From: Campylobacterota bacterium
GTDB taxonomy: Bacteria; Campylobacterota; Campylobacteria; Campylobacterales; Thiovulaceae
DNA length: 64,000 bases
Direction of reading: 5' to 3'
Assembly: GCA_030152305.1 (NCBI GenBank)
Contig: JASKOM010000001.1
Span: 201,174-265,173 of the forward strand
In this document: in pieces, positions 1 through 64,000 of the stretch
How the letters are laid out: every line of letters begins with the position of its first letter
Position numbering within the stretch: position 1 is the stretch's first letter
Made by a program: the position numbers and the translations under genes
Notes under the pieces: generated by a model
Databases searched by the model: none
What the model was told of the DNA's origin: nothing
What the model saw: only the letters and a program-made list of their open reading frames with translations

Positions 1-1092
1 AAGTGCCTGATCGCTAAATATTAAATTTGCACCATCAAGTTCAAAAAGCTTTTGATATTGCTTAACAAGTGCATTTTTCGGTTGAGTTAATATATGTTTC
101 ATGTCTTCGATCGATATTTGATTAAGAACACCGATAACTGGCAAACGACCAATTAATTCTGGAATTAATCCAAATTTGATGAGGTCATCTGGTTCAACCA
201 TTCCAAGAACTTCGTTTTTCTCAACTTTTGTTTTTTTCGCTTGAGTAAAACCCATGCTATTTCCAGTTAATTTTTTCTCGATAATCGAATCGATACCGTC
301 AAAAGCACCGCCACAAATAAATAAAATATCATTTGTATTAACTTGAATAAATTCTTGATGTGGATGTTTGCGACCACCTTGAGGCGGAACATTTACGATA
401 CTGCCTTCGATAATTTTTAATAAAGCTTGTTGAACACCTTCGCCAGAAACATCTCGAGTAATACTTCGATTTTCACTAAGACGAGCGATTTTATCGATTT
501 CGTCAATAAAAACGATTCCTTTTTCAGCTAATTTAACATCACCGTTTGCTGATTGCAAAAGTCGAACAAGAATATTTTCGACATCTTCGCCAACATAACC
601 AGCTTCAGTTAAACTTGTTGCATCAGTAATTGCAATTGGAACATTAAGAGTTCTTGCGATTGTTTGAGCTAATAAAGTTTTGCCTGAACCAGTTGGACCA
701 AGAAGAAGAACATTTGATTTTTGAAGTTCAATTTCACTATTTTTATCAGATCGTTGCATTAATCTTTTATAATGATTATAAACAGCAACAGATAATATTT
801 TTTTTGCATTTTCTTGACCAACAACATATTGATCAAGAATAGTTTTAATTTCTCGTGGAGTTTGAATTTTCAAACCATCGTAACTATGCTCATGTCCGAC
901 TTTGTTTCGTCTTTTATCTTGAGCATTTTTAAATTCAGGAGTGATATTTCCAACGGCTTCAGTCGAAAATAGATCATAAATTTGATAAGAACAATCTCGA
1001 CATATTTTTCCGTTTTCACCAAGAATAAATGGATTATCTTGTGTTTCTTCTACACCGCAGAAATCACATCTGTCGTCTCTTTTTTTTGCCAT
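1..1092 (-). CDS. clpX: ATP-dependent Clp protease ATP-binding subunit ClpX (3' end of the gene runs off the left edge)
   Basis: Not in the ORF track because no stop lies inside the window. My minus-strand translation from the ATG at 1092-1090 gives [13 protein letters not shown]...CRDC (N-terminal zinc CxxC pairs), Walker [11 protein letters not shown], Walker [10 protein letters not shown] and [10 protein letters not shown]. Confidence 0.9.
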
Positions 1093-1164
1093 TTAAAATT
1101 TCCTTATAAATTAATTATTTCTAAAATTTTGAGATCATAGCAAAAAAGAGAGACTAGTCAAAAG

Positions 1165-1653
1165 TTATTCATTTAATTTTTCGGTTTCAACACCAACTTT
1201 ATTTAAAAAATCTAAACCGTCATCACGATATCGTTCGTTATAAACAACTCGTTTGATACCTGATTGAGCGATAATTTTTGAACATTGTTTGCATGGTGAA
1301 TGAGTTAAATACAAAGTGCAACCTTCAGTCGAGATTCCTCTTTTTGCTGAAAAAGATATTATATTTTGTTCAGCATGTAAAACAAAATCAGAAGTAATTA
1401 AACTTTCTGTTATTTCATGTGAATTACAAATTTGACAAATATGAGTTTCAACAATACTTTTATGATTACAATTTTTACAAATCCAAAAATGATCTTCGCA
1501 TCTATTTTCGGCTCCGCTAATAGTGCCGTTATAACCCGTAACTAAAATGCGACCATCTTGAGATAAAACAGCACCAACTTTTAATCTTTTGCAATAAGAT
1601 TCTTCAGCCCAAATCTTAGCCGTAGCCATCATGACACGATCATATTTTTTCAT
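1165..1653 (-). CDS. deoxycytidylate (dCMP)/cytidine deaminase family protein
   Basis: 162 aa. Has the zinc-deaminase motifs HAEQN and PCKQC, plus GYNG upstream and an extra CxxC...CxxC segment. Confidence 0.8.
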   Translation of the reverse strand: MKKYDRVMMATAKIWAEESYCKRLKVGAVLSQDGRILVTGYNGTISGAENRCEDHFWICKNCNHKSIVETHICQICNSHEITESLITSDFVLHAEQNIISFSAKRGISTEGCTLYLTHSPCKQCSKIIAQSGIKRVVYNERYRDDGLDFLNKVGVETEKLNE

Positions 1654-1666
1654 ATTAAAACTTTTT

Positions 1667-2944
1667 TTAAAAATAATTAGTTAGCGATAATAAAACGATT
1701 AATAAAACTGGCGGAGTAATTATTAACCCAAATTTCGAATATTCCCAGAAAGTGATTTTTACACCTTTTCGTTCAAGAACATGAAGCCATAACAAAGTTG
1801 CAAGAGATCCAAACGGTGTCATTTTTGGACCTAAATTACAACCGATAATATTTGCATAAGCTAAATTTAAATAATCTGTATTAGTTAATACTATATCGCC
1901 TAAAGCTATATCCATAATCATAACTGTTGGCAAATTATTCATAATTGCACTTAAAAATGCTGATAAAAATCCTGTGCCAATGATTGCCAAATTATTATCA
2001 ATTTCGATTAATTTAATGATAATATTTTTTATTTCTTCAGTTAAACCTGCATTTTTTAAACCATAAACAACAATATATAAACCGATACTAAACCAGACAA
2101 TTTGCCACGGAGCTGTTTTTATCGTGAGCATAAATTTTGCAACTTTCAAATAAGAAGCAATGCCTAAAAAAATAATTCCACCTGATAAAGCAAATAACGA
2201 AATCGGTAAATTAAATTCATCGCCAATAAAATATAAAATTAATAAAATAGCTAAAAATATCCAACTCCAATAAAATAACTTTTTATTTTTTAGAACCTCA
2301 TCGGGATTTTTTAATAAATTAATATCGATGAGGTCTGGAATATCTCGCCATAAAATTAATAATAAAAATATTAACGAAGCAATGACACTTACAAAAAACG
2401 GAAAAGTCATATCAATTAAATATTCTAAAAAGCCAATATCAAAATATTCAGCCGTAATAATATTAGTTAAATTCGAAAAAACAAATGGCAACGAAGCCGA
2501 ATCGCTTATAAAACCACCAGCCAATAAAAAAGCAACAATCGTTTTGAAATTTAAATTTAATATTCGCATTTTTGAAAGCAAAATTGGAGTTAAAATTAAA
2601 ACTGCTCCATCATTTGCAAAAAGTGCTGAAACGATTGAACCTAAAATTATCGTATAAACGAACATTAATTTACCGTTGCCTTTTGATAATTTTGCCATTT
2701 TAATAGCTAACCATTCAAAAAAGCCAATTTCATCAAAAACCATTGATAAAATTATTATTCCAATTAATGTTAAAGTTGAATCCCAAACGATATTTGTTAC
2801 ATCGATCATGTCATTAAACGAAACAGTTCCGACTAAAAACGAGATAACAGCTCCAATAATTGCTGAAGTCCCAATTTGAATATTATACGGTCTCCAAATA
2901 ATCGCTACAAGAGTAACGACAAAAATAGAAAAAGGCAATAACAT
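1667..2944 (-). CDS. arsB: arsenical pump membrane protein ArsB (ArsB/NhaD permease family)
   Basis: 425-aa polytopic membrane protein. Long collinear matches to E. coli ArsB as I remember it: FANDGAVLILTPI, APWQIVWFSIGLYIVVYGLKNAGLTE, GTGFLSAFLSAIMNNLPTV, IGCNLGPKMTPFGSLATLLWLHVL. Confidence 0.85.
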   Translation of the reverse strand: MLLPFSIFVVTLVAIIWRPYNIQIGTSAIIGAVISFLVGTVSFNDMIDVTNIVWDSTLTLIGIIILSMVFDEIGFFEWLAIKMAKLSKGNGKLMFVYTIILGSIVSALFANDGAVLILTPILLSKMRILNLNFKTIVAFLLAGGFISDSASLPFVFSNLTNIITAEYFDIGFLEYLIDMTFPFFVSVIASLIFLLLILWRDIPDLIDINLLKNPDEVLKNKKLFYWSWIFLAILLILYFIGDEFNLPISLFALSGGIIFLGIASYLKVAKFMLTIKTAPWQIVWFSIGLYIVVYGLKNAGLTEEIKNIIIKLIEIDNNLAIIGTGFLSAFLSAIMNNLPTVMIMDIALGDIVLTNTDYLNLAYANIIGCNLGPKMTPFGSLATLLWLHVLERKGVKITFWEYSKFGLIITPPVLLIVLLSLTNYF

Positions 2945-2962
2945 ATTAATAAATAAAATTAA

Positions 2963-4063
2963 TTAAACATTAAATCTAAAGTGCATAATATCGCCGTCAT
3001 TAACGATATAATCTTTTCCTTCGAGTCGCATTGCTCCAGCTTCTTTCGATTTTGCTTCACCACTATATTTTATAAAATCGTTATATGCGATAACTTCAGC
3101 TCGAATAAAACCTTTTTCGAAATCATTATGAATCACCGAAGCCGATTTTGGAGCTTTCCAACCTTTTTCGATTGTCCAAGCTCGAACTTCTTTAACTCCA
3201 GCCGTAAAATAAGTAATCAAACCTAATTTCTGAAAACCTTTTCGAATAATAATATTTAAACTGCTTTCTTCAACTCCAAGCGATTCTAAAAATTCAGCAC
3301 TTTCTTCTTCACTTAAACTGATTAATTCTTCTTCGACTTTTGCACATAATTTAACAACTTCAGAACCATTTTTATTTGCATAATTTTTTACGGCTTTGAC
3401 ATAATCGTTATCTTCGGCGAGAGTTTCTTCGCTAACATTTGCACCAAAAATTACATCTTTACCAGATAAAAAATTAAGAGCTTTATTTAACGATAAATAT
3501 TCTTGACTATCTTTTTTTGAAAAAGTTCTTGCAGGTGAGCCATTATTAAAATGAGCTAATAATTCTTGAGCAGTTTCTAATTCAGCTTTTGCATCTTTGT
3601 CAAATTTTGCATTTTTAATTAATCGTTCGATTCGTTTTTCTAACGATTGAATATCAGAATATAATAATTCTAGTTCGATAATTTCGATATCTCGAATTGG
3701 ATCAACACTATTTTCAACATGAACAACATTTTCATCGTCGAAACATCTAACAATATGCAAAATGGCGGTTGTTTCGCGAATATTTGCAAGAAACTGATTT
3801 CCTAAACCTTCACCTTTTGAAGCACCGCGAACAAGACCAGCGATATCGACAAATTCAACAGTTGCATATTGAACTCGTTCAGGTTTAACGATTTTTGATA
3901 ACTCTTTTAATCGATTATCAGGAAGTGGAACAATTGCTTTGTTTGGTTCAATTGTGCAAAAAGGATAATTCGCTGCTTCGGCATTTTGAGCCTTTGTGAG
4001 AGCATTAAAAGTTGTGCTTTTGCCAACATTTGGCAAACCTACGATTCCGATACTAAAAGCCAT
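2963..4063 (-). CDS. ychF: redox-regulated ATPase YchF
   Basis: 366 aa. N-terminal G1 motif GIVGLPNVGKST, the coiled-coil insert, and the C-terminal TGS-like end (DGDIMHFRFNV). Confidence 0.93.
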   Translation of the reverse strand: MAFSIGIVGLPNVGKSTTFNALTKAQNAEAANYPFCTIEPNKAIVPLPDNRLKELSKIVKPERVQYATVEFVDIAGLVRGASKGEGLGNQFLANIRETTAILHIVRCFDDENVVHVENSVDPIRDIEIIELELLYSDIQSLEKRIERLIKNAKFDKDAKAELETAQELLAHFNNGSPARTFSKKDSQEYLSLNKALNFLSGKDVIFGANVSEETLAEDNDYVKAVKNYANKNGSEVVKLCAKVEEELISLSEEESAEFLESLGVEESSLNIIIRKGFQKLGLITYFTAGVKEVRAWTIEKGWKAPKSASVIHNDFEKGFIRAEVIAYNDFIKYSGEAKSKEAGAMRLEGKDYIVNDGDIMHFRFNV

Positions 4064-4214
4064 GATAAATCCTACATATTTTTATTTTATGAATTAAGCG
4101 AATTTTATCAAGATAAATCACAACGATAACGAGACAGTTTGATTATTAATAAAAGTTTTTTTATGCAACCTCATCATACTCTCGGAAACGGTCAGCAACC
4201 ATTCCCTGCAAATT

Positions 4215-4946
4215 TTACATGATCGTTTTTATCTTCCACTTGATTTGATTATATTTACCAACGATCGCAATTCCAAAATCACGACCAGATGAGGTCATCT
4301 TCCAAATGCCATTTTCTCGAACTTGAAAACCTTTGTTTGCCAACATCAAATTAATCTCGACCGCTGATTTATTTATCATTTTGCCTAATTCAGTTGGTAA
4401 AAAGAATTGTGAATCGAGATCGATCTTGAAAGTTTTGAGAGGTGAAGTTCCAAATTGTTGGAGCATGATTTTGTCAAAACGAAATAGAGTTGTCTGTTTT
4501 CGTGTTTCTAAATTTTCAATAAAACCTAACAGCTTGTTTGAATAAATTTCATAATCGTTAAGTTCATTTGTCAGTTTTAGAAAGTCATGATTTTGTGAAG
4601 TTTGTTGTTTTTTAAACTGTTTTTCAACATTAATAAAATATTTTCTCACAGCTCGACCAATTGGATTATTTTCAATCATTGCTAATTCTTTCGCAACATC
4701 AATCGTTACAAGACAATCTCGATATTCAGCATAACCATTTTGTCCATTTTCTCGATGAGTTACTAAACTTTTAGTATGCCAAATAAAGTCTTCGTTTTCA
4801 ATAAACTCAAATTTATTAATTCGATTATTTATCCAGTCGTTAAAACGACTTTTTATATTTAAATGTTCGTGTAATTTTCTAGCTGAAACAAAATTGATTT
4901 TTTCGTTAGAAATCTGATATTCTATAATTTCGAAATTCAAAGGCAA
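4215..4946 (-). CDS. phage-type antirepressor (AntA/Bro-like N-terminal domain plus KilAC-like C-terminal domain)
   Basis: 243 aa. The N-terminus (VSARKLHEHLNIKSRFNDWINNRI...ENEDF) has the AntA/BRO pattern. The C-terminal roughly 60 aa are duplicated at 5388-5572. Confidence 0.65.
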   Translation of the reverse strand: MPLNFEIIEYQISNEKINFVSARKLHEHLNIKSRFNDWINNRINKFEFIENEDFIWHTKSLVTHRENGQNGYAEYRDCLVTIDVAKELAMIENNPIGRAVRKYFINVEKQFKKQQTSQNHDFLKLTNELNDYEIYSNKLLGFIENLETRKQTTLFRFDKIMLQQFGTSPLKTFKIDLDSQFFLPTELGKMINKSAVEINLMLANKGFQVRENGIWKMTSSGRDFGIAIVGKYNQIKWKIKTIM

Positions 4947-5063
4947 ATCCTTTTAAAAAATTGAGTGGTTTCTGTATTTTAAAACTTTTTGTCTTTGAGT
5001 TTGCTTAATGTGTTTTATATTATAAAATAATAATGTTTTATTTATTAAAACAAAGGAGGAAAA

Positions 5064-5288
5064 TTGACATATCAAGATTACGAAATAAAAATAAAAAAAC
5101 TTAATTTATCATCTGGAAAATTAACTAAAATTATGGGAATGGCAAGAACAACACCATCAGCTGTTTGGAAAAAAAAGGGAGATATTCCTATTCCTATTGA
5201 GAGATTTTTAGAAGTTTTGGAAAAATTAACAGAAGATGAAAGAATATTATTTGTTCATCATAAATTAGAAAATTATAAAAATATTTAA
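5064..5288 (+). CDS. small Cro/CI-like helix-turn-helix protein (hypothetical)
   Basis: 74-aa ORF with a TTG start preceded by aaaggagg. The pattern LTKIMGMARTTPSAVWKKKGDIPIPIERFL resembles small phage HTH regulators and the minus-strand ORF at 5589-5848. Confidence 0.4.
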   Translation: MTYQDYEIKIKKLNLSSGKLTKIMGMARTTPSAVWKKKGDIPIPIERFLEVLEKLTEDERILFVHHKLENYKNI

Positions 5289-5326
5289 ATATTAAATTTG
5301 GATTACTATAAGTTTAGTAACCCATT

Positions 5327-5347
5327 ATTCCGTGCATTGACACGGGA
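5327..5347. terminator. TTCCGTG...CACGGGA hairpin (member of a recurring stem family)
   Basis: attccgtg-cattga-cacggga lies 39 nt downstream of the stop at 5288. The same stem sequence occurs at 8971, 34358 and 48053. Confidence 0.4.
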
Positions 5348-5387
5348 TCTTTTCTCGGAAACGGTCGGCGACCATTCTCTACAAATT

Positions 5388-5572
5388 TTACATGATCGTT
5401 TTTATCTTCCACTTAATCTGGTGATATTTACCAACGATCGCAATTCCAAATTCGCGACCCGATGAGGTCATTTTCCAAATGCCATTTTCTCGAATTTGAT
5501 AACCACGATTTGCCAACATCAAATTAATCTCGACTGGCGATTTATTGATCATTCCTCCAAGTTCGGTAAGTT
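5388..5572 (-). pseudogene. orphan 3' fragment of an antirepressor gene (KilAC-like tail)
   Basis: My translation is LTELGGMINKSPVEINLMLANRGYQIRENGIWKMTSSGREFGIAIVGKYHQIKWKIKTIM*. It is collinear with the last roughly 62 codons of 4215-4946 and has no N-terminal part. The 34 nt after the stop are also duplicated. Confidence 0.7.
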
Positions 5573-5588
5573 ATAAAAAGCAATATTA

Positions 5589-5848
5589 TTAACTTGAAAG
5601 CATTGTTACACGATTTGTAAATTCTTTAAATAATGAAATTGTTGATTTTTGTGTTTCATATTCACTTAAAATTTTCAAATATTGAGATCCACAAGTTGGT
5701 ATTTTTTGACCTGCCCCCAGTTTCTCAATGTTTGTTCAGCTATGCCCGTTTTAATAGCAAGTTCTTTATATGTAATTTTTAATAATTCACATGTTTTTTT
5801 AACAAGATTTTCTTCTTTGTCTTTTTCGGTTTTTTCGACTTCGCTCAA
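5589..5848 (-). CDS. small HTH protein, possibly frameshifted at a G5/C5 run
   Basis: My minus-strand translation from the TTG at 5848 gives MSEVEKTEKDKEENLVKKTCELLKITYKELAIKTGIAEQTLRNWG. The frame then stops after 56 aa, but a shift at ctgcccccag (5711-5720) continues as GAGQKIPTCGSQYLKILSEYETQKS...MLSS* ending at 5589. Confidence 0.35.
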
Positions 5849-5975
5849 GTTCAGTCCTTTTTTTAATTAATTTTTATTTCTCGTAATTTTAATATTTTTG
5901 CAATTTTTATATAAAAATCGTTTCTTGACTCTTTGATAAGATTCTTAAAAATTTGAAAGAAAATAAAATAATAAA

Positions 5976-8966
5976 ATGACTTCCGAAGAAATTAATAGAA
6001 AATTAGCTGATCCGAAACGGCTTTTGACTGATATATATTTTGAATTACAAGAAGCCTTTGAAAATAAATATGGCGAAAATGTTCTTATTTTTCTTGAATT
6101 GGGTAGCTTTTTTGAAATTTATTCGGTTGATAATGAACAGCTCAAAATTGGCAAAGCCCGTGAAGTTGCTGAAATGTTAAATATTCAGCTAACACGAAAA
6201 AATAAAAGTATCGCCGAAAATTCGATAAAAAATCCATTTATGGCTGGTGTTCCAACTGTTTCGTTTGAACGACATTTAAATAGAATTATTTCAGAAGCAA
6301 AATATACGATTGTTCTTATTCGTCAGCGAGGCGAACCGCCTCAAGTTGTTAGATATTTGCATCAAATTATTTCACCCGGAACAAATTTTGATTATTTGTC
6401 TGATAGTAACGAAAATTTTATTGTTGCTCTTTCGATTGATGCACATAAAAATAGCTATTCGATCGGTTATTCGGCTATTGATGTTTCAACTGGTGTTTCG
6501 TTAGTTTCTGAAATTCATAGCAGTATCGAAGATCAAAATTATGCTCTCGATGAGGTTTTTAATTTGTTGCATATTTATAAAAGTTCAGAAATCGTGTTGA
6601 ATTTTTTATCGAAATTTATAAATCAGCAAAAAATTATCGAATATCTCGAAGTGAAAAAAAATTATCATTATTCTGTTCATTCTGGACGAATAAAAATAGA
6701 TTTTCAAAATGAACTTTTTAAACGAGTTTTTAATACAAGTTCGTTTTTATCGCCAATCGAAGAGTTAAATCTTGAACATTTGCCACTTGCTTCTGAATCG
6801 TTGGCAATTTTGATCGAATTTATTTTTCAGCATGATTATAAAATCGTTGAAAGACTTGATCGTCCGCAAATTCTCGAAAATCGTAATCGATTATATTTAG
6901 GCAATAATGCAATTGAACAGTTAGATATTATAAAAAATATAAATGACAACGGTTTATTATCGTTGATTGATAAAAGTTCAACGGCAATGGGCAAAAGATT
7001 ATTAAAAGCTAGACTTTTAAATCCTGTTTCTGATTCGAAAGAGATTCGAGATCGTTTCGCTTTGAATGATCGAGTTTATCCGTTTTTGTCAGAAATCGAA
7101 TCGAATTTAAAAAAAATATATGATCTTGAGCGAATTTCTCGACGAATAAAATTAAAAAAATTACATCCGTTTGAAATAAATTATTTACATATTTCACTTT
7201 TGGCAGTTGTCGAAATTTCAAAACTTGTCAAAAAGAACCTCATCGAAGATTTTCATTTTTCAGAAAGTGAAATTCGTGGCATGATCGATTTAATCGAAAA
7301 TTATTTCGAACTTTCGATAACTCAAAAATATAATATTGACAAAATCGAAGAGAATCTTTTTTTGCATGGTGTCAGTCGCGAAGTTGATCGAATTGAAAAT
7401 GATATTTCAGGTTATATAAAAACTTTGAATTTAATCGTCGAGAAAATAGCAAGTTTATTAAAAACTAAAACGAATAAAAGCGACGGCGAAATGGTCAATT
7501 TGGGTTCTCTCGAAAAAGAAGGCTATTATATTTCGCTAACGGCAAATCGTTTTAATTTAATCGAACGAGATTTTCTCGAAGAAAAAATAATAATAGGCAG
7601 TCGAGAATATTTTTTTAGAGATTTTAAAATAAGAAAATTATCGAACAATGTAAAAATCACAGCTGAAATTATCGATAAATTTTCTGAACAGATTTCAGCT
7701 TCTCAAACTAAATTAGCTTCGTTAATATATGACGAATTTTTAATTCAGTTACATGAAATAGATCAAAAATATTCGATAATTCTAGAAAAAATCGCATATT
7801 TTATTGCCAAAATTGATATTGCAGTTTCAAATGGCAAAGTAAAAAATAGTTTAAAATATTCTCAACCTGAAATTATCGATGTTGATTCTGGTGATAATTT
7901 TTTACAAATTGCAAAATTAAGACATCCGTTAATTGAACGACGAGAATCAGCGGGAATTTTTGTTCCGAATGATATTTTTTTAGGCAAGAAAAAATATTTA
8001 ACAGATCTTGATAATTTTGATAAAAATGTTATCGATGCTACTGAAGATGAACAAATAAATGGCATTTTATTATATGGCATAAATTCGAGTGGCAAATCGT
8101 CATTAATGAAAAGTATCGGAATTGCGGTTATTCTTGCTCAAGGCGGTTTTCCAGTTCCAGCTGAAAGCATGAAATTTTCGTTATTCAAATCGCTTTTTAC
8201 TCGAATTGTTTCTCGAGATAATTTGCAAAAAGGACTTTCAAGTTTTGCCGTCGAAATGGTCGAATTAAAAAATATTTTTAATCGAGCAGGTGAAAAAACT
8301 ATCGTTTTAGGTGATGAGATTTCTCACGGAACTGAAACACTTTCGGGAGTTGCAATCGTTTCAAGTGCAATTATGCGACTTGTCGAAAATAAAACACTTT
8401 TTGTTTTTGCTACACATTTGCATCAATTAACGAAAATCGATGAGGTGCAAAATTTAACGACAGTTGTCAATTTGCATTTAGCCGTAAAATATGATGAAAG
8501 TAGTGATAAATTAATATTTAATCGAAAATTGCAAATTGGAAGCGGAAGTAGTATTTACGGGCTTGAATTCGCTCGTTCGTTGCATATGGATGAAAAGTTT
8601 TTAAAAAATGCGAATTCGATTCGAAAAAAATTAGCCGACGAATATAGCGACATCGAAATGTTAATGCAAAAAAAACAGAGCAAATATAACAGCAATTTAT
8701 ATTTAACGAAATGTATTATTTGTGGCGAAAAAGTAGATGATGTTCATCATATTGCAGAAAAAAAATTATCTCGAAACGGTTTTATTGGTCATTTTTCTAA
8801 AAATCACAAACATAATCTTATTCCACTTTGCAAAAATCATCATATGGCAATTCACGATAAAAAAATTGATGTCAAAGGTTTTATGATGACATCATCAGGT
8901 TTAGAATTGCATTATGAAGATGAGTCTGAACCTGAAACAGAAGAAAAGATAGAAAATAGAAACTAA
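5976..8966 (+). CDS. MutS-family ATPase with C-terminal HNH nuclease (MutS7-like)
   Basis: 996 aa. N-terminal MutS domain-I-like region (FMAGVPTVSFERHLNRII), core/clamp region, Walker A GINSSGKSS, Walker B LGDEISHGTE, and a C-terminal HNH (CIICGEKVDDVHHI...NLIPLCKNHHMAIH). Confidence 0.85.
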   Translation: MTSEEINRKLADPKRLLTDIYFELQEAFENKYGENVLIFLELGSFFEIYSVDNEQLKIGKAREVAEMLNIQLTRKNKSIAENSIKNPFMAGVPTVSFERHLNRIISEAKYTIVLIRQRGEPPQVVRYLHQIISPGTNFDYLSDSNENFIVALSIDAHKNSYSIGYSAIDVSTGVSLVSEIHSSIEDQNYALDEVFNLLHIYKSSEIVLNFLSKFINQQKIIEYLEVKKNYHYSVHSGRIKIDFQNELFKRVFNTSSFLSPIEELNLEHLPLASESLAILIEFIFQHDYKIVERLDRPQILENRNRLYLGNNAIEQLDIIKNINDNGLLSLIDKSSTAMGKRLLKARLLNPVSDSKEIRDRFALNDRVYPFLSEIESNLKKIYDLERISRRIKLKKLHPFEINYLHISLLAVVEISKLVKKNLIEDFHFSESEIRGMIDLIENYFELSITQKYNIDKIEENLFLHGVSREVDRIENDISGYIKTLNLIVEKIASLLKTKTNKSDGEMVNLGSLEKEGYYISLTANRFNLIERDFLEEKIIIGSREYFFRDFKIRKLSNNVKITAEIIDKFSEQISASQTKLASLIYDEFLIQLHEIDQKYSIILEKIAYFIAKIDIAVSNGKVKNSLKYSQPEIIDVDSGDNFLQIAKLRHPLIERRESAGIFVPNDIFLGKKKYLTDLDNFDKNVIDATEDEQINGILLYGINSSGKSSLMKSIGIAVILAQGGFPVPAESMKFSLFKSLFTRIVSRDNLQKGLSSFAVEMVELKNIFNRAGEKTIVLGDEISHGTETLSGVAIVSSAIMRLVENKTLFVFATHLHQLTKIDEVQNLTTVVNLHLAVKYDESSDKLIFNRKLQIGSGSSIYGLEFARSLHMDEKFLKNANSIRKKLADEYSDIEMLMQKKQSKYNSNLYLTKCIICGEKVDDVHHIAEKKLSRNGFIGHFSKNHKHNLIPLCKNHHMAIHDKKIDVKGFMMTSSGLELHYEDESEPETEEKIENRN

Positions 8967-8970
8967 TTCT

Positions 8971-8997
8971 ATTCCGTGTTCTAATTTAGCACGGAAT
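8971..8997. terminator. perfect 8-bp hairpin ATTCCGTG-N11-CACGGAAT after the mutS-like gene
   Basis: attccgtg ttctaatttag cacggaat starts 5 nt after the stop at 8966. Confidence 0.55.
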
Positions 8998-9055
8998 CAA
9001 AAAATATTAAAATATAAATACTAAAATTACGATAAATTAAAAGGTTCTTAAAAAA

Positions 9056-11944
9056 ATGATACACAAAAAGATTCTCGAGCGGGAATTAAAAAATATAAAT
9101 GAAATTGAAGTTAGCAGTGCTTTTGCAGGTTTGGAAAAGTTTAAAAACTCAATCGAAAATATCAAAAAAGCAAAAGAAGAAAGTTATCAATACGGTTTTC
9201 TCGAAGACTTTTTTGTAAAAAGCTTAGGCTATATATTAAATCCGTCGCCAAATTATAATTTGACAACTGAATTTAAAAACGAAAGCAACAATAAAAAAGC
9301 TGACGGTTCGATTTTGATAAATGGCAAACCGATCGCTGTTATCGAATTAAAATCAGTTGCAACGAAATCAATGGATAAAATCGTTGATCAAGCATTTAGT
9401 TATAAAAACAACCATCCAAGTTGTCATTATGTTATAACTTCTAATTTTGAAAAAATGCGGTTTTATATCGAATATTCAAATGAATTTATAGAATTTGATT
9501 TGTTTAACTTGCGGTTCGAAGATTTCAAAAAGCTTTATTTGTTGGTTGGGCGAAATTCGATTTTGAACGATTTGCCGAAAAAATGGCGAGACGAATCGAA
9601 ATATAATCAGGTGAATATAGCGAACGAGTTTTATAAAAAATTCTCGAATTTGCGAACCAGACTTTTTGATGAAATTGCAAATATAAATAAAATCGAAAAA
9701 TTAGATGCTCTTTCGCTTTCTCAAAAGTTGCTCGATAGAGCTATTTTTATATTTTTCGCTGGTGATCGAGGTTTAATCGATTCGAAAACGGTTGATGATT
9801 TTATCGCGAGATTTAAAAATGATCTCGAAGGTCGCGATTTATATCATTTTGTCAAGCTTTTATTCAAAGCGATTGATATTGGAAATGCAAAAATTAGAAT
9901 TCCTCCATATAATGGTGGCTTGTTTGCAAATGACGAAATTCTCGATTCGTTGAAAATTAGCGATTCGCTTTTGTTGGAAATATTGAATTTATCGAGTTAC
10001 GATTTTGAAAGTGATATCGATGTTAATATTTTAGGGCATATTTTTGAAAATAGCCTTGATGAACTTGAGAAAATTCGCGAAGATTTAATCGGTGGAAAAT
10101 TTGATTCGAATCGTTCAAAACGAAAACGAGACGGCATTTTTTATACTCCTAATTATATAACTGAATTTATAGTTGAGAATTCAGTTGGTGCAATTTGTGA
10201 AAAGCGAAAAGCTGAACTCGAATTAATTAATTTTGAAGATGCAAGTGAAGAAAAAATAAAAAGCTATTTAGATTTTTTGACAAATTTGAAAATTGTTGAT
10301 CCTGCTTGTGGTTCGGGAGCATTTTTAAATATGGCTTTTAACTATTTATTTGTTGAATATAAACATTGTTATGATATTTTAAACAATTTTGCGATGAAAA
10401 AAGGCGATTTATTTTTGAGTTCTGATTTTGATGTTTCGATTCTCGAGAATAATTTGTTTGGTGTTGATTTGAATGCTGAAGCGGTTGAAATTGCGAAATT
10501 GTCGCTTTGGTTGAAAACGGCAAAACGAAACAGAAAATTAACTGATTTGAATAAAAATATAAAAGTTGGTAATTCACTTATAAGTCATTCTGAATCTCAA
10601 ACATTAAAACAAGTTACAAAAGCTTTTGATTGGCAAAATGAATTTCCTGATATTTTTGCAAAAGGCGGTTTTGATATCGTAATCGGAAATCCGCCGTATG
10701 GTGCAAATATTGAACACGAAAAGACATTTTTTGAAATTCAATCTGGCGAAAGTGCAATTTTATTTATGCAACTTGCTCGTCAATTGTTAAAAAATAATGG
10801 AATTGCTGGTTTTATTGTTCCAAAACCTTTTCTTTATTCTTCGAGTTGGGAAGAAATTAGATCTGTTTTGAAAGAAGAAATTTCTCATATTGTTGATTGT
10901 GGCAAAGTTTGGGATGAAGTAAAATTAGAACAGGTGATATATATTTCTCATAAGTTAAATAAAATTGATAATTATAAAAATTACCAATTGGAAGAAACAA
11001 AATTTAAAGAATTATCAACAGTAAAAAAAGACCTCATCGAAAAATTTGGATTTTTTGTAAATGGAGTTAATCAGAGAGAAATAGAAATTGCTTTGAAAAT
11101 TAAAAAGCAGTTAAATAATTTGTTTGATATTTCAGCTGAATGTAGTCGTGGCGGAGCATTTCAACATGCAATCAATTCAACTGGAGAAATTCAAGTTTTA
11201 GGCGGAATTAATTTAGCAAGATATGAAATTAAAGATGTCAAAGGTTTTATTTCTTCAGATTTTGAAATTTCAAATGATTCTTTTATTAAAGCTAATTCGA
11301 TATTAGTTCAGAGAATTATTGCTCATATTCAAAATCCAACTGATCACATTAAATTGATAGGAACAATTAGCGATAACTTAAATAATATTGCCATTGTGAA
11401 TACAATTTACCAAATCACATTTGATGAAAAATATTCTAATAAATATATTCTCGCTTTACTTCATTCAAATTTAATAAATTGGTTTATTTATCGTTTTGTA
11501 TTCGCAAAAGCTATTAGAACAATGGATTTATCGAATCATGTAATAAAACGAATCCCAATTCCTGAAATTTCAGAAAATGAACAAAAACCGTTCGTCGAGC
11601 GAGTTGATAAATTGGTTGAACTTTATGCTCAACTTCAGCAAACCAAAAACGAATTTCTCGAAACTCTCGAACTCGAAAAGATTCCGCAAAAACTTGATAA
11701 TTTTGCAAAACTCGAATTTGACGAATTCATCATCGAATTATCAAAAGCGAAAAAAATAAAATTGTCTGACAAAAAATTAGAACGGGAATTTAAAAAAAGC
11801 TGGAAAAATATATTCGACGAAGATAAATCAAAAGTTCAAAACCTGCTCTCGCAAATTTCAAAAATCGAACACGAAATCGATCGTGAAGTTTATAAACTTT
11901 ATGCTTTAAACGAAGATGAAATAAAAATCATCGAGAATATATAA
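9056..11944 (+). CDS. Type IIG restriction-modification enzyme (fused PD-(D/E)xK nuclease, N6-adenine methyltransferase and specificity region)
   Basis: 962 aa. Nuclease-like DGSILINGKPIAVIELKS, methyltransferase motif I VDPACGSGAFL, motif IV GNPPYG, and a C-terminal tail (VYKLYALNEDEIKIIENI) typical of Eco57I/MmeI-like and PglX-like enzymes. Confidence 0.85.
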   Translation: MIHKKILERELKNINEIEVSSAFAGLEKFKNSIENIKKAKEESYQYGFLEDFFVKSLGYILNPSPNYNLTTEFKNESNNKKADGSILINGKPIAVIELKSVATKSMDKIVDQAFSYKNNHPSCHYVITSNFEKMRFYIEYSNEFIEFDLFNLRFEDFKKLYLLVGRNSILNDLPKKWRDESKYNQVNIANEFYKKFSNLRTRLFDEIANINKIEKLDALSLSQKLLDRAIFIFFAGDRGLIDSKTVDDFIARFKNDLEGRDLYHFVKLLFKAIDIGNAKIRIPPYNGGLFANDEILDSLKISDSLLLEILNLSSYDFESDIDVNILGHIFENSLDELEKIREDLIGGKFDSNRSKRKRDGIFYTPNYITEFIVENSVGAICEKRKAELELINFEDASEEKIKSYLDFLTNLKIVDPACGSGAFLNMAFNYLFVEYKHCYDILNNFAMKKGDLFLSSDFDVSILENNLFGVDLNAEAVEIAKLSLWLKTAKRNRKLTDLNKNIKVGNSLISHSESQTLKQVTKAFDWQNEFPDIFAKGGFDIVIGNPPYGANIEHEKTFFEIQSGESAILFMQLARQLLKNNGIAGFIVPKPFLYSSSWEEIRSVLKEEISHIVDCGKVWDEVKLEQVIYISHKLNKIDNYKNYQLEETKFKELSTVKKDLIEKFGFFVNGVNQREIEIALKIKKQLNNLFDISAECSRGGAFQHAINSTGEIQVLGGINLARYEIKDVKGFISSDFEISNDSFIKANSILVQRIIAHIQNPTDHIKLIGTISDNLNNIAIVNTIYQITFDEKYSNKYILALLHSNLINWFIYRFVFAKAIRTMDLSNHVIKRIPIPEISENEQKPFVERVDKLVELYAQLQQTKNEFLETLELEKIPQKLDNFAKLEFDEFIIELSKAKKIKLSDKKLEREFKKSWKNIFDEDKSKVQNLLSQISKIEHEIDREVYKLYALNEDEIKIIENI
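11631..11944 (+). repeat. copy 1 of a 314-bp direct repeat (3' end of the Type IIG gene)
   Basis: Aligns without gaps to 14265-14578 (offset 2634). About 5 mismatches in the first roughly 270 bp by hand alignment; the last roughly 45 bp are clearly diverged. Confidence 0.9.
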
Positions 11945-11963
11945 AATTCTTAAGTTTTCTTTT

Positions 11964-12030
11964 CTTCGATGATGTTTAGTTTTTATTAATTAAAACCTCA
12001 TCGGGGAATTTGGGATAGAATTACAGCAAA
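11964..12030. repeat. junction repeat copy a (imperfect GATGATGT/ACCTCATC hairpin plus G/A-rich tail)
   Basis: ttcgatgatgtttagtttttattaattaaaacctcatcggggaatttgggataga. Homologous to 14158-14230 and more loosely to 30731-30822. Probably the terminator of the Type IIG gene. Confidence 0.55.
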
Positions 12031-12052
12031 ATATAACTAGCAAGATAAAAAT

Positions 12053-12580
12053 ATGAGACAAGAAAAAATTAATTATATACAAGCAGTTGTAACAGAAATA
12101 AGAAAGTATTTTCAATTAAAAGATTTTTTATCAAGAGAAGATTTAACTAATTTAGTGGAAAAATTAGAAGGTAGTTTAGAATTTCAATTTGACTTAGATG
12201 TTGATGCTAAAATAGAAAGAATAGATAAAAATTTTAAGATTACTATTAAACCGTCTAACTTAGCATTAAGAGACAACTTTAGTATAGCTCATGAGTTGGG
12301 GCATTTATTTTTACATATGGGTTATCTAATAGATAATAACATGTGGATGAACTCTAAGCTTAGATATGATCGTTTTGGTTATTCTCAAGAAGAATTTGAA
12401 GCAAATGAGTTTGCAGGTAATTTACTTATGCAAGAACATTTGTTTATTAAAGAATTTAGAAACAATTATGACTCTAAACAGCAAGTAGTTAATCTAAAAA
12501 AAATGAGCAAAATATTTAATGTTTCTCCAAAAGCAATTGAAGTTCGTGCCAAAAATATAGGTTTGATTAAACAGTGTTAG
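12053..12580 (+). CDS. ImmA/IrrE-family (COG2856-like) zinc metallopeptidase
   Basis: 175 aa. HEXXH in SIAHELGHLFLH, followed by the family-typical EEFEANEFAGNLLM. The stop overlaps the GTG start of the next ORF (gtgttag). Confidence 0.75.
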   Translation: MRQEKINYIQAVVTEIRKYFQLKDFLSREDLTNLVEKLEGSLEFQFDLDVDAKIERIDKNFKITIKPSNLALRDNFSIAHELGHLFLHMGYLIDNNMWMNSKLRYDRFGYSQEEFEANEFAGNLLMQEHLFIKEFRNNYDSKQQVVNLKKMSKIFNVSPKAIEVRAKNIGLIKQC

Positions 12581-13200
12581 AAGATTTAAGCAATAACTTA
12601 CAAACTGTCAATCGAGAACATACTAATAAAGATGAGTCTGGAGTATTCGTATTTTTCTCTTTTGATCTTGTTAATTCAACACTGTTTAAAACATTACATC
12701 AAAATAATTGGTTTGTTTTTATTAAAGAATTTTATGATTCCATCATATCTATTCGAAAACATGAACCTACCATTACATTATGGAAATATGTTGGTGATGA
12801 GGTCTTATTTTATAAAAAAATATTAGACAAAAACGAAATTTATAATTTATTATTAAAAACTAGAGAAATCATAGATTATACAGAGCGAAAACTACAAGAA
12901 ATTGATCTTATAGAACAAGAATCAAATAAATGTAAAACAAATTTAGATATAAAACTATATGTCAAAGCAACTTTATGGATTGCAAAAGCTTCAAAAAATG
13001 TAAAAGGATCAAAAAATATTGTTATTGATACTGAAAAAGGTCTTGATTTTATAGGAGAAGATATTGATTTAGGCTTTAGAATATCTAAATATTCATTTGA
13101 TTCAAAAATAGTTCTTGATGCAATAATCACTTATATGCTGATCAAACAGGAACATGAAATAAAAAAGAAATATCATATATCAATAAGGCACATATATTAA
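12574..13200 (+). CDS. class III nucleotidyl-cyclase-like domain protein (5' part of a frameshifted gene)
   Basis: 208 aa. FFSFDLVNST matches the FaDivGfT metal-Asp strand, WKYVGDEVLFY matches the K-x-iGD strand, and FIGEDIDLGFRISKYSFDSKIVL matches the G-x-x-VN-x-A-x-R segment. The final cyclase strands continue in the +1 frame from 13187. Confidence 0.5.
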   Translation: MLEDLSNNLQTVNREHTNKDESGVFVFFSFDLVNSTLFKTLHQNNWFVFIKEFYDSIISIRKHEPTITLWKYVGDEVLFYKKILDKNEIYNLLLKTREIIDYTERKLQEIDLIEQESNKCKTNLDIKLYVKATLWIAKASKNVKGSKNIVIDTEKGLDFIGEDIDLGFRISKYSFDSKIVLDAIITYMLIKQEHEIKKKYHISIRHIY

Positions 13201-13288
13201 AATCGTTTCATTTGAAGAGTTAAAAGGTGTTTGGAACAGTAGAAAATATCCCATCATTTGGTATGACGAATCGTGGGATATTCAAAAG

Positions 13289-13900
13289 ATGTTTAAATAT
13301 GATGATAGATTTAATAATAAAATCGTTGAAAATATTATAAATGGTTCTTTTTCTAAATATTCAAATATTATAGATTTAGAGCATATTTTAAAAGATTTAA
13401 ATAAGCTTGATTTAGTTCAAGATTTAGAATTAACAATTAAGAATACTAAAAAGACAAAACCTATTTTAGAAAAGAAATTATCAGAAATACATTGTGTAGC
13501 TATCAGCTTCTATGAAACAAAAGTATTAATTGGTAAACGAAAAGCAAATAAAGAACTATTGCCAAATGTATGGGATTTTGGTTGTGCAAAAATGGGATTT
13601 AAGGATACATTTCAAGATGCAATAAAACGAGATTATAAAACGGATTTCAATGTAGATTTAATTTTAGAAGAAAATGATTTAACACCTATTGCAACATATA
13701 CAATAGAAAAATCTTCTGTTTCTGGTGTAATATTTGTGGCTAAAATTCATGACATTAGTATATTAAAATCTAATAAACATAGTGAATCTAAAATGTTAGA
13801 TATTGCTGAAGTTAAAGATTTCATAAATAATAATGAAACTATTCCAAATTTTGAATCTACTATAAATAAAGCATACGAATTATTCATAAAAAAATTTTAA
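13289..13900 (+). CDS. 3' part of the same gene: end of the cyclase domain, linker, and a degenerate Nudix-like domain
   Basis: This frame is already open from 13187 (GTYIKIVSFEELKGVWNSRKYPIIWYDESW...). The C-terminal VLIGKRKANKELLPNVWDFGCAKMGFKDTFQDAIKRDYKTDFNV follows the Nudix layout, but the Nudix-box glutamates are largely replaced (RDYKTD instead of RExxEE). Confidence 0.4.
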   Translation: MFKYDDRFNNKIVENIINGSFSKYSNIIDLEHILKDLNKLDLVQDLELTIKNTKKTKPILEKKLSEIHCVAISFYETKVLIGKRKANKELLPNVWDFGCAKMGFKDTFQDAIKRDYKTDFNVDLILEENDLTPIATYTIEKSSVSGVIFVAKIHDISILKSNKHSESKMLDIAEVKDFINNNETIPNFESTINKAYELFIKKF

Positions 13901-14157
13901 TTTAAAAATTAAATAGAGATAAATCAGATGTTATCAGAGAATTAATTGAAGAATTTGCTAAAACATCAGAATTTAATAGCTTTATTGAGCATATTGAAAA
14001 GTGGTTGTTAAACCGAAAAGAAGCTTTAAAACTTTAATCTCCAAAAATATTAAAATTAAATTAACATAAGAAATTTGTCATTTTAAAGAATTAAAAATTA
14101 TTGATTATTCTTGGCTAAATCGCTGAAATTTGGCATTACGGCATATATTTTTTATTT

Positions 14158-14230
14158 ATTCGATGAGGTCTAGTTTTTATGAAATCTCATCGAAGAGAAT
14201 TTGAGATTTGAGAGTAGCGAAGTTTTATAG
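14158..14230. repeat. junction repeat copy b (GATGAGGT / ATCTCATC hairpin plus GAGAATTTGAGATTTGAGAG tail)
   Basis: ttcgatgaggtctagtttttatgaaatctcatcgaagagaatttgagatttgagagtagcgaagtt. Homologous to copy a and to 30731-30822. Confidence 0.55.
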
Positions 14231-14264
14231 TTTGTAAAAAAGACTGTTCTAAATTTAAATTATA

Positions 14265-14578
14265 AAGTTCAGCAAACCAAAAACGAATTTCTCGAAACTC
14301 TCGAACTCGAAAAGATTCCGCAAAAACTTGATAATTTTGCAAAACTCGAATTTGACGAATTTATCATCGAATTATCAAAAGCGAAAAAACTAAAATTGTC
14401 TGACAAAAAATTAGAACGGGAATTTAAAAAAAGCTGGAAAAATATATTCGACGAAGATAAATCAAAAGTTCAAAATCTGCTCTCACAAATTTCAAAAATC
14501 GAACACGAAATCGATCGTGAAGTTTATAAACTTTATGGCTTAACTCGAAATGAAATAGAAATCGTGGAGAAAATATAA
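14265..14578 (+). pseudogene. orphan 3' fragment of a Type IIG RM gene (copy 2 of the 314-bp direct repeat)
   Basis: In-frame translation is ...QQTKNEFLETLELEKIPQKLDNFAKLEFDEFIIELSKAKKLKLSDKKLEREFKK...VYKLYGLTRNEIEIVEKI*. It has no upstream methyltransferase or nuclease part. The track ORF 14396-14578 is its tail. Confidence 0.85.
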
Positions 14579-14664
14579 AAAGCTAAATCGCAACTTACAA
14601 ATCATAATTCTTAGATCCCGAAACAAGCTCCAGTAACTTGTTTCTTGATTGTTGTTTTTTTTAA

Positions 14665-15276
14665 TTAAATATTCGATAAATAATAACTTATTGATGTTTT
14701 TCCAAATTTTTTTGTTTTAATTAAATTTAAATTTCCAAGTTGCAGATTAGGATTATAACTTGACATGTGTTCTAATATAATAATATTAAAATTATTATTA
14801 TTTTTTAATAAAAGTTCTATTTTATTATAAATATTTGTCATACCATCGCGAATAGCAAATGGTGGATCGATATATAAAATATAATTTGACGACAATGTAT
14901 TTTTAGCAAGTTTTTTTAAATTCTCAAAACTATCACCAGCGATTATTTCAAGATTATTTTGTGTAATTTCATGTGATAAAAAAAGTTCTCGATTTTTATG
15001 TAAAGTATAAAGTGCCTCTTTGTTTATTTCAAAGAATATTATTTTTTCGGCTCCTCGAGAAAGAGCTTCGAATCCAATAGAACCACTTCCAGCAAACAGT
15101 TCTACAAAAGTAGAACCTCTAATTTCGATTTGAAGCGAATCAAAAATAGAATCTCTAACTATTGATTTCGAAGGTCTCGTTTTATCAGTTTGTGGCAATA
15201 AAATTTTCTTGCCTTTATATTTACCACCGCTAATTAATATAAACAATTGTTTATCTGTTTTTTGATTATTTTTCAA
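14665..15276 (-). CDS. rsmD: 16S rRNA (guanine966-N2)-methyltransferase RsmD
   Basis: 203 aa. SAM motif ELFAGSGSIGFEALSRGA and catalytic DPPF (YIDPPFA). Confidence 0.8.
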   Translation of the reverse strand: MKNNQKTDKQLFILISGGKYKGKKILLPQTDKTRPSKSIVRDSIFDSLQIEIRGSTFVELFAGSGSIGFEALSRGAEKIIFFEINKEALYTLHKNRELFLSHEITQNNLEIIAGDSFENLKKLAKNTLSSNYILYIDPPFAIRDGMTNIYNKIELLLKNNNNFNIIILEHMSSYNPNLQLGNLNLIKTKKFGKTSISYYLSNI

Positions 15277-15598
15277 GCATTCTCCTGATTTTAATTTCTA
15301 AACTTGAATTATGTTCAGAAATTAATTTTAATATTTCAGATTCTATTATATTATTATCTTTTATTATAGGAGTTATGTTTTTATTTTTTAACATATTTTC
15401 CAATTGTTTAATTTGTTCAATAATTTTTTCAAAATCCAAATTTAATGTAAAATCGATAAAAATAATATTATTACCTGATAAATTTTTGCGATCTGTAATA
15501 ATAATTTGCGAAGAATTTTCATTAAAATAAATAAAGTCTTTTAATTTAATTTCTAAGATTCGTTGAGTTAAAGGTGAATAACAATCAATAATAATCAT
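15266..15598 (-). CDS. hypothetical protein
   Basis: 110-aa ORF overlapping the rsmD start by 11 nt. No recognisable motif. Confidence 0.4.
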   Translation of the reverse strand: MIIIDCYSPLTQRILEIKLKDFIYFNENSSQIIITDRKNLSGNNIIFIDFTLNLDFEKIIEQIKQLENMLKNKNITPIIKDNNIIESEILKLISEHNSSLEIKIRRMLEK

Positions 15599-15617
15599 AA
15601 ATTACTTCTTATTTAAT

Positions 15618-16100
15618 TTATTTTGAACTTCGAACACAACGAACATAATGAGTTGCATTTGTATAAGAAAAGTCATCATATCCAGCTTCAAAATCGATAA
15701 ACCAAGCTTCATCTTCTTCATTTTTGGCAGTTGCAGCATGATCAGAAAGACTCCAATAGTCGCCTTCGTTACCCATATTATGTTTTAATTTAATTTTTAT
15801 AAAAAACCTACCATTTTTAGATTTTTCATTTTTTAAGAACCATTTGTTCCAATTGGCATTATATTCGCCAAACATTGGCACATTTGAAGTAGTTCTTAAT
15901 TGTGTTGTTGATGGTAGCCACCAATCATCAAAACCATTTAACATTAAAGTATCGCAATAGCTATTAGCCTCTTTCCAGTTATATTCTTTCATGATATTAA
16001 CATCACTTTTTATTTCCCACATAAGTCCTGTGTCATCATCAGTCCAAACGGCTGAAAACAGCCATTGAACACAAGTCAATAAAAATACTAAAAACTTCAA
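15618..16100 (-). CDS. secreted DUF1566-like (Lcl C-terminal-like) domain protein
   Basis: 160 aa. Signal peptide (MKFLVFLLTCVQWLFSA), then WTDDDTGLMWE...WWLPSTTQL...YWS...YVRCVR, the pattern of DUF1566 proteins. Confidence 0.55.
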   Translation of the reverse strand: MKFLVFLLTCVQWLFSAVWTDDDTGLMWEIKSDVNIMKEYNWKEANSYCDTLMLNGFDDWWLPSTTQLRTTSNVPMFGEYNANWNKWFLKNEKSKNGRFFIKIKLKHNMGNEGDYWSLSDHAATAKNEEDEAWFIDFEAGYDDFSYTNATHYVRCVRSSK

Positions 16101-16115
16101 GGTATATTTAAATAT

Positions 16116-16949
16116 TTAAGATAAAAGTTTTAAAGTGGCTAGAGCTAATTTATAAATTGGTTCGTCTATAAATCCATATTTTTCATGAGAAAAGCCATGA
16201 ACTCCTTGCTTAACCATTGATTCATATATTTCTACAATATCTCGAGATCTTTCAAACTCATAATCATTAATTACAAAAGTTTTAAAAATTTCTGATACTT
16301 GAGTTGTAGAAATTGCACCTTTTGCTAAATATCCCATTCTTTTTTCTAGATTTAACCATTTAGTAAAAAGTTCTGTATTTTTATAATCTTGAAAAACTGG
16401 AGCAACTGGAAAAGCGCCGAGAGCATTACTTTGAAATAAAAAATGAGATAAAACATATTGAACAGTTGGGTTATCTGGATGAATTAATTCATGTCTGAAA
16501 CCCAAATCAGCAAACAAATCCAAAATGCCCAAATAAAAAACAGTAACTCGTTCATTAATTTTTAAATTATTTAATTCTAGCCATGCTAAACGAGTTTCTA
16601 TCGATAAATGAATATCTATATTTGGCTTTGAAGCTGATAGGGCCATTGCGACATCGCCTTTGTTTCTAACTTTTGGAATTCGATAGGCATCTGGTTTAAA
16701 CGAATTAAATTTTAATATTTCTTCGATTCCACCTTCAAACAAAGGACGAGTTCTAATTATTAACATGCGAGGATCTTTTCTTGGTTCTGATAAAAATTTC
16801 TCAAGATTTTCAACGGCTTTTTTATAATCACTGACACCATCTTCTAAATTTAAAATAACAGAATCAGTCATTATTTCCCAAATCTTCGAAACATGTTTAT
16901 CATTATCCATAGAAACCATTAAAGGAGCTAACGGAAATTTATTTCTCAT
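16116..16949 (-). CDS. HpcH/HpaI aldolase / citrate-lyase beta (CitE)-like protein
   Basis: 277 aa. LNLEDGV matches the CitE DLEDaV motif; the YRIPKV, SIET...L and FYLGILDLFADLG segments follow in CitE order. Confidence 0.5.
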   Translation of the reverse strand: MRNKFPLAPLMVSMDNDKHVSKIWEIMTDSVILNLEDGVSDYKKAVENLEKFLSEPRKDPRMLIIRTRPLFEGGIEEILKFNSFKPDAYRIPKVRNKGDVAMALSASKPNIDIHLSIETRLAWLELNNLKINERVTVFYLGILDLFADLGFRHELIHPDNPTVQYVLSHFLFQSNALGAFPVAPVFQDYKNTELFTKWLNLEKRMGYLAKGAISTTQVSEIFKTFVINDYEFERSRDIVEIYESMVKQGVHGFSHEKYGFIDEPIYKLALATLKLLS

Positions 16950-16970
16950 TTTATTCTTTCTTTAAATATA

Positions 16971-18233
16971 TTAATTAGGCGATGCTATATATCCAGCAAT
17001 AGCACTAGCAGCAGCAACAGCTGAATTCGATAAATAAATTTGAGAACTTCTTGCACCCATTCGACCGACGAAATTTCTATTTGTTGTTGAAATTGCAACT
17101 TCATTATCAGCTAGAATACCCATATAACCGCCTAAACAAGCTCCACAAGTTGGATTACTCACAACGGCTCCAGCATCGATTAAATCTTTAATATAACCTT
17201 TTGACGAAGCCTCTTCGAGAATCTTTTGAGTTGCAGGTGTTACGATCATTCGAGTATGTCTAGCTACTCTTTTGCCTTTGACAATTTTTGATGCAATTTC
17301 AATATCCGATAAACGACCATTTGTGCAACTTCCGATAAATACTTGATCTATTTTTATTTTCGAATTAACAGCTTCAGAAAGTGGATGACCATTTGATGGC
17401 AAATGCGGATAAGCAATAACAGGTTCTAAATTATTAACATCAATTTCAATAATTTTTATATATTTTGCATCAGAATCTGAACTATAAAATTTTGGTTCTC
17501 GAGTTAAATTTTTATCAGCTAAAAATTTTTTCGTTACCTCATCGGCTTCGATAATTCCAGATTTTGCACCTGCTTCAATTGCCATATTACATAAAGCAAA
17601 ACGATTATCCATATCTAAACTTGCAATCGTTGAACCAGTGAATTCAAGGGCTTGATATAAAGCACCATCAACACCGATTAATCTAATTAATTCTAAAATT
17701 AAATCTTTGCCACCGACATGTTTTTTTAATTTGCCATTAAATACAACTTTAATAGTTTCAGGAACTTTAAACCAATTGCCACCTGTAACCATTGCATAAG
17801 CTAAATCAGTTGATCCCATTCCTGTTGCAAAAGCGCCTAATGCTCCGTGTGTGCAAGTATGAGAATCGGCACCAATAATTACATCACCAGGTAAAACAAG
17901 ACCTTTTTCAGGCAAAAGTGCATGTTCAATTCCCATATCTTTTTCATCAAAAAAATATTTTAAATCATGTTCATAAGCAAAATCGCGACTTATTTTTGCC
18001 TGATTTGCCGATGCGATATCTTTTGCGGGAATAAAATGATCTAAAACTATCGAAAAAGCTTCTGGATTTGCTAATCGTTCAGCTCCACTATCTCGAAATG
18101 CTTTAATCGAAAGCGGAGTTGTTATATCGTTTCCGATAACCATATCAATTTGAACTTCGACGATTTCTCCAGCTCGAACAGTTTTTCCTGCATGAGCCGA
18201 GAATATTTTTTCTGTAATCGTTAAACCTGACAT
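16971..18233 (-). CDS. leuC: 3-isopropylmalate/homoaconitate dehydratase large subunit (aconitase family, short LeuC type)
   Basis: 420 aa. Fe-S ligand motifs GADSHTCTHGALGAFATGMG and GSCTNGR, plus NRNFVGRMG. Confidence 0.85.
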   Translation of the reverse strand: MSGLTITEKIFSAHAGKTVRAGEIVEVQIDMVIGNDITTPLSIKAFRDSGAERLANPEAFSIVLDHFIPAKDIASANQAKISRDFAYEHDLKYFFDEKDMGIEHALLPEKGLVLPGDVIIGADSHTCTHGALGAFATGMGSTDLAYAMVTGGNWFKVPETIKVVFNGKLKKHVGGKDLILELIRLIGVDGALYQALEFTGSTIASLDMDNRFALCNMAIEAGAKSGIIEADEVTKKFLADKNLTREPKFYSSDSDAKYIKIIEIDVNNLEPVIAYPHLPSNGHPLSEAVNSKIKIDQVFIGSCTNGRLSDIEIASKIVKGKRVARHTRMIVTPATQKILEEASSKGYIKDLIDAGAVVSNPTCGACLGGYMGILADNEVAISTTNRNFVGRMGARSSQIYLSNSAVAAASAIAGYIASPN

Positions 18234-18251
18234 TTATTTCTCCATAATTAA

Positions 18252-18995
18252 TTACATGTGTAATCCGCCATTAACTTTTAAGGTTTCACCAGTAATATAA
18301 CTAGCTCCATCACTTAAAAGAAAAGCGACTGCTTCAGCAACTTCTCGACCTAAGCCAAATCTTTTTAATGGAATATCTGACATATAGCTATTTTTGACAT
18401 CTTCAGAAAGTGATGAGGTCATATCAGTTTCGATAAATCCTGGAGAAATGACATTAAATCGAACATCACGAGATGCACCTTCGAGGGCGAAGCTTTTTGT
18501 CATCGAAATAACGGCACCTTTAGAAGCGGAATAATTTGTTTGACCGATATTTCCAGTTTCGCCAACGATCGAAGCAATATTAACAACTGAACCGAATCGT
18601 TTTTTGCTCATAATTTTCAAGGCTTCACGGCAACCATAAAAAGTCGAATTTAAGTTGCCACGAATGACACTATTAAAATCTTCGCCTTTCATTCTGATAG
18701 CTAATTTATCATTAGTAATTCCTGCATTATTAACTAAATAGCTTAATTCACCGTCAGATTCGATAATAGTTTTAATGCCAGATATAAAACTTTCTTCATC
18801 ACTTGCATCAAATTTAATAATAGCCGAAGATAATTTTTTATCATTTAATTCGCTATGTAAACGATCAGCTTCAACAAAAGAATTTTTATAATTAATCCAA
18901 ACTTTTAAGCCATAATTAGCAAGAACACGAGCAATTTCAGCACCGATACCGCGACTTGCACCAGTAATTAATACATTTTTTCCAGAAAATTTCAA
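18252..18995 (-). CDS. fabG: 3-oxoacyl-[acyl-carrier-protein] reductase FabG
   Basis: 247 aa SDR. TGASRGIG, NNAG, YSASKGA and the C-terminal GETLKVNGGLHM. Confidence 0.88.
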   Translation of the reverse strand: MKFSGKNVLITGASRGIGAEIARVLANYGLKVWINYKNSFVEADRLHSELNDKKLSSAIIKFDASDEESFISGIKTIIESDGELSYLVNNAGITNDKLAIRMKGEDFNSVIRGNLNSTFYGCREALKIMSKKRFGSVVNIASIVGETGNIGQTNYSASKGAVISMTKSFALEGASRDVRFNVISPGFIETDMTSSLSEDVKNSYMSDIPLKRFGLGREVAEAVAFLLSDGASYITGETLKVNGGLHM

Positions 18996-19027
18996 ATTAT
19001 CTCCAATATAATTTTTATAATATTTAA

Positions 19028-19360
19028 TTAGCTTAAAGCTTCAATTTTATTTTTTAAATTTATCATTTCTTCTTCAAGTCGTTTTTTCTCAAATTTAAGA
19101 GAAGAATGACTTTGTTTAACACCTTTTAGATCGGCTTTAATAGAAATCATCTCTGAAGTCATTAAATCAACATTGCCGAGAGATCTTTGAAGTTGAACTT
19201 GATATTTTCTAATAAGAGTTTCTGCTTCTCTAAGTGTTGTTTTCATGACACTTGTCCCTTTTTGTTCTTTTTCGAGCATATTTTTATAAAATAAAACTTG
19301 TAAAAATAAAAAAAGAGCTGTAAGTGAAACAACAGATAGTAGTGTCCATTCGAGAAACAT
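19028..19360 (-). CDS. hypothetical membrane-anchored coiled-coil protein
   Basis: 110 aa. An N-terminal TM helix followed by heptad-like sequence. Confidence 0.45.
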   Translation of the reverse strand: MFLEWTLLSVVSLTALFLFLQVLFYKNMLEKEQKGTSVMKTTLREAETLIRKYQVQLQRSLGNVDLMTSEMISIKADLKGVKQSHSSLKFEKKRLEEEMINLKNKIEALS

Positions 19361-19372
19361 TTATATAAAAAC

Positions 19373-19885
19373 CTATAATTTTTCGCTAGAGCTTTCGATC
19401 GAGTTAATTTTGATAACTCTTTGTAAGTGGCGACCACCTTCAAATTTCGTCGAATTCCAAGCTGAAATAATAGACTCAACTGTTCCTTCTCCAGTAGTTC
19501 TAGCACCGAAACATAAAATATTGCCATTGTTATGAGCTCGACCCATTTCAGCGGTATAAGCATCATGACAAAGAGTTGCACGAATTCCATTAATTTTATT
19601 AGCAGTTATACTCATGCCGATACCAGTTCCACAGATTAAAATGCCATAAACACCAGTTTCTTGCCAATCTAAATTTTCATTTATATTTCCAGATAATTCC
19701 AAAACTCGTTTAGAAACTTTAACGGCAAAATCAGGATAATCAACTCTTTGACTGTCAAAAGGGCCGAGATCTTCGACATCGTTACCCATTTTTTCTAATA
19801 AATCTTTAACAAAATTTTTCATGATTAATCCAGCATGATCAGTGCCAATTATATATTTCAAAGCATATCTCCTTAATAAATACAT
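19373..19885 (-). CDS. rpiB: ribose-5-phosphate isomerase B
   Basis: GTDHAG near the N-terminus, CGTGIGMSITANK, NILCFGARTTG. The true start may be internal to the 170-aa ORF. Confidence 0.88.
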   Translation of the reverse strand: MYLLRRYALKYIIGTDHAGLIMKNFVKDLLEKMGNDVEDLGPFDSQRVDYPDFAVKVSKRVLELSGNINENLDWQETGVYGILICGTGIGMSITANKINGIRATLCHDAYTAEMGRAHNNGNILCFGARTTGEGTVESIISAWNSTKFEGGRHLQRVIKINSIESSSEKL

Positions 19886-19935
19886 TATATTTTTAAATAT
19901 TAAAACACGAAATTATATCAATCGAATTTGTGGGA

Positions 19936-20949
19936 TTAATATCTTAAAAGTTCTTCGCCTTGTAAAATAACAAAATTATGATCCTGTTTATAATCTTTTG
20001 AAAATTCAACAATGGCTTTTTCAAAGTCAGAATCTAAATTTAATAATTTTCCAACTTTGCGATAAACGCGATTTCTTTTTTTTAAAACTTCGGCAATAGC
20101 AAAAGTCAAAATATATTTAAGAGGTTGTTCAGCATCTTTTGGTGAATAACCTGTTCCGAAACTTCTTTTTTTAAATATAAAAATAGGACTTCCAGTTACA
20201 TCATCTTTTTCGACAACTGAAAATTTCACTCCACCAAGAGTTTGAATCGAAGTAATTGCAACGGCGACATGATCTTTAATTGAAAAACTAGCAAAAAGTT
20301 GAAGTAAAGTTTCGAACTCTTTTTCTATTAAATCTCTAATTGGATTTGTAAAATATAATTTTCCTTCGAGATATTTTTCACATTTCAATGGAACAAATAA
20401 AACCAGACGATTTCTAGTTTCTAGACTTCCTCGAATCGATGCGAAAATATCATATAATTTAGCGGGACTATTAATTTCTTCGTTATAAATGCCACCTTCT
20501 TCTATTAATGCAGGAGTATCAATCGGAATTATTAAAACATCTGATTCTTTGACCCAATCTTTAACTTTTTGTCGTTCAGTTTCAAGATATCCACCAGGAA
20601 AATCTCTAAAAACGATATTTATTCGTTCTCGAGAATCTTCATCTTTGGCAATAAAAAAATCAAATTCTTCGCCATGTTTTGTTCCAGAAATTATAGGTCT
20701 TGTTCTAATTTGATCTGTTGCTATTTGCTGTTTTAATATTGCTAATTTTTTATTTAATCTATTAGAAGTATCATTATCTGGAATAAACTGAAGAGCTATA
20801 TTTTTATCGATTACACGATTAAATTGATCATACATTGCAGTTAAAGTTGATGTTTTACCAACTCCACTATTGCCAAACATAAGAACTTGAACTGTTCGAT
20901 CTTTTTTATCTCGATTGTCTAACACACTACCAATAAGTTTTTTGAACAA
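19936..20949 (-). CDS. P-loop NTPase (GTPase-like) of unknown function
   Basis: 337 aa. Walker A FGNSGVGKTS, DxxG-like FRDFPGG, then VLIIPIDT and LVLFVPLKCEKY. No family assignment possible by eye. Confidence 0.5.
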   Translation of the reverse strand: MFKKLIGSVLDNRDKKDRTVQVLMFGNSGVGKTSTLTAMYDQFNRVIDKNIALQFIPDNDTSNRLNKKLAILKQQIATDQIRTRPIISGTKHGEEFDFFIAKDEDSRERINIVFRDFPGGYLETERQKVKDWVKESDVLIIPIDTPALIEEGGIYNEEINSPAKLYDIFASIRGSLETRNRLVLFVPLKCEKYLEGKLYFTNPIRDLIEKEFETLLQLFASFSIKDHVAVAITSIQTLGGVKFSVVEKDDVTGSPIFIFKKRSFGTGYSPKDAEQPLKYILTFAIAEVLKKRNRVYRKVGKLLNLDSDFEKAIVEFSKDYKQDHNFVILQGEELLRY

Positions 20950-20969
20950 AACAGTCCTCCTATTTTTTA

Positions 20970-21500
20970 TTATAAATAACTATCTTTAAATTTTACATAT
21001 CGTCGAGCTGAAGCATATAATTCGGCTACCTCATCGTTATTTAATTCTCGAATAACTTTAGCGGGAGAACCCATAATTAACGAACGAGGAGGAAATTTTT
21101 TACCTTTTGTAACTAACGAACCTGCTCCAACGATAGATTCGTCACCAATTTCAGCACCATCTAAAATCGTAGCACTCATGCCAATTAAACATGCATTACC
21201 AATTTTACAACCGTGAAGCATAACACGATGACCAACAGTAACATCATCACCAATAACAGTTGGATTACCGTCATCCATTCGTCTTTCGATACTTTTATGA
21301 TGAGTCGTATGAACCATTGATAAATCTTGAATATTAGTTCTATTACCAATAATTATCGAATGAACATCACCACGAATAACAGTTCCAAACCAAATAGCTG
21401 AATCTGTGCCAATTTTTACATCACCGATTACAGTTGAACCTTCAGCGATCCAACTTCGTTCCCCAATTTCTGGAACATAATTTAAATATTTCATAATCAT
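20970..21500 (-). CDS. gamma-class carbonic anhydrase-like / hexapeptide-repeat protein (YrdA/PaaY-like)
   Basis: 176 aa left-handed beta-helix repeats. IGDDVTVGHRVMLHGCKIG, IGMSATILDGAEIG. Confidence 0.8.
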   Translation of the reverse strand: MIMKYLNYVPEIGERSWIAEGSTVIGDVKIGTDSAIWFGTVIRGDVHSIIIGNRTNIQDLSMVHTTHHKSIERRMDDGNPTVIGDDVTVGHRVMLHGCKIGNACLIGMSATILDGAEIGDESIVGAGSLVTKGKKFPPRSLIMGSPAKVIRELNNDEVAELYASARRYVKFKDSYL

Positions 21501-21515
21501 TTTATAAAATCCTTG

Positions 21516-21860
21516 TTAAAAAATACTATCAACAATATTACTTTTATATTTTTGTTGTTCTAATTTAGTTTGAAGAATTGCATTTTGTTCTGCAAGATAA
21601 TTTTTTTCACTTTTTAAGTTAGCGATATCTTTACTTAATTCATAAATTCTATTGCTAAAATGAATTTTAATACCTAAAATAAATACGACTAAAAAAAGTG
21701 CAATAATAGAACCTACGAGAGTTCCCAATGGCAACATATTGTTTCTCTCCATTTCCGCCATGATCTCCTCTAAAATTAATTCTTTTTCGATCTGATTTTG
21801 ATTGGAGATGAGACTGTCCTCATCTGGAATCAGTAAATCTATCTCTATTTTTCCTTTCAT
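21516..21860 (-). CDS. hypothetical single-pass membrane coiled-coil protein
   Basis: 114 aa. A central TM helix (LGTLVGSIIALFLVVFILGI) then coiled coil. Confidence 0.4.
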   Translation of the reverse strand: MKGKIEIDLLIPDEDSLISNQNQIEKELILEEIMAEMERNNMLPLGTLVGSIIALFLVVFILGIKIHFSNRIYELSKDIANLKSEKNYLAEQNAILQTKLEQQKYKSNIVDSIF

Positions 21861-21938
21861 TAGGCTATCTCCAATTTGTTATATTTTAATTTAGTATCCT
21901 GAATTATTATTATCAAGATACTAAACTTTTTAATTAAA

Positions 21939-22823
21939 TCAACCTCCGAAGAAGTTATCTTTTTTGCTTCCTGATGAACTTGAACTTGAGCTTGATGACG
22001 AAGAAGAAGAAGTTGATGGAGAAGATTTTGTTAGATCTGGTTTTGATGATGAGGTCGAACTTTGAGTTGTTGAAGCAGGACTTGAACTAGAAGTAGAAGA
22101 ACTTGATGTTCCACCAAAGAAACTTTGTTTTGTAGCAGGTGTTGCAGTTGCTTTTGTGCTTGTTCCAGAACTTCCCATATTGTTATTATTAGCATTGTTT
22201 GGGTTATTGCCATAATTATTATTAGCATTGTTTGGATTATTGCCATAATTATTATTACCACCGTTTGGATTTGGAGAACCGTGATAACCAGAAGGTGAAT
22301 TATAAGATGATTGTCTAGATTGATAATTTGAATTATTCGAAAGCATATTAGCGGCAACACCACCAAGAAGAGCACCAGCCGCACCAGCTAATAATAATTC
22401 ACCCATTCCGAAACCTTCATCTTCAGCTTTTGGTTGAGCATTTGGCGAAGTCAAATTCGATGTATTATTTTCAACTTTTTTCATTTCAGCTTCAGCAAAC
22501 TGTTTCATTTCAGCTTCGTTCATAACTTTTGTTGTGCCATTTATATCAGTAACAATTGCTTGATTTGGACCAGTTGTTGGAGTTGATTCAACAATTTTAT
22601 ATTGCCCTGGAGCGGTTTCCTGAATTCGTAAAATTTTATTTTCAGCTGGTTTTTGAACTTCAGCTTCTGGCTTTTTTTCTTCTTCAGTAGATGCACAACC
22701 AATACCAAACATGGCAGTTAAAACACTAATCGTAAGTGATCCGATAACTTTTTTTGATTCTTTTGACACGAAATGTTTCATAACAGTTTCCTCTCTAGTT
22801 ATTTTATAAATTTTAGCTTTCAT
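21939..22823 (-). CDS. low-complexity lipoprotein (Asn/Gly/Ser-rich)
   Basis: Lipobox MFGIGCAS (the likely real start is the internal MKHFVSK). The C-terminal half is N/G/S/T low complexity, including NNYGNNPNNAN repeats and poly-Ser. Confidence 0.6.
   Translation of the reverse strand: MKAKIYKITREETVMKHFVSKESKKVIGSLTISVLTAMFGIGCASTEEEKKPEAEVQKPAENKILRIQETAPGQYKIVESTPTTGPNQAIVTDINGTTKVMNEAEMKQFAEAEMKKVENNTSNLTSPNAQPKAEDEGFGMGELLLAGAAGALLGGVAANMLSNNSNYQSRQSSYNSPSGYHGSPNPNGGNNNYGNNPNNANNNYGNNPNNANNNNMGSSGTSTKATATPATKQSFFGGTSSSSTSSSSPASTTQSSTSSSKPDLTKSSPSTSSSSSSSSSSSSSGSKKDNFFGG
22183..22260. repeat. 33-bp tandem repeat (2 full units plus a partial) inside the lipoprotein gene
   Basis: ttattattagcattgtttgg(g/a)ttattgccataa starts at 22183 and again at 22216. 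It encodes the 11-aa NNYGNNPNNAN repeat on the minus strand. Confidence 0.7.
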
Positions 22824-22835
22824 TTTTTTGAATTT

Positions 22836-24953
22836 TTAAGCCTTTTGTAATTCTATCTTTTTACCTTTTACAGACAGAACTTCAACACGAACTTTATCAC
22901 CAACTTTTAAATGATCTTCAATATTAGTAATTCTAGTTTTAGCGATTCTAGAAATATGAATCATGCCATCATGACCCATAGGTAATTCAACAAAAACACC
23001 AAAAGGAGCAATTTGTTTAACGACGACATTATAAAAAGAGCCGACTGGATAAATTTCTTCTGGAGTGCGATCATCACTAAGTCGTCTAATTTGCAATGAA
23101 GCATTTTCAACATCGCGGAATCGTCGCCCGATAATTTTAATATCACCAGTTTCTCGATTAATATCAACTTTGACACTATTAGAATCGATAATAGCTTTTA
23201 TATTTTTGCCACCTTGACCAATAACATCACCGACTTTTGCAGGATTAATTTTTATATTTTCAACTTTAGGCAAGATATCATAATTAACTTCTAACTTAGA
23301 AACAGATTCTTCCATGATATTTAAAATATGACTTCGAGCTTCACGAGCTTGTTCAAGTGCATTTGATAAAATTTCTCGAGAAATACCACCTAATTTAATA
23401 TCCATTTGAAGAGCAGAAATTCCGTTGCGAGTGCCTGTAACTTTAAAGTCCATATCACCGTCATGATCTTCTAAGCCCATAATATCAGTTAAAACAGCAT
23501 ATTTATCGCCTTCAGTAATTAAACCCATGGCAACACCAGAAATTAGTTCTTTTGTTTCAACACCACCAGCTTTAAGTGCAATTGCTCCACCGCAAACTGT
23601 TGCCATCGAAGAAGATCCGTTAGATTCTAAGATTTCAGAAACAAGTCGAACGGTCATTCCGTCGGCATTAACTAAACTAGATTCTAAAGCTCGTTTTGCC
23701 AAATTGCCATGACCTAATTCTCGTCGTCCAACAGCTTTCATTCGAGATGCTTCACCAACTGAAAACCCTGGAAAATTATAATGAACCATAAATTGTTCTT
23801 GTTGTCCAGAAACTTTTGTTAATTCTTCGAACATTTGAGCATCATCACCTGAACCAAGAGTCAAAGTAACAAGAGCTTGAGTTTGTCCTCGAGTAAATAA
23901 ACATGAGCCATGAACTTGAGGCAAAATATTTGTTTCAATTGAAATTGGACGAACATCTCGCAAACCTCGACCGTCAGCTCGTTTGCCAGTTTCAAGAATT
24001 TGAGTTCGCATGATTTTTCGTTTATGTTTTTGCAAAGCTTCGAGAATATCAGACATTTCCCAATTGACATTTATTTCATCAACAGGCATAGATTTAATTT
24101 CTTGACCCAATTTTAATAAAATAGTTGCTCGTTCGCTTTGAGAAAGCTGTTTTAACGAATTTTCTAATTTTTCATGATAATTATTTTCTATAAAAGTCAT
24201 TAAGCCTTCAGGTAATTCATGTAATATTAATTTAATATCTTTTGTTTCACGACCAATTGGTAAAAACAGTTTTTCATATTGAGTATTTTCTAATTTTAAT
24301 TGAGTTTCAGCTAATTCGATAGCTTCAAGTAATTTATTTTCAGGAATGACATTACTATTTTGAATATTTTGATCAAAAGTTGCAACAGCTCTCATTTCGA
24401 TCATTAATAATTCATCTTTTGTTCCAGCAACAAATAAATCAAGAGAACTGTGTTCTCGTTCTAATTTATTTGGATTAATAATAAATTTATTATTGATTCT
24501 ACCAATACGAACAGCAGAAACAGATTTTCTAACAGGTAAACTAGAATTAAAAAGAGAAGCGGAAGCGACTTTAAGGGCTAATGTTTGAAGATCAGCATTT
24601 TCATCAACACTTAAAACCATAATAGTAATTTGAACAGGATAATTAAAACCTTTTGGAAAAAGAGGTCGTAAGGCACGATCAACAACTCGAGAAGTTAAAG
24701 TTTCGAAATCGCTAGGTTTGCCCTCTCGTTTAATAAAACCGCTTGGAATCTTACCAACGGCATATAATTTTTCAACATATTGAACAGTTAAAGGCAAAAA
24801 GTCCTCTTTGGATTCAGCCATTTCATCGACAACAACAGTAGCAAGAATAGCTGTTCCTCCAGATTGAAGAAATGCTGAACCGTCGCTCTGTTTTGCCAAC
24901 TCGTTAATTCTATAATTTTCACTAAATTTATCAAAATTTATATCTATAATCAA
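22836..24953 (-). CDS. pnp: polyribonucleotide nucleotidyltransferase (PNPase)
   Basis: 705 aa. Two RNase PH domains, KH (IGQGGKNIK) and S1 (FGVFVELPMGHDGMIHIS). Confidence 0.95.
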   Translation of the reverse strand: MIIDINFDKFSENYRINELAKQSDGSAFLQSGGTAILATVVVDEMAESKEDFLPLTVQYVEKLYAVGKIPSGFIKREGKPSDFETLTSRVVDRALRPLFPKGFNYPVQITIMVLSVDENADLQTLALKVASASLFNSSLPVRKSVSAVRIGRINNKFIINPNKLEREHSSLDLFVAGTKDELLMIEMRAVATFDQNIQNSNVIPENKLLEAIELAETQLKLENTQYEKLFLPIGRETKDIKLILHELPEGLMTFIENNYHEKLENSLKQLSQSERATILLKLGQEIKSMPVDEINVNWEMSDILEALQKHKRKIMRTQILETGKRADGRGLRDVRPISIETNILPQVHGSCLFTRGQTQALVTLTLGSGDDAQMFEELTKVSGQQEQFMVHYNFPGFSVGEASRMKAVGRRELGHGNLAKRALESSLVNADGMTVRLVSEILESNGSSSMATVCGGAIALKAGGVETKELISGVAMGLITEGDKYAVLTDIMGLEDHDGDMDFKVTGTRNGISALQMDIKLGGISREILSNALEQAREARSHILNIMEESVSKLEVNYDILPKVENIKINPAKVGDVIGQGGKNIKAIIDSNSVKVDINRETGDIKIIGRRFRDVENASLQIRRLSDDRTPEEIYPVGSFYNVVVKQIAPFGVFVELPMGHDGMIHISRIAKTRITNIEDHLKVGDKVRVEVLSVKGKKIELQKA

Positions 24954-24972
24954 TAAAGCTCCTAAACTTATA

Positions 24973-24996
24973 AATATTCAACATACATTGAATATT
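24973..24996 (-). promoter_or_regulatory. perfect 9-bp stem-loop in the pnp 5' leader
   Basis: aatattcaa-catača-ttgaatatt in ASCII is aatattcaa catača; plainly aatattcaa / 6-nt loop cataca / ttgaatatt. It lies between the predicted promoter (25013-25021) and the pnp ATG (24953). Confidence 0.4.
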
Positions 24997-25012
24997 AATA
25001 TCTAAACTTAGA

Positions 25013-25021
25013 ATCTTACCA
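25013..25021 (-). promoter_or_regulatory. extended -10 promoter element for pnp (TGgTAAGAT)
   Basis: The minus strand reads ttttggtaagattc, the same motif as upstream of gatB and acs. Confidence 0.45.
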
Positions 25022-25159
25022 AAATTTTTCAATTGTAATTTTGAACTATTGACATGGTGAAAATAACGATTATTTCACGAAATAATTATTTATTATTTTA
25101 CATTTGTATCTTTCTGATAGAATTTAAATCTCAAACTTAATTATCAAACGGAGAATTCA

Positions 25160-25603
25160 ATGTTTCTATTTTTTGTTTTAATATCTTGCATTCTACAAAG
25201 TGAAGATTTATTTATGACAGAATATGATTATTCTAAAATGTTATATTTTGAACCAAACGGTGTTTCATGTGCATCATGCCATGGTGAAGATGGTAAAAGT
25301 AATCTTGTATTTGAATATGTTGTTTATAATAAAGGCTCATATCAACAAAAGAAAGTTCCTGTAAAACAACTTCAAAATCTGTCATTTGTAGATTTCGTGC
25401 ATGGAGTTCAAGAAAAAAATAGATTTATGCCAATATACAGATTGTCTAAACAAGAATTAACATCAATTTATTATTATATTCAAAAGAAAAATGGTCTTAT
25501 TCTTTCGGCTGATCCTTCTCTTTCAAAGTTTTATAACGAATCTATGCGAAACAAAGAAACAACTTTAGAACCTTCTGAACCTATAAATCGTAAAAAAAAG
25601 TAA
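25160..25603 (+). CDS. c-type cytochrome (single heme)
   Basis: 147 aa. Signal-like N-terminus, heme motif CASCHG, and a distal Met region (RFMPIY). Confidence 0.65.
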   Translation: MFLFFVLISCILQSEDLFMTEYDYSKMLYFEPNGVSCASCHGEDGKSNLVFEYVVYNKGSYQQKKVPVKQLQNLSFVDFVHGVQEKNRFMPIYRLSKQELTSIYYYIQKKNGLILSADPSLSKFYNESMRNKETTLEPSEPINRKKK

Positions 25604-25623
25604 TATTTTTTATCAAAGTTTAG

Positions 25624-25652
25624 CTTGATCGACTCAATTCTTTTGATATAAT
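25624..25652 (+). promoter_or_regulatory. htpG promoter region: CTTGA..GACTCAAT element plus extended -10 TGaTATAAT
   Basis: gcttgatcgactcaattcttttgatataat lies 27 nt upstream of the htpG ATG. GACTCAAT is shared with the clpB promoter. Confidence 0.4.
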
Positions 25653-25678
25653 TCCGCAAATTTTTTATAGGAGTCAAT

Positions 25679-27517
25679 ATGGCTAAACATGAATTTCAAA
25701 CCGAAATCAATCAGCTTTTAAATCTAATGATTCATTCTCTTTATTCAAATAAAGAGATTTTTTTACGAGAACTTGTTTCAAATAGTTCCGATGCAATCGA
25801 TAAATTAAAGTTTTTAACCGTAACAGATGACAATTATCGAAATATATCTTTTCAGCCAAAAATCGAGATTAAAATCGATAAAAATGCTAAGACTATCACA
25901 ATTAGCGATACTGGAATCGGTATGAACGATGAAGAACTTGTTGCACATTTAGGAACAATTGCAAAATCTGGAACAAAAGCTTTTGTTGAACAAATGAGCG
26001 GAGATGCAAAAAAAGATTCTCAACTTATTGGTCAATTCGGTGTAGGTTTTTATTCTGCTTTTATGGTTGCTGATAAAATCGAAGTTTTAACAAAACGAGC
26101 AAACGAAACTCGAGCTTTCAAATGGATAAGTTCAGGCAATGGCGGTTATGAAATCGTTGAATCTCAAAAAAATAATTACGGAACTGAAATTACTTTATTT
26201 GTCAAAGAAGACGAAAACGAATTTTTATCTGATCACAAAATCGAATCGATAATTAAAAAATATTCAAATCATGTTCCGTTTCCAATTTTCTTAGAAAAAG
26301 AGGTTGAATCTGAAACAGAAAATAGCGACGAAACAACTAGCAAAACTGAACAAATCAATAAAGCTTCTGCTCTTTGGACTTTAAATAAAGCTGAATTAAC
26401 CGACGAAGATTATAAAGACTTTTACGGCACAATCGCACATTCAAGCGAAGAACCATTATATTGGATTCATTCTCGAGTTGAAGGAACACTTGATTATACG
26501 ACTTTATTTTATGTTCCTGCAAAAGCACCAATGGATTTATATCGAGCTGATTGGGAAAGTGGCTTAAAGCTTTATATTAAACGAGTCTTTATTTCTGATG
26601 GCGAACGAGAACTTCTTCCGACTTATTTACGATTTGTTCGTGGTGTTGTTGATTCAGCGGATCTTCCGTTAAATGTTTCTCGAGAAATTTTACAAAATAA
26701 CCGAGTTCTCGAAAAAATCAAGACCTCATCAATCAAAAAAATATTATCTGAACTTGCTAAATTCTCAAAAAATGACGAAGAAAAATATGCAATTTTTTAT
26801 AAAGAATTTGGTAAAACGATAAAAGAAGGTCTTTATACAGATCATGCAAATCGAGATGCAATTCTTGATTTATTAAAATTTAAATCGCTTAACGGTGATA
26901 ATATTACTCTTAAAGCCTATAAAGAAAAAATGGCTGAAGGTCAAACAGAAATTTATTATCTAGCTGGTGAAAACGAAAAAATTCTCAAAAATTCGCCAAT
27001 TCTCGAACAGTTCAAAGCGAAAAAATATAATGTCTTGATTCTTGATCAAGAAGTCGATTCTATCGTTTTCCCAATGGTTCATGAATATGACAAAACTCCG
27101 TTTAAAGCTGTTTCTGAAGCTGTTTTCGAAAAAAGCAATGACGATCAAAATCATCAATCTGTGATTAATTTGTTTAAAAATGTTCTTGGCGATGAGGTTT
27201 CGGCTGTCAAAGTTTCGAAAATTCTTGTTGATGCTCCTGTTTGTATCGTAAATGATCCAGAAGATCAAAATTATATGATGGCAAAAATCATGAAACAAAT
27301 GGGCAATGCTGAAAATATTCCTGATGTAAAACCGATTCTCGAAATTAATCCAAACAATGCAATTATTAAAAAAATTGCTGAAAATCAAAATCGTGAAGCA
27401 GTCGAAGATAGCATTAAATTATTAATGGATCAAGCTAGATTATATAACGGCGAAGAATTAAAAGATTCAGTTGAGTTTTTAGCTAGATTAAATCGAACAC
27501 TTTTACGAGCTAATTAA
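25679..27517 (+). CDS. htpG: molecular chaperone HtpG (Hsp90)
   Basis: 612 aa. HSLYSNKEIFLRELVSNSSDA and GQFGVGFYSAF. Confidence 0.95.
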   Translation: MAKHEFQTEINQLLNLMIHSLYSNKEIFLRELVSNSSDAIDKLKFLTVTDDNYRNISFQPKIEIKIDKNAKTITISDTGIGMNDEELVAHLGTIAKSGTKAFVEQMSGDAKKDSQLIGQFGVGFYSAFMVADKIEVLTKRANETRAFKWISSGNGGYEIVESQKNNYGTEITLFVKEDENEFLSDHKIESIIKKYSNHVPFPIFLEKEVESETENSDETTSKTEQINKASALWTLNKAELTDEDYKDFYGTIAHSSEEPLYWIHSRVEGTLDYTTLFYVPAKAPMDLYRADWESGLKLYIKRVFISDGERELLPTYLRFVRGVVDSADLPLNVSREILQNNRVLEKIKTSSIKKILSELAKFSKNDEEKYAIFYKEFGKTIKEGLYTDHANRDAILDLLKFKSLNGDNITLKAYKEKMAEGQTEIYYLAGENEKILKNSPILEQFKAKKYNVLILDQEVDSIVFPMVHEYDKTPFKAVSEAVFEKSNDDQNHQSVINLFKNVLGDEVSAVKVSKILVDAPVCIVNDPEDQNYMMAKIMKQMGNAENIPDVKPILEINPNNAIIKKIAENQNREAVEDSIKLLMDQARLYNGEELKDSVEFLARLNRTLLRAN

Positions 27518-27527
27518 TTTTAAAAAA

Positions 27528-28364
27528 TTGAGTTCAAAACTATTAATTATCGAACGAGTCGTAGATTTAAAAAAAATTCTAGCTGACAAAAAAAATCGTT
27601 CGGTTGGCTTTGTTCCCACAATGGGAGCATTGCATAATGGACATCGAACATTAATCGAACGGGCGAGAGCCGAAAACGATTTTGTCGTTGTCTCAATCTT
27701 TGTTAATCCTACACAATTTCTCGAAGGTGAAGATTTCTCGAAATATCCGCGAACCTTTGAGAAAGATCATGAAATTTGCCGTCTTGCAAATGTTGATATT
27801 ATATTTTTGCCAACTGTCAATGAAATTTATAAAAGTGATGATATTTCTGTAATTTCTCCTATTAAACGGGGCTATATTCTCGAAGGGTTCAGTCGTCCAA
27901 ATCATTTTAACGGAGTTTTGACAGTCGTTTTAAAATTATTTAATATCGTTCAGCCGACAAAAGCATATTTTGGAAAAAAAGATGCACAGCAACTAATTTT
28001 AATAAATCAAATGGTTCAGGATTTATATTTAAATATCGAAATAGTTCCTATCGATATCGTTCGCGATCGTGATGGAGTTGCTTTAAGTTCAAGAAATGTT
28101 TATTTGTCGCAAGACGACCGAATAATTGCAAGAGCGATACCTAATTCGTTAATTTCAGCTTCAAAATTAATTATGACTGGCGAACGAAATATTATAAAAA
28201 TCGAAACTCATATTAAAAACGAATTGAAAAATTTGCAAATAGAATATGTCTCTATTTTAAAACGGGATTTAACTCAAATTGATCAAATCGAAATGGGAAA
28301 TTCAATTATATTAATCGCTTGTAAAGTTGGCGGTGTTCGACTTATTGATAACTTATGGATTTAA
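27528..28364 (+). CDS. panC: pantoate--beta-alanine ligase
   Basis: 278 aa, TTG start. VPTMGALHNGH, FGKKDAQQ, SSRN. Confidence 0.93.
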   Translation: MSSKLLIIERVVDLKKILADKKNRSVGFVPTMGALHNGHRTLIERARAENDFVVVSIFVNPTQFLEGEDFSKYPRTFEKDHEICRLANVDIIFLPTVNEIYKSDDISVISPIKRGYILEGFSRPNHFNGVLTVVLKLFNIVQPTKAYFGKKDAQQLILINQMVQDLYLNIEIVPIDIVRDRDGVALSSRNVYLSQDDRIIARAIPNSLISASKLIMTGERNIIKIETHIKNELKNLQIEYVSILKRDLTQIDQIEMGNSIILIACKVGGVRLIDNLWI

Positions 28365-28381
28365 GTTTTTATCATCAAAAT

Positions 28382-28422
28382 ACCTCATCGCAAAAAATAT
28401 TTTTAAAATTTAGTGATGAGGT
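28382..28422. terminator. inverted pair of the ACCTCATC/GATGAGGT motif forming a hairpin after panC
   Basis: tacctcatc-(N24)-gatgaggta gives 9-bp perfect arms, 18 nt after the panC stop and at the left edge of the RM cassette. Confidence 0.5.
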
Positions 28423-28454
28423 AATTAGAAAAATTATTTAAAGTAAAAGGATAG

Positions 28455-29558
28455 ATGAACAAATATAAAACTATTGATCTATTTTGCGGAATAGGTGGTA
28501 TCAGAAAAGGTTTTGAATTAACAGGTCATTTTGACAATATTTTATCTGCCGAAATTGACAAATATGCCTGTGCGACTTACAAACATCTTTATGGCGACAA
28601 TCCATTTAATGATGTAACAAGTGATAAATTTAAAGAAAAAATACAGCAATCTTATTATGATGTTTTACTTGCGGGTTTTCCGTGTCAGTCCTTTTCAATA
28701 GCAGGAGATAAAAAAGGATTTCGAGATACTACAAGAGGGACACTATTTTTTCATATAGCAGATATTATCAAAATTAGTAAGCCAAAAGCTTTTTTGCTTG
28801 AAAATGTTGAAGGTTTATATAGACATGATAAAGGAAATACTTTTAAGATTATTATTAATACTTTGGTTAAAGAGTTGAATTATAAAGTTGTTGGTGTTGA
28901 TGAGGTCGATGGAGAATTGAAATACATTTCAGAATCTTTTTTACGAAAAACAACAGATTTTGGCTTACCACAAAAAAGAGTTAGAACTTATATCGTTGGA
29001 TTTTTAAATGAAATAGTTCCTGATAATTATAAATTAAAACCTTTGCCACATAAAAATAATAAAACGATTTTTAAAAACTTAAATAATCTACTAGAACAAG
29101 ATGTATCTGCAAAATATTATTTGTCAGAACAGTATATAAATACACTTGAAAAACATAAAGCAACTCATAAATCTAAAGGTAATGGATTCGGATATAAAAT
29201 TGTTAATATTGGAGAAAATCCTATTGCAAATACAATTTTGGCAACAGGTGGCAGTGGAAAAGAAAGAAATTTAATTTTTCAAGAAAAACCTGAATACAAT
29301 GGTCAAATGTTTGGTAATAAACAAAGTCCAATTAATGACCAAGGTATAAGAACAATGACACCAAATGAATGGGCAAGGCTTCAAGGATTTAAAGATTATG
29401 CTTTTATGCAAAATGGTATTGATACTTTTTCATTTCCTCAAGAAGTTAGTGAAACCCAACAATATAAACAGTTAGGTAACAGTGTTTCAATTCCTGTTAT
29501 TGAAGAATTAGCAAATTATATTTTTCAAACTTTAGAGGATTTACAAAATGGGATTTAA
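28455..29558 (+). CDS. DNA (cytosine-5)-methyltransferase
   Basis: 367 aa. Motif I DLFCGIGG, motif IV GFPCQSFS, motif VI ENV, motif VIII QKRVR, motif X GNSVSIPV. Confidence 0.93.
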   Translation: MNKYKTIDLFCGIGGIRKGFELTGHFDNILSAEIDKYACATYKHLYGDNPFNDVTSDKFKEKIQQSYYDVLLAGFPCQSFSIAGDKKGFRDTTRGTLFFHIADIIKISKPKAFLLENVEGLYRHDKGNTFKIIINTLVKELNYKVVGVDEVDGELKYISESFLRKTTDFGLPQKRVRTYIVGFLNEIVPDNYKLKPLPHKNNKTIFKNLNNLLEQDVSAKYYLSEQYINTLEKHKATHKSKGNGFGYKIVNIGENPIANTILATGGSGKERNLIFQEKPEYNGQMFGNKQSPINDQGIRTMTPNEWARLQGFKDYAFMQNGIDTFSFPQEVSETQQYKQLGNSVSIPVIEELANYIFQTLEDLQNGI

Positions 29559-30572
29559 TAAAGGAGAGTGGTCTGAATTATATACAATTTTATATTTACT
29601 TAAAAATCAAAATTTAATTATAGTTGATGAAAACTTGCAAATTATAACAGACAAATTATTTAAATTATTGGAAATACTTTTCAGTGATAAGAAATATAAA
29701 ATAGATAATAGTTATGTAATAAAAATTTTTAACAATAGTGATAAAAGTCAAAATTATCAAATTAGCTATTTATCTGAACAAATGAATATATTATTAAATA
29801 AAATAGTTAGTCATCAACAAGCCAACGGTTCATTTCAAATTGCTGAAATTCAACCTTTAATTAACGATTTTTTGATGGTAAAAAACCTAAAGGTAGTTCA
29901 AATATAAAGGCAGATTTGGAAACTAAGGTTTTAGACAACCATCGTAATATGGCAATATTGCTTAAATATAATATTAAGTCAAACTTGGGAAATCCTGCAA
30001 CATTATTAAATGCTTCTAATCATACGAATTTTATCTATGAAGTAACTAATATTAATGATTCTATTATGTATCAATCTAATGCTATAAGCACTCATAAAAA
30101 ACTATTGGATAAATACAATTTCTTAAAAAACAACAAAGCTAGTATTAATTTTGTTAATACAGAAAGCGAAGTTTTTAAAAATAACTTAAAATTAATTGAC
30201 TCAAAGCTTGACGAAATACTGGCTAAGATACTATTAATATCTTATGATAATAACAACAAAGATATAAATGAACTTTTGTCAATAATTTCAGTTAATGATT
30301 ATGAACATATGTTTTATAAAAAGAAAATAGGTGATTTTGCAAATGCGGTTACTTTTGGAATGAGAGCAGGAGAAATATGGAATGGCATAAATGAAGTTAA
30401 TGGAGGTATTTTACTTGTTACAAAAACAGGAGAAGTATATTTACTTGATTTAATTTATTACAAATATATTGTTGATAGATATTTAATTGATAACATTAAG
30501 CTAGATAGTCCTAGTTCTACTAGATATAAAATGTTTGATATTTATAAAGAAAATGATAGATATTTTTTTTAA
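29548..30572 (+). pseudogene. HpaII-like Type II restriction endonuclease, split by a frameshift at a T-run (about 29868-29874)
   Basis: ORF1 starts with NKGEWSELYTILYLLK. ORF2's frame is open from 29865 and reads FFDGKKPKGSSNIKADLETKV...NIKSNLGNPATLLNASNHTNFIYEV. Both halves match the HpaII-family pattern as I recall it. The frames differ by one nucleotide around gattttttgatgg. Confidence 0.6.
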
Positions 30573-30730
30573 GTTAAATTTACAAATAAGATTTAAATAA
30601 CTGCCATTTGAAAATATTTTCAAATAAATTAAAATTAAATAAGTTAATAAGAATAAATTCGTGGAATTTAAAAAAAAGAAGATTTTCGTCATCCTGAAGC
30701 GGTATCTCTTGTAACTTGTTTCTGGATCTT

Positions 30731-30822
30731 TTGATTTTTGTGTAGTTTGTTAAAAAGAGGAAAACCTCATCGGCGAGAAATAGATTTTTAAATCTAGCGA
30801 TTAGGTTTTGAGAGAAGTTAGT
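30731..30822. repeat. junction repeat copy c (degenerate left arm, ACCTCATC, GA-rich tail)
   Basis: ttgatttttgtgtagtttgttaaaaagaggaaaacctcatcggcgagaaatagatttttaaatctagcgattaggttttgagagaagttag. Similar to copies a and b. Sits at the right edge of the RM cassette. Confidence 0.4.
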
Positions 30823-30825
30823 TAG

Positions 30826-31302
30826 CTAAATGGCTATTTTTAATGTAGGTCTTTCGACTTTATAAACTGATGATGTGTCATTTGAACATCTTCGACCACA
30901 ATTAGGACATCTACTGCTATTAATCCATATGTCATTATTATCAGAACCAAATTTTTTGTTATATAGTTCAATAGTTTCATACCAAGCATTTTTTAAATTT
31001 TCAGCATCTTCTTTACCTCGCATTCCAAAATATGGAAAATGATGTAAAAAATGACCAAAAATCATATCACAATCTTCTTGATATTTTAGGGTATCCAATA
31101 TATGAAAATGCCAAAATTCATCTACTGGTTTCGCTGGAACAATCGCTAAATTTGAATATTCTAAACAAAGGGACAAATATTTTTTATATTCTATTTCAAT
31201 TTGTTTTGCATATTCAAAAGACCAACCTAGTCCTTCATCATTATCCATTAGCTTAATAATAATTGGATCTAAGTTTAAAGAATTTATTTTTTCTTCGATC
31301 AT
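30826..31302 (-). CDS. hypothetical protein with a DUF1399-like (glycine-rich-domain-protein-like) core
   Basis: 158 aa. EFWHFHILDTLKYQEDCDMIFGHFLHHFPY resembles the fWHxHxLxTxxYxxxC signature. C-terminal CPNCGRRC. Confidence 0.4.
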   Translation of the reverse strand: MIEEKINSLNLDPIIIKLMDNDEGLGWSFEYAKQIEIEYKKYLSLCLEYSNLAIVPAKPVDEFWHFHILDTLKYQEDCDMIFGHFLHHFPYFGMRGKEDAENLKNAWYETIELYNKKFGSDNNDIWINSSRCPNCGRRCSNDTSSVYKVERPTLKIAI

Positions 31303-31329
31303 ATTTCTATACCTTTATTTTGTAACAAA

Positions 31330-31566
31330 CTATTTTTTTATACACTCGTATATTATTTTACATTTATAACTATTACCGTTGTTCCTTTTTTCACATATTT
31401 TATCAATGATTTTGACAGTGTTGTTACTTGAACAATTTACTTGGTAATGAGCATTTGTTGTAGCATGACTTATTGTTCCGCCATTGCCTTCAGCTGTTTG
31501 CCCCCACAAGTTAGAAGTTAACCCAATTGCAACAAAACCTAAAAAGGCTAACTTTTTGAATTTCAT
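31330..31566 (-). CDS. small secreted cysteine-containing protein (hypothetical)
   Basis: 78 aa. Signal peptide (MKFKKLAFLGFVAIGLTSNLWGQ). The mature part has 4 Cys (C45, C58, C69, C75). Lies immediately upstream of, and co-oriented with, 30826-31302. Confidence 0.45.
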   Translation of the reverse strand: MKFKKLAFLGFVAIGLTSNLWGQTAEGNGGTISHATTNAHYQVNCSSNNTVKIIDKICEKRNNGNSYKCKIIYECIKK

Positions 31567-31780
31567 TTTTCAAACTCCTATTTTTTACAATCAATTTATA
31601 TTTCACCCGTCAAAAAACGAGCTGTCAAATTGTAAAAAAAAAACGGTTTTGTCAAATCGAGTTTTAAATTAATAAATATTTAACAAAAATAGTTTTATAA
31701 ATACGTTTCACGGTTAAAATAGTTAAGTTCAATTTTTGCATATCACAGCAAAGTATATTTACAAAACACAACTAAACAAA

Positions 31781-31811
31781 CTTGACATAGCTAGACTCAA
31801 TGTTGTAATAT
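31781..31811 (+). promoter_or_regulatory. clpB promoter (TTGACA-N18-TAATAT) overlapped by a HAIR-like inverted repeat
   Basis: CTTGACA-tagctag-ACTCAAT matches 11 of 14 positions of the HspR HAIR consensus CTTGAGT-N7-ACTCAAG. The -10 TAATAT is at 31806-31811 and the ATG at 31848. Confidence 0.4.
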
Positions 31812-31847
31812 TTCGCACGAAAATTTAAAATTAAATTGGAGTGAAAT

Positions 31848-34352
31848 ATGGCAAATATTTTAGAAAAACTTACCTCATCGCTAAATGAAAATCTCGAAAA
31901 AAGTATTTCGTTGGCACTTTCTTCAGGCAACAGCGAAATTGAACCTATTCATCTATTTTGGAATTTAACAGTTGAAACAAATTCTATTTTACGACAGGCT
32001 CTTAATAAATTAGGCGAAGAACCACGAAATTATGAATTAAAAATTAAAAGCGAAATATCTAAATTATCAAGTAGCACAGGTTTAACAAAAGATAATATAA
32101 AAATTTCAAGACGAATGATCGATTCGTTAAATAAAGCCGAAGCCGTTGCAACTCAAAACGGTGATAAATATATCGCTGTTGATAGTTGGATTGAAGCAAA
32201 TATAAAAGATTATAAAAATATTTTTGTTAATTACATGGAAATTGTTAAAACTTTGAATTCGATTCGTGGCGGTCAAAAAATAGATTCTCAAACTGGTGAT
32301 GAAAATTTAGAAGCACTTGCAAAATTTACGATCGATTTAAATAAAAAAGCTATCGAAGGCAAATTAGATCCTGTGATTGGTCGCGACGAAGAAATCGAAC
32401 GAACTATTCAAATATTAATTAGAAAAACGAAAAATAATCCTATTTTATTAGGCGAACCAGGAGTCGGGAAAACGGCACTTGTCGAAGGTTTAGCTTCTCG
32501 AATTGTTCGAGGCGATGTGCCAAATTCTTTAAAAAATAAAAAAATATTAAATTTAGATATGACTTCGCTTGTTGCTGGTGCAAAATATCGAGGCGAATTC
32601 GAAGATCGTCTTCAGGCAGTTGTTCGAGAAGTTAAAAATGCTGGAAATATTATTTTATTTATCGATGAAATTCATGTAATTATTGGTGCTGGTGCAAGTG
32701 AAGGAAGCATGGATGCCGCGAATATTCTTAAACCTGCTCTTGCTCGTGGCGAATTGCGAACAATTGGAGCAACGACATTAAAAGAATATAGAAAATATTT
32801 CGAAAAAGATACGGCTTTGCAACGACGATTTCAACCTGTTAATCTCTCTGAACCGACAGTCCCTCAAGCTTTGCAAATTTTACGGGGCTTAAAAGAGCGA
32901 CTCGAAACTCATCATAATATTTCGATTACAGATTCGGCTCTTGTTTCGGCTGTTAAATTAAGCGACAGATATATTTCTGATCGTTTTTTACCTGATAAAG
33001 CTATTGATTTAATTGACGAAGCATCAGCTGAATTACGAATGCAAATCGAAAGCGAACCTTTTCCACTTTCTCAAGCTAAAAGATTAATTGCTCAAATTCG
33101 TGTTGAACAAGAAGCTTTAAAAATGGAAGGTGTCGAAAAAAATCGTCTCGATGAGGTTGAAAAAGAGTTAGCTTTTGCTGAAAAACGACGAGCCGATCTC
33201 GAAGAAAAATTTGAAAATGAAAAACGAGTTTTTAAACAAATTGCTGATACAAAAAGCGAAATCGAATCTAAAAAAAGCGAAATTTCAAGATTAGAATCTG
33301 AAGGCAAATATGAATCTGTTGCTAAATTAAAATATGGAACTATTCCTGATCTTGAAAAAAGAGTTGATTTATTAATTAAAAGTTGGGATGAAATGCAAAA
33401 AACTGGAACTTTATTAAAAAATAAAGTTGATGATGAAAGCATTGCAAAAGTTTTAAGTCGATGGACTGGAATTCCTGTTTCAAAAATGTTGCAATCCGAA
33501 CGAGACAAAATTATAAATATCGAAGAATATTTAAATAAAGAGGTAATTTCTCAAGAAAATGCAATTCGGGCAGTTGCAAAAGCGATTAAACGAAATCGAG
33601 CAGGTTTATCAGATGGCAATCGTCCAATTGGTAGCTTTTTATTTTTAGGTTCAACAGGTGTTGGAAAAACCGAAACAGCAAAAGCATTAGCTAGATTTTT
33701 ATTTGATAGCGAAAATTCGATGATCAGATTTGACATGAGCGAATATATGGAAAAACATTCTGTTTCGAAATTAATTGGTGCTTCAGCTGGTTATGTCGGC
33801 TACGACGAAGGCGGTCAATTAACTGAAGCAGTTCGACGAAAACCGTATTCTGTTTTATTGTTCGACGAAATCGAAAAGGCTCATCGAGATGTTTGGAATA
33901 TTTTATTACAGGTTCTTGACGATGGCAGATTGACAGATAATAAAGGTGTTACAGTTGATTTTCGAAATACGATCGTTATTTTGACTTCGAATTTGCAACA
34001 AGATAAATTAGGCGAATTTTTCAGACCTGAATTTTTAAATCGACTTGACGAAATCGTTAATTTTAAACGACTTGAACAAAACGATATTATTAAAATTCTC
34101 GAGATTTTTATTAAAAAGATTGAGAAAAAAGTTGCTGAACGAGGCTTAAAAATATCGCTTTCAGGTTCGGCAAAAAATTATATTGCAAATATTGGTTTCG
34201 ATGAGGTTTATGGAGCAAGACCATTAAAACGAGCTTTATACGAAGAAATCGAAGATCGACTTGCTGATTTAATTCTCGAAGATAAAATAAAAGATGGCGA
34301 TTTGATAAATTTTGATTTTGTTAATAACGAAATAGTTACAAAAATAAATTAA
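31848..34352 (+). CDS. clpB: ATP-dependent chaperone ClpB
   Basis: 834 aa. Two AAA+ modules (GEPGVGKTA; GSTGVGKTE), a long middle coiled coil, and the GARPLKR sensor. Confidence 0.95.
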
Positions 34353-34357
34353 TTTTT

Positions 34358-34388
34358 TGCCGTGTCAATATCAAATTTGGCACGGAAT
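34358..34388. terminator. CCGTG...CACGGAA hairpin after clpB (same stem family)
   Basis: tgccgtg-tcaatatcaaatttgg-cacggaat starts 6 nt after the clpB stop. Confidence 0.45.
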
Positions 34389-34490
34389 AACATGTTTTTC
34401 ACCAGAAACACCGAATCTCTTTTTGAAAGTGGTTAAATTATGACTGTCCAATTTGGATATCTCTTTCAAATGGGTGATGTTGCAAAAATA

Positions 34491-36125
34491 TTATTTGCTG
34501 ATTTGTTTTATAAAATAGCCTTTTAACGGTTCAAGAATTGTTAAAGAATCAATTGAGCCGTTGTAATCTTTATAACAAATTTCCCAATTCTGTTTTTCTG
34601 AATTAAATCCGAAGATTACATAATTTTGATTATTAAATATGTTTGTTAAATTATCAGTTGAAGCGGTAACGATAGGTTTTAATTGATATTTATTGCTAAA
34701 AGATTCATCATCATTTATAATTAAACTTTCTGGATTCATTATGTTTAATAGTGAAATATTTGTATCTTTTTCAGTGAAAACCCAAGCTCCTTCGCCAGAA
34801 TGGAGATAATCCGTAAAAATATTGCCTGTTTTTAAAATAGATTGCAAATGTTGATTATTCGAAAAACCGTAATATTTACCGTCTCTTAAAATCCAGATAA
34901 ATTGATCTTGAAACATTGCTGTTAAATTGAAATTTTCTTTAAATGGATTGCCGATGAGGTTCCAATTTGCTTTTAATTCAAATTGATTTGCAATGTTTTT
35001 CGCGACTAAATTACTTGACATTTCATAATTTGAAATATTTAACAAACCAATTGTATCGTTTGTAGACACGACTTCATTATTTTCATGTTGTGTTGCAAAG
35101 TGTAAATATTGCTTATTTGAACCTAACAAATAATTATTTGTATTGTTATTAAAAAAGAAAAAACCATATTTGCCTATATTTTGAATTTTTGTAATATTTT
35201 TAATTAATGGCTTTGGATAGCCTTTTGAACCATCGTTAAAATTATCTATATTTAATAAATTTAGTCCAAATTCTCGCATTGAATTATTAAAATCCTGATC
35301 ATATTTTTCGATTAAAGATAAAAAAGTTGTGTTAAGTTCGATATTTTCTAAAGGATATTTTATAATCGAAAGATTATGATCTCGCTCGATAAAATATTTG
35401 AAAAATATTGATTTCCCATATTCGATTGAGCCATTTTTAAATTCCAAGCCTGAATTTAAGTTATCTGTGTAATTATCAATCAACGAAATATAATCGTTAT
35501 TATCTGGAAATACCTCATCTTCAATTGTTACAGCTGAACCTTCAAGAAACCATATATTTTTTGTCCAAGCTTGATTATCCATTTTATTTTTATCAAAATA
35601 TGAAAACTGAACAGCATGAAAAAATTCGTGAGCAATTGTAACTTCCAATTGTTTCAAAGTTATAACTGGATTGATTACTATATATGCAACACCGTTTGAA
35701 TATGTGTCAGTATAACCTGCATAATTACCATTAATAGTCATATATTTTGATTTGTCAAAATTATATGCATCTCTATTTGCAATATAAATATCTATTTTAT
35801 ATTTATCGCTATCAACAGGTTTTTTAAATTGAAGTTCATCAATAATTTTACTGTGAGATTTTTCTGCGATTGCCAAAATAGAATTTGCTAAATCTTTGTT
35901 TAAATTTGAGCTTTTATAAGAATTGCCTAAAATAACTCGAAAATTGCCAGAAGTAAAAAAGAAATTTTTTGAGTCGGAAGAGATATTTGAATCATGAAAC
36001 GATGGATAATTAGATATATAACTTAAGATTCTTGTTTCATTATGATTATTATTTTGTTCAAGTGGCTGATCAACAATAGCAAAAGCCAAAGTTGAAATTG
36101 TTGATATTAATAAAATTTGTTTCAT
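34491..36125 (-). CDS. secreted protein with an HExxH zinc-metalloprotease motif
   Basis: 544 aa. Signal peptide, and HEFFHAVQ embedded in TIAHEFFHAVQFSYFD. Last gene of the surface-protein cluster. Confidence 0.5.
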   Translation of the reverse strand: MKQILLISTISTLAFAIVDQPLEQNNNHNETRILSYISNYPSFHDSNISSDSKNFFFTSGNFRVILGNSYKSSNLNKDLANSILAIAEKSHSKIIDELQFKKPVDSDKYKIDIYIANRDAYNFDKSKYMTINGNYAGYTDTYSNGVAYIVINPVITLKQLEVTIAHEFFHAVQFSYFDKNKMDNQAWTKNIWFLEGSAVTIEDEVFPDNNDYISLIDNYTDNLNSGLEFKNGSIEYGKSIFFKYFIERDHNLSIIKYPLENIELNTTFLSLIEKYDQDFNNSMREFGLNLLNIDNFNDGSKGYPKPLIKNITKIQNIGKYGFFFFNNNTNNYLLGSNKQYLHFATQHENNEVVSTNDTIGLLNISNYEMSSNLVAKNIANQFELKANWNLIGNPFKENFNLTAMFQDQFIWILRDGKYYGFSNNQHLQSILKTGNIFTDYLHSGEGAWVFTEKDTNISLLNIMNPESLIINDDESFSNKYQLKPIVTASTDNLTNIFNNQNYVIFGFNSEKQNWEICYKDYNGSIDSLTILEPLKGYFIKQISK

Positions 36126-36257
36126 TTGTTTTGTTTAACTCATTATATTTTAAATAGCGATCCGCTCGTTATTGAGCAGATCTTGAAGAAAAGAGATAGA
36201 TGTGAAATAGAGGCAACCAATTAATAAATTAACTGATTGCTTTAATTTAGTTATTTG

Positions 36258-39200
36258 TTATAAGTTTGGAACTTCTGGAGCTCTTGGAAGAATTCTATTA
36301 GATGCATCTTCAATATAAATCTCTTTCAAGAATGTTTGAGTTGCATTTGTTTCATTATCTTTAACTGTTAAAGTAATTTCATGATTACCAGAAACATTTG
36401 ACTCAAAAGTTACATTCGCTTCAGTTGAAAACCTATTTTGAACTCCAGAACTATTTTCGTCTAAATAATAATCAAACCACTCATAGCTGTAATTACCATC
36501 AACTGGTGATAAATCAGCTGAAAGAGAGTAACTATTGCCATTTTGTATTTCATTGATTCCATAAAGTGAGAAATCTGGAACAGCAATTGATGAAGCATCA
36601 AATCTTGAAAGATTGACATCAACTGAACCAGTTTTATTTACTGGAACAGACATTGCTTTAAGCTTAAATTCATCTTTCAAATCAAAATCTGGATAGATAA
36701 TATAAGTTCCTGACACTAAATCTGTAAATTCAGCTTGACCTTGAGAATTTGTCATTTTTGTTGAAAGCAATTGATAAGAATCTGTGTAAAGCGATACATA
36801 GTAATCTGTTAATGCTGAACACTCTTTACCGTTTTCTTCGCAACCATTTAAATTAACTGTTAAGCTATTTGGTGTTTCACCAGCAGGAAGCCATTTAATT
36901 TGATAGTCTCTTGTCCAATCATAAGCATAATTTGGATTAATTGCCATGAGGTAGAAATTATTCACACCTTTATGTAATTTAATTGGATAGTTTTGAATTA
37001 TATAAGAATGTTCGCTTTGTTTTGTAACAAAATTAGATGAAGTGTTAATTTCGTAAAGATCATCATTTGTTATATAGAAAAGTCTTGCACTATGGTTTAT
37101 ATCTAAAAGTTTTAAATCAAAGTTACTTACAGTTGCATTTAATTCAAAAACACCATTTGCATTATTAACTAATGTTGGTAAGTTTCCAACTGTGTCAAAT
37201 AAAGGAGCACCAGAAACAGCACTTTCGCCTTGTAACATGATAATTGTCATATCAACTTGTGCAGTTTGTGCAGATGGAACCGTAACAGGAATTTTGTCAG
37301 AGTAACCTCTAAGTTTGCCATCTTTATCAAGTTGAAGAGCAACAAGTTTATAAGTTTCTTTAGCTTTTAAGTTTTCAAGAACATATTCAACTTTGCTGTC
37401 TTTAACATAAGCAGTAGCAGTGTTGATATATAAATTATCAGAGTTATAAACATCTACAAGAATTATTGAGCCTTCATAACCTGAAAGATTTGCATCAAGA
37501 ATCGATCCTTTAATATGTCCAATATTTGGATCATATTTAACAAATGTGCTTGATGATCGGCTGATACCTAATTGGTTAGCAACTTCAAAATAGACTTCAT
37601 TAACACCAATTTCAAGAGGCAATTCAAATTCATATTTTGTTGAATCGCCATCAACTGTTGATGATTTTTTGAATTTAACTTCTTTGCTATTAACATACGG
37701 AGTAATTACAGCACTACTTGTTAATGCTTTAACATCACTTGTATTGTTACCTGATAATTTGTCAAATGTTTCAATAAATACTTTTGTATTGCCTTTTTCC
37801 ATATCAACTTTATAATCGCTGATAGTTGTTGAAGCTTTTCGTGTTGGCTCTTCGTTGCTATTTACCAATTTAATAGTAATTTCTCGATTAGCAGAGAAGT
37901 TATTAACTGTTTTAATAGAAGCGATATAGCTTGTTGTTGTTTGATTAGGAACTTCAACTCGAACTATTCTGTTAGAGCTTCCACCGCCAATAACATTTGA
38001 GAATACTGCTGTTGAACCTTGAATTTTTGCAATTGATTGCGATTCTTCTAAGTTTTGAGCTGTTTTGATACCATCAACAGATACGACTGCATCGCTAATT
38101 GGATTGTTTGTTTCAGCATCAACAACTTTTACAGTTAATGTATATGTTGGTTTTGATTTAATTGAAAGATCAACTCGTTTAATATCTTCTCGCTCTGCTG
38201 TTTTAACATCATCGATTTTGAAACTTGGAACATTAATTGAAGAAGAATCAAAATAGCCTAATTTACTAGCTTGAATTCGAAGTAAAGAGATGCTTTCGTC
38301 TGATTTGAATTGACTGAAATCCATTTCAACAGGTGAGAATTGGCATAAACCGACTCTATCTGTAACATCATATTGAATAGCTGGAGTATAAACAGGTTTA
38401 GATGACACAACTCGATCAATTACGATGTAATCTTTGAATGTTTTGTTAGAACCTTCACCGCTTGATTTAAAGCTCATTTGTCCTCTACCTCTTAAAAAGA
38501 AGTTTTGATTATTCTCTTTAACAGTAAGCGACAATGTTGGAATCATATCTAGTGTGAAACCGTCGTCAAAAACATTTTTATTTGGTGATTTAGCAGTTTT
38601 AGAAACATTTGCTTCAGTTAAAACTTCTGAAAGAGGCATTGCTAGTTTTTCTAAGAATTTATTAGAACTTACAATTTGAGCAATTTTATCGATGAATAGT
38701 TTGGTGTTATCTGACTTTTGAACAGAAATTAATTCAGGAATATTTTCTTGATCTAAATTTGTGTTTGCAGTTGAACCATCACCATTAATTTTTACCCATT
38801 TAAAGCCACCTTGACCATTTGGAGCAACAGCTAAATTAATAGAGCTATCATCAGCCAATTTAACAGCAGTAATAACAATAAAGCCCCAATCTACATAATT
38901 TGTAGTGTAATCTTCTGGATTAAATACAGTGCCGTAATTTGCTCTAAGATATTTAACGGTTTTATTTCCGATAATTTTCATTGAAGTTGATATTTCGTCT
39001 GCTGACAATTCGTCATTTAATGCATTATAGTGAGTAATTTTTAAATTATCTAATGTATTAAAAATTGAGGTATTTTCTGCTTCCGTATTAAATCCATTGA
39101 TTTTTAGCCATTGTCCATTATTTAACTCATTTGTTTTAATAGCAAAACTTTTTACAGGATCTGAAAACTCGCTTGTAGCTTCTTCATACATTTTTGCAAG

Positions 39201-41423
39201 GTCAATCTTTGTAGCGATATAACCAATTGATGGATATTTTCTATCTGGACTAACTGTAAAATTTTTGTCTAAGTTATCTTTATCAGCTATATCTGTTGCA
39301 ACTTCTGAAAAATCAACTTTTTGATCTCTGTTTATATCGTGTTCAACTTGAACAGCAATATCAAACTGACCAGATGCTACGATTTTTACATCTTCTGGAT
39401 CACCAGCTAATGGCGACCTCATCGCAAGAGCAACAATTTGATCATAAGATAAGAAATTACCATTTGATGCAAGAGTTCCCTCTTTAATAAGAATCCATCT
39501 GTCTTCAGAAATTCTTTGAAGTGTTCTAGGACTTTGTGGTGTAACAGCTGATGAACTTAAATCATCTTTATGTTTTTTAACAAACCAGCTATATTTTGCT
39601 CCAACAATTCCGCCAACTTCAATACCTGTTTTTTCAACATCATTAATAATTCGTTTAACATCTTGATTTACAGTAGCAAGAGCAATTGGTGCGATTAATT
39701 GAACATTTGCATTTGCAACAGTGAAAGAATTTTCATCTTTTACTTCGCATTTAACAGTCGCATGTTCTGGAGGAGTCATCATTTCCATTGTTATATCAGT
39801 AGATGATTTGCCATTAACTATTTGATTTAAAGAAGAAATATTTAAAGTTTTTGATATTGGATAATGTTCGCCTTCGATAGCCGAAATTGTAAAGTCTTCA
39901 ACTGAACCTTGAGCTGAAAGTAATGTGAAAGTTGCTGTTCCGTTGCTATCAACATTTTTAAGAATTTCAACTCCGCCATTTCCTCGTTTTAGTTTAACAG
40001 CTGATCTATTAAGAGCTAATTTAGATCCAGCTTCGATAACTTTAACATTTAAAGTGTATTCATTAGGTTTTAAATCAGGAGTTTGATTAACAGCTTTTTT
40101 GTAGAAAGCATATATTGGTTTTGGACCTGTAACATATTTTGTTGAGATAAATGTATTAACTTTTGAGTTACTTTCTCTAACTATTTCTTTTTCACCAGAA
40201 CTTAAGGCACTAACTCCGTTCATTCTAAGTGAAAAAGATCCGTTCTCATCATTACGAATCTGTTTCCATTCATTATTGTTATAATAATACAACTCAATAC
40301 TACCAAAAGAAGTATTGCCTTCACAAAGCTTATCTAATAATGCTTGAGTAACATTGCCATCTTCATTTGAGACTTCAGCAATCATATCACTTGTTAATGA
40401 TATTCCTAAAATAGTTTCGATATCAGCGGTTTTTCCAGCATATTCACCTGTATATGAAACTACATCATTCCATGATTGATTAAAGTTATATTGATTATTT
40501 GTTGCTTGTGTTTTTGAAGAAATAATCATTTTACCAAGAGGATATATAATATAGCCAACTTGTTCAAGTTTAGTTGTAATGTTATTGTAATCAGGTAAAG
40601 CTGACCAATCAGCTGATTTTAACTTAAGAAAAGAACCTGTTATTTCCATACCACCAGCAGGTAAATAAATACCTCCAGCTGAACTCATATAAGTTTTCTC
40701 TATTGTTGCTTCAAGTATTTTATCTTCATCATCATTTAAGCTATTTAATACTCGACCTGTTGCAGATGCTTGAGCTTCAGCATTAAACGAAATAATTCCA
40801 GTTCCATCATCTTCAGAAATAAAAATATAATTTGCAGATCCACCAGCTGAAATTGTTTGAACAGTTGATTCATATTTTGCTTTTGCAATATAAACTTTTT
40901 TAGAAGTTGGAATTGTTGTTAAATATAAAAAGCCTGTTGAACTTGTTGAACCGATGAGGTTACCGACTGAACCGTTTGTTTCAACACTATAAACTTCAGC
41001 ATCAGCAATAATTGATGGACTTCCACCTTCAGAAATTGAATAAACATATAACGAAGAACCAGTTGTAGCTAAATCACTAGCAATTTTTGAATCATTTATA
41101 TTACTTAACATAGATGTTAAATTTGTTGCAAAGTTAGATTTAGGATCAACAGAAGCAGAAGAATATTTTTGTCCATTAACTGTTTTAGAAAGAACAACAT
41201 TTGAAACATTTGTATAAGTTAAAGATGAAATTTCAGATGCTTTTTTGCTAGAAATTTGAGTTTTTAATGAACTAATATCAACATTTTCTTTATCAACATA
41301 TAATTCAACATCTATATAATCGCTTGTTTGAACAACACCAGCAAGTTTTTGAACTTTAACCCAATAGCCTAAGATTTTAATTAAAAGAATTAAAATCTTG
41401 AGCATCAGAGTCCTTAGGATCAT
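36258..41423 (-). CDS. giant surface/adhesin-like protein with repeated Ig-like / carboxypeptidase-regulatory-like beta-sandwich modules and a C-terminal PKD-like domain
   Basis: 1721-aa ORF. Recurrent modules such as TLTVKVVDAETNNPISDAVVSVDG and SQGQAEFTDLVSGTYIIYP. C-terminal NYSYEWF...GNHEITLTVKD. The annotated start is probably not the ancestral N-terminus (see 41380-42081). Confidence 0.7.
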   Translation of the reverse strand: MILRTLMLKILILLIKILGYWVKVQKLAGVVQTSDYIDVELYVDKENVDISSLKTQISSKKASEISSLTYTNVSNVVLSKTVNGQKYSSASVDPKSNFATNLTSMLSNINDSKIASDLATTGSSLYVYSISEGGSPSIIADAEVYSVETNGSVGNLIGSTSSTGFLYLTTIPTSKKVYIAKAKYESTVQTISAGGSANYIFISEDDGTGIISFNAEAQASATGRVLNSLNDDEDKILEATIEKTYMSSAGGIYLPAGGMEITGSFLKLKSADWSALPDYNNITTKLEQVGYIIYPLGKMIISSKTQATNNQYNFNQSWNDVVSYTGEYAGKTADIETILGISLTSDMIAEVSNEDGNVTQALLDKLCEGNTSFGSIELYYYNNNEWKQIRNDENGSFSLRMNGVSALSSGEKEIVRESNSKVNTFISTKYVTGPKPIYAFYKKAVNQTPDLKPNEYTLNVKVIEAGSKLALNRSAVKLKRGNGGVEILKNVDSNGTATFTLLSAQGSVEDFTISAIEGEHYPISKTLNISSLNQIVNGKSSTDITMEMMTPPEHATVKCEVKDENSFTVANANVQLIAPIALATVNQDVKRIINDVEKTGIEVGGIVGAKYSWFVKKHKDDLSSSAVTPQSPRTLQRISEDRWILIKEGTLASNGNFLSYDQIVALAMRSPLAGDPEDVKIVASGQFDIAVQVEHDINRDQKVDFSEVATDIADKDNLDKNFTVSPDRKYPSIGYIATKIDLAKMYEEATSEFSDPVKSFAIKTNELNNGQWLKINGFNTEAENTSIFNTLDNLKITHYNALNDELSADEISTSMKIIGNKTVKYLRANYGTVFNPEDYTTNYVDWGFIVITAVKLADDSSINLAVAPNGQGGFKWVKINGDGSTANTNLDQENIPELISVQKSDNTKLFIDKIAQIVSSNKFLEKLAMPLSEVLTEANVSKTAKSPNKNVFDDGFTLDMIPTLSLTVKENNQNFFLRGRGQMSFKSSGEGSNKTFKDYIVIDRVVSSKPVYTPAIQYDVTDRVGLCQFSPVEMDFSQFKSDESISLLRIQASKLGYFDSSSINVPSFKIDDVKTAEREDIKRVDLSIKSKPTYTLTVKVVDAETNNPISDAVVSVDGIKTAQNLEESQSIAKIQGSTAVFSNVIGGGSSNRIVRVEVPNQTTTSYIASIKTVNNFSANREITIKLVNSNEEPTRKASTTISDYKVDMEKGNTKVFIETFDKLSGNNTSDVKALTSSAVITPYVNSKEVKFKKSSTVDGDSTKYEFELPLEIGVNEVYFEVANQLGISRSSSTFVKYDPNIGHIKGSILDANLSGYEGSIILVDVYNSDNLYINTATAYVKDSKVEYVLENLKAKETYKLVALQLDKDGKLRGYSDKIPVTVPSAQTAQVDMTIIMLQGESAVSGAPLFDTVGNLPTLVNNANGVFELNATVSNFDLKLLDINHSARLFYITNDDLYEINTSSNFVTKQSEHSYIIQNYPIKLHKGVNNFYLMAINPNYAYDWTRDYQIKWLPAGETPNSLTVNLNGCEENGKECSALTDYYVSLYTDSYQLLSTKMTNSQGQAEFTDLVSGTYIIYPDFDLKDEFKLKAMSVPVNKTGSVDVNLSRFDASSIAVPDFSLYGINEIQNGNSYSLSADLSPVDGNYSYEWFDYYLDENSSGVQNRFSTEANVTFESNVSGNHEITLTVKDNETNATQTFLKEIYIEDASNRILPRAPEVPNL

Positions 41424-42081
41424 AAATTTTTGTTACTTGACCTACTTTTGTAACAAACTTATCTGTTTTATATCCGTAGACAAGGTAAGGTTAATTTATT
41501 CTAAAACAATTGTTTGTTTTTCGTCATAGTTATAGATAACTTCTTGAAATTTACCAGAACTAGATTCAAAAATAATAAACTTAGAGCCTTTATAGAGACC
41601 ATCAGGTGCAATTTTTGCAACTTTAGTTAATCCAACATATATAACAATGATTTGACCATTTATATCTTCATGAGTGTTACTTGCTTTAGCATTAAAATTA
41701 ATAACTAAATTGTTAGAATAGTTATAGTCATTGCCTGAATATGGAGTTACAGAAACTCTTGCACTTGCAACATCTGATTCAATAACTGTTATATTTGTAT
41801 CGCCAGTTAATGTTACTGTATTATTTCCAGCATTTACAACTGTAACAGTTTGTGTTTGTGTAGCATTTTTATCATTTGCTGAAGCAATAACTTTTACAGT
41901 ATATGAACCTGATTTATTGAAATCAAAAGCATGTGAATTAAGAGTTGCCTACAAATGTTTCATTTAGATACCAATAATATGTAATATTTGCATTATTAGA
42001 AACATTGCCTTCAACTGATAAAGTAAGACTTGTATTAGTTACAACAGTAAAATTATTATCAGCTGATCTAATCGCTGAAAG
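41380..42081 (-). pseudogene. degraded coding linker between the 1031-aa and 1721-aa ORFs (PKD-like domain and more, broken by 1 in-frame stop and at least 3 frame changes)
   Basis: My minus-strand translation follows. After the TAA at 42084-42082, the same frame continues LSAIRSADNNFTVVTNTSLTLSVEGNVSNNANITYYWYLNETFVGNS* (41941-42081). The next frame reads TLNSHAFDFNKSGSYTVKVIASANDKNATQTQTVTVVN...YNYDEKQTIVLE* (41499-41948). A third frame reads PYLVYGYKTDKFVTKVGQVTKIYDPKDSDAQDFNSFN* (41380-41490) and runs into the 1721-aa ORF frame. Confidence 0.65.
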
Positions 42082-45000
42082 TTATGGAGCTTCTAACGGA
42101 CTAACAGTAATGTTAAATTCGTTACTTAATACTGTTTGATTAGCAGAATCTTTTGCCTGAACTTTACATTGTGAAACAGAAGCAGAATCACTTGTATTTG
42201 TTGGAGTTGCACTAATTAATCCAGAAGTTGAATTAATAGAAATACCAGTAGGTGAACAAGTTAAATTATATTCAAGTGTGTCATTCGCATCAGTAAAATA
42301 CGAAGAAACATTTTCATTAATTGGTGTTCCACTGAAAACTGAAATATTTGCAATTGTTCCGCTAAATGTTGGAGCAGGATTATTTACTGAATTATCAACA
42401 CAAACATTATTTACAAGACTTTGTCCAGCTGAACAAGTTGGTGTTGGATTTGTTGAGTTACTATTAATTACATTAACATTTCCAGAAAGCGAATAAAGTT
42501 TTGCAACATTAAATTTGTCGCTAATATATTCAGCTTTATCGCTAAATGGAGCAACTAAAGATAAGTTAGTGTCTGTTTTAAATCCGCTGAAAGCATCAAC
42601 ATTTGAAACATAAATTGTTACTGTGTAACTACCTTCTTTTGAGAAAAATTCTTTTGCTAAATCATCATTTCCAGATGTAACATCATTGTAAATTGCATCA
42701 ACTAATTTTGTATGATTAATTGTTAAATCATTTGTGTTAGAGATTGACAAAATTCTTGAGAAATTAACATCTTCAACTTCAGTATGTAATTCAGTTCCAC
42801 CAGATTTTTTGCCATAGCCAAAAACTGAACCGCTAGATTGAACACTTAATGAACCATTGATGTGAGTTAAGTTAGCATCTTTTACGATTGCAAATAATGC
42901 TCTATTTGAACTATCAGTAATTTTTATACCAACTGAAATATTTCTTGTTGAATTACTTGTGAAAGAGCTATTAATTTTTAATTTTAAAATTAAATCGCTA
43001 TTTCCTAAGTCGTCAATTTGACTTGAATCAATTGACGAATAATTAACAGTTACAAATGTTCCGTTTGAAATATTATATGTTTCATTAAGATCATCAAATC
43101 CTAAAACACCAATAAATATATTATTATCAGTTAAACCAAGATTAAAGTTATCAACTGTTGGCGATGGGTTATTTACAGGTCTTGTAATAGCAACAACATT
43201 CATTGTAGCAACTGAACTAACTCCGCCAACTGTTCCAGTTATAGAAACTGTGTGAGTTCCAAGAGTGCTAAAAATATAACTAAATGAATTTCCTGTTACA
43301 GATTGTGCTATTCCATCAACACTCCATACGAAAGTTGTATCTGGAATACTTGATGTTGCTGAAAATACAAATTCTTGATCGATATAAGCTGTTCCAAAAT
43401 TTGCATGAACAGAAACTTCAGGAGCATTACCAAGAGATTTAATTGTTATAGTTTGACTATCAGATTTACTTAAACCGTTTGATGTAGCCGTAACAGAAAC
43501 TATATAAGTTCCAGCAGATGTAAATTTATGACTAAAAGTTGAACTTGAACTAACAAATGAACCATTAATTGACCAAGAATATAGAATTGTTGAACTAACT
43601 AAATCAGCTGAATTCTTAAGTCCTGCTGTAAAAGTAATAGTATCTCCAGCCGAACCTGTTGATTCACCAGAAATATAAACTTCAGGAGCTACTTTAATTT
43701 GAACAGCCGAAGATAGATTGACATCTTTTGCTTTACTTGGATCTGCAATTACCTCATCAGATAAAAGAATAGATGATACTGTCTCGAGATTAACAAATTT
43801 ATCAGTTCCAGCTTGTTCAATAAGATTTGTCATTTGATCTTGAATTGCTTCGAAACCAACTTGTTCAATTGCATTAGCTAATTTTTCAATTTCTGAAATA
43901 ATATTATTAAGATCTGTGTCATTTGCATTAGCAAGTTTAGAAATATCTTTTTCTAATTTTGATGAAATAACTTCAGTAGCTTTTGAAACTGCCTCAAGCC
44001 CTTTTGCTCCACCTGTTTTAATAGTTGAAACATTCATAGTTGCAATAACAGTAACAAGTTTAGAAATAGATTTAGAAGCAGATTTCATTTTAACAAGCAT
44101 TGAAGCAAATTTATTTAAATCTGTTGAGCTAGTTTGTGAGTTTTTCATGTTCTCAACAATTTGATTAGCAAAAGTTTCACTTTCTTTTTCAAGAATAGCT
44201 GTTAAATTGATTTCAGAATTACTTGTCGCTGATTCTTTAAGTTTTTCTGCAACTGTTGAAAAAACAGCTGAAAATACTTGTGCAAAATCTGAACTTGACG
44301 ATGAGGTAGCAACTGATTTTGCCAAAGATTCAGCCATTTTTTGAACAACTAAAGCCTGTTTAATAGCATTTGCAGAAGCTTCTTTTTCAGCATCAGATCC
44401 ATTTTCCAATAAAGCAATAGGATCTTTGCCAATTATTGATTCATCTAAACCAAAAGATTTAGCAACCTGTTTTGTAGCCTCACTTTTTGAAATTGATGAA
44501 TTATTTTCAACGGTTTTTGCAACTAATGTTGTTAGCGGTGTAACAGGAACAGAAGTCATACTTTCTGGTTCAGTTGGTTCTGTATTAGCAGGATATGTTT
44601 TTTCAGCAAAATCAGATTCTTCAACTATATTTGAAAGTTCACCTTCAAAAGCTAAACCTGTTGAAAGATCAGTTCCACCAGAAACTTTAACAGTTCGATT
44701 TGTTGGTTTTGAATCATCAAAACGAGCTGACCAAGTTCCATTAGTTGCATCAGTTTGAACTGTTTTTGAGCCTAATACAACATTTGCTCCACCAATATAA
44801 CCGTCAATTGCAACACCTTTAATAAAATATGATTTTACAGTTTTGACAGGTTCGGTTATTGTTTTATCGGAACATTTACCATCAACAATTTCTTGATTTG
44901 CAGAACATTGAACACATTCGTTATTTGCATTTAAACCATAACCAGAAACATTTAATTCACAGTTATTTAAAACAGGTTTTTCAACACAATAACCTGAACT

Positions 45001-45177
45001 ATTAACTTCAAGATTTGAACTATTGCATTCTTGACATGTGCCATTTTTATCAAAACCATAACCTGTTTGACAAGTTTTAGTTTGCGATTGAACTGGATCG
45101 TCGCTATCGGTAGACGAACAACCAGTTAAAACAAGACTCACAAAAAAAGTGAGCCAAAAAAATTTATGTTTATACAT
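42082..45177 (-). CDS. large surface lipoprotein with Cys-rich N-terminal repeats and PKD-like domains
   Basis: 1031 aa. Lipobox LVLTGCSS. Repeated C-x-x-C-containing N-terminal units. PKD-like repeats (GDTITFTAG...YSWSINGSF...GTYIVSVTAT; FVWSVDG...GTHTVSITGT). Confidence 0.75.
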   Translation of the reverse strand: MYKHKFFWLTFFVSLVLTGCSSTDSDDPVQSQTKTCQTGYGFDKNGTCQECNSSNLEVNSSGYCVEKPVLNNCELNVSGYGLNANNECVQCSANQEIVDGKCSDKTITEPVKTVKSYFIKGVAIDGYIGGANVVLGSKTVQTDATNGTWSARFDDSKPTNRTVKVSGGTDLSTGLAFEGELSNIVEESDFAEKTYPANTEPTEPESMTSVPVTPLTTLVAKTVENNSSISKSEATKQVAKSFGLDESIIGKDPIALLENGSDAEKEASANAIKQALVVQKMAESLAKSVATSSSSSDFAQVFSAVFSTVAEKLKESATSNSEINLTAILEKESETFANQIVENMKNSQTSSTDLNKFASMLVKMKSASKSISKLVTVIATMNVSTIKTGGAKGLEAVSKATEVISSKLEKDISKLANANDTDLNNIISEIEKLANAIEQVGFEAIQDQMTNLIEQAGTDKFVNLETVSSILLSDEVIADPSKAKDVNLSSAVQIKVAPEVYISGESTGSAGDTITFTAGLKNSADLVSSTILYSWSINGSFVSSSSTFSHKFTSAGTYIVSVTATSNGLSKSDSQTITIKSLGNAPEVSVHANFGTAYIDQEFVFSATSSIPDTTFVWSVDGIAQSVTGNSFSYIFSTLGTHTVSITGTVGGVSSVATMNVVAITRPVNNPSPTVDNFNLGLTDNNIFIGVLGFDDLNETYNISNGTFVTVNYSSIDSSQIDDLGNSDLILKLKINSSFTSNSTRNISVGIKITDSSNRALFAIVKDANLTHINGSLSVQSSGSVFGYGKKSGGTELHTEVEDVNFSRILSISNTNDLTINHTKLVDAIYNDVTSGNDDLAKEFFSKEGSYTVTIYVSNVDAFSGFKTDTNLSLVAPFSDKAEYISDKFNVAKLYSLSGNVNVINSNSTNPTPTCSAGQSLVNNVCVDNSVNNPAPTFSGTIANISVFSGTPINENVSSYFTDANDTLEYNLTCSPTGISINSTSGLISATPTNTSDSASVSQCKVQAKDSANQTVLSNEFNITVSPLEAP

Positions 45178-45208
45178 AATTCCCCTTAAAAAAATTTTAT
45201 AAATTTAG

Positions 45209-45631
45209 TTATTTAAAAATAACTAACGAAACGATAAAGATAGCTACGAGAGTTGGAAACTCATTCAAGATTCTAAAAAACTTACCAGACTTATTGCAAA
45301 TATCGTGAGATAATTTAACCCGCAAAAACTCAAGATATATCTGAAAAACAAACAGAGACACGACAAATAAAAATTTAGCGATTAGCCAACCTTGAGAATA
45401 CAAACCTGTTATATATGCTAGAAAAACACCAGAAATTATAGTTGCCCACATTGCTGGGTTGCCAATATATTTTATTAATTTATATTCCATGATTTTTATA
45501 ACCGTTACAAAATCTTTTCGTTCGCGATGTTCTGCATGATAAACAAATAATCTTGGCAAATAAAATAACATTGCAAACCAAGATAAAAAAGAAAGAATGT
45601 GAAAAACTAAGATATAGTTATAAAATTCCAA
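45209..45631 (-). CDS. hemJ: HemJ-like protoporphyrinogen IX oxidase (UPF0093 membrane protein)
   Basis: 140 aa, 4 TM helices. LVFHILSFLSWFAMLFYLPRLFVYHAE matches the HemJ family signature (YLPRLFVYH). Confidence 0.65.
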   Translation of the reverse strand: MEFYNYILVFHILSFLSWFAMLFYLPRLFVYHAEHRERKDFVTVIKIMEYKLIKYIGNPAMWATIISGVFLAYITGLYSQGWLIAKFLFVVSLFVFQIYLEFLRVKLSHDICNKSGKFFRILNEFPTLVAIFIVSLVIFK

Positions 45632-45635
45632 TTAT

Positions 45636-47048
45636 TTACAGCCTCGATTTTAATAAATCATTTACCTTTTGAGGATTTGCACTGCCACCGCTTAATTTCA
45701 TAACTTGACCAACAAAAAAGCCAAAAAGTTTATCTTTTCCGCTTCGATATTCAGCAACTTTATTACTATTTTGAGCGATAACATTATCTATGATAGATAA
45801 GATAGAGCTATCATCACTTATTTGCTCGAGTCCCAGCCGTTTGATTGCTTCACTGACGGAGATCTGGTTTTCAAAAAGATAGTCTAACACATCTTTACCA
45901 GCTTTACCACTTATCGTGTTGCTATCAATAGCTTTGATAAGATCGCTCAATTTTTGAGAATTTATAGGAGTTTGGCTAATGTCAAGATTAAGCTTATTGA
46001 GTCTTCCGAGAAGTTCAACAGTTAGCCATGTTGTTGCCATTTTAGATGATGCTCCAAATTGAATAAGATCTTCAAAATATCTAGCTAATTCAATTGAACT
46101 AGATATAACTATGGAATTATATTCAGACAATCCTAATTCTTTTTGAAATCTTTCAGCTTTTTGATCTGGCAATTCAGGAATTTGTGAATATAAATTAATT
46201 ACCTCATCAGAAAGTTCAATATCTAACAAATCAGGTTCAGGAAAATAGCGATAATCAGAAGCTTCTTCTTTACTTCGCATACTTCGAGTTTCATTTTTTG
46301 CTGAATCATATAATCGAGTTTCTTGCCAAACATCACGAGAATAAACACCATCAAGCCAAGCTTCTCGTTGTCGTTCAACTTCAAATTCAATAGCTTTTTG
46401 AATAAAACGAAAGCTATTAATATTTTTTATTTCGACTCGAGTATATAATTTATCATCGCCTTTTGGACGAATCGAAACATTGGCATCACATCTAAAAGAG
46501 CCTTCTTGCATATTTGCATCGCTGATATTTATATAACGAATAATCGAATGCAATTTTTTTAAATATTCAATTGCCTCGTCAGAACTTCGCATATCAGGAG
46601 CCGTAACGATTTCCAAAAGAGGAGTTCCAGCACGATTTAAATCAACTTTCGAACCGTCATATTCATGAATACTTTTACCAGCATCTGCTTCTAAATGAGC
46701 TCGAACGATATTAATTTGTTTGCCTGTTATATTTAAAATACCGTTTTCTACAACTGGTTGATAAAATTGAGAAATTTGATAAGCACTTGGTGAATCAGGA
46801 TAAAAATAATTTTTGCGATCAAATTTAGAAGTTTTATTAATTTTTGCATTAACAGATTTTCCAAACTGAATAGCTTTATGAACAGCTTCTCGATTTACAG
46901 TTGGCAAAGCCCCCGGAAGAGCTAAACAAGTTGGACAAGTATTTATATTTTCTTGTTCGTTAAAACTTGTTGGACAAGAGCAAAAAAGTTTAGTTTCAGT
47001 ATTTAACTGAACATGAACTTCTAAGCCAATTACGGTTTCAAATTCCAT
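45636..47048 (-). CDS. gatB: Asp-tRNA(Asn)/Glu-tRNA(Gln) amidotransferase subunit B
   Basis: 470 aa. [30 protein letters not shown], and the C-terminal YqeY-like tail. Confidence 0.95.
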
Positions 47049-47088
47049 AAAAATACTCCTTGAATTTATTTTGTAGTAATTTCTAGAA

Positions 47089-47097
47089 ATTCTACCA
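47089..47097 (-). promoter_or_regulatory. extended -10 promoter element for gatB (TGgTAGAAT)
   Basis: The minus strand reads ttttggtagaatttc, about 40 nt upstream of the gatB ATG. Confidence 0.45.
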
Positions 47098-47168
47098 AAA
47101 GGATGGATTAAAAACTTGACATTCTAGTTCGTTAATGAGATAATAGACTTAAAATTATATTAAGGGTT

Positions 47169-47519
47169 TTGATTATGTTTCAAAAAACAATTTCTATGGC
47201 TCTAGCTTCAGCTGTGATTTTAACAGCTACATCTGGTGTTGCTTTTGCTGATATTAAAAAAGGGCAAAAATATTATTTAAAAGAATGTAAAGATTGCCAC
47301 GGCAATGGAACAAAAGGTGCAGCTATGTTAGAAAGAGCTGAATGGAACGAAATGTTTGCAAATGGTGCAAAAGAAATGATTCGAGTTCATGAAGAATCTA
47401 ACAATGAAAAAGCTAAAAAATATATTAATAGCGACAAATTCAAAGAACATGCTGAAGACTTACGAGATTTCTTACAAGAATACGGTTCAGATACTGGCAA
47501 TGTTCCAGCTTGTGGTTGA
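47169..47519 (+). CDS. small soluble c-type cytochrome
   Basis: 116 aa. Signal peptide ending AFA, heme motif CKDCHG. Confidence 0.7.
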   Translation: MIMFQKTISMALASAVILTATSGVAFADIKKGQKYYLKECKDCHGNGTKGAAMLERAEWNEMFANGAKEMIRVHEESNNEKAKKYINSDKFKEHAEDLRDFLQEYGSDTGNVPACG

Positions 47520-47638
47520 TTAAATATCTGTCTAACAAAAAATAGTTTCTGTTAAATTAAAGATTGATAGAAACTTAAATGTAGCTATCAATCTATTTAC
47601 CGAATAAGTTATCGGCAAATAAAATAACTAGAATAAAA

Positions 47639-47941
47639 TTAATAATAATTATAAGACAATTTAAAATTAATTGATTCTAAATTGTCTTTAATAGAATTAC
47701 ATTCTATTGTTTCTAGTCCTCTGTAAATAAACTCCATCTGTGATTTTAATAACATTTTTATAGATGGATGTTTTACTACTAATATTAATATCCCATTTTT
47801 AAATTCAAAACTGTTTATTTTTTGTGAAATTTCTTTATCAATGTTTTTTAATATATTTTCAAAACATTTATAATTAGATAATTTTTTTAAGTTAGGAATT
47901 TTATATATTAAATGAATCAATTCTTTGGTATCGTGCAACAT
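47639..47941 (-). CDS. hypothetical protein (possibly DUF721-like)
   Basis: 100 aa. The pattern GILILVVKHPSIKMLLKSQMEFI resembles DUF721, but this is weak. Confidence 0.35.
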   Translation of the reverse strand: MLHDTKELIHLIYKIPNLKKLSNYKCFENILKNIDKEISQKINSFEFKNGILILVVKHPSIKMLLKSQMEFIYRGLETIECNSIKDNLESINFKLSYNYY

Positions 47942-48043
47942 ATCGTAATTTTAGCATTCGTTAGCTTTATGTTTTCAAGTTGTGGTTATAAAGCCGATCC
48001 AACTTATTATCCAAATCAAAAAAATAAAAAAGTAGCTGATTAA
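47933..48043 (+). CDS. possible 36-aa lipoprotein
   Basis: Below the ORF-track size cutoff. GTG start, then (M)QHIVILAFVSFMFSSCGYKADPTYYPNQKNKKVAD* with lipobox FSSC, followed by the hairpin at 48053. Confidence 0.3.
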   Translation: MQHIVILAFVSFMFSSCGYKADPTYYPNQKNKKVAD

Positions 48044-48052
48044 CTTTTCACA

Positions 48053-48074
48053 ATTTCCGTGTTAGTCACGGAAT
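48053..48074. terminator. TTCCGTG-ttagt-CACGGAA hairpin between convergent genes (same stem family)
   Basis: atttccgtg ttagt cacggaatt. 7-bp stem. Confidence 0.45.
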
Positions 48075-48093
48075 TATAATTTTTATATTTAAT

Positions 48094-48810
48094 TTAATTA
48101 ATAGTTTTTAATGCTTTTTTTGAAAAATAAAAATATCCAAATGTCGCATAAATCGAACTCCAAATAATATAATGCACAAATAAATTTATATTTAAATTAT
48201 TTTCGAAAATATAATAATTTGGAATTATTCGAGCGAGAAATTCGTATAAAACTTGAAAATTGTGATCGACATGAAGTTTATAGCTATATATAAATAATTC
48301 GTCAAGACCATTTCCTAAAAAATATATTGCTATTGCAAAAATCACAGAAAATAGCATTGAAAATATTTGTCCAAATGACAAAATAGAAATCGATAATAAC
48401 GAAGCCGATAAAAAAGCTAATATCGTTTCATTTATAAAATTTTTATTTAATAATAAATCTCCAATTAAAAAAAAGATTGATATAAATAATAAAATTAACG
48501 AATGTGTTATTATTGACGAAAAAAAATATACAAAACGACTTGCTCCGACGGACATTGGCAATAAATATAAATTTCCTCGTTCTTCTCGTTGTATATGCGA
48601 AATTGCGAAAAATACAGCAAATATATTTAATAAAAAAGCTCTAAAAAAAAGTGAAGCATCTCGTGATAATTTATCGCCACCGTCTCCAATGTCAATTGGC
48701 GAAAGCGACAATGAAATCAATGTCGAAACTATTGCCAAAAAAATAAATATTATCGAAATATTCTGTTTAAAATATATTTTTAATATATATTTTACGGTTT
48801 CGAGAAACAT
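48094..48810 (-). CDS. polytopic membrane protein (hypothetical)
   Basis: 238 aa with about 6 hydrophobic helices. No diagnostic motif. Confidence 0.45.
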   Translation of the reverse strand: MFLETVKYILKIYFKQNISIIFIFLAIVSTLISLSLSPIDIGDGGDKLSRDASLFFRAFLLNIFAVFFAISHIQREERGNLYLLPMSVGASRFVYFFSSIITHSLILLFISIFFLIGDLLLNKNFINETILAFLSASLLSISILSFGQIFSMLFSVIFAIAIYFLGNGLDELFIYSYKLHVDHNFQVLYEFLARIIPNYYIFENNLNINLFVHYIIWSSIYATFGYFYFSKKALKTIN

Positions 48811-48813
48811 TTT

Positions 48814-49317
48814 TTATTCATCTTTAAAATATTTATCAGCAATTTTTATAAATTTATTATAAATTTCTTCAAAGTCGGTTGAATAAACTCGAACATTTGC
48901 AATTGAAGTCATAAAATTTGTATCTCGATTAAATCGCGGAAGAACATGTAGATGAATATGTTCGGCAATTCCAACTCCTCCACTTTCTCCGAGATTCATT
49001 CCGATATTTGCACCGTGAGCTTTAAATTCATTTTTTAATAATTGGACTCCTCGTCTTGCAAGTTTTGAAATATGCAACCATTCATTTTCTGGTAAATCTT
49101 CAAGATTTTGTAAATGTCTATGAGGTATTATCATAAAATGAGCAGGTGTATATGGAAAAAGATTCATAACAACAAAACATATTTCGTCTCGATATAAAAC
49201 TCTATTTTCTAAATCATCGTTATTAATATTTTTTGAAATATTGCAAAATACACATTCTTTATGTTTTGCACCAGCAACATATTGATCTCGCCAAGGAGCA
49301 TATAAAATATTATCCAT
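48814..49317 (-). CDS. HIT-family nucleotide hydrolase/transferase
   Basis: 167 aa. Histidine triad HIHLHVLPR, and an N-terminal CVFC. Confidence 0.8.
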   Translation of the reverse strand: MDNILYAPWRDQYVAGAKHKECVFCNISKNINNDDLENRVLYRDEICFVVMNLFPYTPAHFMIIPHRHLQNLEDLPENEWLHISKLARRGVQLLKNEFKAHGANIGMNLGESGGVGIAEHIHLHVLPRFNRDTNFMTSIANVRVYSTDFEEIYNKFIKIADKYFKDE

Positions 49318-49320
49318 TTT

Positions 49321-49686
49321 TTAAAATCCTAATTTTTTTAATAAAAATTGCCACCAAGTATAATTATAAAGAGCATAATCTGCCATTTCGAAATACCTCA
49401 TCGGATCAAGAAGACCCATTTCAACATCTTTTATTTTTTTTTCTTTATTAATCGAAACACAAAGAGGAACAGATTGAACACGATATTTATGAGCTAATTT
49501 TGGATTTCTAGAAACATCGCATTTAGCAATAACGACATCGCCTTTATAATGAATATCCATTTGTTCCATAATAGGAATAAGTCCCTGACAAGCACCACAA
49601 AGTGGAGTATAAAATTCTATAAAAATAGGATTGTTGGTTTGTTCGACAAAGTCCATATAATTATCATCTGTAACTTCAACTATCAA
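49321..49686 (-). CDS. thioredoxin-fold protein
   Basis: 121 aa. The CGAC redox motif in FYTPLCGACQ, and VQSVP (cis-Pro loop). Confidence 0.6.
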   Translation of the reverse strand: MIVEVTDDNYMDFVEQTNNPIFIEFYTPLCGACQGLIPIMEQMDIHYKGDVVIAKCDVSRNPKLAHKYRVQSVPLCVSINKEKKIKDVEMGLLDPMRYFEMADYALYNYTWWQFLLKKLGF

Positions 49687-49759
49687 AATATAGCCTTATT
49701 TTTTCTCAAAATTGTAACCGAAAACTCAAGAGCTAAACTAAAAATATATTAATAAATAA

Positions 49760-52700
49760 TTATTTATTCCAGTTCATTGATAAAATTTCAATTGCATTTT
49801 CGTAATCAAATTTCGAAATAGCATGATTTAATAATTTTGCAACTTCGTTACCACCAATTTGTTTAACTTGAGCAATGACAATATCTAATAATTCATTTGA
49901 AATATAATTATTATTTTTCAGGTCTTCTTTTAATTGATCAATATTTTTTGTGATTTCGTCATGAGAAAATAATATGTCGTTATTTTGATCTTTTTTTCCT
50001 ATTGTTATATTTATCGTTGATACGATATATTTTAATGTTTCTGATATATGTTCTAATATCGAATATCTTTCGTTTTCGATATGTTCAAATTCATAACATA
50101 ATCTATAAATATCATTCATTCCAAGATTTCCACCAACACCTTTTAATGTATGAATATATCTAAGAAATTCTTGACTATTTATTTCGAGATTTTTAATTAC
50201 TTGATCGAAATCATGATATTTATCAGCGAATTGCAATAATAAATCAGAAGCTGTGTCGATACTACCGACTTTATCAACGATTGATCTAAAATATATTCCA
50301 TCTATATATGGAATTGTTCCTGTAATTAAATTTGATCTATATAATTTATCAGCACCGATGAGGTATTTATTTAAAACGGTTTCAAGTTCTTTTAAATTTA
50401 AAGGTTTAGACAAATGCCAATTCATACCAAATTCTTGGGTTTTTTCGATATCTTTTTGCATAACTGCTGCTGACAATGCAACAATTGGAATAGTTTTATT
50501 AAAAGTTCTAATTTGTTGAGTAGCTTCAAAACCATCCATAATAGGCATTTGAAGATCCATAAAAATTAAATCATAACGATTAACTCGAGTTAATTCAACA
50601 GCTTCAAGTCCATTTTTTGCAAGAGAAGTTTCGATGCCATATAAATGAAGATTTTGCAAAATAACAGTTTGATTAATTTCGTTGTCTTCGACAACAAGAA
50701 CTTTTCCATGAATAGTATTTTGAATTGTGCAATATTCACCAGTTTCGATATTTTCAGCGAGAACAATAACATTATAAAGTTGCGAAGGAGTAAAAGGTTT
50801 AATCAAAGTTCGTTCAATATGAAGACCTAATTTTTCAGCACTTGTTGAAAGTTGATCTTTTGAAAAACCAGTAACCATGATAATTTCTGGGGTGTCAATA
50901 TTTAATTTTTTTTTATTAACAAGCATATCTAAACCGTTATCATTGCCAATATGCCAATCAAGAATTAAAAAATCATATTTATTTTTATTAATTAAATTAA
51001 TAGCATCGCTGACATTACTGATAGCTGTAACATCGCTACCCCAAGAAATTAAAATTTCTGATATTAAATTTCGTTCAATTTCGAAATCATCAACAACAAG
51101 AAAGCTTTTGCCATTAAGTGAAAAATTTTTACGAATAGTATCTTTTGTGTATGACAATGTTAAATAAAACGAAAAAGTTGAACCTACATCTTTTTCACTT
51201 TCAAACCAAACTTTACCGCCCATCATTTCGGTAATTTGTTTTGAAATAACTAAACCTAAACCACTTCCGCCATATTTTCGAGTATTACTATTATCGATTT
51301 GAGAAAACGGTTGGAAAAGTTTATTTTTTTGTGCATAAGTCATTCCAATGCCAGTGTCAATAATCGAAAACTGTAAATCAACTTCTTTGTCATTTCTATT
51401 AAGCAATATTACATGAACAGAAATAGAACCTCGTTCTGTGAATTTAATAGCATTACCTAAAAAATTATTAATAACTTGAGAGATTCGAACTTGATCACCG
51501 ATTAATTTTTCAGGAATATTTTGATCGATATGCAATGAGAACTTTAAGCCTTTTTCGAAAATCGAATAACTGAAAAAATTAGCGATTGAAGTCATCATCT
51601 CGTCAAAGTCGAATTCTGTTTGAACAATTTGAAGTTTTCCAGCTTCAATTTTTGAAAAATCCAAAATATCATTAATTATATTTAACAAACTTTTTGATGA
51701 TTTAATTGATTTATTTAAAAAACCACGAATATTTTCTGAAAGATCAGATCGCAAAACAAGTTCAGTTAAACCAATAATGCCGTTCAACGGAGTTCTAATT
51801 TCATGACTCATATTTGCAAGAAATTGACTTTTTATTCTGTTTGTACTTTCAGCTTTTTCTTTGGCTTGAATTAATTCGTTTTGAATTTCGCGATTTTTTG
51901 TGATGTCTTTTGTATTAACTAACATATGTTTGCCATTTGGCATAATCGAAACGGACATATTAATTGTTAATTTACGACCTTTTTTTACAATGCAACTTTT
52001 TTCAAAATTTGTAATATGTTTAACTTCAAATAATGTTCTTAAAGTTGCTACCGCTCGTTCCATGTCTTCAGGAGCTGTTAAACTCATGCAGTTTTTAGAT
52101 TTTAATTCGTCTTCAGTAAAACCTGTCATTTCAAGATATGAACGGTTAAATTTAACAAAATTTGTTTGTTCATCAAGAATAGCGATTCCATCGGCTAAAG
52201 AATTAAAAATAGTTTCAAACAAATTTTTTTGATCTTCTGTTTCTTTTTGACGAATAATTTTTTCTGTAACATCTTGAACAGTGCCTTGAGAAAATAACGG
52301 TTCGCCAGTTGGACTATATTTTGTTATACCAATTTCAGTTACATATTTAATATTTTTACCTATTATTCTATGAGTAATAGTATAACTTATTTTATTTTTA
52401 ACACTTTCCCTATAAATATCATCAACTAATTGTCTATCATCTGGATGAATACGACTTAAAAAAAACTCATATGACGGATGAACTTCTTTTTTTTGAACAT
52501 CAAAAATATTATAAATTTCATCAGACCAGCTGAATTTACCAGTTTTAAAATCAAATTTCCAACTGCCAATTTTTGCAAGATGTTGAGCTTCCTGAAAACT
52601 TCGTTCAAGTTCTTTTAACTTTGAAACATCGCGACCAATTCCGAGAACACCAATAATATTATTATCATGATCTAAAATAGCTGTTTTAATAGTTTGAAGA

Positions 52701-53350
52701 AATTCTCTATGTCCGTCGGATGCAAAAGTGATTTCTTCAAAATTTGTTACAGGTTCTGATGACCTCATCGCATTGCGATCGTTAATAAGAAAAAAGTCAG
52801 CGAGATCTTTATTAACAAAATCGTAATCAGTTTTGCCAATAATATTATTTTTCTTGGCACCAAAAAAATCTTCAAATCGTTTATTACAAGTTGTATAAAC
52901 TCCTTTAATATCTTTCATCCAAACTAAATCAGGAATAGAATTAAATAACGATTGAAGATGAGAAGAAAGTTCTTCTAGCTTTTTTTGTTCTTCAAATTGT
53001 TTAGTAACATCACGAGAAGATGAATAAATAAATATATCACCTTCGATATTTATTAATCTTGCATTTATTTCAACATCGATAGTCGATCCATTTTTTTTTC
53101 GATGTTTTCCCATAAATCTTTTTGGGTGATAAGCAAGTTCTTTATTAACTTTATGATGGAAAATTTCTCGAGTTAATAATGGATCGATATCAAACAAAGT
53201 TAAATTGTAAATTTCTTCAGGCAAATAACCTAACATTTTACAAAATGAACTACTAAACTCTAAAATTTGACCTTCTCGATTCATAATATGAATGCCATCA
53301 GATGCTAAATCTAATAATGTTTTATATTTTTCACATAATATTTTATCCAT
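49760..53350 (-). CDS. hybrid sensor histidine kinase (multiple PAS, HisKA, HATPase_c, two receiver domains, HPt)
   Basis: 1196 aa. H-box SHEIRTPLNG. G-boxes DTGIGM and GGSGLGL. Receivers with D in ILDWHIG and IFMDLQMP. C-terminal HPt (HTLKGVGGNLG). Confidence 0.9.
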   Translation of the reverse strand: MDKILCEKYKTLLDLASDGIHIMNREGQILEFSSSFCKMLGYLPEEIYNLTLFDIDPLLTREIFHHKVNKELAYHPKRFMGKHRKKNGSTIDVEINARLINIEGDIFIYSSSRDVTKQFEEQKKLEELSSHLQSLFNSIPDLVWMKDIKGVYTTCNKRFEDFFGAKKNNIIGKTDYDFVNKDLADFFLINDRNAMRSSEPVTNFEEITFASDGHREFLQTIKTAILDHDNNIIGVLGIGRDVSKLKELERSFQEAQHLAKIGSWKFDFKTGKFSWSDEIYNIFDVQKKEVHPSYEFFLSRIHPDDRQLVDDIYRESVKNKISYTITHRIIGKNIKYVTEIGITKYSPTGEPLFSQGTVQDVTEKIIRQKETEDQKNLFETIFNSLADGIAILDEQTNFVKFNRSYLEMTGFTEDELKSKNCMSLTAPEDMERAVATLRTLFEVKHITNFEKSCIVKKGRKLTINMSVSIMPNGKHMLVNTKDITKNREIQNELIQAKEKAESTNRIKSQFLANMSHEIRTPLNGIIGLTELVLRSDLSENIRGFLNKSIKSSKSLLNIINDILDFSKIEAGKLQIVQTEFDFDEMMTSIANFFSYSIFEKGLKFSLHIDQNIPEKLIGDQVRISQVINNFLGNAIKFTERGSISVHVILLNRNDKEVDLQFSIIDTGIGMTYAQKNKLFQPFSQIDNSNTRKYGGSGLGLVISKQITEMMGGKVWFESEKDVGSTFSFYLTLSYTKDTIRKNFSLNGKSFLVVDDFEIERNLISEILISWGSDVTAISNVSDAINLINKNKYDFLILDWHIGNDNGLDMLVNKKKLNIDTPEIIMVTGFSKDQLSTSAEKLGLHIERTLIKPFTPSQLYNVIVLAENIETGEYCTIQNTIHGKVLVVEDNEINQTVILQNLHLYGIETSLAKNGLEAVELTRVNRYDLIFMDLQMPIMDGFEATQQIRTFNKTIPIVALSAAVMQKDIEKTQEFGMNWHLSKPLNLKELETVLNKYLIGADKLYRSNLITGTIPYIDGIYFRSIVDKVGSIDTASDLLLQFADKYHDFDQVIKNLEINSQEFLRYIHTLKGVGGNLGMNDIYRLCYEFEHIENERYSILEHISETLKYIVSTINITIGKKDQNNDILFSHDEITKNIDQLKEDLKNNNYISNELLDIVIAQVKQIGGNEVAKLLNHAISKFDYENAIEILSMNWNK

Positions 53351-53601
53351 AAAATATTGCCCTTAAATTTATTATTTATTATTATAAACTGTTCTGAAAA
53401 CAAAAAAAATAAAAACATACTTATCTTTTTTGTAAAACGATACAAAAATTCATTTATCAAAAGTTATCGCTGAAAACCCCACCTAAAAATCCATTTATGA
53501 TTTAGGTAGCTAGATAAAATCGACTTTCGATGAACATTTACAAAGTCAGTCTTAAAAATGTTAAGATTATAATATGTTGAAAATCAAGGAAGTAATCATA
53601 G

Positions 53602-54234
53602 GTGAGAAAGTCAATAACACTTGGATTTAAATATAGAATGTATCCAAATAAAACTCAAAAAGAGCTTTTAGATCATCAAATGTTTATCGCAAATCAAACC
53701 TATAATATTTGCCTGAATTTAAAACAAAAAGAGTGGGAAAGCAATAAAGATTTAGAGAAAAACGATAGAAAATATCTAAAACAATCTCAAATTGACAAAA
53801 TTGTGAAAGATAAACTTTCAGAAAGAAATCTACCGTTTAAAACCGTAACAACTCAACAAGCTAGAAAAAATTCAGAAAAAGCATATAAAAATATGTTTGA
53901 AAGTGGTTTTGGCTCTCCAAAATTCAAGAATTCAAGTTTGGAAAAACAGTCATTTACTTGGAATAATCAAGGCTTTAAAATTGTTGATAACAACAAAAGA
54001 TTTAAATACTTGAGACTTTGGGGAGAAGAAATTCTCGTTCGATTTCATCGCGATCTTCCAGAAAATCATAAAATCAACTCAATCCATATTAGTCGGAATA
54101 ACGGAAATTATTTCGTATCATTTTCGGTAACTTTTGATGTGTCGATAGACGAAAATATCGATATTTCAAAAGCTATTGGAATTGATTTAAATATCGAAAA
54201 CATAGCTCTTGTGGTGGGTATTTCACTGCTATAA
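53602..54234 (+). pseudogene. tnpB: 5' fragment of an IS200/IS605-family tnpB (RNA-guided nuclease) gene
   Basis: 210 aa, GTG start. GFKYRMYPNKTQKELLDHQMFIANQTYN is the classic TnpB N-terminus. The ORF stops just after the first RuvC motif (IGIDLNIEN). The remaining roughly half of the gene, including the zinc finger and RuvC-II/III, is absent. Confidence 0.7.
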
Positions 54235-54265
54235 TAACATATAATAAAAGATTGAGATAAAAATA

Positions 54266-55591
54266 ATGTTAAAAAGATATTTTGAAATAGGAATAGCTAT
54301 TTATAGTTTTAGTATTTCTGGTTGCAGTAAAAAAGAGGTTCGAGATACATCTTCTATAAATATTACTGAAGTTAATGAGAGTTATAATAATAACGAATCA
54401 AACCAAAGTAACGGTGGTAATAAAGATGGAAATGTTAGTAATTCTGGAAGCAGTGGGAATAATAACAATAATAATGTTCCAAAAGTAGATAATATTTATG
54501 TAAATCCTCTTCAACCGACAGCTGAAGAAAATAGTTCTTTACCTAAATATGTCGAACCAACAGCTGAAAAATTAGAAACTTTAAACGGAAAATCCATTAA
54601 AATTATTTCTGGTGAAATATTTTCTGATTTAACACTTTCAGCTAAATACTTATGGAAAATATCAGGCGAAACAAAAATCATTGGAGCCTCTTTAATTATC
54701 GAAGCTGGAACAACTTTATATTTTAGTGATCGAAATAGCTCATTATCTATTTTAAACGGTGGAAATATTTTAGCCGTTGGTTCAAAAACTGCACCAATTA
54801 TTTTAACATCTGAATCTGATTTAAAATCAAAATTGGGTAACAGTGGTGATTGGAGCGGTTTATCTATTATAAAAAGTGAAGATTCTATTATAAAATATAT
54901 GATTATAAAATATGCTGGTTACAATCGTTCAGCTTTTGAAATTCAAGATTCAAGTTCTAATAATGTCATCGAATTTCTTGAAATTTATCGTTCTTATAAT
55001 AATGGCATTGAATTAAACGGCGGAACTGTTAATTTGCGAAATATTGCTTTTGTTCATGTCAAAGGCGATTCGTTATATATTAATGGCGGTTGGAATGGCA
55101 AAATGCAAAATATTTTAATATCTCAAGGCGACGATGCAACAAATGAATCTTCGGGCATTGAACTCGATTTTGGTTCAAATTTATTAGCAACAAATATCGA
55201 AATATTTAGCAAAAACAGTTCGGCAGGTTCTGGAATAGATTCTAAAGGTGGTTCAATTCACCTCATCAATTCGATAATCACAGGCGAACGAAAAGGTGCT
55301 TGTCTTCAATGGGAAAGTGTTGCAGGTTTAACTGGTCGAGGAGTTTTCGAAGCAAATAATTTTGGTAAATGTTCAGGCGGTTTCGTTTCACCAAGCAATT
55401 CAATTTCGATTAGCGACACATATAATAATTTTAATTCATTAGGCGACGATTTGCGAAACAGTTCAAAAGCGATAAATCCTTATTCGTTAGATAGCTGGTT
55501 TGACGAATATAATAATTTATATGTTGGTGCTTATATTATAAATAATCCATGGTTTAAAAATTGGACAATCGGTTTAGAGGATTTAGAATAA
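54266..55591 (+). CDS. lipoprotein, probable beta-helix surface protein (hypothetical)
   Basis: 441 aa. Lipobox SISGCSK, an N/S/G-rich linker, then repetitive G-x-I/L strands. Confidence 0.55.
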   Translation: MLKRYFEIGIAIYSFSISGCSKKEVRDTSSINITEVNESYNNNESNQSNGGNKDGNVSNSGSSGNNNNNNVPKVDNIYVNPLQPTAEENSSLPKYVEPTAEKLETLNGKSIKIISGEIFSDLTLSAKYLWKISGETKIIGASLIIEAGTTLYFSDRNSSLSILNGGNILAVGSKTAPIILTSESDLKSKLGNSGDWSGLSIIKSEDSIIKYMIIKYAGYNRSAFEIQDSSSNNVIEFLEIYRSYNNGIELNGGTVNLRNIAFVHVKGDSLYINGGWNGKMQNILISQGDDATNESSGIELDFGSNLLATNIEIFSKNSSAGSGIDSKGGSIHLINSIITGERKGACLQWESVAGLTGRGVFEANNFGKCSGGFVSPSNSISISDTYNNFNSLGDDLRNSSKAINPYSLDSWFDEYNNLYVGAYIINNPWFKNWTIGLEDLE

Positions 55592-56499
55592 TGACAATAA
55601 AAAAAAATTCAATCGGTGTTATCGGCGGTGGCAAATGGGGTCAAGCTCTTCAATTTGCTCTTTCTAAAAAAAATAATCAACAAGTTTTTATAAATTCAAG
55701 ACGAATTCGTGATTTACCTAATTTCGTTTCGCTTAATGAAATATTAAATTGCGAATATTTAATCGTTGCTATTTCGACAAATGCAATTAATTCATGGCTT
55801 CGAGAACAATTTATTTTTAAAGGTCAAAAAATATTAATTGCTTCAAAAGGAATCGATATCGAAAATGGTCTTTTTCCATCTCAAATTTTCGCTCAATTCG
55901 TTCCTGAATCTCATATTTCTTATCTTTCTGGTCCAAGTTTCGCCGATGAGGTCATGAATTCTCTTCCAACGGCTCTTGTCGTAAATTCTAAAAATTTAAA
56001 TTTAGCTGATGAATTTAAATGTCTATTTCCAAATTTTATAAAAATATATATATCAAATGATATTATCGGTGCTGAAATTGCAGGTGCTTATAAAAATATT
56101 CTTGCAATTGCTTCAGGAATTTGTGAAGGTTTGAATTTAGGAAATAATGCAAAAGCAAGTTTAATCGCAAGAGGTTTAGTCGAAATGGAACGATTTGGTA
56201 AAAAATTTGGAGCAACCGAAGAGACATTTTTCGGATTAAGTGGAGCAGGTGATTTATTTTTAACAGCAAATAGCACAATGTCGCGAAATTATCGTGTTGG
56301 CTTAATGTTGGCAAATGGCGAAACACTTGAAAATATTTTGTTAAAACTTGGCGAAGTCGCCGAAGGTGTTAAAAGTGTTGAAGCACTTGTTAAAATTCGC
56401 GAACAAGAAAATTTATATACTCCAATCGCTGATCAAATTTATAATATTTTATATAAAAATATGACTCCGCAAAATGCACTTTTAAATTTATTAAAATAA
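55591..56499 (+). CDS. gpsA: NAD(P)H-dependent glycerol-3-phosphate dehydrogenase
   Basis: I prefer the ATG at 55591 (MTIKKNSIGVIGGGKWGQAL) over the track start at 55561; it overlaps the previous stop as TAATG. Also LSGPSFADEV and GAGDL. Confidence 0.88.
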   Translation: MTIKKNSIGVIGGGKWGQALQFALSKKNNQQVFINSRRIRDLPNFVSLNEILNCEYLIVAISTNAINSWLREQFIFKGQKILIASKGIDIENGLFPSQIFAQFVPESHISYLSGPSFADEVMNSLPTALVVNSKNLNLADEFKCLFPNFIKIYISNDIIGAEIAGAYKNILAIASGICEGLNLGNNAKASLIARGLVEMERFGKKFGATEETFFGLSGAGDLFLTANSTMSRNYRVGLMLANGETLENILLKLGEVAEGVKSVEALVKIREQENLYTPIADQIYNILYKNMTPQNALLNLLK

Positions 56500-56513
56500 T
56501 AGGCATAAAATAA

Positions 56514-57125
56514 ATGAATAAATTTTTTAAAATATCAATGTTAATAAGCGGTTTATATGCAAATTTACATAGCAAAATTATTCACGAACAAATTCCTTTT
56601 TTTGTTCCAGATCATCCAGTTATTTTTGATGTTAATTTTTCACGAGAACAAATCGATAAAGCAGAAATTTATTATTCGACATCATCCAGAAAAGGCAATA
56701 ATGTCATGCAATGTAATAATTTTGCTTGTGTAACTATTTTACAAACTTTTATCACAGATATGTATATAGAATATATTATTCGAATTCGTTTAAAATCAGG
56801 TGAAGAGTTTGAAACTCCAGTTCTTGTCGTTAATAAATTAACTATTCCAGAATGGCAAATTGGTGAAAATCTTAGTAATTTTGAAACTATTGAAGCTAGT
56901 AATGTTCAGAATCCGATTGAAGGTTTTTCGTTAAATGGTTTTGCAATTATGGACAAAAATCAAGCTATGCAAAATAAAAATAATAACGATAATTTAGAAG
57001 AAAATTATGATTTAAAATTAAAAAGACAAGATAATTCGTCTCCAATATCTTTCGACAAAGAAAACAAATTTAATAATCGTGAATGGTGGAAATTTTGGTA
57101 TAGAAACGAAAAAGAAACTCCATGA
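56514..57125 (+). CDS. hypothetical secreted protein
   Basis: 203 aa. Signal-like N-terminus, no known motif. Confidence 0.4.
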   Translation: MNKFFKISMLISGLYANLHSKIIHEQIPFFVPDHPVIFDVNFSREQIDKAEIYYSTSSRKGNNVMQCNNFACVTILQTFITDMYIEYIIRIRLKSGEEFETPVLVVNKLTIPEWQIGENLSNFETIEASNVQNPIEGFSLNGFAIMDKNQAMQNKNNNDNLEENYDLKLKRQDNSSPISFDKENKFNNREWWKFWYRNEKETP

Positions 57126-57138
57126 AAAATATTCGTTG

Positions 57139-57468
57139 TTATTCTTCTTGTAAAAATTGTTTAACTTGTGTTTTTAAGACTTCTATTTCGTCATTTTCTT
57201 TTAATAAATATTCCATATTATAATTTTTAGCAACTTCTAAAGTTAGCGAATCTTGACTACCAAGTTTTTCTATATGTTTCAATACGATATCTCGTTGATA
57301 AATTCTAAGAGCTAGTTTTAGCTCGATAGCCTGATCATCTTGAATCCAATATCTATGAGCATCTCCTTCATGAAGAAGTTCGATTTTTAACTCTTGAGCT
57401 TTTTTTAAAACAATATATCTTGTTAAACCGTTTGTGCTATTTACAATTTCTTCTATAAAAACTGACAT
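57139..57468 (-). CDS. hypothetical protein
   Basis: 109-aa ORF. No known motif. Confidence 0.4.
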   Translation of the reverse strand: MSVFIEEIVNSTNGLTRYIVLKKAQELKIELLHEGDAHRYWIQDDQAIELKLALRIYQRDIVLKHIEKLGSQDSLTLEVAKNYNMEYLLKENDEIEVLKTQVKQFLQEE

Positions 57469-57519
57469 ATTTGTTATTACATTCCTCTAAATATTTATTT
57501 TTATTAGATTAAATATAAA

Positions 57520-57550
57520 ACCTCATCAAAAAATAATATCTTGATGAGGT
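57520..57550. terminator. perfect 10-bp hairpin made of an ACCTCATC/GATGAGGT inverted pair, downstream of acs
   Basis: acctcatcaa-(11 nt)-ttgatgaggt lies 17 nt after the acs stop (minus strand). It is followed on the minus strand by T-rich sequence. Confidence 0.6.
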
Positions 57551-57566
57551 AAGAGATAAATATAAA

Positions 57567-59513
57567 TTATTTATTAAATTTATCTACGATTCGTTGAACA
57601 ACAGCAGGATCTTCGAGAGTTGAAATATCTTGAGTAATATTTTCGCCTTTTGCAATTGCTCGTAAAAGTCGTCTCATGATTTTTCCGCTTCGTGTTTTTG
57701 GAAGAGCTGAAACAATAATAATACTATCGCATTTTGCTAAAGCACCAATTTCAGAATTAATAATTTTATTAACTTCTTTTAATAATTCGACATCTTCACC
57801 GAAACTATCTTCATTTTTAAGAACGATATAAGCAAAAACTGATTCACCTTTAATTTCATCAGGTCGTCCAACAACGGCAACTTCAGCAACATGTAAATGT
57901 TTTGCAATTGCACTTTCGATTTCAGCAGTTCCAAGTCTATGACCAGAAACATTAATAACATCATCGACTCGACCAGTAATTGTGATATAGCCTCGTTCGT
58001 CATACATTGCACCATCACCTGAAAAATAAACAGGTTTGCCATCTTTTTTAGCATCACCAAAATATGATTTTTTATATCTTTCTGGATCGCCCCAAATTGT
58101 TCTGATCATCGAAGGCCATGGTTTTGTTATGCACAATAAACCTTTTTCACCAACTGGCATTTTATTACCGTTTTCATCGATGATTTCAGCAAAAATCCCT
58201 GGAAGTGGCAAAGTAGCTGAAGCAGGTTTAATTGGAGTTGCAAATGGAAGCGGAGTAATCATATGACCACCTGTTTCTGTTTGCCACCAAGTATCAACGA
58301 TTGGACATTTTCCACCGCCAATTTCATTGTAATACCAAAGCCAAGCTTCTGGATTAATTGGTTCGCCAACTGTTCCAAGAACTCTAAGAGAAGACAAATT
58401 ATATTTTTTAGGTTCGTTTGCACCAGTTTTATGAAGAAGTCTAATTGCTGTTGGAGCTGTATAAAATTGATTAACTTGATATTCTTCAATCATTTTCCAC
58501 CATCGACCCGCATCTGGATAAACAGGAACACCTTCGAACATAATTGTTGTTGCTCCCATTGATAATGGACCATAAACGATATAAGTATGTCCAGTAATCC
58601 AACCGACATCAGCAGTTGACCAATATGTATCATTTTCTCGAACATCGAAAACATTTTCCATTGTCGTATGAGCATGTAACATATAACCAGCTGTCGAATG
58701 TTGAACACCTTTTGGTTTTCCAGTTGAGCCTGAAGTGTATAATAAAAATAGTGGATCTTCACTATCCATTTCTTCTGGTTCGCAAAATGGAGATTCGTTT
58801 TCAACGAGTTCAGCATAAGCAAAATCGCGACCAGCAACCCATTTAATATCAGATTTATTTCGTTCAACGATAATAACAGATTTAACTGTTTCGCATTTTT
58901 GTGAAAGAGCTTCATCGACAAGCGGTTTTAATAAATATGGTTTGCCTCTTCGATAAGCACCGTCAGCAGTCATGACAACTTTTGCTTCAGCATCAACGAT
59001 ACGATCTCGTAAAGCTTCAGCCGAGAATCCGCCAAAAACAACTGAATGAATTGCACCAATTCTTGCACAAGCCAACATCGAAATAGCAGCTTCTGGAATC
59101 ATTGGCATATAAATTACAACTCGATCACCTTTTTTTACACCGAATCTATTTTTTAATAAATTAGCTGTTTTATTAACTCGATGATAAAGTTCGCGATAAG
59201 TAATAATTTGTTTATCACCTAATTCACCTTCGAAAATAATCGCAGCTTTATTTTTTCGAGAATCAAGATGTCGATCGATACATTGATAACTAGCATTAAG
59301 TTTTCCACCAACAAACCATTTATAAAACGGAGCATTACTTTCGTCTAAAACTTGATTATATGGCTTAAACCAAGAGATTTTTTCTTTAGCTAATTGATCC
59401 CAGTAGCCTTCAAAATCTTCAGTTGCTCTAGCAACAAGTTCGTTATATTCGCATATGTTTTTTACTCTAGCATTTTTTGCTTCGGTCCTATTAGGATAAT
59501 ATAACTCTTCCAT
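57567..59513 (-). CDS. acs: acetyl-coenzyme A synthetase
   Basis: 648 aa. [19 protein letters not shown], and the acetyl-CoA synthetase C-terminal [12 protein letters not shown]. Confidence 0.95.
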
Positions 59514-59554
59514 TTGTTTACCTTATATTTATTGAGATTTTATCAACATAAAGA

Positions 59555-59563
59555 ATTCTACCA
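59555..59563 (-). promoter_or_regulatory. extended -10 promoter element for acs (TGgTAGAAT)
   Basis: The minus strand reads ttttttggtagaattc, about 42 nt upstream of the acs ATG. Confidence 0.45.
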
Positions 59564-59740
59564 AAAAATTTAATTTATATTAAAAAAATAGTTAATTTAA
59601 AAACTTAATAAATTTAACATAAAAATCTTGTATGAAATATATATAACTCAAATTTAATATTAAATATCTTTTTTACTATTTTTTATATATTCTTATTTTT
59701 AAGAATATGAATTTACGAGTTATAATTTTTTATAATAATT

Positions 59741-61693
59741 TTATTCATAATTATCTGGATTAATTTGAAAACTAAGTTTTCTTAATAATTTTTGCTGTTC
59801 GTGTTGGTTTTTGTTTTCTGGCAATAGTAATAATACAAGCTCTTCCCAAAGGTTAATTAATTTTTTTACAACATTATCTTTTATAATAATATGAAATCTA
59901 TATTTATTGTTCAATTTTTTAATATCTGCTTCACCTGAAATAAATATTTTATATTTGAACTTATTAATTATCAATGTTTCTAATTTATTTAATAAATTTT
60001 CGGCTTCTTCTTTTATTGCTGATTTAATAACGATTCTTCCAAAATTAACAAATGGCGGAAATAAACCTTGTCGTGCTTCGATTTCATATAATAAAAATTT
60101 TTCGTAATCATTTACGAAATTTTCAAAAAATTCACCAAATTTCGTATAAACAAGAACTTCACCAGCTTCTTTTCTGCCACTTCGTCCGACAAGTTGAACC
60201 AAAGTTCTCAAACTTCGTTCATAAGCTTGAAAATCAAGAAAATCAAGTGAATTATCAATATCTGAAACAATTACAAGATTTAAATCTGGAAAATCATGAC
60301 CTTTGCTCATAATTTGAGTTCCAACAAGAATATCAATTTTATTATTTTCAAATGCTTCTAATATTTCTTCAAGTTGATCTATTTTGCGAGTATTATCACC
60401 ATCAATATAAACTATATTTTTATTTGGAAATGCTTTTTTTAATATTTTCGTAACTTCAACTGTGCCGACATTTTGAAGTTTTAATTCGCCATTGCATTTT
60501 GGACAAAATTTAGGAACATTTTCAGTTTTGCCACATCGATTACATTTTAATTTAGTATCGTCAAGATAAACTCGCATTCCTGTTGAACAACTTTTGCATT
60601 CGATTTTTAGACCACATGACAAACATGATGCATATTTAAAATTGCCTTTTACAGGAACAAACCATAAAACTTTTTTACCATTTTCAATTTCTTCACGGGC
60701 TTTTTTAAGTGCAAAATTTATAAATTTTTTCTTATCTGAAATAAATGAAATTTGGTTTCCAGCATTTAAAGATTTATCTCGTTTTAATCTAACGATGTCA
60801 AATTTAGTATAGCTAGTAATTAATGGTGTTGCACTGCCTACAATGACTTTGATATTTAATTGATTGCCAAGATAAATAGCTGATTCTCGCCCTGAAAAAA
60901 ATGTTTTTTCGTGATTTCCTAACGAATAACTTTCACTATGTTCTTCATCGATAACAATTAATTGCAAATTTTTAAATGGCAAAAATATAGTTGAAATTGT
61001 TCCAACTGCGATTTTTATTAAACCTATTTCTATTTTTGCAAGAATAGTTTCTTTACTTTCTGTATTTACCTTAGAATGCCATGGAGCAATAAGATAATTA
61101 AAATGTTTCTCAAGTCGTTTGATAGTTTGCGGAACAATATTAATTTCTGGAACTAGAAAAACAATGTCGCCATTATTTAATAAAGCATCGGCAATTAATT
61201 TTTTATAAATCCGTGTTTTTCCACTTCCTGTTTCACCAAAAAGTAAAACAGTTGTTTGTGAATTAACAATTTGATTATATGCGATTTGTTGCTGATTTGA
61301 AAGTTCTATTTCTAAATTTAAATTCTCAAAACTTGGTTCAATTCTTTTGATATCTTTAGGATGAGGTTTGATAAATTTAAATACTTGTGAAAATGGCAAA
61401 AAATAGTAATGTTTTATAAAAACAGCCGTAGAAAAATATGCTAATGGCAAAGATTCAGGGCATATAGACAGAATAATTTTTACTTTATGGATTTCTACTT
61501 CTAAATGTTCAACAGCCCGTTTTTTAAAAATTATGCCTTTAGCCTTTTGATTTTTTAAATTTACTTTAACATATGTCAAATTTGGAATATCTGTATTTGA
61601 GGCATATGTTAAATATTTATGTTGTGGTTCGACATTATTAGATGTCATTATGACATCGTAATAATAAATTATCTGTTCTTCAATTTCTTCCAT
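59741..61693 (-). CDS. priA: primosomal replication restart helicase PriA
   Basis: 650 aa. Walker A GETGSGKT, DEEH box, Cys-rich zinc region (CLSCG...CKSC...CNRCG...CPKC). Confidence 0.9.
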   Translation of the reverse strand: MEEIEEQIIYYYDVIMTSNNVEPQHKYLTYASNTDIPNLTYVKVNLKNQKAKGIIFKKRAVEHLEVEIHKVKIILSICPESLPLAYFSTAVFIKHYYFLPFSQVFKFIKPHPKDIKRIEPSFENLNLEIELSNQQQIAYNQIVNSQTTVLLFGETGSGKTRIYKKLIADALLNNGDIVFLVPEINIVPQTIKRLEKHFNYLIAPWHSKVNTESKETILAKIEIGLIKIAVGTISTIFLPFKNLQLIVIDEEHSESYSLGNHEKTFFSGRESAIYLGNQLNIKVIVGSATPLITSYTKFDIVRLKRDKSLNAGNQISFISDKKKFINFALKKAREEIENGKKVLWFVPVKGNFKYASCLSCGLKIECKSCSTGMRVYLDDTKLKCNRCGKTENVPKFCPKCNGELKLQNVGTVEVTKILKKAFPNKNIVYIDGDNTRKIDQLEEILEAFENNKIDILVGTQIMSKGHDFPDLNLVIVSDIDNSLDFLDFQAYERSLRTLVQLVGRSGRKEAGEVLVYTKFGEFFENFVNDYEKFLLYEIEARQGLFPPFVNFGRIVIKSAIKEEAENLLNKLETLIINKFKYKIFISGEADIKKLNNKYRFHIIIKDNVVKKLINLWEELVLLLLPENKNQHEQQKLLRKLSFQINPDNYE

Positions 61694-61703
61694 TTATTTT
61701 ATA

Positions 61704-63365
61704 TTAAATTTCATAACCAGAAATAGAAATATTCCATTCTCGCAAATCGCCTTTGTAACTGCTATTTGTGTCATAAACTGTAATTGTCCAAAATCCTGAA
61801 CTGTTTTCATCAAGAAATCGCACTGAACTAAACTCCCAATTATCTAATGAACCAGAAATTCCAGTTGTTAAAAGTGTCGAAACTGTGCCACTTGGCGAAG
61901 TTATATTTATTTTCAAATCTGCAATTCTGTCATGTTCAGGAATTGAAACACCAACTGTAACATGCTGAACGGCAATATTATCTTTTATATAAATTTTTTC
62001 AGATAATGATCCTAAATCTGGAATTGGTTCATAAGGTTGAGATTTACTAAAAATAACGACCTCATCGCCTAAACCTTCGAAATTTTCAGCCATTGCAACA
62101 GCATCAACTGGATTAATCACACCAAAACCGTAATAAGGCGAAAAATAGATTCCAGCTTTATTTTCACTCCATTCATATTTTTTAATTCCAGCATATGACG
62201 AATTATTTTTTTTCGTAGCTGTTTTTGCCAATATATATTTCACATCTCGATAAGTTAAATCTGGATTTGCTTCTAATATCAAAGCAACAACTCCACTTGC
62301 AACTGGTGTCGCCGATGAGGTTCCATTCATCATATCTGTGTAATTGCCGTTATAATAATCCAAAGTTGAAGATTTATTATTAAAACCGTAAAGCCAACCT
62401 GTTAAATCTGTTGTTACGATTCCTTTATATAAACTAGCATCGCCTGCGGGAGCTGTAATTAATAAATTATCTCCGTGATTCGAATAACTTGGAACTGAAC
62501 TATCATAAATAACTGCTCCGACATTAACAACATATTTACTACCGTGCAATGTCGAATAATTCGAATTTCCGTTTTCATTACCAGAAGCAAATAAATAAAT
62601 TATGCCTTTGCCATCGCGACCATAAACGATTCCTTGTTTAATACCACGAATAGAAGAAGGATCATCATATAATTCTCCTGCATTATCGCCACCCCAACTA
62701 TTGCTAGAAATATCAACATTCAAATTTCCAAGTGCATCTTCGAAATCGCTATCTTTATTTGTCGAAAAAGGATTTAATCCAACGATATCAACAAGAGGAG
62801 CAACACCGATTACACCTTCATTATTCCAACCAGAAGCCCCGATAATTCCAGCTACGGCTGTGCCATGACCAGTTGCTTCAGGTTCTAACCTTAACTGTTC
62901 TGAACTTGGCGATGGATTTTTTGAACCATCTGAATATCTCAAACTATTTGAAAAATCTATATTATTATATAAATCTGGATGATTCCATTGAACACCACTA
63001 TCGACAACAGCGATTTTTATACCTTCACCTGTATATTTTGACCAAACAGATAATAAATTCAAATAAATTAAATGCCATTGATTTTTATAAAGCGGATCAG
63101 TCGGTGTAAGATTCGAAACAGAACGAGGATAACTTTTTATTTGATCATCAGGTATTTCAAAACCTGTTTTATCGATATTAATAGGATTTTCAGGTTCAGT
63201 TGTTGTTTGATCATTATTATCAACGATGACTGGAGTTTCTTGTTGGTTTGTTAAATAAGATGACAATTCTTTATCAGTTTCGATTGTGCAACCGTTAAAT
63301 AATATCAACGAAACAACTATTGATAAATTTTTATTAAAAGCTATCTTGTGATAAATGTTCTTCAA
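61704..63365 (-). CDS. subtilisin-like (S8) serine protease lipoprotein with a C-terminal P-domain-like region
   Basis: 553 aa. Lipobox LFNGCT. Catalytic triad contexts VVDSGV, HGTAVAGII, GTSSATPVASG. C-terminal beta-sandwich (WTITVYD...EWNISISGYEI) like the proprotein-convertase P domain. Confidence 0.85.
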   Translation of the reverse strand: MKNIYHKIAFNKNLSIVVSLILFNGCTIETDKELSSYLTNQQETPVIVDNNDQTTTEPENPINIDKTGFEIPDDQIKSYPRSVSNLTPTDPLYKNQWHLIYLNLLSVWSKYTGEGIKIAVVDSGVQWNHPDLYNNIDFSNSLRYSDGSKNPSPSSEQLRLEPEATGHGTAVAGIIGASGWNNEGVIGVAPLVDIVGLNPFSTNKDSDFEDALGNLNVDISSNSWGGDNAGELYDDPSSIRGIKQGIVYGRDGKGIIYLFASGNENGNSNYSTLHGSKYVVNVGAVIYDSSVPSYSNHGDNLLITAPAGDASLYKGIVTTDLTGWLYGFNNKSSTLDYYNGNYTDMMNGTSSATPVASGVVALILEANPDLTYRDVKYILAKTATKKNNSSYAGIKKYEWSENKAGIYFSPYYGFGVINPVDAVAMAENFEGLGDEVVIFSKSQPYEPIPDLGSLSEKIYIKDNIAVQHVTVGVSIPEHDRIADLKINITSPSGTVSTLLTTGISGSLDNWEFSSVRFLDENSSGFWTITVYDTNSSYKGDLREWNISISGYEI

Positions 63366-64000
63366 ATTTAGCCTCCAAATCTTTTACCCAAATTGTGCCA
63401 TTTGCAACCTCATCGCTACCTAAAACAGCACAATATTTATAACCTTTTTTCAAAGCATTCGTAATATGAGATGCTAAACTTCGGGTTTTATATTCGATAT
63501 GAACTCGAGAAACTTCTCGTTTTTTCGAAGCTAAAATATATAATTTTTCAAGATAATTTTCATCGAGAGTTCCGAAATAATAGCCGTTTTGTTCTTTTTC
63601 AGGCAATTTAACAAGATCTAAAATTCGTTCAATTCCGAGAGCAAAACCAACCGCAGGAGTTGATTTTCCGCCGAGATATTCAACAAGACGATCATATCTT
63701 CCACCACCAGCAACAGCATTTTGACTTCCAATTTCATTAGAAACAAACTCAAAAGCAGTTCGCGAATAATAATCAAGTCCTCGAACAAGATTCGAATCGA
63801 TTTCATATTTTATATTTTTTTCGTCAAACAATCTTTTCACTCGATCAAATTCGATATCGCATTCATCACATAAACAATCTTTTATTTTTGGACTATTTAT
63901 TAATTCGTGTTTGCAACTTTCAACTTTGCAGTCAAGAGTTCTAATCGGATTTGTTTCTATTCGTCGATGACAATCAGAACATAATTTTTCTTTTTTATCA
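63334..64000 (-). CDS. hisS: histidine--tRNA ligase (5' end off the right edge)
   Basis: The frame stays open to the window end. My translation upstream of the track ORF is ...CSDCHRRIETNPIRTLDCKVESCKHELINSPKIKDCLCDECDIEFDRVKRLF..., followed by LVRGLDYY and the motif-3 region GGGRYD. Confidence 0.88.
   Translation of the reverse strand, partial: DKKEKLCSDCHRRIETNPIRTLDCKVESCKHELINSPKIKDCLCDECDIEFDRVKRLFDEKNIKYEIDSNLVRGLDYYSRTAFEFVSNEIGSQNAVAGGGRYDRLVEYLGGKSTPAVGFALGIERILDLVKLPEKEQNGYYFGTLDENYLEKLYILASKKREVSRVHIEYKTRSLASHITNALKKGYKYCAVLGSDEVANGTIWVKDLEAKFEEHLSQDSF

Follow-up and report, generated by a model that had tools for sequence, protein, structure and literature searches.

(C/T)GATGAGGT is a lineage-specific signal in the chromosomes of Thiovulum, a giant sulfur bacterium, and it is under selection at the level of the DNA. 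The window analyzed here is a 64-kb stretch (29.7% GC) of chromosomal DNA from an uncultured Thiovulum, and its earlier assignment to Campylobacterota was upheld. Among known elements, (C/T)GATGAGGT looks most like DNA-uptake tags, with some properties fitting a recombination signal instead. To our knowledge, such tags have so far been found in two other bacterial families only, and no motif of this kind is reported for Campylobacterota in the literature. The reading favored here, at a probability of roughly 0.4, is that the motif may act as a family-specific uptake or self-DNA transformation signal read in a strand- or direction-specific manner.

An exact search located 44 copies of GATGAGGT in the window (23 on the + and 21 on the - strand), whereas dinucleotide shuffles of the window place the chance level at 0.82 copies (maximum 3) and an order-2 Markov model expects 0.69. 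Enrichment is thus about 55-65-fold, relative to expectations derived from the 64-kb window and not the whole genome. The motif, together with its overlapping sub- and super-words, is the highest outlier at k = 7, 8, 9, and 10. With counts of 45 for GATGAGG and 46 for ATGAGGT, the core is an 8-mer. The preceding base is C in 28 of the 44 copies and T in 13, giving (C/T)GATGAGGT at about one per 1.5 kb in genes and spacers; G is almost absent 3′ of the core, and the outer flanks are AT-rich and unconserved. The first-pass annotation had described extreme over-representation outside any longer conserved repeat, and both points are borne out by the first rank of GATGAGGT against the Markov model and by the variable flanks; the motif does not belong to a mobile repeat. 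All 43 coordinates of that annotation are right, and its total falls short by a single copy (61360, +). Two of the copies, 4288 and 5461, are paralogous through a 227-nt direct repeat whose units each hold one, leaving 43 independent sites. Copies from the exact search are listed below with gene context from ORF-based gene calls made in the present analysis.

178..185, +, antisense in clpX-like gene (1-1092, -)
2295..2302, -, sense in arsB, Asp-Glu-Val frame; left arm of intragenic close inverted pair
2327..2334, +, antisense in arsB; right arm of pair with 2295
4168..4175, -, intergenic
4288..4295, +, antisense in AntA-like gene; 227-nt direct repeat copy 1
5461..5468, +, intergenic; 227-nt direct repeat copy 2
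6549..6556, +, sense in MutS-HNH gene, Asp-Glu-Val
7237..7244, -, antisense in MutS-HNH gene
8439..8446, +, sense in MutS-HNH gene, Asp-Glu-Val
11031..11038, -, antisense in Type IIG restriction-modification gene
11995..12002, -, intergenic
12796..12803, +, sense in ORF 12574-13200, Asp-Glu-Val
14162..14169, +, intergenic
17536..17543, -, sense in leuC-like gene, Asp-Glu-Val; orthologous site in Ca. T. stygium is the one-off GATGAGAT
18412..18419, +, antisense in short-chain dehydrogenase gene; kept in Ca. T. stygium
21028..21035, -, sense in hexapeptide-repeat gene, Asp-Glu-Val; kept in Ca. T. stygium
22048..22055, +, antisense in ORF 21939-22823
26723..26730, -, antisense in htpG
27191..27198, +, sense in htpG, Asp-Glu-Val
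28382..28389, -, intergenic, panC/dcm spacer; left arm of hairpin-forming inverted pair
28415..28422, +, intergenic, panC/dcm spacer; right arm of pair with 28382
28899..28906, +, sense in dcm methyltransferase gene, Asp-Glu-Val
30764..30771, -, intergenic
31872..31879, -, antisense in clpB (codons 9-11), Thr-Ser-Ser; kept in L165 and L167
33150..33157, +, sense in clpB, Asp-Glu-Val; kept in L165
34200..34207, +, sense in clpB; GFDEV versus the usual GFDPV
34953..34960, +, antisense in metalloprotease-like gene
35512..35519, -, sense in metalloprotease-like gene, Asp-Glu-Val
39416..39423, -, sense in 1721-aa gene, x-Met-Arg-x frame
40953..40960, +, antisense in 1721-aa gene
43751..43758, -, sense in PKD-domain gene, Asp-Glu-Val
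44300..44307, +, antisense in PKD-domain gene
46201..46208, -, sense in gatB, Asp-Glu-Val
49395..49402, -, sense in ORF 49321-49686, x-Met-Arg-x frame
50357..50364, +, antisense in hybrid histidine kinase gene
52762..52769, -, sense in hybrid histidine kinase gene, x-Met-Arg-x frame
55260..55267, -, antisense in ORF 54266-55591
55945..55952, +, sense in gpsA, Asp-Glu-Val
57520..57527, -, intergenic, directly downstream of acs; left arm of 10-bp-stem hairpin
57543..57550, +, intergenic; right arm of hairpin with 57520
61360..61367, +, antisense in priA; absent from the earlier list
62059..62066, -, sense in subtilase gene, Asp-Glu-Val
62314..62321, +, antisense in subtilase gene, Thr-Ser-Ser
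63407..63414, -, sense in ORF 63334-63840, Asp-Glu-Val

Selection on GATGAGGT acts on the DNA and not on the protein. Within genes, 19 copies run sense and 16 antisense, with the remaining 9 in intergenic DNA; these counts agree within one with the earlier tallies under independent gene calls, and the sense copies fall into two frames, Asp-Glu-Val (16) and x-Met-Arg-x (3). Asp-Glu-Val tripeptides in the window are written GAT-GAG-GTN in 16 of 17 cases, against 7% expected by codon usage. The codons that make up the motif are rare (GAG 8% of Glu, ACC 4.6% of Thr, CTC 4.6% of Leu), and the earlier remarks on multiple frames and on rare GAG use both stand. The tripeptides Asp-Glu-Val and Thr-Ser-Ser are themselves enriched 3-4-fold. 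GFDPVYGARP occurs in 101 of 104 other Campylobacterota ClpB proteins and differs at copy 34200, where a nearly invariant proline has been replaced (GFDPV to GFDEV) to fit GATGAGGT. The motif is also enriched 2.7-fold in spacers (P = 0.005), which contain, as had been noted previously, inverted pairs forming hairpins (28382/28415 and 57520/57543); the third close inverted pair lies within arsB (2295/2327). Immediately left of the window, a glycosyltransferase cluster has zero copies in 5.9 kb (P = 0.017).

If the motif were a side effect of codon or peptide choice, or a dispersed fragment of a mobile repeat, it would have no DNA-level function. The Asp-Glu-Val frame shared by 16 copies and the two copies within the 227-nt duplication point that way. 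However, copies of GATGAGGT take either orientation, cover five frames, and extend into spacers; the motif is built of rare codons and has unconserved flanks, whereas the truly codon-driven control word GCTGGTG is sense in 18 of 18 cases (100%) and confined to one frame. These origins are refuted.

In all Thiovulum-group loci retrieved, representing about seven further populations (PNPase identity 65-81%, ClpB identity 74-89%), GATGAGGT ranks first among 8-mers: Ca. T. stygium (L002), Ca. T. imperiosus (L003, L169), the metagenome lineage L083, and the ClpB lineages L165, L167, and L171. A 2.6-kb Thiovulum fragment (L004) holds 3 copies, or about 1.2 per kb. In other Campylobacterota the motif is at background over about 2 Mb (75 copies in 1.15 Mb, 47 in a further 0.97 Mb), and conservation is a property of the Thiovulum group. 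Other lineages of the phylum have their own, unrelated hyper-abundant words, patchily distributed and in some cases palindromic with restriction-site cores (CTTACATGTAAG, TTTGGCCAAA). Within the group, site positions are conserved above neutral expectation, with turnover through point substitutions, and the favored base 5′ of the core varies by lineage (C in the window; T in L002, L003, and L083), which resembles the dialects of the Neisseriaceae DUS.

Beyond the first-pass annotation, three new properties emerged: alternation of orientation, even spacing within each orientation, and no excess of one-mismatch variants. The strand symmetry it had described in the window extends to the 8 loci pooled (76 + versus 77 -), with no strand skew in any of them. 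Orientation alternates in 109 of 145 neighbor pairs, and spacing is significantly even, more so within each orientation (CV 0.55, about 2.9 kb) than overall (CV 0.79). Such separate, even tiling of each orientation makes it probable that GATGAGGT is read from a single strand or in a single direction, and a + copy would then be no substitute for a - copy. One-mismatch variants number 19 against 22 expected in the window, with L002 and L003 alike; once the codon-driven GATGATGT is set aside, the window has 10 against 21.

The main rival, a credible though less probable explanation, is that GATGAGGT is a Chi-like signal for an AddAB/RecBCD-type helicase-nuclease without replication skew. Here 5′-GATGAGGT-3′ would be recognized on one strand, switching the enzyme from degradation to RecA loading, for use in two-ended break repair or in recombination among the giant cell's many chromosome copies. 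Since either process calls for a suitably oriented site on both sides of a break, each orientation would have to tile the genome on its own, and this model directly predicts the equal numbers, the alternation, and the independent even spacing. A simple tag bound by a receptor predicts the alternation and the per-orientation evenness less directly. The Chi sequences of E. coli, B. subtilis, S. aureus, and L. lactis are G- and purine-rich, as is the written strand of GATGAGGT; both are G-rich 8-mers, with the polarity of GATGAGGT a matter of inference. Chi is likewise over-represented in the chromosomal core at few-kb spacing per orientation, and conserved site positions with turnover fit as well. 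The Thiovulum core annotation includes a RecB/AddA-family gene (PMC9938260 supplements), as in Chi hosts. In four loci, most sequence sits between copies pointing toward each other, but this interval-length asymmetry fails to recur in L165, L169, and L171. All characterized Chi sequences have leading-strand skew, whereas GATGAGGT is balanced in 8 of 8 loci (25 of 50 copies has P = 0.002 under a 70% skew). Enrichment of about 60-fold is far above the roughly 6.7-fold seen for Chi in E. coli, the roughly 2.5-fold one-mismatch halo of Chi (PMC1939737) has no counterpart, and Chi would not predict hairpin-forming close pairs in spacers.

Two further explanations carry less weight. GATGAGGT is unlikely to be where a chromosome-organizing or other tracking system binds or loads, one that would require oppositely oriented, regularly spaced sites; candidates include nucleoid proteins, SMC loaders or barriers, and strand discrimination in repair. 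Alternation, regular spacing, the strong retention of perfect copies without a halo, and a very large, probably polyploid host cell (PMC9938260) are in keeping with it; however, there is no known candidate protein, the bacterial organizing motifs KOPS, matS, and parS are replichore-skewed or few, and nothing in the data specifically favors it. Improbable, too, is an origin through DNA modification combined with biased repair, resembling the cyanobacterial HIP1 (GCGATCGC), in which GATGAGGT would be, or contain, a conserved methyltransferase target and sequence-directed mismatch correction, conceivably with MutS-HNH, would turn near-matches into perfect copies. Such conversion would leave one-mismatch variants at or below background, as seen, and in the window a MutS bearing an HNH nuclease at its C terminus adjoins a Type IIG methyltransferase-nuclease, with a Dcm/HpaII pair also present. 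The patchiness of words such as CTTACATGTAAG recalls restriction-modification specificities, and HIP1 is similarly a clade-wide 8-mer that runs through genes at about 1 per kb, some lineages having alternatives to it. However, HIP1 is a palindrome linked to cognate methyltransferases, whereas GATGAGGT is asymmetric and ordered in orientation. One-mismatch forms of HIP1 are 11-fold in excess (PMC1939737). The Type IIG gene segment is non-syntenic with Ca. T. stygium, whereas GATGAGGT is clade-wide, and very-short-patch-type repair corrects a single kind of mismatch rather than each of the eight positions, and predicts neither alternation nor even spacing.

For the preferred reading, DNA uptake would be the selective agent. 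The type IV pilus/ComEA/ComEC machinery would preferentially bind and import GATGAGGT-bearing fragments, so that alleles gaining the motif would be over-transmitted between cells, a molecular drive inserting it into spacers and, where the protein allows, into genes. In published annotation, Thiovulum genomes have type IV pili, comEC, comEA, comFC/ctsW, and dprA (PMC9938260), type IV pilus genes being shared with DUS hosts; in L165, a secretin gene adjoins clpB, which also counts for uptake. Further points in its favor are the abundance of the motif, its distribution over the Thiovulum group with lineage-dependent 5′ bases, the selection on the DNA, the spacer enrichment with hairpins downstream of genes, and the copy-free glycosyltransferase cluster. 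Competence genes are common in Campylobacterota without GATGAGGT, which counts against it. So does a putative AntA-to-ImmA island (4.2-14.6 kb), where motif density is normal.

The DUS- and USS-like pattern proposed by the first-pass annotation is a real resemblance; the missing halo, the alternation, and the per-orientation evenness depart from it, and its functional label is one of inference. The Pasteurellaceae USS (AAGTGCGGT) is also a 9-mer, similar in density (about 0.7-0.8 per kb) and present within genes as well as spacers, some of its copies forming inverted pairs downstream of genes; it is likewise limited to tolerated tripeptide frames while reshaping proteins, and family-wide with dialects. 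Equal strand partition and significantly even spacing, described for the H. influenzae USS in a passage of PMC2238722 that cites Karlin 1996, count for uptake when met in GATGAGGT. In contrast, one-mismatch forms of DUS and USS are about 10-fold in excess (PMC1939737, Table 6), so the absence of this excess counts against uptake. Alternation and the stronger per-orientation evenness are not described for USS, and a receptor binding double-stranded DNA either way predicts neither; USS orientation was without effect in published uptake tests (PMC1939737). All of these count against uptake. USS also has an extended AT-rich flank consensus, whereas GATGAGGT has one preferred flanking base only, and uptake bias is proven for USS, in a different phylum. 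The DUS (GCCGTCTGAA, receptor ComP) is similarly hyper-abundant, strand-symmetric, and clade-wide, with dialects at its 5′ edge and inverted pairs serving as terminator-like hairpins; unlike GATGAGGT, it is a 10-12-mer with a mismatch halo, located mostly in intergenic regions and at gene ends. Within the phylum, Beauchamp et al. reportedly described in 2017 a methylation-dependent discrimination of DNA in Campylobacter jejuni transformation, involving CtsM and RAATTY. There, as proposed for GATGAGGT, self DNA is told apart in transformation through a short motif, but the tag consists of methylation of a common 6-mer that is not hyper-enriched, whereas in Thiovulum the 8-/9-mer itself is enriched.

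An exact search of the 64-kb window finds 44 copies of the 8-nt core GATGAGGT, 23 on the forward and 21 on the reverse strand. The first-pass annotation had already listed nearly all of them, and every position it gave proved correct; a single copy, at 61360 (+), had been omitted. Dinucleotide-preserving shuffles of the window yield 0.82 copies on average and 3 at most, and an order-2 Markov model predicts 0.69. When all k-mers of the window are compared, GATGAGGT and the words overlapping it are the most deviant at k = 7, 8, 9, and 10. The core is exactly eight bases long, since the sub-words GATGAGG and ATGAGGT occur only 45 and 46 times. Immediately 5′ of the core, 28 copies have C and 13 have T; G is almost never the next base on the 3′ side, and the flanks further out are AT-rich without conservation. 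Mechanical gene calling from ORFs (56 genes, 92% coding) places 19 copies in sense orientation, 16 in antisense orientation, and 9 between genes. With 7.6% of the DNA, spacers account for 20% of the copies (P = 0.005). A 227-nt direct repeat (4180-4406 and 5353-5579, 85% identity), a duplication of the 3′ end of an AntA-like gene, contains one copy per unit at matching relative positions, which leaves 43 independent sites. A dispersed repeat of the REP or MITE type is rejected, as flanks beyond one base are unconserved and 80% of the copies are within genes, with this duplication as the lone exception.

The window consists of ordinary chromosomal genes (e.g., arsB, ychF, pnp, htpG, panC, clpB, gatB, gpsA, acs, and priA), and contigs of identical DNA from one public sequencing run lengthen it to 76 kb. 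Its PNPase shares 81% identity with that of Candidatus Thiovulum stygium, 67% with that of Ca. T. imperiosus, 67% with that of a Campylobacterales MAG included among the Thiovulum genomes of the Ca. T. stygium genome paper, and about 50-53% with those of all remaining Campylobacterota. NCBI taxonomy places Thiovulum within the Sulfurimonadaceae, Campylobacterales. The word is the top 8-mer in each Thiovulum-group locus of scannable size, at 0.36-1.0 copies per kb in eight loci of at least 12 kb each.

Copies of the word in fetched Thiovulum-group loci
L002, Ca. T. stygium: 11 copies in 22 kb
L003, Ca. T. imperiosus: 18 copies in 22 kb
L083, metagenome lineage: 18 copies in 22 kb
L165, further Thiovulum-group ClpB lineage: 10 copies in 12.6 kb
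L167, further Thiovulum-group ClpB lineage: 15 copies in 22 kb
L169, Ca. T. imperiosus: 23 copies in 22 kb
L171, further Thiovulum-group ClpB lineage: 8 copies in 22.5 kb
L004, Thiovulum fragment: 3 copies in 2.6 kb

Elsewhere in the phylum, 75 copies were counted in 1.15 Mb of other Campylobacterota genomes (77 loci) and 47 in 0.97 Mb of other Campylobacterota metagenome loci (78 loci), placing the word at background level in about 2.1 Mb of non-Thiovulum DNA. The preferred base 5′ of the core is C in the organism of the window and T in L002, L003, and L083, a dialect-like difference between Thiovulum lineages. Overall, the statistics draw on approximately 220 kb of Thiovulum-group DNA, the largest single piece being 76 kb.

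Selection on the word acts at the level of DNA. GAA accounts for 92% of Glu codons in the window, and 16 of the 17 Asp-Glu-Val tripeptides are encoded as GAT-GAG-GTN, against an expected 7%. Asp-Glu-Val and Thr-Ser-Ser tripeptides are also 3-4 times more frequent than amino acid composition predicts, while no Glu-Glu-Val occurs and Asp-Lys-Val is under-represented. In the ClpB of other Campylobacterota, 101 of 104 homologs contain GFDPVYGARP; at the exact site of the word, the ClpB of the Thiovulum group contains GFDEV (10/13) or GFDDV (3/13). In PNPase genes, the word occurs at differing, variable positions depending on the lineage, with the required codons each time. A 10-kb syntenic block shared with Ca. 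T. stygium is 77% identical at the nucleotide level and has two word sites in common, and the unshared sites are one or two point substitutions apart. A frequent codon-driven word of the window, GCTGGTG, is by comparison found exclusively in the sense orientation (18/18) and in a single frame. The use of rare codons and the contrast with GCTGGTG rule out a codon or peptide artifact, and an artifactual or protein-level origin of the word is excluded.

The arrangement of the copies was analyzed in eight independent Thiovulum-group loci. The strand totals are 76 (+) and 77 (-), with each locus balanced, and the balance is tighter than binomial sampling would give (lower-tail P = 0.002). Orientation switches in 109 of 145 neighboring pairs (label-permutation P < 5e-5), including 36 of 52 pairs in the four loci added once the pattern had emerged and all 17 pairs in L083. 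Spacing is also even within each orientation, with a CV of 0.55 for (+) copies and 0.56 for (-) copies compared to approximately 0.89 for random placement (P < 0.0005); pooling both orientations gives 0.79 compared to 0.95 (P = 0.008). Each strand is thereby tiled by the word about every 2.9 kb. Since even spacing holds per orientation, (+) and (-) copies behave as distinct entities, and the reading of the word seems specific to strand or direction. Intervals between divergent-pointing copies are shorter than those between convergent ones (median 710 bp versus 1398 bp, P = 0.0009), an asymmetry that is only suggestive as it is seen in four loci and absent in L002, L165, L169, and L171. In L083 (10400-20336), four of nine divergent-pointing pairs are spaced 581-594 bp apart, which may be due to chance. 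Asymmetric hyper-abundant words of other lineages, used as a control, alternate in 41 of 78 pairs without even spacing, ruling out alternation as an artifact of the method. Gene position was rejected as the cause, as the mean relative position within genes, calculated by hand, is about 0.55 for sense and for antisense copies of the window; the within-gene position pattern reported for USS (van Passel, PMC2346458) is inapplicable to the Thiovulum word.

The word lacks a halo of near-matches. One-mismatch variants number 19 in the window (22 expected), 12 in L002 (8 expected), and 11 in L003 (12 expected). The sole enriched variant, GATGATGT, is rejected as a functional form, its excess being attributable to Asp-Asp codons because GATGATGA is equally common. 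For comparison, one-mismatch forms are over-represented approximately 10-fold for uptake sequences, 2.5-fold for Escherichia coli Chi, and 11-fold for HIP1 (Bakkali, 2007, Table 6; PMC1939737). Because its one-mismatch forms show no excess, the Thiovulum word is unusually all-or-none, which implies either that recognition is sharp and every copy strongly maintained, or that near-matches are actively converted.

Gene content was noted for several segments in and beside the window.

~4200-14600: AntA-like antirepressor, MutS-HNH gene, Type IIG enzyme, and ImmA/IrrE peptidase
5976-8966, forward strand: 996-aa MutS with all MutS domains and a C-terminal HNH/DUF968 nuclease domain
9056-11944, forward strand: 962-aa Type IIG (MmeI/Eco57I-like) restriction-modification enzyme, directly 3′ of the MutS-HNH gene
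28455-30572: Dcm-type cytosine methyltransferase, then two ORFs bearing HpaII restriction-enzyme domains
L163 5382-11276, 7 kb left of the window: glycosyltransferase, EpsG, and asparagine synthase cluster

The segment at ~4200-14600 looks like an island: it has no synteny with Ca. T. stygium, synteny begins at 14678, and the public short-read contig breaks at window position 4238. Its motif density is normal (9 copies in 10.4 kb). The MutS-HNH protein resembles the MutS7 type known from epsilonproteobacteria, giant viruses, and octocoral mitochondria. Judging from the two ORFs, the HpaII endonuclease appears to be split into pieces of 119 and 218 aa. The glycosyltransferase cluster contains no motif copies in 5.9 kb (P = 0.017) at a GC content equal to that of the window and is possibly recently acquired DNA.

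In terms of known systems, the closest overall match of the Thiovulum word is the USS/DUS class of uptake sequences. The likenesses include density, strand symmetry, and even spacing, the last of which is described for USS in a passage of PMC2238722 citing Karlin (1996), as well as clade-wide conservation with dialects, absence from neighboring taxa, frame constraints, proteome effects, enrichment in spacers, some hairpin pairs 3′ of genes, and depletion in the glycosyltransferase cluster adjoining the window. Unlike that of USS and DUS, the over-representation of the word does not fall off gradually as mismatches are added. Thiovulum is uncultured, and its genomes have annotated type IV pilus, comEC, comEA, comFC, and dprA genes (PMC9938260, text and supplements); a secretin gene is found in L165, and no type IV pilus, ComEA, ComEC, or DprA gene lies within the 64-kb window. 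Given these shared features and the annotated pilus and competence genes, we tentatively favor a signal for DNA uptake or self-DNA marking that molecular drive maintains, with a probability of roughly 0.4. The main rival, a Chi-like signal for an AddAB-type enzyme, predicts that both orientations are tiled independently, as seen, and suits the G-rich strand of the word and the RecB/AddA-family gene annotated in Thiovulum. For an orientation-dependent effect on RecBCD/AddAB, the evidence is indirect and consists of this annotated gene, the alternation, and the tiling of each orientation. However, strand skew is wholly absent (all eight loci are balanced, and 25 of 50 copies gives P = 0.002 under a 70% skew), and the magnitude of the enrichment argues against it, as do the hairpin pairs, making a Chi-like role somewhat unlikely.

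Instead of an uptake tag or a classical Chi, the word may be a new chromosome-wide polar signal, recognized only as a perfect match, tiling each strand about every 3 kb in alternation, and read by a tracking enzyme or repair system of giant, probably polyploid cells. Such a signal, which we regard as unlikely, could for example guide the choice of strand or direction in recombination between chromosome copies. A site for some other tracking or organizing system is also unlikely. Skew of the KOPS/AIMS type was found in none of the eight loci, nor was any switch found within the extended 76-kb region. An origin in methylation or biased repair of the HIP1 kind is likewise unlikely. HIP1 is a palindrome containing the site of its cognate methyltransferase, whereas the Thiovulum word is asymmetric, the methyltransferases of the window have no link to it, and the Type IIG gene is outside the syntenic block. 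The Type IIG methyltransferase sits in the non-syntenic island, and a role for it as writer of the motif is unsupported, though conceivable. A classical terminator role is rejected, as a consensus scan finds no terminator at the pairs, whose loops are too long, and just two pairs form intergenic hairpins. No Rfam or tRNA match occurs in the window that would link the word to a structured RNA.

The motif goes unmentioned in the Ca. T. stygium genome paper, a literature search found no paper tying uptake sequences to Thiovulum, Sulfurimonas, or Campylobacterota, and searching for the word itself returned only primers. The Neisseriaceae and Pasteurellaceae were described in 2025 as the only families known to have such enriched motifs (PMC12616744). 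What would be new here is a USS/DUS-like signature in another phylum, with alternation, per-strand tiling, and no halo. As a third, independent case, it would make three questions testable: whether molecular drive produces such signatures repeatedly, whether orientation is important, and which receptor recognizes them in a lineage related to Campylobacter, with its other self-recognition, and to Helicobacter, with none known. If the word is Chi-like without replication skew, it would offer a first handle on AddAB control in Campylobacterota and be relevant to how giant polyploid bacteria repair breaks. Under either reading, it is a practical marker for recognizing and binning Thiovulum DNA in metagenomes and for spotting foreign islands.

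Other Campylobacterota, mostly Sulfurimonas-like MAGs, have their own unrelated hyper-abundant words at densities of about 0.5-1.5 per kb and without flank conservation, namely CTTACATGTAAG, TCCACATGCCA, CTGCGTGAG, AAACGCAG, TTTGGCCAAA, AAACGGCG, and ACACGCAA (fetched loci, grouped: L012, L019, L040, L042, L161; L018, L020, L048, L111; L022, L033, L126; L027, L080, L097, L121, L015; L078, L081; L066; L141). These words are patchy over the PNPase tree and, unlike the Thiovulum word, show neither alternation nor even spacing. A literature search found no report of them, and their lineage-specific occurrence suggests a widespread and overlooked phenomenon; if the Thiovulum word is a new polar signal, they would point to something broader and so far undescribed in the phylum. 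Within the window itself, the palindrome TCTCGAGA, which contains an XhoI site, occurs 8 times compared to about 1 expected per strand (e.g., locus L001), and is rare in other Thiovulum-group loci.

What the first reader, a model, noticed from the sequence alone, without database searches (positions are those of the whole stretch)
5976..8966. MutS7-type MutS-HNH fusion sitting in a restriction/prophage-remnant island
The 996-aa protein combines MutS domain I-like, core and ABC ATPase regions with a C-terminal HNH nuclease. That is the architecture described for the MutS7 subfamily, reported from epsilonproteobacteria, giant viruses (Mimiviridae) and octocoral mitochondria. Its function in bacteria is not established. 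Here it is not with housekeeping repair genes. It lies between phage-regulator remnants and a Type IIG RM enzyme, followed by its own hairpin terminator. The neighbourhood suggests a role in conflict with foreign DNA, for example cutting heteroduplex or mismatched incoming DNA, rather than canonical mismatch repair. In an organism that seems to have uptake-sequence-like motifs, a MutS-nuclease could also police transformation.
Basis: partly seen in the sequence, partly recalled or inferred. Interest (0 to 1): 0.55.

Follow-up and report, generated by a model that had tools for sequence, protein, structure and literature searches.

The report
Ordinary MutS7 mismatch-repair gene, chance neighbours
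The gene is an intact member of the already described MutS7 family (a mismatch sensor fused to an HNH nuclease) that is widespread and mostly sits among housekeeping genes in this bacterial phylum, so the restriction and phage-remnant genes beside it here look like local insertions, not a sign of a defence role.

Summary
Window 5976-8966 (+) is an intact 996-aa ORF with MutS domains I, II (weak), III and V plus a C-terminal HNH-type domain. It lies between degraded AntA/HTH phage-regulator genes and an MmeI-like Type IIG enzyme. A confident AlphaFold model superposes on the whole of E. coli MutS. Its best viral matches are giant-virus MutS proteins, including one named subfamily 7. The mismatch Phe-x-Glu, Walker A/B and HNH Cys/His/Asn residues are invariant or nearly so across 100 relatives at 32-84% identity.

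The defence reading is not supported. At least 442 Campylobacterota species genomes carry a relative. In 47 of 79 loci it sits next to the same housekeeping blocks. No other locus has the Type IIG gene. In close Thiovulum-clade relatives it lies in contexts such as radA-mutS7-glmM or argJ-trx-mutS7. Defence-model hits are as frequent 6 kb or more away as within 3 kb. PADLOC does not hit the protein.

Best reading: the phylum's self-contained mismatch-repair enzyme, standing in for MutS/MutL/MutH, which published genome analysis reports absent. This function is inferred, not shown. One lead remains: a Dam-like methyltransferase sits directly upstream of MutS7 in two related lineages. Already known kind; low interest.

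The parts
5976..8966 (+). MutS7 gene, 996 aa, intact
   Evidence: ORF list and translation. Full-length homologues at 51-85% identity. GC 0.300 against 0.297 for the window.
5871..5975 (+). Upstream intergenic region, likely its own promoter (inferred)
   Evidence: Promoter-like hexamers at 5925-5952 and 5945-5972, not above chance. The gene upstream is divergent.
6075..6389 (+). MutS domain I (mismatch binding), aa 34-138. The Phe45-x-Glu47 motif is at 6108-6116.
   Evidence: Pfam MutS_I 1.3e-9. phmmer alignment puts GSFFEIY on E. coli GDFYELF (F36-x-E38). F45 is invariant and E47 at least 90% conserved in 100 relatives.
6414..6824 (+). MutS domain II (connector), aa 147-283
   Evidence: Pfam MutS_II 7.4e-5, 23.6 bits against a cut-off of 25. 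The model aligns over the whole of E. coli MutS.
6906..7829 (+). MutS domain III (core/levers), aa 311-618, with an embedded domain IV-like clamp (beta-strands aa ~508-562, nt ~7497-7661)
   Evidence: Pfam MutS_III 2.4e-22. AlphaFold secondary structure shows long helices 468-499 and 564-626 flanking strands 508-562, pLDDT around 90. Foldseek TM 0.84 to 1e3m.
8067..8633 (+). MutS domain V (ABC-type ATPase), aa 698-886. Walker A is at 8076-8099 (GINSSGKS). Walker B D780-E781 is at 8313-8318.
   Evidence: Pfam MutS_V 2.9e-42. N703, G706, K707, D780, E781 and H814 are invariant in 100 relatives.
8673..8888 (+). C-terminal HNH-type nuclease domain, aa 900-971 (CxxC ... HH ... N ... CxxHH ... H). 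The putative catalytic His925 is at 8748-8750.
   Evidence: Weak Pfam and PHROG HNH hits. C913, H924, H925, N947, C952 and H956 are invariant; C916 and H960 are at least 90% conserved. The model shows strand 922-925, strand 948-951 and helix 953-960.
8972..8996 (+). Palindromic hairpin TTCCGTG...CACGGAA 5 nt after the stop codon; possible non-canonical terminator
   Evidence: The same stem recurs at 5328-5345 and 48055-48073, each just after a stop codon. There is no T-run, and the terminator scan did not call it.
4215..4946 (-). Context only: AntA-type antirepressor gene
   Evidence: Pfam AntA 5.7e-21. PHROG anti-repressor 8e-35. 40% identical to paralogues around MutS7 in L001.
5391..5830 (-). 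Context only: degraded copy of an HTH_3 + AntA/KilA-N cassette. It comprises a C-terminal fragment at 5391-5579 and a frameshifted HTH at 5598-5830.
   Evidence: tblastn with L001 cassette proteins. 227-nt direct repeat 4180-4406 / 5353-5579, 85% identical.
9056..11944 (+). Context only: MmeI-like Type IIG restriction-modification enzyme, 962 aa, with a promoter-like motif of its own at 9021-9037
   Evidence: PADLOC PDLC03609 4.8e-163. Pfam Eco57I, MmeI_Mtase, MmeI_hel and TaqI_C. No homologue within 10 kb of MutS7 in 81 other loci. Motif.
11946..14579 (+). Context only: low-GC cassette (M78 peptidase at 12053-12580; split gene of unknown function at 12574-13900). It ends in a 95%-identical duplicate of the last ~100 codons of the Type IIG gene (14265-14579).
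   Evidence: Pfam Peptidase_M78. PADLOC capP/RmrA-like. phrog_6174 halves. 300-nt direct repeat D1 and its translation. GC 0.22-0.26.

Best explanation
This is the Thiovulum-lineage orthologue of the MutS7 family. It is a chromosomal, vertically inherited gene of Campylobacterota, and most probably the cell's post-replicative mismatch-repair enzyme.

Proposed mechanism, inferred by homology with E. coli MutS:
1. A dimer clamps DNA with domains I and IV.
2. Phe45 and Glu47 recognise the mismatch.
3. ATP binding in domain V converts the protein to a sliding or activated state.
4. The fused HNH domain then cuts DNA near the mismatch. This replaces the MutL/MutH incision step, which the phylum is reported to lack.
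5. Helicase, exonuclease, polymerase and ligase finish the repair.

How the new strand is chosen is unknown.

The AntA/HTH remnants, the Type IIG enzyme and the M78 cassette beside the gene are lineage-specific insertions with their own promoter-like and terminator-like signals. They are not functionally linked to it.
For: Shown here:
- Intact ORF with MutS I-II-III-V plus HNH.
- Model with pLDDT 89.9 and pTM 0.84. It superposes on mismatch-bound E. coli MutS over about 900 columns, TM 0.84, E about 1e-51.
- Best viral matches are giant-virus MutS proteins, including 'MutS subfamily 7' of Tetraselmis virus (4.7e-64). MutS8 scores only 4.9e-14.
- F45, Walker A/B, H814 and the HNH Cys/His/Asn residues are invariant, and E47 is at least 90% conserved, over 100 relatives at 32-84% identity. 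This argues for selection on mismatch binding, ATPase and nuclease activity together.
- At least 442 species genomes of Campylobacterota encode a relative.
- 47 of 79 loci keep a type I secretion block and/or a dapE-like/thioredoxin-like/ridA block within six genes.
- Thiovulum-clade relatives place it in radA-mutS7-glmM, argB-mutS7, and ychF...argJ-trx-mutS7 contexts.
- Gene GC equals the window GC.
- No PADLOC hit.
- No excess of defence hits near the gene compared with far from it.

From the literature:
- Epsilonproteobacteria lack MutL and MutH (PMC2147049).
- MutS7 is proposed to act as a self-contained repair enzyme (PMC3166940).
Against: - No MutS7 from any organism was found to have been characterised biochemically or genetically in the held literature. 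Mismatch repair is therefore an inference.
- No strand-discrimination signal is evident.
- Four of ten Thiovulum-clade loci have a DNA methyltransferase or restriction gene within about two genes of MutS7 (window, L002, L082, L084). My rough estimate puts this within chance for such restriction-rich genomes (P about 0.2), but with so few independent lineages a weak association cannot be excluded.
Confidence: 0.62

Rival explanations
1. Barrier against foreign DNA. MutS7 cuts mismatched heteroduplexes formed by incoming phage, plasmid or transforming DNA, and works with or like the neighbouring restriction enzyme.
For: - In the window it lies beside a Type IIG enzyme and phage-regulator remnants.
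- L082/L083 have C5 methyltransferase, KAP NTPase and D12 methyltransferase upstream. L084 has a D12 methyltransferase upstream. L072 has a Type III system upstream.
- An ABC-type ATPase plus HNH also occurs in some defence systems (own knowledge: Septu).
Against: - No PADLOC model hits the protein.
- The Type IIG gene is absent from all 81 other loci.
- Housekeeping synteny is conserved in most loci.
- Five of ten close relatives have no defence gene nearby.
- Restriction-type hits are about equal near and far: about 4 against 3-4 per 150 proteins.
- A second restriction system sits between panC and clpB in the same window, so such genes are scattered everywhere in this genome.
- The hairpin and a separate promoter-like motif lie between MutS7 and the Type IIG gene.
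Confidence: 0.08
2. Anti-recombination guard. MutS7 mainly rejects or destroys mismatched recombination intermediates, limiting recombination with diverged DNA during natural transformation, rather than correcting replication errors.
For: - MutS1 and MutS2 proteins have such roles in other bacteria (PMC3200294).
- Many Campylobacterota are naturally competent (own knowledge).
- In L088, radA, a recombination gene, ends 4 bp before mutS7 on the same strand.
Against: - MutS2-type anti-recombination proteins lack domain I and the Phe-x-Glu motif. MutS7 keeps both invariant, as mismatch-repair MutS proteins do.
- The radA adjacency is seen in one lineage only.
- This role could coexist with mismatch repair, as it does for MutS1.
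Confidence: 0.15
3. Mismatch-triggered double-strand break. The two HNH domains of a dimer cut both strands at a mismatch or lesion, and homologous recombination with a sister copy restores the sequence. This is the model proposed for plant MSH1.
For: - Convergent architecture with plant MSH1 (MutS plus GIY-YIG) and the break-and-recombine model proposed for it (bioRxiv 10.1101/2020.02.13.947598).
- It needs no strand-discrimination signal.
- Thiovulum are very large cells (PMC9938260) and may be polyploid (own inference), which would supply templates.
Against: - No direct evidence.
- HNH domains usually nick one strand per active site (own knowledge).
- Nothing in the sequence tells nicking from double cutting.
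Confidence: 0.12

Closest known systems
MutS7 subfamily (Mimivirus and other giant-virus MutS, octocoral mitochondrial mtMutS, epsilonproteobacterial MutS; Ogata et al. 2011, Bilewitch and Degnan 2011)
   Same: - Domain order I-III-V plus C-terminal HNH.
- Conserved Phe-x-Glu, Walker motifs and HNH residues.
- Host phylum.
- Best structural matches are giant-virus MutS, including one named subfamily 7 (PMC3166940).
   Different: The bacterial protein also keeps recognisable domain II and a domain IV-like clamp. It superposes on the whole of E. coli MutS, whereas octocoral proteins are reported to lack detectable domains II and IV (PMC3166940, PMC8438181). Nothing else sets it apart.
Canonical MutS1 (E. 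coli / Thermus MutS) with MutL and MutH
   Same: Overall fold (TM 0.84), mismatch-binding Phe-x-Glu, ABC ATPase.
   Different: - About 20% identity.
- Scores below both NCBIfam MutS1 cut-offs: 375.8 against 480, and 289.8 against 641.7.
- Carries its own nuclease.
- The MutL and MutH partners are reported absent from the phylum (PMC2147049).
MutS2 (MutS core plus Smr nuclease)
   Same: A MutS ATPase fused to a C-terminal nuclease.
   Different: MutS2 lacks domain I and has Smr, not HNH. It matches only aa ~589-902 here, at 116.7 bits against a cut-off of 400. Its known roles are anti-recombination and ribosome rescue (PMC3200294; PDB names).
Plant-type MSH1 (MutS plus GIY-YIG)
   Same: Independent fusion of a mismatch-sensing MutS to an endonuclease, with a scattered distribution across eukaryotes, bacteria and giant viruses.
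   Different: Different nuclease fold and a separate MutS lineage (PMC12292046).
Defence systems that pair an ABC-type ATPase with an HNH nuclease (for example Septu; own knowledge)
   Same: ATPase plus HNH.
   Different: No PADLOC model hits the protein. MutS7 has the full mismatch-binding and clamp apparatus, and is not island-associated.

Membership tests
MutS7 | [quoted passage not shown] | tested here: met
   Pfam hits in that order. The HNH hits are individually below gathering, but are backed by PHROG HNH families, invariant residues and the beta-beta-alpha pattern in the model.
MutS7 | Conserved mismatch-recognition residues (Phe-x-Glu of domain I) | tested here: met
   F45-x-E47 aligns to E. 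coli F36-x-E38. F45 is invariant and E47 at least 90% conserved in 100 relatives.
MutS7 | Closer to named MutS7 proteins than to MutS1, MutS2 or MutS8 | tested here: met
   - Foldseek: Tetraselmis virus 'MutS subfamily 7' 4.7e-64; Pithovirus MutS 2.6e-77, TM 0.80, aligned over 1104 columns.
- Same virus's MutS8: 4.9e-14.
- E. coli MutS: about 1e-51 and 20% identity, in a different library.
- Below the NCBIfam MutS1 and MutS2 cut-offs.
MutS7 | Monophyly with Mimivirus and octocoral MutS in a tree with MutS1-MutS8 representatives | not tested
Representative hits carry almost no names.
MutS7 | Bacterial members are from Epsilonproteobacteria / Campylobacterota | tested here: met
   All 80 listed genome loci are Campylobacterota or unnamed MAGs. 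The nearest is Ca. Thiovulum karukerense at 71%. The closest protein, at 85%, is on a 1.72-Mb NCBI chromosome whose size matches the closed Movile Cave Thiovulum genome.
Canonical MutS1 | Reaches the curated equivalog score of NCBIfam MutS models | tested here: not met
   NF003810: 375.8 against 480. TIGR01070: 289.8 against 641.7.
Canonical MutS1 | Works with MutL (and MutH or a MutL endonuclease) encoded in the same genome | not testable with these tools
   Only 64 kb of the genome is available and none of these genes is in it. The literature reports their absence from the phylum (PMC2147049).
MutS2 | No domain I; C-terminal Smr domain | tested here: not met
   Domain I is present and there is no Smr hit.
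Known anti-phage defence systems | Protein matches a model of a known or candidate defence protein | tested here: not met
   0 PADLOC families at E up to 0.01.
Known anti-phage defence systems | Gene is enriched next to other defence genes and is variably present | tested here: not met
   - Near and far samples of 150 proteins give similar restriction/defence hits.
- Housekeeping synteny is conserved in 47 of 79 loci.
- At least 442 species carry the gene.
- Within-species presence or absence was not tested.

The most novel reading that the evidence does not exclude
In part of the Thiovulum clade, MutS7 may work with an adjacent DNA methyltransferase. In L084 and L082/L083 a Dam-like (D12 class) N6-adenine methyltransferase with no restriction partner ends 17-34 bp upstream of MutS7 on the same strand, and the two methyltransferases are 74% identical. 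This could be a two-gene, methyl-directed mismatch-repair module in which the HNH domain plays the part of MutH. Alternatively it could be a methylation-gated nuclease that cuts mismatched unmethylated incoming DNA. In the window the neighbouring adenine methyltransferase activity would be that of the Type IIG enzyme.
Probability: 0.07. Interest if true: 0.7.

Novelty: already known. Interest (0 to 1): 0.22.

Why it matters
Bacterial MutS7 has never been tested experimentally, as far as the held literature shows. Campylobacterota are usually described as lacking mismatch repair. If MutS7 is a one-protein repair system, free-living members such as Sulfurimonas, Arcobacter and Thiovulum would have a repair capacity that Helicobacter and Campylobacter are thought to lack. 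It would also serve as a simple model for the giant-virus and coral-mitochondrial enzymes. This window adds nothing new to that question beyond one more orthologue. Its main value is negative: gene neighbourhood in a restriction-rich, rearranged genome is a poor guide to function.

Tried and rejected
- A first AlphaFold run with 20 close homologues gave a poor model (pLDDT 61.6) and was discarded. The run with 100 diverse sequences succeeded.
- The terminator scan found nothing after the stop codon. The hairpin was found by reading and folding the spacer.
- A sequence search of the HNH tail against PDB gave nothing significant.
- Cluster look-ups of ten distant representatives gave almost no names, so no labelled tree could be built.
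- The metagenome scan with the single protein returned only five loci.
- Ogata et al. 2011 and Nakagawa et al. 2007 are not held in the paper library.
- Poly-G/C tracts: none of 7 nt or more in the window. About 0.2 are expected by chance in 64 kb, so this says nothing about repair.
- The D12 methyltransferase, KAP NTPase and Type IIG proteins were searched against all loci. There is no D12 remnant upstream of MutS7 in the window.
- GC and GC3 do not set MutS7 apart.
- No tRNA or Rfam element marks an island boundary.
- The 40-nt inverted repeat bracketing MutS7 (reached by 1 of 1000 shuffles) was considered as a sign of a mobile or invertible cassette. I rejected that in favour of a shared promoter-like motif, because each copy lies in the same orientation just upstream of the gene that follows it, and a third copy does the same at 47938-47954.
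Full report
**Observation.** The ORF at 5976-8966 (+) is real and intact: ATG start, 996 codons, one stop.
- Pfam finds MutS_I (aa 34-138), MutS_II (147-283, just under the gathering score), MutS_III (311-618) and MutS_V (698-886).
- It also finds three weak HNH-type hits on aa 900-971. PHROG 'HNH endonuclease' families hit the same tail.
- NCBIfam's MutS1 equivalog models match end to end but below their cut-offs (375.8 against 480; 289.8 against 641.7). MutS2 matches only the ATPase half.
There is an AntA antirepressor at 4215-4946 (-). Upstream of the gene lie a truncated AntA-family C-terminal fragment (5391-5579) and a frameshifted HTH_3 gene (5598-5830). Downstream is a 962-aa MmeI-like Type IIG enzyme at 9056-11944.

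**Structure and conserved residues.**
- A first model from 20 close homologues was poor.
- With 100 sequences at 32-84% identity, the model reached pLDDT 89.9 and pTM 0.84.
- It superposes on mismatch-bound E. coli MutS over about 900 columns (TM 0.84 on the target, E about 1e-51). All five MutS1 domains are therefore present in the fold, including a clamp formed by strands 508-562 between two long lever helices.
- Against predicted viral structures, the best matches are giant-virus MutS proteins: Pithovirus LCPAC404 (2.6e-77, TM 0.80) and Tetraselmis virus 'MutS subfamily 7' (4.7e-64). The same virus's MutS8 scores 4.9e-14.
- phmmer aligns GSFFEIY with E. coli GDFYELF, so F45-x-E47 corresponds to the mismatch-reading F36-x-E38.
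- Over the 100 sequences, F45, N703/G706/K707 (Walker A), D780/E781 (Walker B), H814, and C913/H924/H925/N947/C952/H956 are invariant. E47, C916 and H960 are at least 90% conserved.
- The tail folds as strand 922-925, strand 948-951 and helix 953-960, the pattern of an HNH metal finger.
- Selection thus acts jointly on mismatch binding, ATP use and the nuclease.

**Distribution.**
- The protein search gave full-length homologues from 85% down to about 51% identity. Where named, they are labelled Campylobacterota, Sulfurimonas, Epsilonproteobacteria or 'MutS-related protein'.
- An exhaustive search of cluster representatives found 3333 proteins at E up to 1e-30. Most of the 150 listed cover the query through the HNH tail.
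All 80 listed are Campylobacterota or unnamed MAGs, the nearest being Ca. Thiovulum karukerense at 71%.
- The 85% homologue lies on a 1,724,914-bp NCBI chromosome. Its size matches the closed Movile Cave Thiovulum genome (PMC9938260). The window therefore comes from a Thiovulum relative.

**Neighbourhood test.** I called ORFs in 81 loci plus the window and clustered all proteins.
- Two blocks recur. Upstream is a LuxR/HlyD/ABC/TolC-OmpA type I secretion set. Downstream is a small lipoprotein, a dapE-like M20 peptidase, a thioredoxin-like protein and RidA.
- 47 of 79 loci keep at least one block within six genes.
- Of the window's ten nearest genes, nine are singletons in this clustering; the exception is AntA, shared only with L001. 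No other locus has the Type IIG gene.
- Large variable neighbours elsewhere are mostly transport, signalling or metabolic genes. One Type III restriction system occurs in L072.
- I scanned 150 random proteins within 3 kb of MutS7 and 150 lying 6 kb or more away against PADLOC. Near: the window's Type IIG enzyme, a Type III pair and a C5 methyltransferase. Far: a Type IIG enzyme, Type I methyltransferase hits, a reverse transcriptase and others.
- The commonest 'defence' hit, PD-T4-2_B (9 near, 4 far), equals the RidA cluster counts exactly, so it reflects a housekeeping gene.
- There is no enrichment near MutS7.

**Close relatives.** Ten Thiovulum-clade loci at 63-85% identity show very different contexts.

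| Locus | Context of MutS7 |
|---|---|
| L001 | Arrays of HTH_3 + KilA-N/AntA/pRha cassettes and a Na/Pi transporter |
| L002 | C5 methyltransferase upstream |
| L082/L083 | C5 methyltransferase - KAP NTPase - D12 methyltransferase - MutS7 |
| L084 | D12 methyltransferase - MutS7 |
| L085 | Signalling and housekeeping genes |
| L086 | Chemotaxis genes |
| L088 | hemA-radA-mutS7-glmM-lspA, with 4 bp between radA and mutS7 |
| L091 | argB-mutS7-small methyltransferase-flgK |
| L093 | ychF-comM-trx-lgt-argJ-trx-mutS7 |
| window | AntA/HTH remnants upstream, Type IIG enzyme downstream |

- The window shares only loose anchors with these loci. ychF lies within 5 kb of MutS7, as in L093. A tadA-like deaminase is 56% identical to one near MutS7 in L082.
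- The lineage is heavily rearranged, and the flanks of MutS7 are filled differently in each genome.
- Restriction genes are common in this genome. A C5 methyltransferase and a broken HpaII endonuclease sit between panC and clpB in the same window.
- Assuming about 5% of genes are restriction-related, three independent methyltransferase or restriction adjacencies in roughly nine lineages is within chance (my rough estimate, P about 0.2).

**Local signals.**
- The spacer after MutS7 holds the hairpin 8972-8996. It has no T-run and was not called by the scan.
- The same stem occurs at 5328 and 48055, each 5-40 nt after a stop codon. There are 5 pattern matches against 0 expected.
- A 17-nt motif, CTAAAATTACGAKAAAT, lies just upstream of the Type IIG start (9021-9037), of the HTH remnant (5876-5892, minus strand), and at the start codon (47941) of a minus-strand ORF (47938-47954).
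- This motif explains the 40-nt inverted repeat that brackets MutS7, which was reached by 1 of 1000 shuffles.
- MutS7 and the Type IIG gene therefore look like separate transcription units.
- The cassette 11946-14579 (M78 peptidase, split unknown gene, GC 0.22-0.26) ends in a 95% copy of the last ~100 codons of the Type IIG gene. This marks a nested insertion or recombination event.
- MutS7 has the GC content of the window (0.300 against 0.297).
- The window has no tRNA gene and no Rfam match.

**Interpretation.** The gene is an ordinary orthologue of the MutS7 subfamily.
- That subfamily is defined by domains I, III and V plus HNH, and has been known from epsilonproteobacteria, giant viruses and octocoral mitochondria since 2009-2011 (PMC3166940, PMC8438181, PMC12292046).
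- The published proposal is a self-contained mismatch-repair enzyme in which HNH replaces MutL/MutH incision.
- Epsilonproteobacteria are reported to lack MutL and MutH (PMC2147049).
- My data fit this proposal: joint conservation of all three activities, wide vertical distribution, and housekeeping synteny.
- I found no experimental work on any MutS7, so the function remains inferred.
The last is the least supported.

**Residual lead.** A D12 (Dam-like) methyltransferase with no restriction partner ends 17-34 bp before MutS7, on the same strand, in two lineages. The two methyltransferases are 74% identical. This could hint at methyl-directed strand choice. It is absent from the window, from L001 and L002, and from the other loci searched.

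**Verdict.** The family assignment is right. The defence interpretation is not supported. The kind is already known and interest is low.

Noticed in passing
window 5328-5345, 8972-8996, 48055-48073: Three hairpins share the stem TTCCGTG...CACGG(A/G)A. Each lies 5-40 nt after a stop codon (ORF 5064-5288, MutS7, and ORF 48094-48810 on the minus strand). There are 5 pattern matches against 0 expected. None has a T-run, so this may be this genome's non-canonical terminator or a REP-like element.
   Followed up: partly
window 5876-5892 (-), 9021-9037 (+), 47938-47954 (-): The motif CTAAAATTACGAKAAAT lies just upstream of the frameshifted HTH gene and the Type IIG gene, and at the start codon (47941) of a 100-aa minus-strand ORF. 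The first two copies form a 40-nt inverted repeat (5858-5897 / 9016-9055) that brackets MutS7; 1 of 1000 shuffles reached it. Probably a shared promoter or operator.
   Followed up: partly
window 11631-11930 and 14265-14564 (extending to 11945 / 14579): A 300-nt direct repeat, 95% identical. The second copy encodes a near-identical duplicate of the last ~100 residues of the Type IIG enzyme. The repeats bracket the low-GC M78-peptidase cassette, suggesting a nested insertion or cassette exchange at the 3' end of the restriction gene.
   Followed up: partly
window 12574-13200 and 13289-13900: Two adjacent ORFs match the N-terminal (33-249) and C-terminal (300-509) halves of one PHROG family of unknown function (phrog_6174). 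This looks like a split, probably dead gene. The second ORF also hits PADLOC candidate PDC-S07.
   Followed up: no
window 28455-30572: A second restriction system lies between panC and clpB. It has an intact C5 cytosine methyltransferase (28455-29558) and an HpaII-type endonuclease that covers only model positions 126-351 of 359 (29916-30572), with a 119-aa ORF before it. The endonuclease is likely broken.
   Followed up: no
L001 6121-9674 and 15898-19998: In the closest relative, MutS7 is surrounded by at least six tandem two-gene cassettes. Each has a small HTH_3 gene plus a ~210-250-aa protein with a variable N-terminal domain (KilA-N, AntA, pRha). Several of these proteins share a C-terminal part that also matches the window's AntA gene and its truncated copy. 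An expanding gene family of unknown role.
   Followed up: partly
L084 8932-9984; L082 8996-9967; L083 6887-7858: A D12-class (Dam-like) adenine methyltransferase with no adjacent restriction enzyme ends 17-34 bp before MutS7 on the same strand, in two Thiovulum-clade lineages. The two methyltransferases are 74% identical. In L082 it is the last gene of an overlapping C5 methyltransferase - KAP NTPase - D12 set.
   Followed up: partly
L088 4630-8968: radA (Zn ribbon, RecA-like ATPase, ChlI-like domain) ends 4 bp before mutS7 on the same strand, inside a hemA-radA-mutS7-glmM-lspA run. This is the only case seen of MutS7 next to another DNA repair gene.
   Followed up: no
window 36258-41423 (-) and 34491-36125 (-): ORFs of 1720 aa and 543 aa with no Pfam match at E up to 1e-5.
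   Followed up: no
L047 and L050: Two contigs of the same MAG (Sulfurimonas sp. D96SM.bin.22) each carry a full-length MutS7. This could be strain mixture in the bin or a true duplication.
   Followed up: no
proteins P0132, P0161, P0229, P0269: Some family representatives are about 1320-1410 aa and match the query in two stretches split near aa 670-710. This would fit an insertion such as an intein in the ATPase domain, as reported for giant-virus MutS genes (PMC12292046).
   Followed up: no

Follow-up and report, generated by a model that had tools for sequence, protein, structure and literature searches.

A long direct repeat of a Type IIG gene tail brackets a compositionally foreign ImmA/cyclase–NUDIX cassette

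In the 64-kb stretch of DNA analysed here (the window), the 3′ end of a Type IIG restriction-modification gene occurs twice: once in the intact gene and once as a downstream orphan. The two tails are separated by 2,320 bp (11945–14264) comprising an ImmA-like gene, a cyclase–NUDIX gene and non-coding DNA. The reading we favour, with about even confidence, is that the orphan, copy B, is the scar of a ∼2.3-kb foreign segment that recombined in behind the Type IIG gene. The features of the locus are:

9056–11944, + strand: Type IIG restriction-modification gene, intact, 962 aa (Pfam, PADLOC)
11631–11944, + strand: repeat copy A, codons 860–962 and stop of the intact Type IIG gene
11904–11938, + strand: divergent patch in the repeat, with 11 mismatches to copy B in 35 positions and 7 amino-acid changes as a result
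11955–12016, + strand: inner direct repeat copy U-A, which includes an imperfect hairpin (CGATGATG...CCTCATCG); the two copies remain more weakly similar as far as ∼12051, immediately ahead of the ImmA start codon
12053–12580, + strand: ImmA/IrrE-type M78 metallopeptidase gene, 175 aa, HExxH motif (Pfam Peptidase_M78, 1.1e-13)
12574–13900, + strand: fusion gene of a class-III-cyclase-like N-terminal domain and NUDIX, split into ORFs 12574–13200 and 13202/13289–13900
13901–14148, no strand: non-coding stretch; nothing matched in Pfam, nor in blastx and blastn comparisons with the fetched proteins and loci
14149–14207, + strand: inner direct repeat copy U-B, with a hairpin CGATGAGG...TCTCATCG; weak similarity continues to ∼14240
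14265–14578, + strand: repeat copy B, orphan 5′-truncated Type IIG tail, internally in frame, with upstream stop codons and no start codon in context
14579–14664, no strand: short spacer that separates the orphan tail from the convergent rsmD, with a stem-loop (14625–14649) followed by a T run
14665–15276, − strand: rsmD, the nearest housekeeping gene on the island's right side (NCBIfam TIGR00095, 9e-43)

The intact gene conforms to the Type IIG definition, combining a nuclease, a gamma-class N6-adenine methyltransferase (with an NPPY motif in the sequence) and a recognition domain in one polypeptide. The domains are ordered as an N-terminal nuclease, an MmeI-like helical spacer, an Eco57I-type methyltransferase, a TaqI_C recognition domain and a conserved C-terminal tail. 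Pfam matched Eco57I (5.6e-35), MmeI_Mtase, HSDR_N and TaqI_C (aa 714–835), and PADLOC matched REase_MTase_IIG (4.8e-163). The closest other protein was 55% identical and not syntenic. The C-terminal module in copy A is conserved at the C-terminus of the whole family with 35–58% identity, and relatives carry unrelated sequence between aa ∼585 and ∼860. The gene itself is a mosaic, containing a CpG-poor block at 10800–11500.

The orphan starts at codon 860, beyond TaqI_C, such that the recognition domain lies outside the repeat. Its translation differs from the intact tail at 8 of 103 residues. Searched against 1.84 billion representative proteins, copy B matched the window's own Type IIG protein (P0001) with 91% identity and the next best protein with 55%; none of these was another allele or a paralogue ending in a B-type tail. 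Copy B is most likely a non-functional pseudogene fragment.

At an offset of 2,634 bp, the two copies align without gaps over 314 bp (11631/11634–11944 and 14265/14268–14578), as the first-pass annotation had claimed; the peptides it gave for the two tails are exact. The copies are of equal extent and the same orientation, with sharp outer and inner edges. Similarity ends abruptly to the left of 11631/14265, at codon 860, and 2 bp past the stop codon. The latter is where gene copies in different surroundings would be expected to diverge, and such an edge would be rare for a random target duplication. Only one other long direct repeat occurs in the window; the tail repeat is therefore not a background feature.

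The copies are 95% identical overall, with 16 mismatches. One is at the left edge of the repeat (11633), four are in the first 270 bp (11634–11903) and 11 are in the last 41 bp, all within 11904–11938, after which ATATAA(AA) is identical again in both copies. This distribution matches the earlier count of about five mismatches in ∼270 bp followed by a divergent ∼45 bp. The four mismatches at 11728, 11756, 11842 and 11851 comprise three synonymous changes and one conservative I-to-L substitution. In the divergent patch, dN was 0.34 and dS was 0.43, as compared to 0.005 and 0.064, respectively, in the preceding 267 nt. The dN/dS of ∼0.07 in these well-conserved 267 nt, calculated from a small sample of only four substitutions, is what would be expected if both tails evolved within working genes. 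Identity between the copies thus drops from 98.5% to 73% toward the 3′ end of the repeat. This switch had been described as a gene-conversion tract boundary, which is one reading only: the switch is explained just as well if the donor and recipient alleles already differed in a mosaic fashion.

The 270-bp near-identical stretch exceeds the k-mer size, and a de Bruijn graph alone fits the integrated form and a cassette-free chromosome plus a 2,634-bp circle alike. We therefore considered an assembly artefact, in the form of a mis-joined or duplicated repeat, a concern that had also been raised in the first-pass annotation. In an independent assembly of run SRR24719468, Logan contig L028 matched window positions 11874–14297 exactly and contig L027 matched 14564–28233 exactly, reproducing three unique junctions outside the repeat base for base. 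These matches establish that the junctions between the end of copy A and the cassette, between the cassette and the start of copy B, and between the end of copy B and rsmD are real. The ends of L028 are exactly those that a k=31 graph would produce at this repeat; a 2,634-bp circle is consistent with the k-mer graph but not demonstrated by it. Moreover, the 16 differences between the copies are accompanied by four distinct unique flanks, and the window's assembly resolved the repeat with SNPs in phase. Because the independent assembly reproduced the unique junctions, an artefact is highly unlikely. Logan contigs also break at 10513 and 14564, where the window contains no repeat.

The interval between the tails contained the ImmA and cyclase genes and the non-coding DNA originally reported, with one refinement: the cyclase ORF and the next ORF form a single cyclase–NUDIX gene, broken by a 1-nt frameshift near 13187–13197. 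Homologues are single proteins of ∼460 aa spanning 90–100% of the joined frames, and blastx across the gene switches from frame +1 to frame +2. In the NUDIX part, a profile search against the PDB matched MutT (2.2e-8). The predicted structure of homologue P0121 (pLDDT 86.7) matched CyaC/CyaB (E ∼4e-9, TM 0.65–0.77), supporting a class-III-cyclase-like fold for the N-terminal domain. According to PADLOC, the ImmA-like protein resembles CapP (9.5e-20) and also RmrA, and the cyclase part matched no Pycsar or CBASS model. Those systems combine a cyclase with a cyclic-nucleotide-activated effector; no effector gene was found in 11945–14264, and a PycTM gene adjoins the module only in L007/L008. The ImmA and cyclase–NUDIX genes recur as a two-gene module across unrelated genomes. 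Three genomic settings were examined, and in two of them a Type IIG/Eco57I-type gene was no more than a few kb away. This proximity makes a donor order of Type IIG gene then cassette plausible. In the non-coding stretch, the translation of 13903–14039 (…SDVIRELIEEF…) resembles a small ribbon-helix-helix-type protein in its C-terminal half, as a candidate only.

The insert is compositionally foreign. The MutS-like gene, the arms of the Type IIG gene and both tails contain ∼5 CpG per 100 bp, versus ∼0.7 per 100 bp in 12000–14100, a contrast indicating that the insert is of other origin. The segment 14100–14264 is CpG-rich again (5 CpG in 165 bp). The insert is also bracketed by a 62-nt repeat, U-A and U-B, nested inside the tail repeat; their local alignment scored 49, as compared to 20.6 ± 2.9 for shuffles. 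Together, the flanking U copies and the CpG-rich 14100–14264 segment argue for a history of two or more steps, in which the duplication of the tail may be older than the cassette. Besides the nested repeat, the first-pass annotation had overlooked the cassette's frameshift and another orphan gene tail within the island. This second orphan, a 3′ fragment ∼9 kb to the left, is the tail of an AntA antirepressor gene (5353–5579 versus 4180–4406, dN/dS 0.14). This orphan lies upstream of the intact gene, an arrangement that requires truncation of a second copy.

Direct repeats flanking a cassette at the 3′ end of a gene resemble att sites, raising the possibility of a site-specific integrative element or a transposon with the repeats as its ends. 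However, no integrase, recombinase or transposase gene was found in the insert or in positions 1–31 kb of the window, and no integrase, transposase or terminal inverted repeats were found in the insert or at least 10 kb to either side. Inverted repeats of at least 45 nt were absent from the 64-kb window. The insert matched nothing in plasmid and phage collections or viral contigs, its neighbours are housekeeping genes, and no ORF was found between the orphan tail and rsmD. An integrative element would have a tyrosine or serine recombinase in or beside it, and none occurs in the 1–31 kb of the window; a DNA transposon would have a transposase, terminal inverted repeats and a target duplication of 2–14 bp, which is far exceeded by 314 bp. 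We consider either origin extremely improbable.

By contrast, recombination, proposed earlier in place of transposition, fits all of the findings: the lack of transposase, integrase and inverted repeats, the foreign insert and the abrupt 5′ edge of the orphan. We infer the route, the circular intermediate and the identity of the donor copy as follows. A related allele would have provided the homology through which a foreign segment of ∼2.3 kb recombined into the last 300 bp of the Type IIG gene. At its simplest, one crossover would have joined the chromosome to a DNA circle, which carried a 3′ fragment, from codon 860 to the stop, of a closely related Type IIG allele and the DNA downstream of it. 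Such a Campbell-type insertion-duplication would leave one homology segment on each side of the insert. Because this segment includes the stop codon, the Type IIG gene would remain intact and the other copy would be a headless orphan. The outcome would be the "insertion with long target duplication" of the Kobayashi laboratory.

That class (Nobusato et al. 2000; Furuta, Abe & Kobayashi 2010; PMC2853133) comprises restriction-modification loci with repeats of 46–423 bp and no mobility genes, most of them in naturally competent bacteria, including epsilon-proteobacteria (PMC2853133). Single crossovers with circles bearing a lacZ-end fragment generated 109–950-bp duplications in E. coli (PMC3240628). 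Neither precedent had been mentioned in the first-pass annotation. As in the class, long direct repeats flank a small inserted defence-gene unit of deviant base composition that has no integrase or transposase. With respect to the definition of Furuta et al. 2010, the 314-bp repeats exceed 30 bp and the 2,320-bp insert is shorter than 20 kb and free of mobile-element genes, but the R and M genes lie outside the insert. In the reported cases the R-M system is the cargo, whereas here the R-M gene supplies the repeat and the cargo is ImmA and cyclase–NUDIX. Further, the reported cases have a sister genome with a single-copy target, and pure target duplication does not predict the sharp difference in the last 41 bp. 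The geometry is identical to that of Campbell-type insertion-duplication: copies of the same extent and orientation bound the insert with abrupt edges, the gene stays intact if the segment holds its 3′ end, and the reverse crossover excises the insert. The laboratory precedent nevertheless used a known plasmid, whereas here the circle and the donor of the 2.3-kb segment are hypothetical, and the 41-bp patch of 73% identity needs an extra assumption, either an allele mosaic or later conversion.

It is possible, though on balance doubtful, that copy B is instead all that remains of another, perhaps older, Type IIG gene. In this scenario, the 5′ 2.6 kb of a downstream copy was deleted or overwritten and its last 104 codons survive, the two genes having been in tandem or an incoming copy having displaced the resident, as for Rhs, CDI and T6SS effector genes; the cassette would have come independently, via an event that duplicated the 62-nt U element. 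Consistent with this, both tails and 14100–14264 bear the CpG-rich signature of the island and the cassette does not; minus the cassette and one U copy, the tails are only ∼130 bp apart in backbone-like DNA. The AntA orphan, with its truncated second copy, and the mosaicism of the Type IIG gene point the same way. Displacement with orphaned 3′ regions is known for Rhs and T6SS loci, where it is attributed, as for CDI, to homology-facilitated illegitimate recombination (PMC5361080). As in those systems, a full-length gene is followed by a 5′-truncated fragment in the same orientation with homology to the conserved part, and recombination can swap the C-terminus. Their orphans, however, are alternative toxin domains with immunity genes, in arrays, whereas the Type IIG orphan, located past the variable recognition domain, differs by only 8 residues and lacks a partner gene. 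The remnant scenario also requires more events (acquisition or duplication, a 2.6-kb deletion and cassette insertion), no Type IIG coding trace was found to the left of 14265, and the protein collection held no B-type-tailed second allele or paralogue. No empty, cassette-free or differently filled site was found, nor any close relative, in genome_contigs, metagenome_contigs or the protein collections; an rsmD-anchored metagenome scan yielded only relatives of ≤46% identity, without synteny. Since these collections contain no close relative, the two origins offered in the first-pass annotation, replacement of a second gene and entry by way of the homologous tails, are not separable.

The repeat could also be undone. 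The copies retain identical runs of 94, 85 and 52 bp, long enough for homologous recombination, in line with the deletion potential noted earlier. Recombination of A with B could remove exactly 2,634 bp, the cassette and one copy, after which the enzyme would end in the B-type last 13 residues (…YGLTRNEIEIVEKI). These runs would support RecA-dependent deletion, and the Logan breaks at 10513 and 14564 could mean co-existing variants, as if the orphan were a silent cassette that switches the enzyme's C-terminus, or the defence cassette were excised, at a useful frequency. Such a programmed device is very unlikely: the orphan has no recognition domain and would not change specificity, recombination between direct repeats would delete irreversibly instead of switching, no recombinase gene is present, the orphan exists in one copy only, and the cassette is already inactivated by frameshift. 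Type I hsdS and Type IIG specificity switching proceeds by domain movement or shufflons (PMC3077401, PMC3467074). The conserved arms around a variable recognition block, and the mosaicism, are shared with this gene, but those systems move recognition domains, often via inverted repeats and a recombinase. A phase-variable specificity shufflon was rejected: the orphan starts after TaqI_C, the repeats are direct and a recombinase is lacking. We regard as improbable a broader proposal in which conserved 3′ tails of mobile genes (Type IIG, AntA) act as homology handles for integrase-free cassette exchange in this lineage. Small defence cassettes would leave as circles by tail–tail recombination and re-enter genomes that have a similar tail, orphan tails would be footprints, and the breaks at 10513 and 14564 would reflect co-existing locus variants.

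Overall, the locus most likely records an event of an already described kind, an ordinary genome scar with no new mechanism. For annotation, the orphan is to be recorded as a pseudogene fragment, and one broken gene replaces the separate cyclase and NUDIX ORFs. The scar is datable, and instability is predicted, in that the 2,634-bp unit would be losable by repeat recombination. On the favoured reading, the locus would exemplify growth of a defence island without a dedicated mobility enzyme, recombination via the end of a resident R-M gene having brought in a candidate defence module. It would provide one more data point for recombination-driven defence-island turnover, in a lineage with no close relative in the collections searched.

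The 3′ end of the Type IIG gene occurs twice in the window, once as the end of the intact gene (tail A) and once as a downstream copy at 14265-14578 (tail B). The DNA between them, hereafter the insert, occupies 11945-14264 and holds the ImmA/cyclase cassette. The features concerned are as follows.

9056-11944, intact single-chain Type IIG restriction-modification gene (Pfam and PADLOC)
12053-12580, ImmA/IrrE M78 peptidase gene (Pfam, 1.1e-13; PADLOC CapP, 9.5e-20)
13901-14264, non-coding remainder of the insert

Aligned with each other, 11581-11994 and 14215-14628 share a match without gaps, offset by 2,634 bp. The repeat starts at 11631/14265, is solid from 11634/14268 and ends 2 bases past the stop codons at 11944/14578. 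Base-by-base comparison detected no similarity to its left or, these two bases aside, past the stop codon. Of the 16 mismatches between the copies, one is at position 11633 on the left edge, four are spread over the following 270 bp (11728, 11756, 11842 and 11851) and 11 cluster within 11904-11938, after which ATATAA and two As are again identical. These results agree with the coordinates, counts and terminal peptides reported in the first-pass annotation. Across the whole 64-kb window, direct repeats of at least 45 nt were limited to the tail pair, a second pair within the same island and a single weak 47-mer.

According to Pfam, the Type IIG protein comprises an HSDR_N nuclease region, an MmeI helical spacer, an Eco57I/MmeI-type methyltransferase and, at residues 714-835, a TaqI_C recognition domain; the PADLOC Type IIG model matched the gene with an E-value of 4.8e-163. 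The repeated codons, 860-962, sit C-terminal to the recognition domain and correspond to a C-terminal module found, at 35-58% identity, at the extreme end of all family members examined. The frame of tail B is open internally and has stop codons just upstream. A search left of 14265 for the rest of the gene found in-frame stops, no blastx match and ∼40% identity, which in AT-rich DNA is no evidence. Given these stops and the absence beside them of anything similar to the gene's remainder, tail B is a 5′-truncated orphan. No such orphan tails lie beside homologues at the loci L001 and L002. The repeat stops on its right where the gene stops, almost all substitutions across its well-conserved portion are synonymous (dN/dS about 0.07, from only four changes) and its divergence leaps internally from 1.5% to 27%. 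Together, these features favour the two tails having been alleles of functional genes with different backgrounds over an on-the-spot duplication.

The intact gene contains a CpG-poor block at 10800-11500, which spans the region before and including the TaqI_C domain and is set in otherwise CpG-rich sequence. The closest relatives of the N-terminal 580 residues (P0005, P0007, P0024 and others among the homologous proteins retrieved) were unrelated between residues ∼585 and ∼855 and regained similarity from ∼856-864, where the orphan starts. By the low CpG content of the block the gene is a mosaic, and the mid-region mismatch is consistent with this reading; the composition and alignments suggest that the recognition block was swapped in the past. 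Codon 860 was rejected as a sharp family-wide domain boundary, being not visible as such across all 107 homologues; among those homologues whose recognition block differs, a boundary was visible, which is suggestive only. In a subgroup of homologues (1,160-1,350 aa; P0018, P0025, P0049, P0050, P0054, P0055 and others), the predicted protein also contains a Y1 transposase/RayT domain (PF01797). Provided that the gene calls are correct, a restriction enzyme is here fused, unusually, to a REP-associated transposase.

Within the cassette, an ORF of 208 codons overlaps the stop codon of the ImmA-like gene; a second one, of 203 codons and in a different frame, comes next. The joined frames retrieved 128 proteins, the full-length ones being about 430-510 residues long and covering 85-100% of the joined sequence, and blastx located a frame change from +1 to +2 near 13187-13197. 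On the basis of these single-protein homologues and the frame change, the two ORFs represent one cyclase-NUDIX gene broken by a 1-nt frameshift. The C-terminal third of a profile built from 35 homologues matched NUDIX hydrolases of the MutT type (2.2e-8). In an AlphaFold model of the homologue P0121 (mean pLDDT 86.7), the N-terminal half resembled the class III adenylyl/guanylyl cyclases CyaC and CyaB (E about 4e-9; TM 0.65-0.77). Both metal-binding aspartates are invariant across the family alignment and, together with the model match, make the earlier label of cyclase a reasonable one. The first-pass annotation had also described non-coding DNA between the tails, and 13901-14264 is indeed non-coding; one stretch of it reads as the end of a ribbon-helix-helix protein, for which blastx and Pfam returned no database support.

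The peptidase gene and the cyclase-NUDIX fusion gene (about 460 aa), at 12053-13900 in the window, form a conserved two-gene unit that recurs in unrelated, diverse genomes (loci L003-L009). In two of the three settings examined (L003 and L005/L006), a Type IIG/Eco57I-type gene lies within a few kb of the pair; in the third (L007/L008), the pair is adjoined by a PycTM gene. The module had weak matches only to the PADLOC candidate families PDC-S07 and PDC-M69B, and a keyword literature search found no papers on it. It may constitute an uncharacterised defence system.

CpG content is ∼5 per 100 bp in the MutS-like gene, most of the Type IIG gene and both tails, and ∼0.7 per 100 bp across 12000-14100. 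By this fall in CpG, the cassette is foreign to its surroundings. The composition of 14100-14264 is backbone-like. The first-pass annotation described the cassette as bracketed by the tail repeat, which is correct; a second, nested repeat that it did not report also brackets the cassette. Specifically, 11955-12016 (U-A) matches 14149-14207 (U-B) with about 84% identity and two small gaps, the local alignment scoring 49 versus 20.6 ± 2.9 for shuffled sequences. Each copy contains an imperfect hairpin, and weaker similarity extends ∼35 bases further, in the left copy as far as the start codon of the ImmA-like gene. The order of the locus is thus tail A, U-A, cassette, relic, U-B, about 57 bp, tail B, a stem-loop and rsmD. 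With the cassette and one U copy taken out, the tails would be only about 130 bp apart, in CpG-rich DNA.

A parallel to the U repeat was found in L005, from an unrelated genome, where the same type of cassette is flanked by an 85-nt direct repeat (5185-5336 and 7597-7694; score 96 versus 19.9 ± 2.6 for shuffles), with a third, weaker copy at 4169-4230. No cassette-bracketing repeat was found in L003 or L007. The U hairpin was rejected as a known RNA family, an Rfam scan of 11500-14800 having returned only a chance sub-threshold miRNA match over U-A. It was likewise rejected as an integron attC site: there are no R″/R′ boxes (RYYYAAC/GTTRRRY), no integron integrase in the window and two copies only.

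No integrase, transposase or long inverted repeat was found in the insert or in the flanking housekeeping genes (ychF and arsB; rsmD, leuC, fabG and others). The 314-bp length of the duplication and the lack of a transposase rule out transposition, and the absence of a recombinase argues against site-specific integration. We prefer a Campbell-type route, since one event suffices for the tail repeat. A circular DNA would have carried part of the 3′ end of a related Type IIG allele and its downstream DNA; a single crossover with the chromosome would then have flanked the insert with a copy of the homology at either end and kept the gene intact. This route has experimental precedent in gene-end duplications of 109-950 bp (PMC3240628), and its outcome here corresponds to the "insertion with long target duplication" catalogued at restriction-modification loci, with repeats of 46-423 bp (PMC2853133). 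Two other routes also fit. By one-sided homology-facilitated illegitimate recombination, or C-terminal displacement, an incoming copy would have overwritten the resident gene and spared its end, as proposed for the leftover gene ends of Rhs and T6SS loci (PMC5361080). Alternatively, a second, tandem Type IIG gene may have been truncated. The nested U repeat and the backbone-like DNA at 14100-14264 count against the preference for the Campbell-type route, as they show that at least two events occurred, and keep both of these alive.

The first-pass annotation had proposed comparing related strains for a cassette-free or differently filled site. This comparison was run and yielded no close relative of the genome or the gene. 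The Type IIG protein matched only itself at 100%, the next match being 55% identical and encoded in an unrelated context elsewhere in its genome. A scan of genome contigs yielded one relative (46% identity), and an rsmD-anchored metagenome scan yielded 17 loci at ≤46% identity, without synteny. Exact look-ups with the Type IIG and AntA proteins found no match, nor did searches of plasmid and phage DNA or two scans of viral contigs with the region or gene as the query. A word-indexed protein search with the tail alone missed even the window's own gene and was redone as an exhaustive representative search. Among 1.84 billion representative proteins, the only close match was the window's own tail (91%), followed by one at 55%. 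The earlier interpretation, recombination involving a related Type IIG gene or homologous gene tails, was right in kind; no empty site singled out either of its own two alternatives or one of the three recombination routes.

The possibility of an assembly artefact, raised in the same annotation, was addressed with an independent assembly of run SRR24719468 (Logan, k=31), from which contigs were recovered via exact-protein look-ups. Three contigs were 100% identical to the window, at 5822-10513, 11874-14297 and 14564-28233. The second extends from the A-specific end across the entire cassette, frameshift included, and reaches 30 bases into tail B; both of its termini fall precisely at the positions where the tail repeat forces a 31-mer graph to break. 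The third joins the B-specific end to rsmD. The unique junctions spanned by these contigs are therefore real. Linkage through the 270-bp shared core is invisible to a k=31 graph, which reads alike the arrangement as drawn and a cassette-free chromosome plus a 2,634-bp circle. The breaks at 5822, 10513 and 14564 coincide with no repeat of at least 16 nt within the window, and the adjoining 16 kb of core genes is unbroken. Parts of the island may have further copies or alleles at other places in the genome or sample, or the breaks may be simple coverage gaps.

The island contains a second orphan gene end, which involves two features.

4215-4946, minus strand, AntA-type antirepressor gene
5388-5552, minus strand, orphan AntA tail ORF

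The segment 5353-5579 repeats 4180-4406 (227 nt, 85-88% identity), the latter consisting of the final 54 codons of the AntA gene plus 35 bases downstream. Most substitutions are synonymous (dN/dS 0.14). Because the orphan lies upstream of the intact gene, this repeat is not accounted for by a simple insertion-duplication. With two small helix-turn-helix genes (5064-5288 and 5675-5848) and the AntA gene, the regulatory content on the island's left is reminiscent of a phage; there is no integrase or structural phage gene. Directly upstream of the Type IIG gene, 5976-8966 encodes a MutS homologue of 996 aa with all MutS domains and a C-terminal HNH nuclease. We take it to resemble the MutS7 type, which is known from epsilon-proteobacteria, octocoral mitochondria and giant viruses. 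The MutS and Type IIG genes share an unusually high CpG content (observed/expected about 2 versus 1.1-1.2 in the remaining window) and probably arrived together.

Overall, the tail repeat is a new instance of an already described phenomenon, a recombination scar in a defence island, and is of modest interest as such. The unbroken identical stretches between the tails, of 94, 85 and 52 bp, are enough for occasional deletion by RecA-dependent recombination. As had been anticipated, recombination between the copies would delete the cassette and swap the tail, with a loss of exactly 2,634 bp and a B-type ending. Such a crossover would give the enzyme the ending …YGLTRNEIEIVEKI in place of …YALNEDEIKIIENI and would join it to the stem-loop that precedes rsmD. 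Specificity should be unchanged, as the repeated part is outside the recognition domain, and because the repeats are direct the crossover would be a loss and not a switch. In this assembly, the frameshift has already inactivated the cassette that would be lost. The ImmA and cyclase-NUDIX module, the second orphan tail and the assembly breaks may deserve more attention than the repeat itself.

Follow-up and report, generated by a model that had tools for sequence, protein, structure and literature searches.

Organisation of the locus

Within the window, by which we mean the whole 64-kb stretch of DNA analysed here, a cassette of two genes lies directly behind a Type IIG restriction-modification gene. 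The first gene encodes an intact M78 peptidase, and the second, a fusion of a cyclase domain with a Nudix domain, is interrupted by a frameshift. The features of the locus are as follows:

9056–11944, forward strand: Type IIG restriction-modification gene, 962 aa (Pfam Eco57I, 6e-35, MmeI_Mtase, N6_Mtase and TaqI_C; PADLOC REase_MTase_IIG, 5e-163)
11633–11944, forward strand: direct repeat copy 1, the final 312 nt of the restriction gene
11965–12005, forward strand: motif able to form a hairpin (TTCGATGATGTTTAGTTTTTAT...CCTCATCG), left cassette edge, DNA fold z-score -3.0
12053–12580, forward strand: M78 (ImmA/CapP-like) zinc metallopeptidase gene, intact, 175 aa (Pfam PF06114, Peptidase_M78, 1e-13)
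12574–13900, forward strand: cyclase-Nudix fusion pseudogene, ~441 aa once repaired, with frame 1 at 12574–13200 (208 aa) and frame 2 at 13187–13900
12637–13270, forward strand: class III nucleotidyl-cyclase-fold domain, residues ~22–232 (Foldseek and column counts)
13185–13186, forward strand: frameshift site, AA here and a single A in intact alleles
13478–13897, forward strand: Nudix-fold domain with a degenerate box (WDFGCAKMG...IKRDYKTDFNV; profile, Foldseek and PADLOC)
13929–14039, forward strand: short orphan reading frame of 36 aa, read from the sequence (DVIRELIEEFAKTSEFNSFIEHIEKWLLNRKEALKL, followed by a stop)
14159–14199, forward strand: the hairpin motif again, now at the right cassette edge
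14267–14578, forward strand: direct repeat copy 2, where a 3' end of the restriction gene stands orphaned with its native stop

A preliminary description of this DNA had noticed that the cassette is bracketed by repeats, and these turned out to be a 312-nt duplication of the 3' end of the restriction gene. The genuine end of that gene forms the left copy, while the right copy is followed by the native terminator region and then by rsmD. Over their first ~270 nt the two copies differ at four positions; the last ~45 nt have diverged, and past the stop there is no similarity. The final ~45 nt of copy 1, and what follows them, agree with the cassette-borne version present in the metagenome contigs L041 and L042. 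The hairpin motif occurs twice in the 64 kb, with 0 occurrences expected, and the defence island is missing from the closest genomes. The cassette, of which this is the insertion scar, arrived by recombination behind the Type IIG gene, between the 312-nt direct repeats. The orphan frame at 13929–14039, which found no match among the ORFs of the family loci, is probably a gene remnant within the inserted segment. A promoter scan, with 13 sites against 20.8 expected, was uninformative.

The M78 peptidase

The 175-aa protein carries the motifs HELGH at residues 80–84 (H80-E81-x-x-H84) and EANEFAG at residues 114–120, which include E114, and its assignment as an ImmA-type peptidase in the preliminary description was borne out by the reading frame and its Pfam match. 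Among 31 M78 orthologues partnered with a cyclase-Nudix protein, HExxH and E114 are invariant. The stop codon TAG (12578–12580) overlaps the GTG start of the second gene (12574) in the string GTGTTAG, an overlap claimed earlier and verified here in the sequence. The AF2 model of the peptidase (pLDDT 95.5) found its best match in the PDB in CapP (7t5t, E 7e-7), followed by PprI/IrrE, and capP was also the best PADLOC match (1e-19); the RmrA profile of PADLOC matched as well.

CapP is built with an HTH-like central linker and, at the C terminus, a GAF domain. The window peptidase shares its HExxH core but lacks both of these parts: the capP profile was matched at positions 20–151 of 242, the model aligned with the 278-residue CapP chain over 185 columns only, and the modelled 175-aa chain stops two short helices past the peptidase core with no GAF domain. 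Its closest homologues are all stand-alone proteins of ~170–190 aa, and for many of the top ones the longest contig equals in length that of a cyclase-Nudix match. The conserved positions of the M78 family comprise no cysteine, and a cysteine-switch residue is therefore not evident.

The cyclase-Nudix protein

Full-length homologues of the second gene product (~460 aa, E values down to 1e-71) align across the junction of the two frames. The motifs quoted in the preliminary description, FSFDLVNST, KYVGDEV, GEDIDLGFRISK, ELKGV...YPIIWY and VLIGKRK...WDFGCAKMG, were all found, at columns that do not vary in an alignment of 54 family members. The AF2 model of the repaired protein (pLDDT 89.7, pTM 0.75) revealed a class III cyclase fold in the N-terminal part and a Nudix fold in the C-terminal part; in intact relatives, a helical linker joins the two domains, and the model is less confident (pLDDT ~73) in a flexible stretch of linker around residues 290–305.

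A Foldseek search of the PDB with the N-terminal half placed class III cyclases at the top, with CyaC (1wc4, E 2e-8, TMt 0.70) and Rv1900c (1ybu, TMt 0.85). Residues invariant in all 54 members include D31, N34, T36, D75, E76, D165, R169 and G219; D31 and D75 correspond to the metal-binding Asp pair, and K218 is a lysine in 53 members. Neither the Pfam model PF00211 nor the PADLOC PycC cyclase models matched any of the 54 members at E<=0.1, and the window protein gave no PycC or PF00211 match at E<=1. Run at E<=10 on the complete set of PDB sequences, the family profile retrieved no cyclase and only Nudix and IDI proteins, and the cyclase fold was recognised by structure comparison alone. Thus, the earlier proposal of an N-terminal class III cyclase stands as far as fold and motifs are concerned, but the sequence models give no support for the expected link to PF00211 and PycC, so that the kinship supported by the data is one with class III cyclases in general. 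Judged by its residues, the domain is a very diverged cyclase with a complete catalytic set.

The C-terminal Nudix fold with its degenerate box, also proposed earlier, was corroborated. In the profile search against the PDB, MutT scored 2e-9, and BdRppH, Orf135 and IDI were matched too; Foldseek returned BdRppH and MutT2 with TMt values of 0.72–0.78. The family shares the fold and a sequence-profile similarity of 2e-9 to 1e-5 with canonical Nudix hydrolases (MutT, Orf135/NudG, RppH) and IDI but, by the column counts, has not kept the catalytic residues of GX5EX7REUXEEXGU. The position equivalent to E53 is a glutamate in 8 of 54 members, R52 an arginine in 17 and E56 a glutamate in 15, and the E57 equivalent is the sole catalytic position of the box that remains acidic (53/54). 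A substitute set, W334, E335, F336, G337, C338, Y355, D358 and F359, is invariant instead.

Since the box is degenerate throughout the family, the Nudix domain more likely regulates than acts as an effector. The preliminary description had left room for the effector role. On this view, the two genes would form a self-sufficient module in which hydrolysis of a nucleotide or an NAD-derived metabolite kills or arrests the cell, with the membrane protein PycTM as an optional addition. This is in line with the absence of PycTM or another obvious effector from most genomic loci, and with the finding that all 54 members match PDC-S07, a PADLOC defence candidate, through the Nudix-like domain (best 1e-13; 1e-8 for the window). 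The PDC-S07 profile, however, has 135 positions and is called on stand-alone genes of ~130 aa, e.g. in S. thermophilus, with neither cyclase nor protease. Besides the poorly conserved box, the REUXEE catalytic residues are present in none of the 33 locus proteins, whether linked to PycTM or not, so that a catalytic Nudix effector was not found in the loci without PycTM either, and some M78-cyclase pairs are entirely devoid of a Nudix domain. We therefore consider an effector role of the Nudix domain highly improbable and treat it as a pseudo-Nudix domain.

Synthases with a C-terminal non-catalytic domain that putatively tunes sensing are also represented by the Pycsar-2 cyclases and the Type I CBASS CD-NTases with AGS-C, which share with the present family a bias towards TM effectors. 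AGS-C is described in the literature as an Ig-like domain, in contrast to the Nudix fold found here, and the bihelical N-terminal domain is replaced in our AF2 model by a single short N-terminal helix. The idea that AGS-C might be related to Nudix, which would have made the architecture a known one, was rejected, since AGS-C is Ig-like and the members match NUDIX models only; a Pfam scan of the 54 members gave nothing consistent besides NUDIX and NUDIX_4.

Linkage of the two genes and the missing repressor

The cyclase-Nudix family comprises ~600 representatives at 50% identity, distributed over Bacillota, Campylobacterota, Spirochaetota, Verrucomicrobiota, Patescibacteria and further groups; the pair of genes recurs in dozens of unrelated genomes. 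Of 33 species-level genomic loci, 27 have an M78 gene directly upstream of the cyclase-Nudix gene, at gaps between -128 and +21 nt, and the same holds for 43 of the 44 prophage loci on viral contigs of IMG/VR. The co-occurrence of the two genes, which had been named as a check on the preliminary description, is thus conserved and accompanied by translational coupling. The adjacent peptidases score 1e-35 to 1e-68, as compared to 1e-16 to 1e-24 for other M78 proteins of the same loci, and the pairwise distances of the M78 and cyclase-Nudix proteins are correlated (r = 0.71), a value attained in 0 of 2000 permutations. Apparently, this M78/cyclase-Nudix two-gene module is widespread and undescribed in the open-access and bioRxiv literature.

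The documented role of the CapP-type protease fold is transcriptional control together with CapH, and IrrE/DdrO and ImmA/ImmR are comparable pairs. The M78 protein might accordingly be an ordinary switch of this type, which after DNA damage cleaves an unlinked or unrecognised repressor and thereby boosts the cyclase operon, without acting on the cyclase directly. The matches to CapP in PADLOC and in the PDB point in this direction, the protease gene heads the immune operon as in CapH+CapP systems, and regulators of the CapH+CapP type have already been described beside Pycsar as well as other systems, a point on which the preliminary description, which knew of no system pairing an ImmA-type protease with a cyclase-Nudix fusion, needs amending. 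In Aliarcobacter cryaerophilus (L001), moreover, an 86-aa HTH_3 gene lies immediately 5' of the M78 gene.

Nearly all loci, however, lack a gene for an HTH substrate. The absence of an HTH partner, noticed before in the window, is true of the family at large: an XRE-type HTH protein was found near the pair in only 3 of ~36 distinct loci (L001, L018 and L004, where it is a prophage cI) by jackhmmer searches with two XRE seeds, which may overlook HTH proteins of divergent sequence or very small size. The missing GAF domain, typical of CapP and IrrE, likewise speaks against a CapP-type switch, and the overlap of the M78 gene with the cyclase gene, together with its strict adjacency, fits a subunit-like partnership better. 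We regard a purely transcriptional role of the peptidase as unlikely.

Effectors and genomic context

Pfam PycTM (PF18967) adjoins the gene pair in Geobacillus sp. NFOSA3 (L004), where the gene order is PycTM, M78, cyclase-Nudix, and in Clostridium perfringens (L006); Priestia koreensis (L009) likewise has an intact operon with PycTM. About a quarter of the genomic loci (7 of 33) have PycTM beside the pair, as do all but one of the 8 distinct full-length prophage loci. In one further locus (L017), a canonical PycC and a multi-TM protein lie beside the pair. The preliminary description had placed the cassette outside the known effector logic of TIR, TM or nuclease proteins; the repeated linkage to PycTM contradicts this and identifies the module as a Pycsar-type variant rather than a system of a new kind. 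A recognisable effector is missing from the majority of genomic loci, among them the window and that of the Campylobacterota relative L001. Where PycTM is missing, repeated PycTM searches and hydropathy scanning of the neighbouring genes yielded one unrelated two-TM protein only.

Neighbours of the family genes include restriction-modification, Gabija, Lamassu, AbiL and integrase genes. The defence context suggested for the window therefore extends to the family, whose loci lie in defence islands and in prophage lysogeny modules. PADLOC had been expected to be silent on both genes: this was the case for the cyclase, but not for the protease, which matches capP and RmrA, nor for the Nudix domain, which matches PDC-S07.

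The frequent location in prophages raises the question whether the pair serves the mobile element itself, with the ImmA-like protease and a cyclic-nucleotide signal governing induction, excision or maintenance of lysogeny. Control of element induction is the classic task of ImmA-type proteases, 44 loci are found on IMG/VR viral contigs, and in Geobacillus the genes sit between a cI-like repressor and an integrase gene. On the other hand, carrier prophages possess their own separate ImmA-like M78 protein by the integrase (L004, L016 and L051), the pair is also found in restriction islands outside prophages, as in the window, and PycTM, to which the pair is linked, disrupts membranes as an abortive-infection effector. 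Regulation of the mobile element in place of defence is thus very unlikely.

State of the window copy

At the frameshift site the window reads TCAATAAGG as compared to TCAAT-AGG in L041 and L042. Both contigs read through, L041 with the translation ...YHISIGTYIKIVSFEELKGVW... across the site, and these intact alleles are 98.5% identical to the window over the shared 1,508 nt. A programmed frameshift was ruled out, as the near-identical alleles are simply without the extra A. The same additional base is present in contig L043 and in an independent Logan assembly of SRR24719468, and given the latter an assembly error is the less likely source. A search with the PycTM profile of all reading-frame stretches of 15 aa or longer, in every frame of the 64 kb, gave no match at E<=10. 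Because it is frameshifted and no effector lies within 64 kb, the copy is probably non-functional; the window cassette represents a recently inactivated copy that most likely no longer works in this genome.

Proposed function of the module

Taken together, we consider it probable that the cassette derives, by decay, from a Pycsar-type cyclic-nucleotide anti-phage module of unrecognised architecture with a CapP-like protease as a core component, by which the cyclase may be gated. The family resembles Pycsar in its class III-fold cyclase with complete catalytic residues, in the PycTM gene adjacent in many loci and in its location in prophages and defence islands. It differs from Pycsar in that its cyclase is missed by the PADLOC PycC and Pfam cyclase models and carries a fused pseudo-Nudix domain, in the dedicated M78 peptidase gene upstream and in the many loci, including the window, that are without an effector. 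As they are described, neither the Pycsar clades A–E nor Pycsar-1/2/3, Pycsar-like-4 and Pucsar of a 2026 survey come with a mention of Nudix or M78.

With regard to the trigger, the substrate of the protease, its mode of action and the nucleotide made, we infer the following scheme. In intact relatives, the ~175-aa peptidase would be co-translated with the ~460-aa cyclase-Nudix protein. Infection could be sensed via the peptidase, the pseudo-Nudix domain as a putative nucleotide-binding domain, or both. The peptidase would then lift an inhibition of the cyclase post-translationally, in the simplest case through proteolysis of the cyclase-Nudix protein or of a bound inhibitor, and presumably would not act through cleavage of an HTH repressor. 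The product of the cyclase would be a cyclic mononucleotide, and an adjacent PycTM, where present, might be opened by this signal, so that the infection is aborted.

One can speculate further, albeit tentatively, that the M78 protein is the core infection-sensing subunit, which activates a cNMP cyclase by proteolysis, e.g. by removing or unlocking the pseudo-Nudix sensor. The family would then constitute a separate, protease-gated branch of immunity missed by defence finders, in which PycTM may be one interchangeable output while many loci may signal to unlinked or other targets.

If this proposal is correct, several hundred lineages, all of them missed by the Pfam and PADLOC cyclase models, would be added to cyclic-mononucleotide immunity. 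Proteases of the CapP/ImmA type would gain a role beyond the cutting of HTH repressors, and the family would provide a tractable example of a pseudo-enzyme domain, here of the Nudix type, that probably serves a signalling cyclase as its nucleotide sensor. The window itself illustrates how defence cassettes are gained by recombination beside restriction genes and then decay fast, here by one frameshift relative to an allele of 98.5% identity.

Results

The disrupted gene pair

The cassette at 12053-13900 consists of two co-oriented genes and is followed by an orphan reading frame.

12053-12580, + strand: M78 protease gene, first of the two (175 aa)
12574-13900, + strand: cyclase-Nudix gene; frame 1 gives 208 aa and stops at 13200, frame 2 continues to 13900
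13929-14039, + strand: reading frame of 36 codons that ends in a stop and lacks start context

The two-gene arrangement and the structural guesses of the preliminary description were confirmed. The 175-aa protein carries HELGH at residues 80-84 and EANEFAG at residues 114-120, and the TAG stop of its gene lies within GTGTTAG, shared with the GTG start of the second gene at 12574. The joined translation of the second gene matched 230 homologues, the best of which are about 460 aa long and span the junction with 94-100% query coverage, 33-38% identity and E-values down to 2e-71. In a 54-sequence alignment, the window protein retains all invariant residues on both sides of the break. The 36-codon frame found no match among the fetched loci; it lies in the inserted segment and probably preserves the C-terminal part of a gene since lost.

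Two metagenome contigs, L041 (ENA ERZ27245496) and L042 (JGI 3300009455), carry alleles of the cassette in which the second gene is uninterrupted; over 1508 nt, L041 and the window share 98.5% identity. Because both contigs read through with TCAAT-AGG where the window has TCAATAAGG, the break corresponds to one extra A at 13185/13186. Run SRR24719468, assembled independently by Logan, has the extra base too. A programmed frameshift was rejected in view of these near-identical alleles without the extra A and the Logan assembly with it; the sequence comparison speaks for a genuine mutation of very recent date.

A CapP-like protease

The first protein is an M78 peptidase (Pfam PF06114, 1e-13). 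Its AlphaFold model, built from 60 homologues, was very confident (pLDDT 95.5) and ends two short helices after the peptidase core; among solved structures, Thauera CapP ranked first (7t5t, E 7e-7) and PprI/IrrE next. Residues H80, E81, H84 and E114 are invariant across 31 orthologues adjoining a cyclase gene. The mechanism assigned to the protease step is putative. The usual HTH partner is indeed absent, as had been stated: an XRE-type HTH gene was found near the pair only in the Aliarcobacter locus L001, in L018 and in the Geobacillus locus L004, the gene in L004 being the prophage cI. PADLOC had been expected to be silent on both genes, which did not hold for the protease, as its top match was capP (1e-19, restricted to profile positions 20-151 of 242).

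A cyclase fold that evades annotation

For the cyclase domain of the second protein the expected silence was observed. The protein had no Pfam match at E≤1, Pfam PF00211 and all PADLOC PycC models missed each of 54 family members at E≤0.1, and the family profile retrieved no cyclase from all PDB sequences at E≤10. Its AlphaFold model (pLDDT 89.7, pTM 0.75) shows two clear domains. The first, residues ~22-232, fits the structures of class III adenylyl and guanylyl cyclases, including CyaC (1wc4, E 2e-8, TMt 0.70) and Rv1900c (1ybu, TMt 0.85). The cyclase fold proposed from sequence motifs is present, and the domain has diverged far enough to escape both annotation and defence-finder models. Invariant or nearly so throughout the family are SFDLVNST (D31), WKYVGDE (D75), G.DID.GFR (D165, R169) and LKG.W (K218). 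The motifs first recognised are presumably located at the class III catalytic elements, a placement made by motif position.

A degenerate Nudix domain

For the C-terminal ~135 residues the structural matches are Nudix enzymes, BdRppH, MutT2 and Orf135 at TMt 0.68-0.78 and CDP-Chase at ~0.5, and a sequence profile agrees (MutT, 2e-9), in accordance with the Nudix fold and degenerate box described before. Aligned to MutT, the position of R52 is arginine in 17/54 sequences, and those of E53 and E56 are glutamate in 8/54 and 15/54, respectively; only the position of E57 stays acidic (53/54). The domain has its own conserved set, W334, E335, F336, G337, C338, Y355, D358 and F359. A canonical REUXEE was found in none of the 33 locus proteins, with or without PycTM, and an M78 protein 53% identical to that of the window is coupled to a 275-aa cyclase-only protein without Nudix (L094-L096; JGI 3300026544 and others), so that protease and cyclase form the conserved core. 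Of the two roles suggested for the Nudix-like domain, effector or regulator, the former is therefore implausible; it is an accessory domain and most likely a ligand binder. Shorter cyclase-only versions also occur in loci L029, L030 and L079-L084. The best structural matches of the domain include cytidine-nucleotide enzymes, namely MutT2 (CTP, CMP or dCTP), the CTP pyrophosphohydrolase Orf135 and CDP-Chase, which might hint at a pyrimidine ligand but is suggestive only.

Conservation and genomic linkage

Scanning all 1.84 billion cluster representatives yielded 606 proteins at E≤1e-30. Genomic loci were collected from many phyla, using contigs from one genome per species. The predicted recurrence of the two neighbours was borne out: a dedicated M78 gene lies directly upstream of the cyclase gene in 27 of 33 genomic loci (gap -128 to +21 nt) and in 43 of 44 loci on IMG/VR viral contigs. 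The adjoining M78 proteins match that of the window at 1e-35 to 1e-68, compared with 1e-16 to 1e-24 for other M78 genes of the same loci. Pairwise distances of the two proteins were correlated (r = 0.71, 23 loci; 0/2000 permutations as high), as expected of a co-inherited unit. In a large protein collection, the closest M78 homologues were uniformly stand-alone (156-192 aa). For many of them the longest contig was equal in size to that of a cyclase-Nudix match, which suggests that both lie on shared contigs. Two tandem M78 genes precede the cyclase-Nudix gene in L017 (Verrucomicrobiia MAG, 1559-5540) and L008 (4713-6023).

Association with Pycsar

According to precomputed Pfam annotation, a gene for PycTM (PF18967), the transmembrane effector of Pycsar, directly adjoins the pair in locus L004 of Geobacillus and locus L006 of Clostridium perfringens. 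These sequences served to build a profile, which placed PycTM next to the pair in 7/33 genomic loci, a lower bound because several contigs are truncated, and in 7/8 distinct full-length prophage loci. In L017, the pair is directly followed, on the other strand, by genes for a canonical PADLOC-recognised PycC of 241 aa and a multi-TM protein of 200 aa. The Geobacillus trio is inserted in a prophage, with the repressor gene on one side and the ImmA and integrase genes of the prophage itself on the other; the region between repressor and integrase is a typical site of lysogen-expressed defence genes. A few kb from that cassette, 12735-13367 of L004 encodes a protein of metallo-beta-lactamase fold that weakly matches Pfam Anti-Pycsar_Apyc1. 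Further neighbours of the pair are Type I, II and IIG restriction genes, GajB, LmuB, AbiL and six integrases. No recurrent alternative effector was found in loci without PycTM. The earlier view that the family stands outside known effector logic was not borne out; owing to its PycTM effectors, the family belongs with Pycsar-type signalling. No PycTM-like sequence occurs in any frame of the 64-kb window, and the window copy is a recently broken, effector-less relic.

Island and origin of the window copy

The restriction context reported for the cassette was upheld, with a Type IIG gene directly upstream in a strain-specific island.

4215-4946: AntA-like gene
5976-8966, + strand: MutS homologue of 996 aa with domains I, II, III, V and a C-terminal HNH/DUF968 nuclease-like region
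9056-11944: Type IIG restriction-modification gene, directly followed by the cassette
11633-11944 and 14267-14578: direct repeat, corresponding to the terminal 312 nt of the restriction gene
11965-12005 and 14159-14199: hairpin-forming motif (TTCGATGAGGTCTAGTTTTTAT) at the cassette edges, in direct orientation
14665-15276, - strand: rsmD, preceded by the island

The MutS-HNH gene, which we take to resemble MutS7-type proteins of Epsilonproteobacteria, sits between the AntA-like and Type IIG genes. The host belongs to the Campylobacterota, and its LeuC shares 86% identity with a Thiovulum protein and 93-94% with those of the two closest assemblies. In both of these, the genes after rsmD are a DUF7494/TPR gene and PPK2, and neither restriction gene nor cassette is present; the whole block of ~4100-14650 is missing at the rsmD site.

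The repeats said to bracket the cassette were verified. The two copies show four differences in the first ~270 nt, the last ~45 nt are diverged and nothing is shared past the stop. The diverged end of copy 1, together with what follows it, agrees with the version carried by the cassette in L041 and L042. These contigs hold only ~150 nt of the repeat segment; their homology to the window starts at ~11793, and the DNA before that point is unrelated. A piece of a restriction-gene 3' end accompanies the cassette as it moves. A single crossover between the resident restriction gene and an incoming molecule bearing the homologous fragment would yield the observed repeat pattern, and we infer that the 312-nt duplication, which looks like a scar, arose by such an integration. 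The 22-nt hairpin motif, found within the 64 kb only at 11965 and 14159, the two cassette edges (DNA fold z-scores -3.0 and -2.6), may derive from a terminator or serve as a recombination site.

Discussion

Pycsar cyclases are class III-like, and members of clades A-E are described with either a single cyclase domain or two. Immune cNMP cyclases are divided in a 2026 survey into Pycsar-1, -2, -3, Pycsar-like-4 and Pucsar; it describes AGS-C fusions and links to E2/JAB, WYL and caspase, and mentions neither Nudix nor M78. Identity with Pycsar-2 was rejected because AGS-C is an Ig-like domain and the C-terminal domain of the family is Nudix. CapH+CapP are DNA-damage-responsive regulators near CBASS, Pycsar, BREX and DISARM. 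The PADLOC candidate defence profile PDC-S07 differs in being a stand-alone candidate of ~130 aa. No description of the present architecture was found in open-access papers and bioRxiv, and 'undescribed' here means not found in these sources. What is new is the combination of a diverged cyclase that evades annotation, an obligatory CapP-like protease without HTH partner and a pseudo-Nudix fusion.
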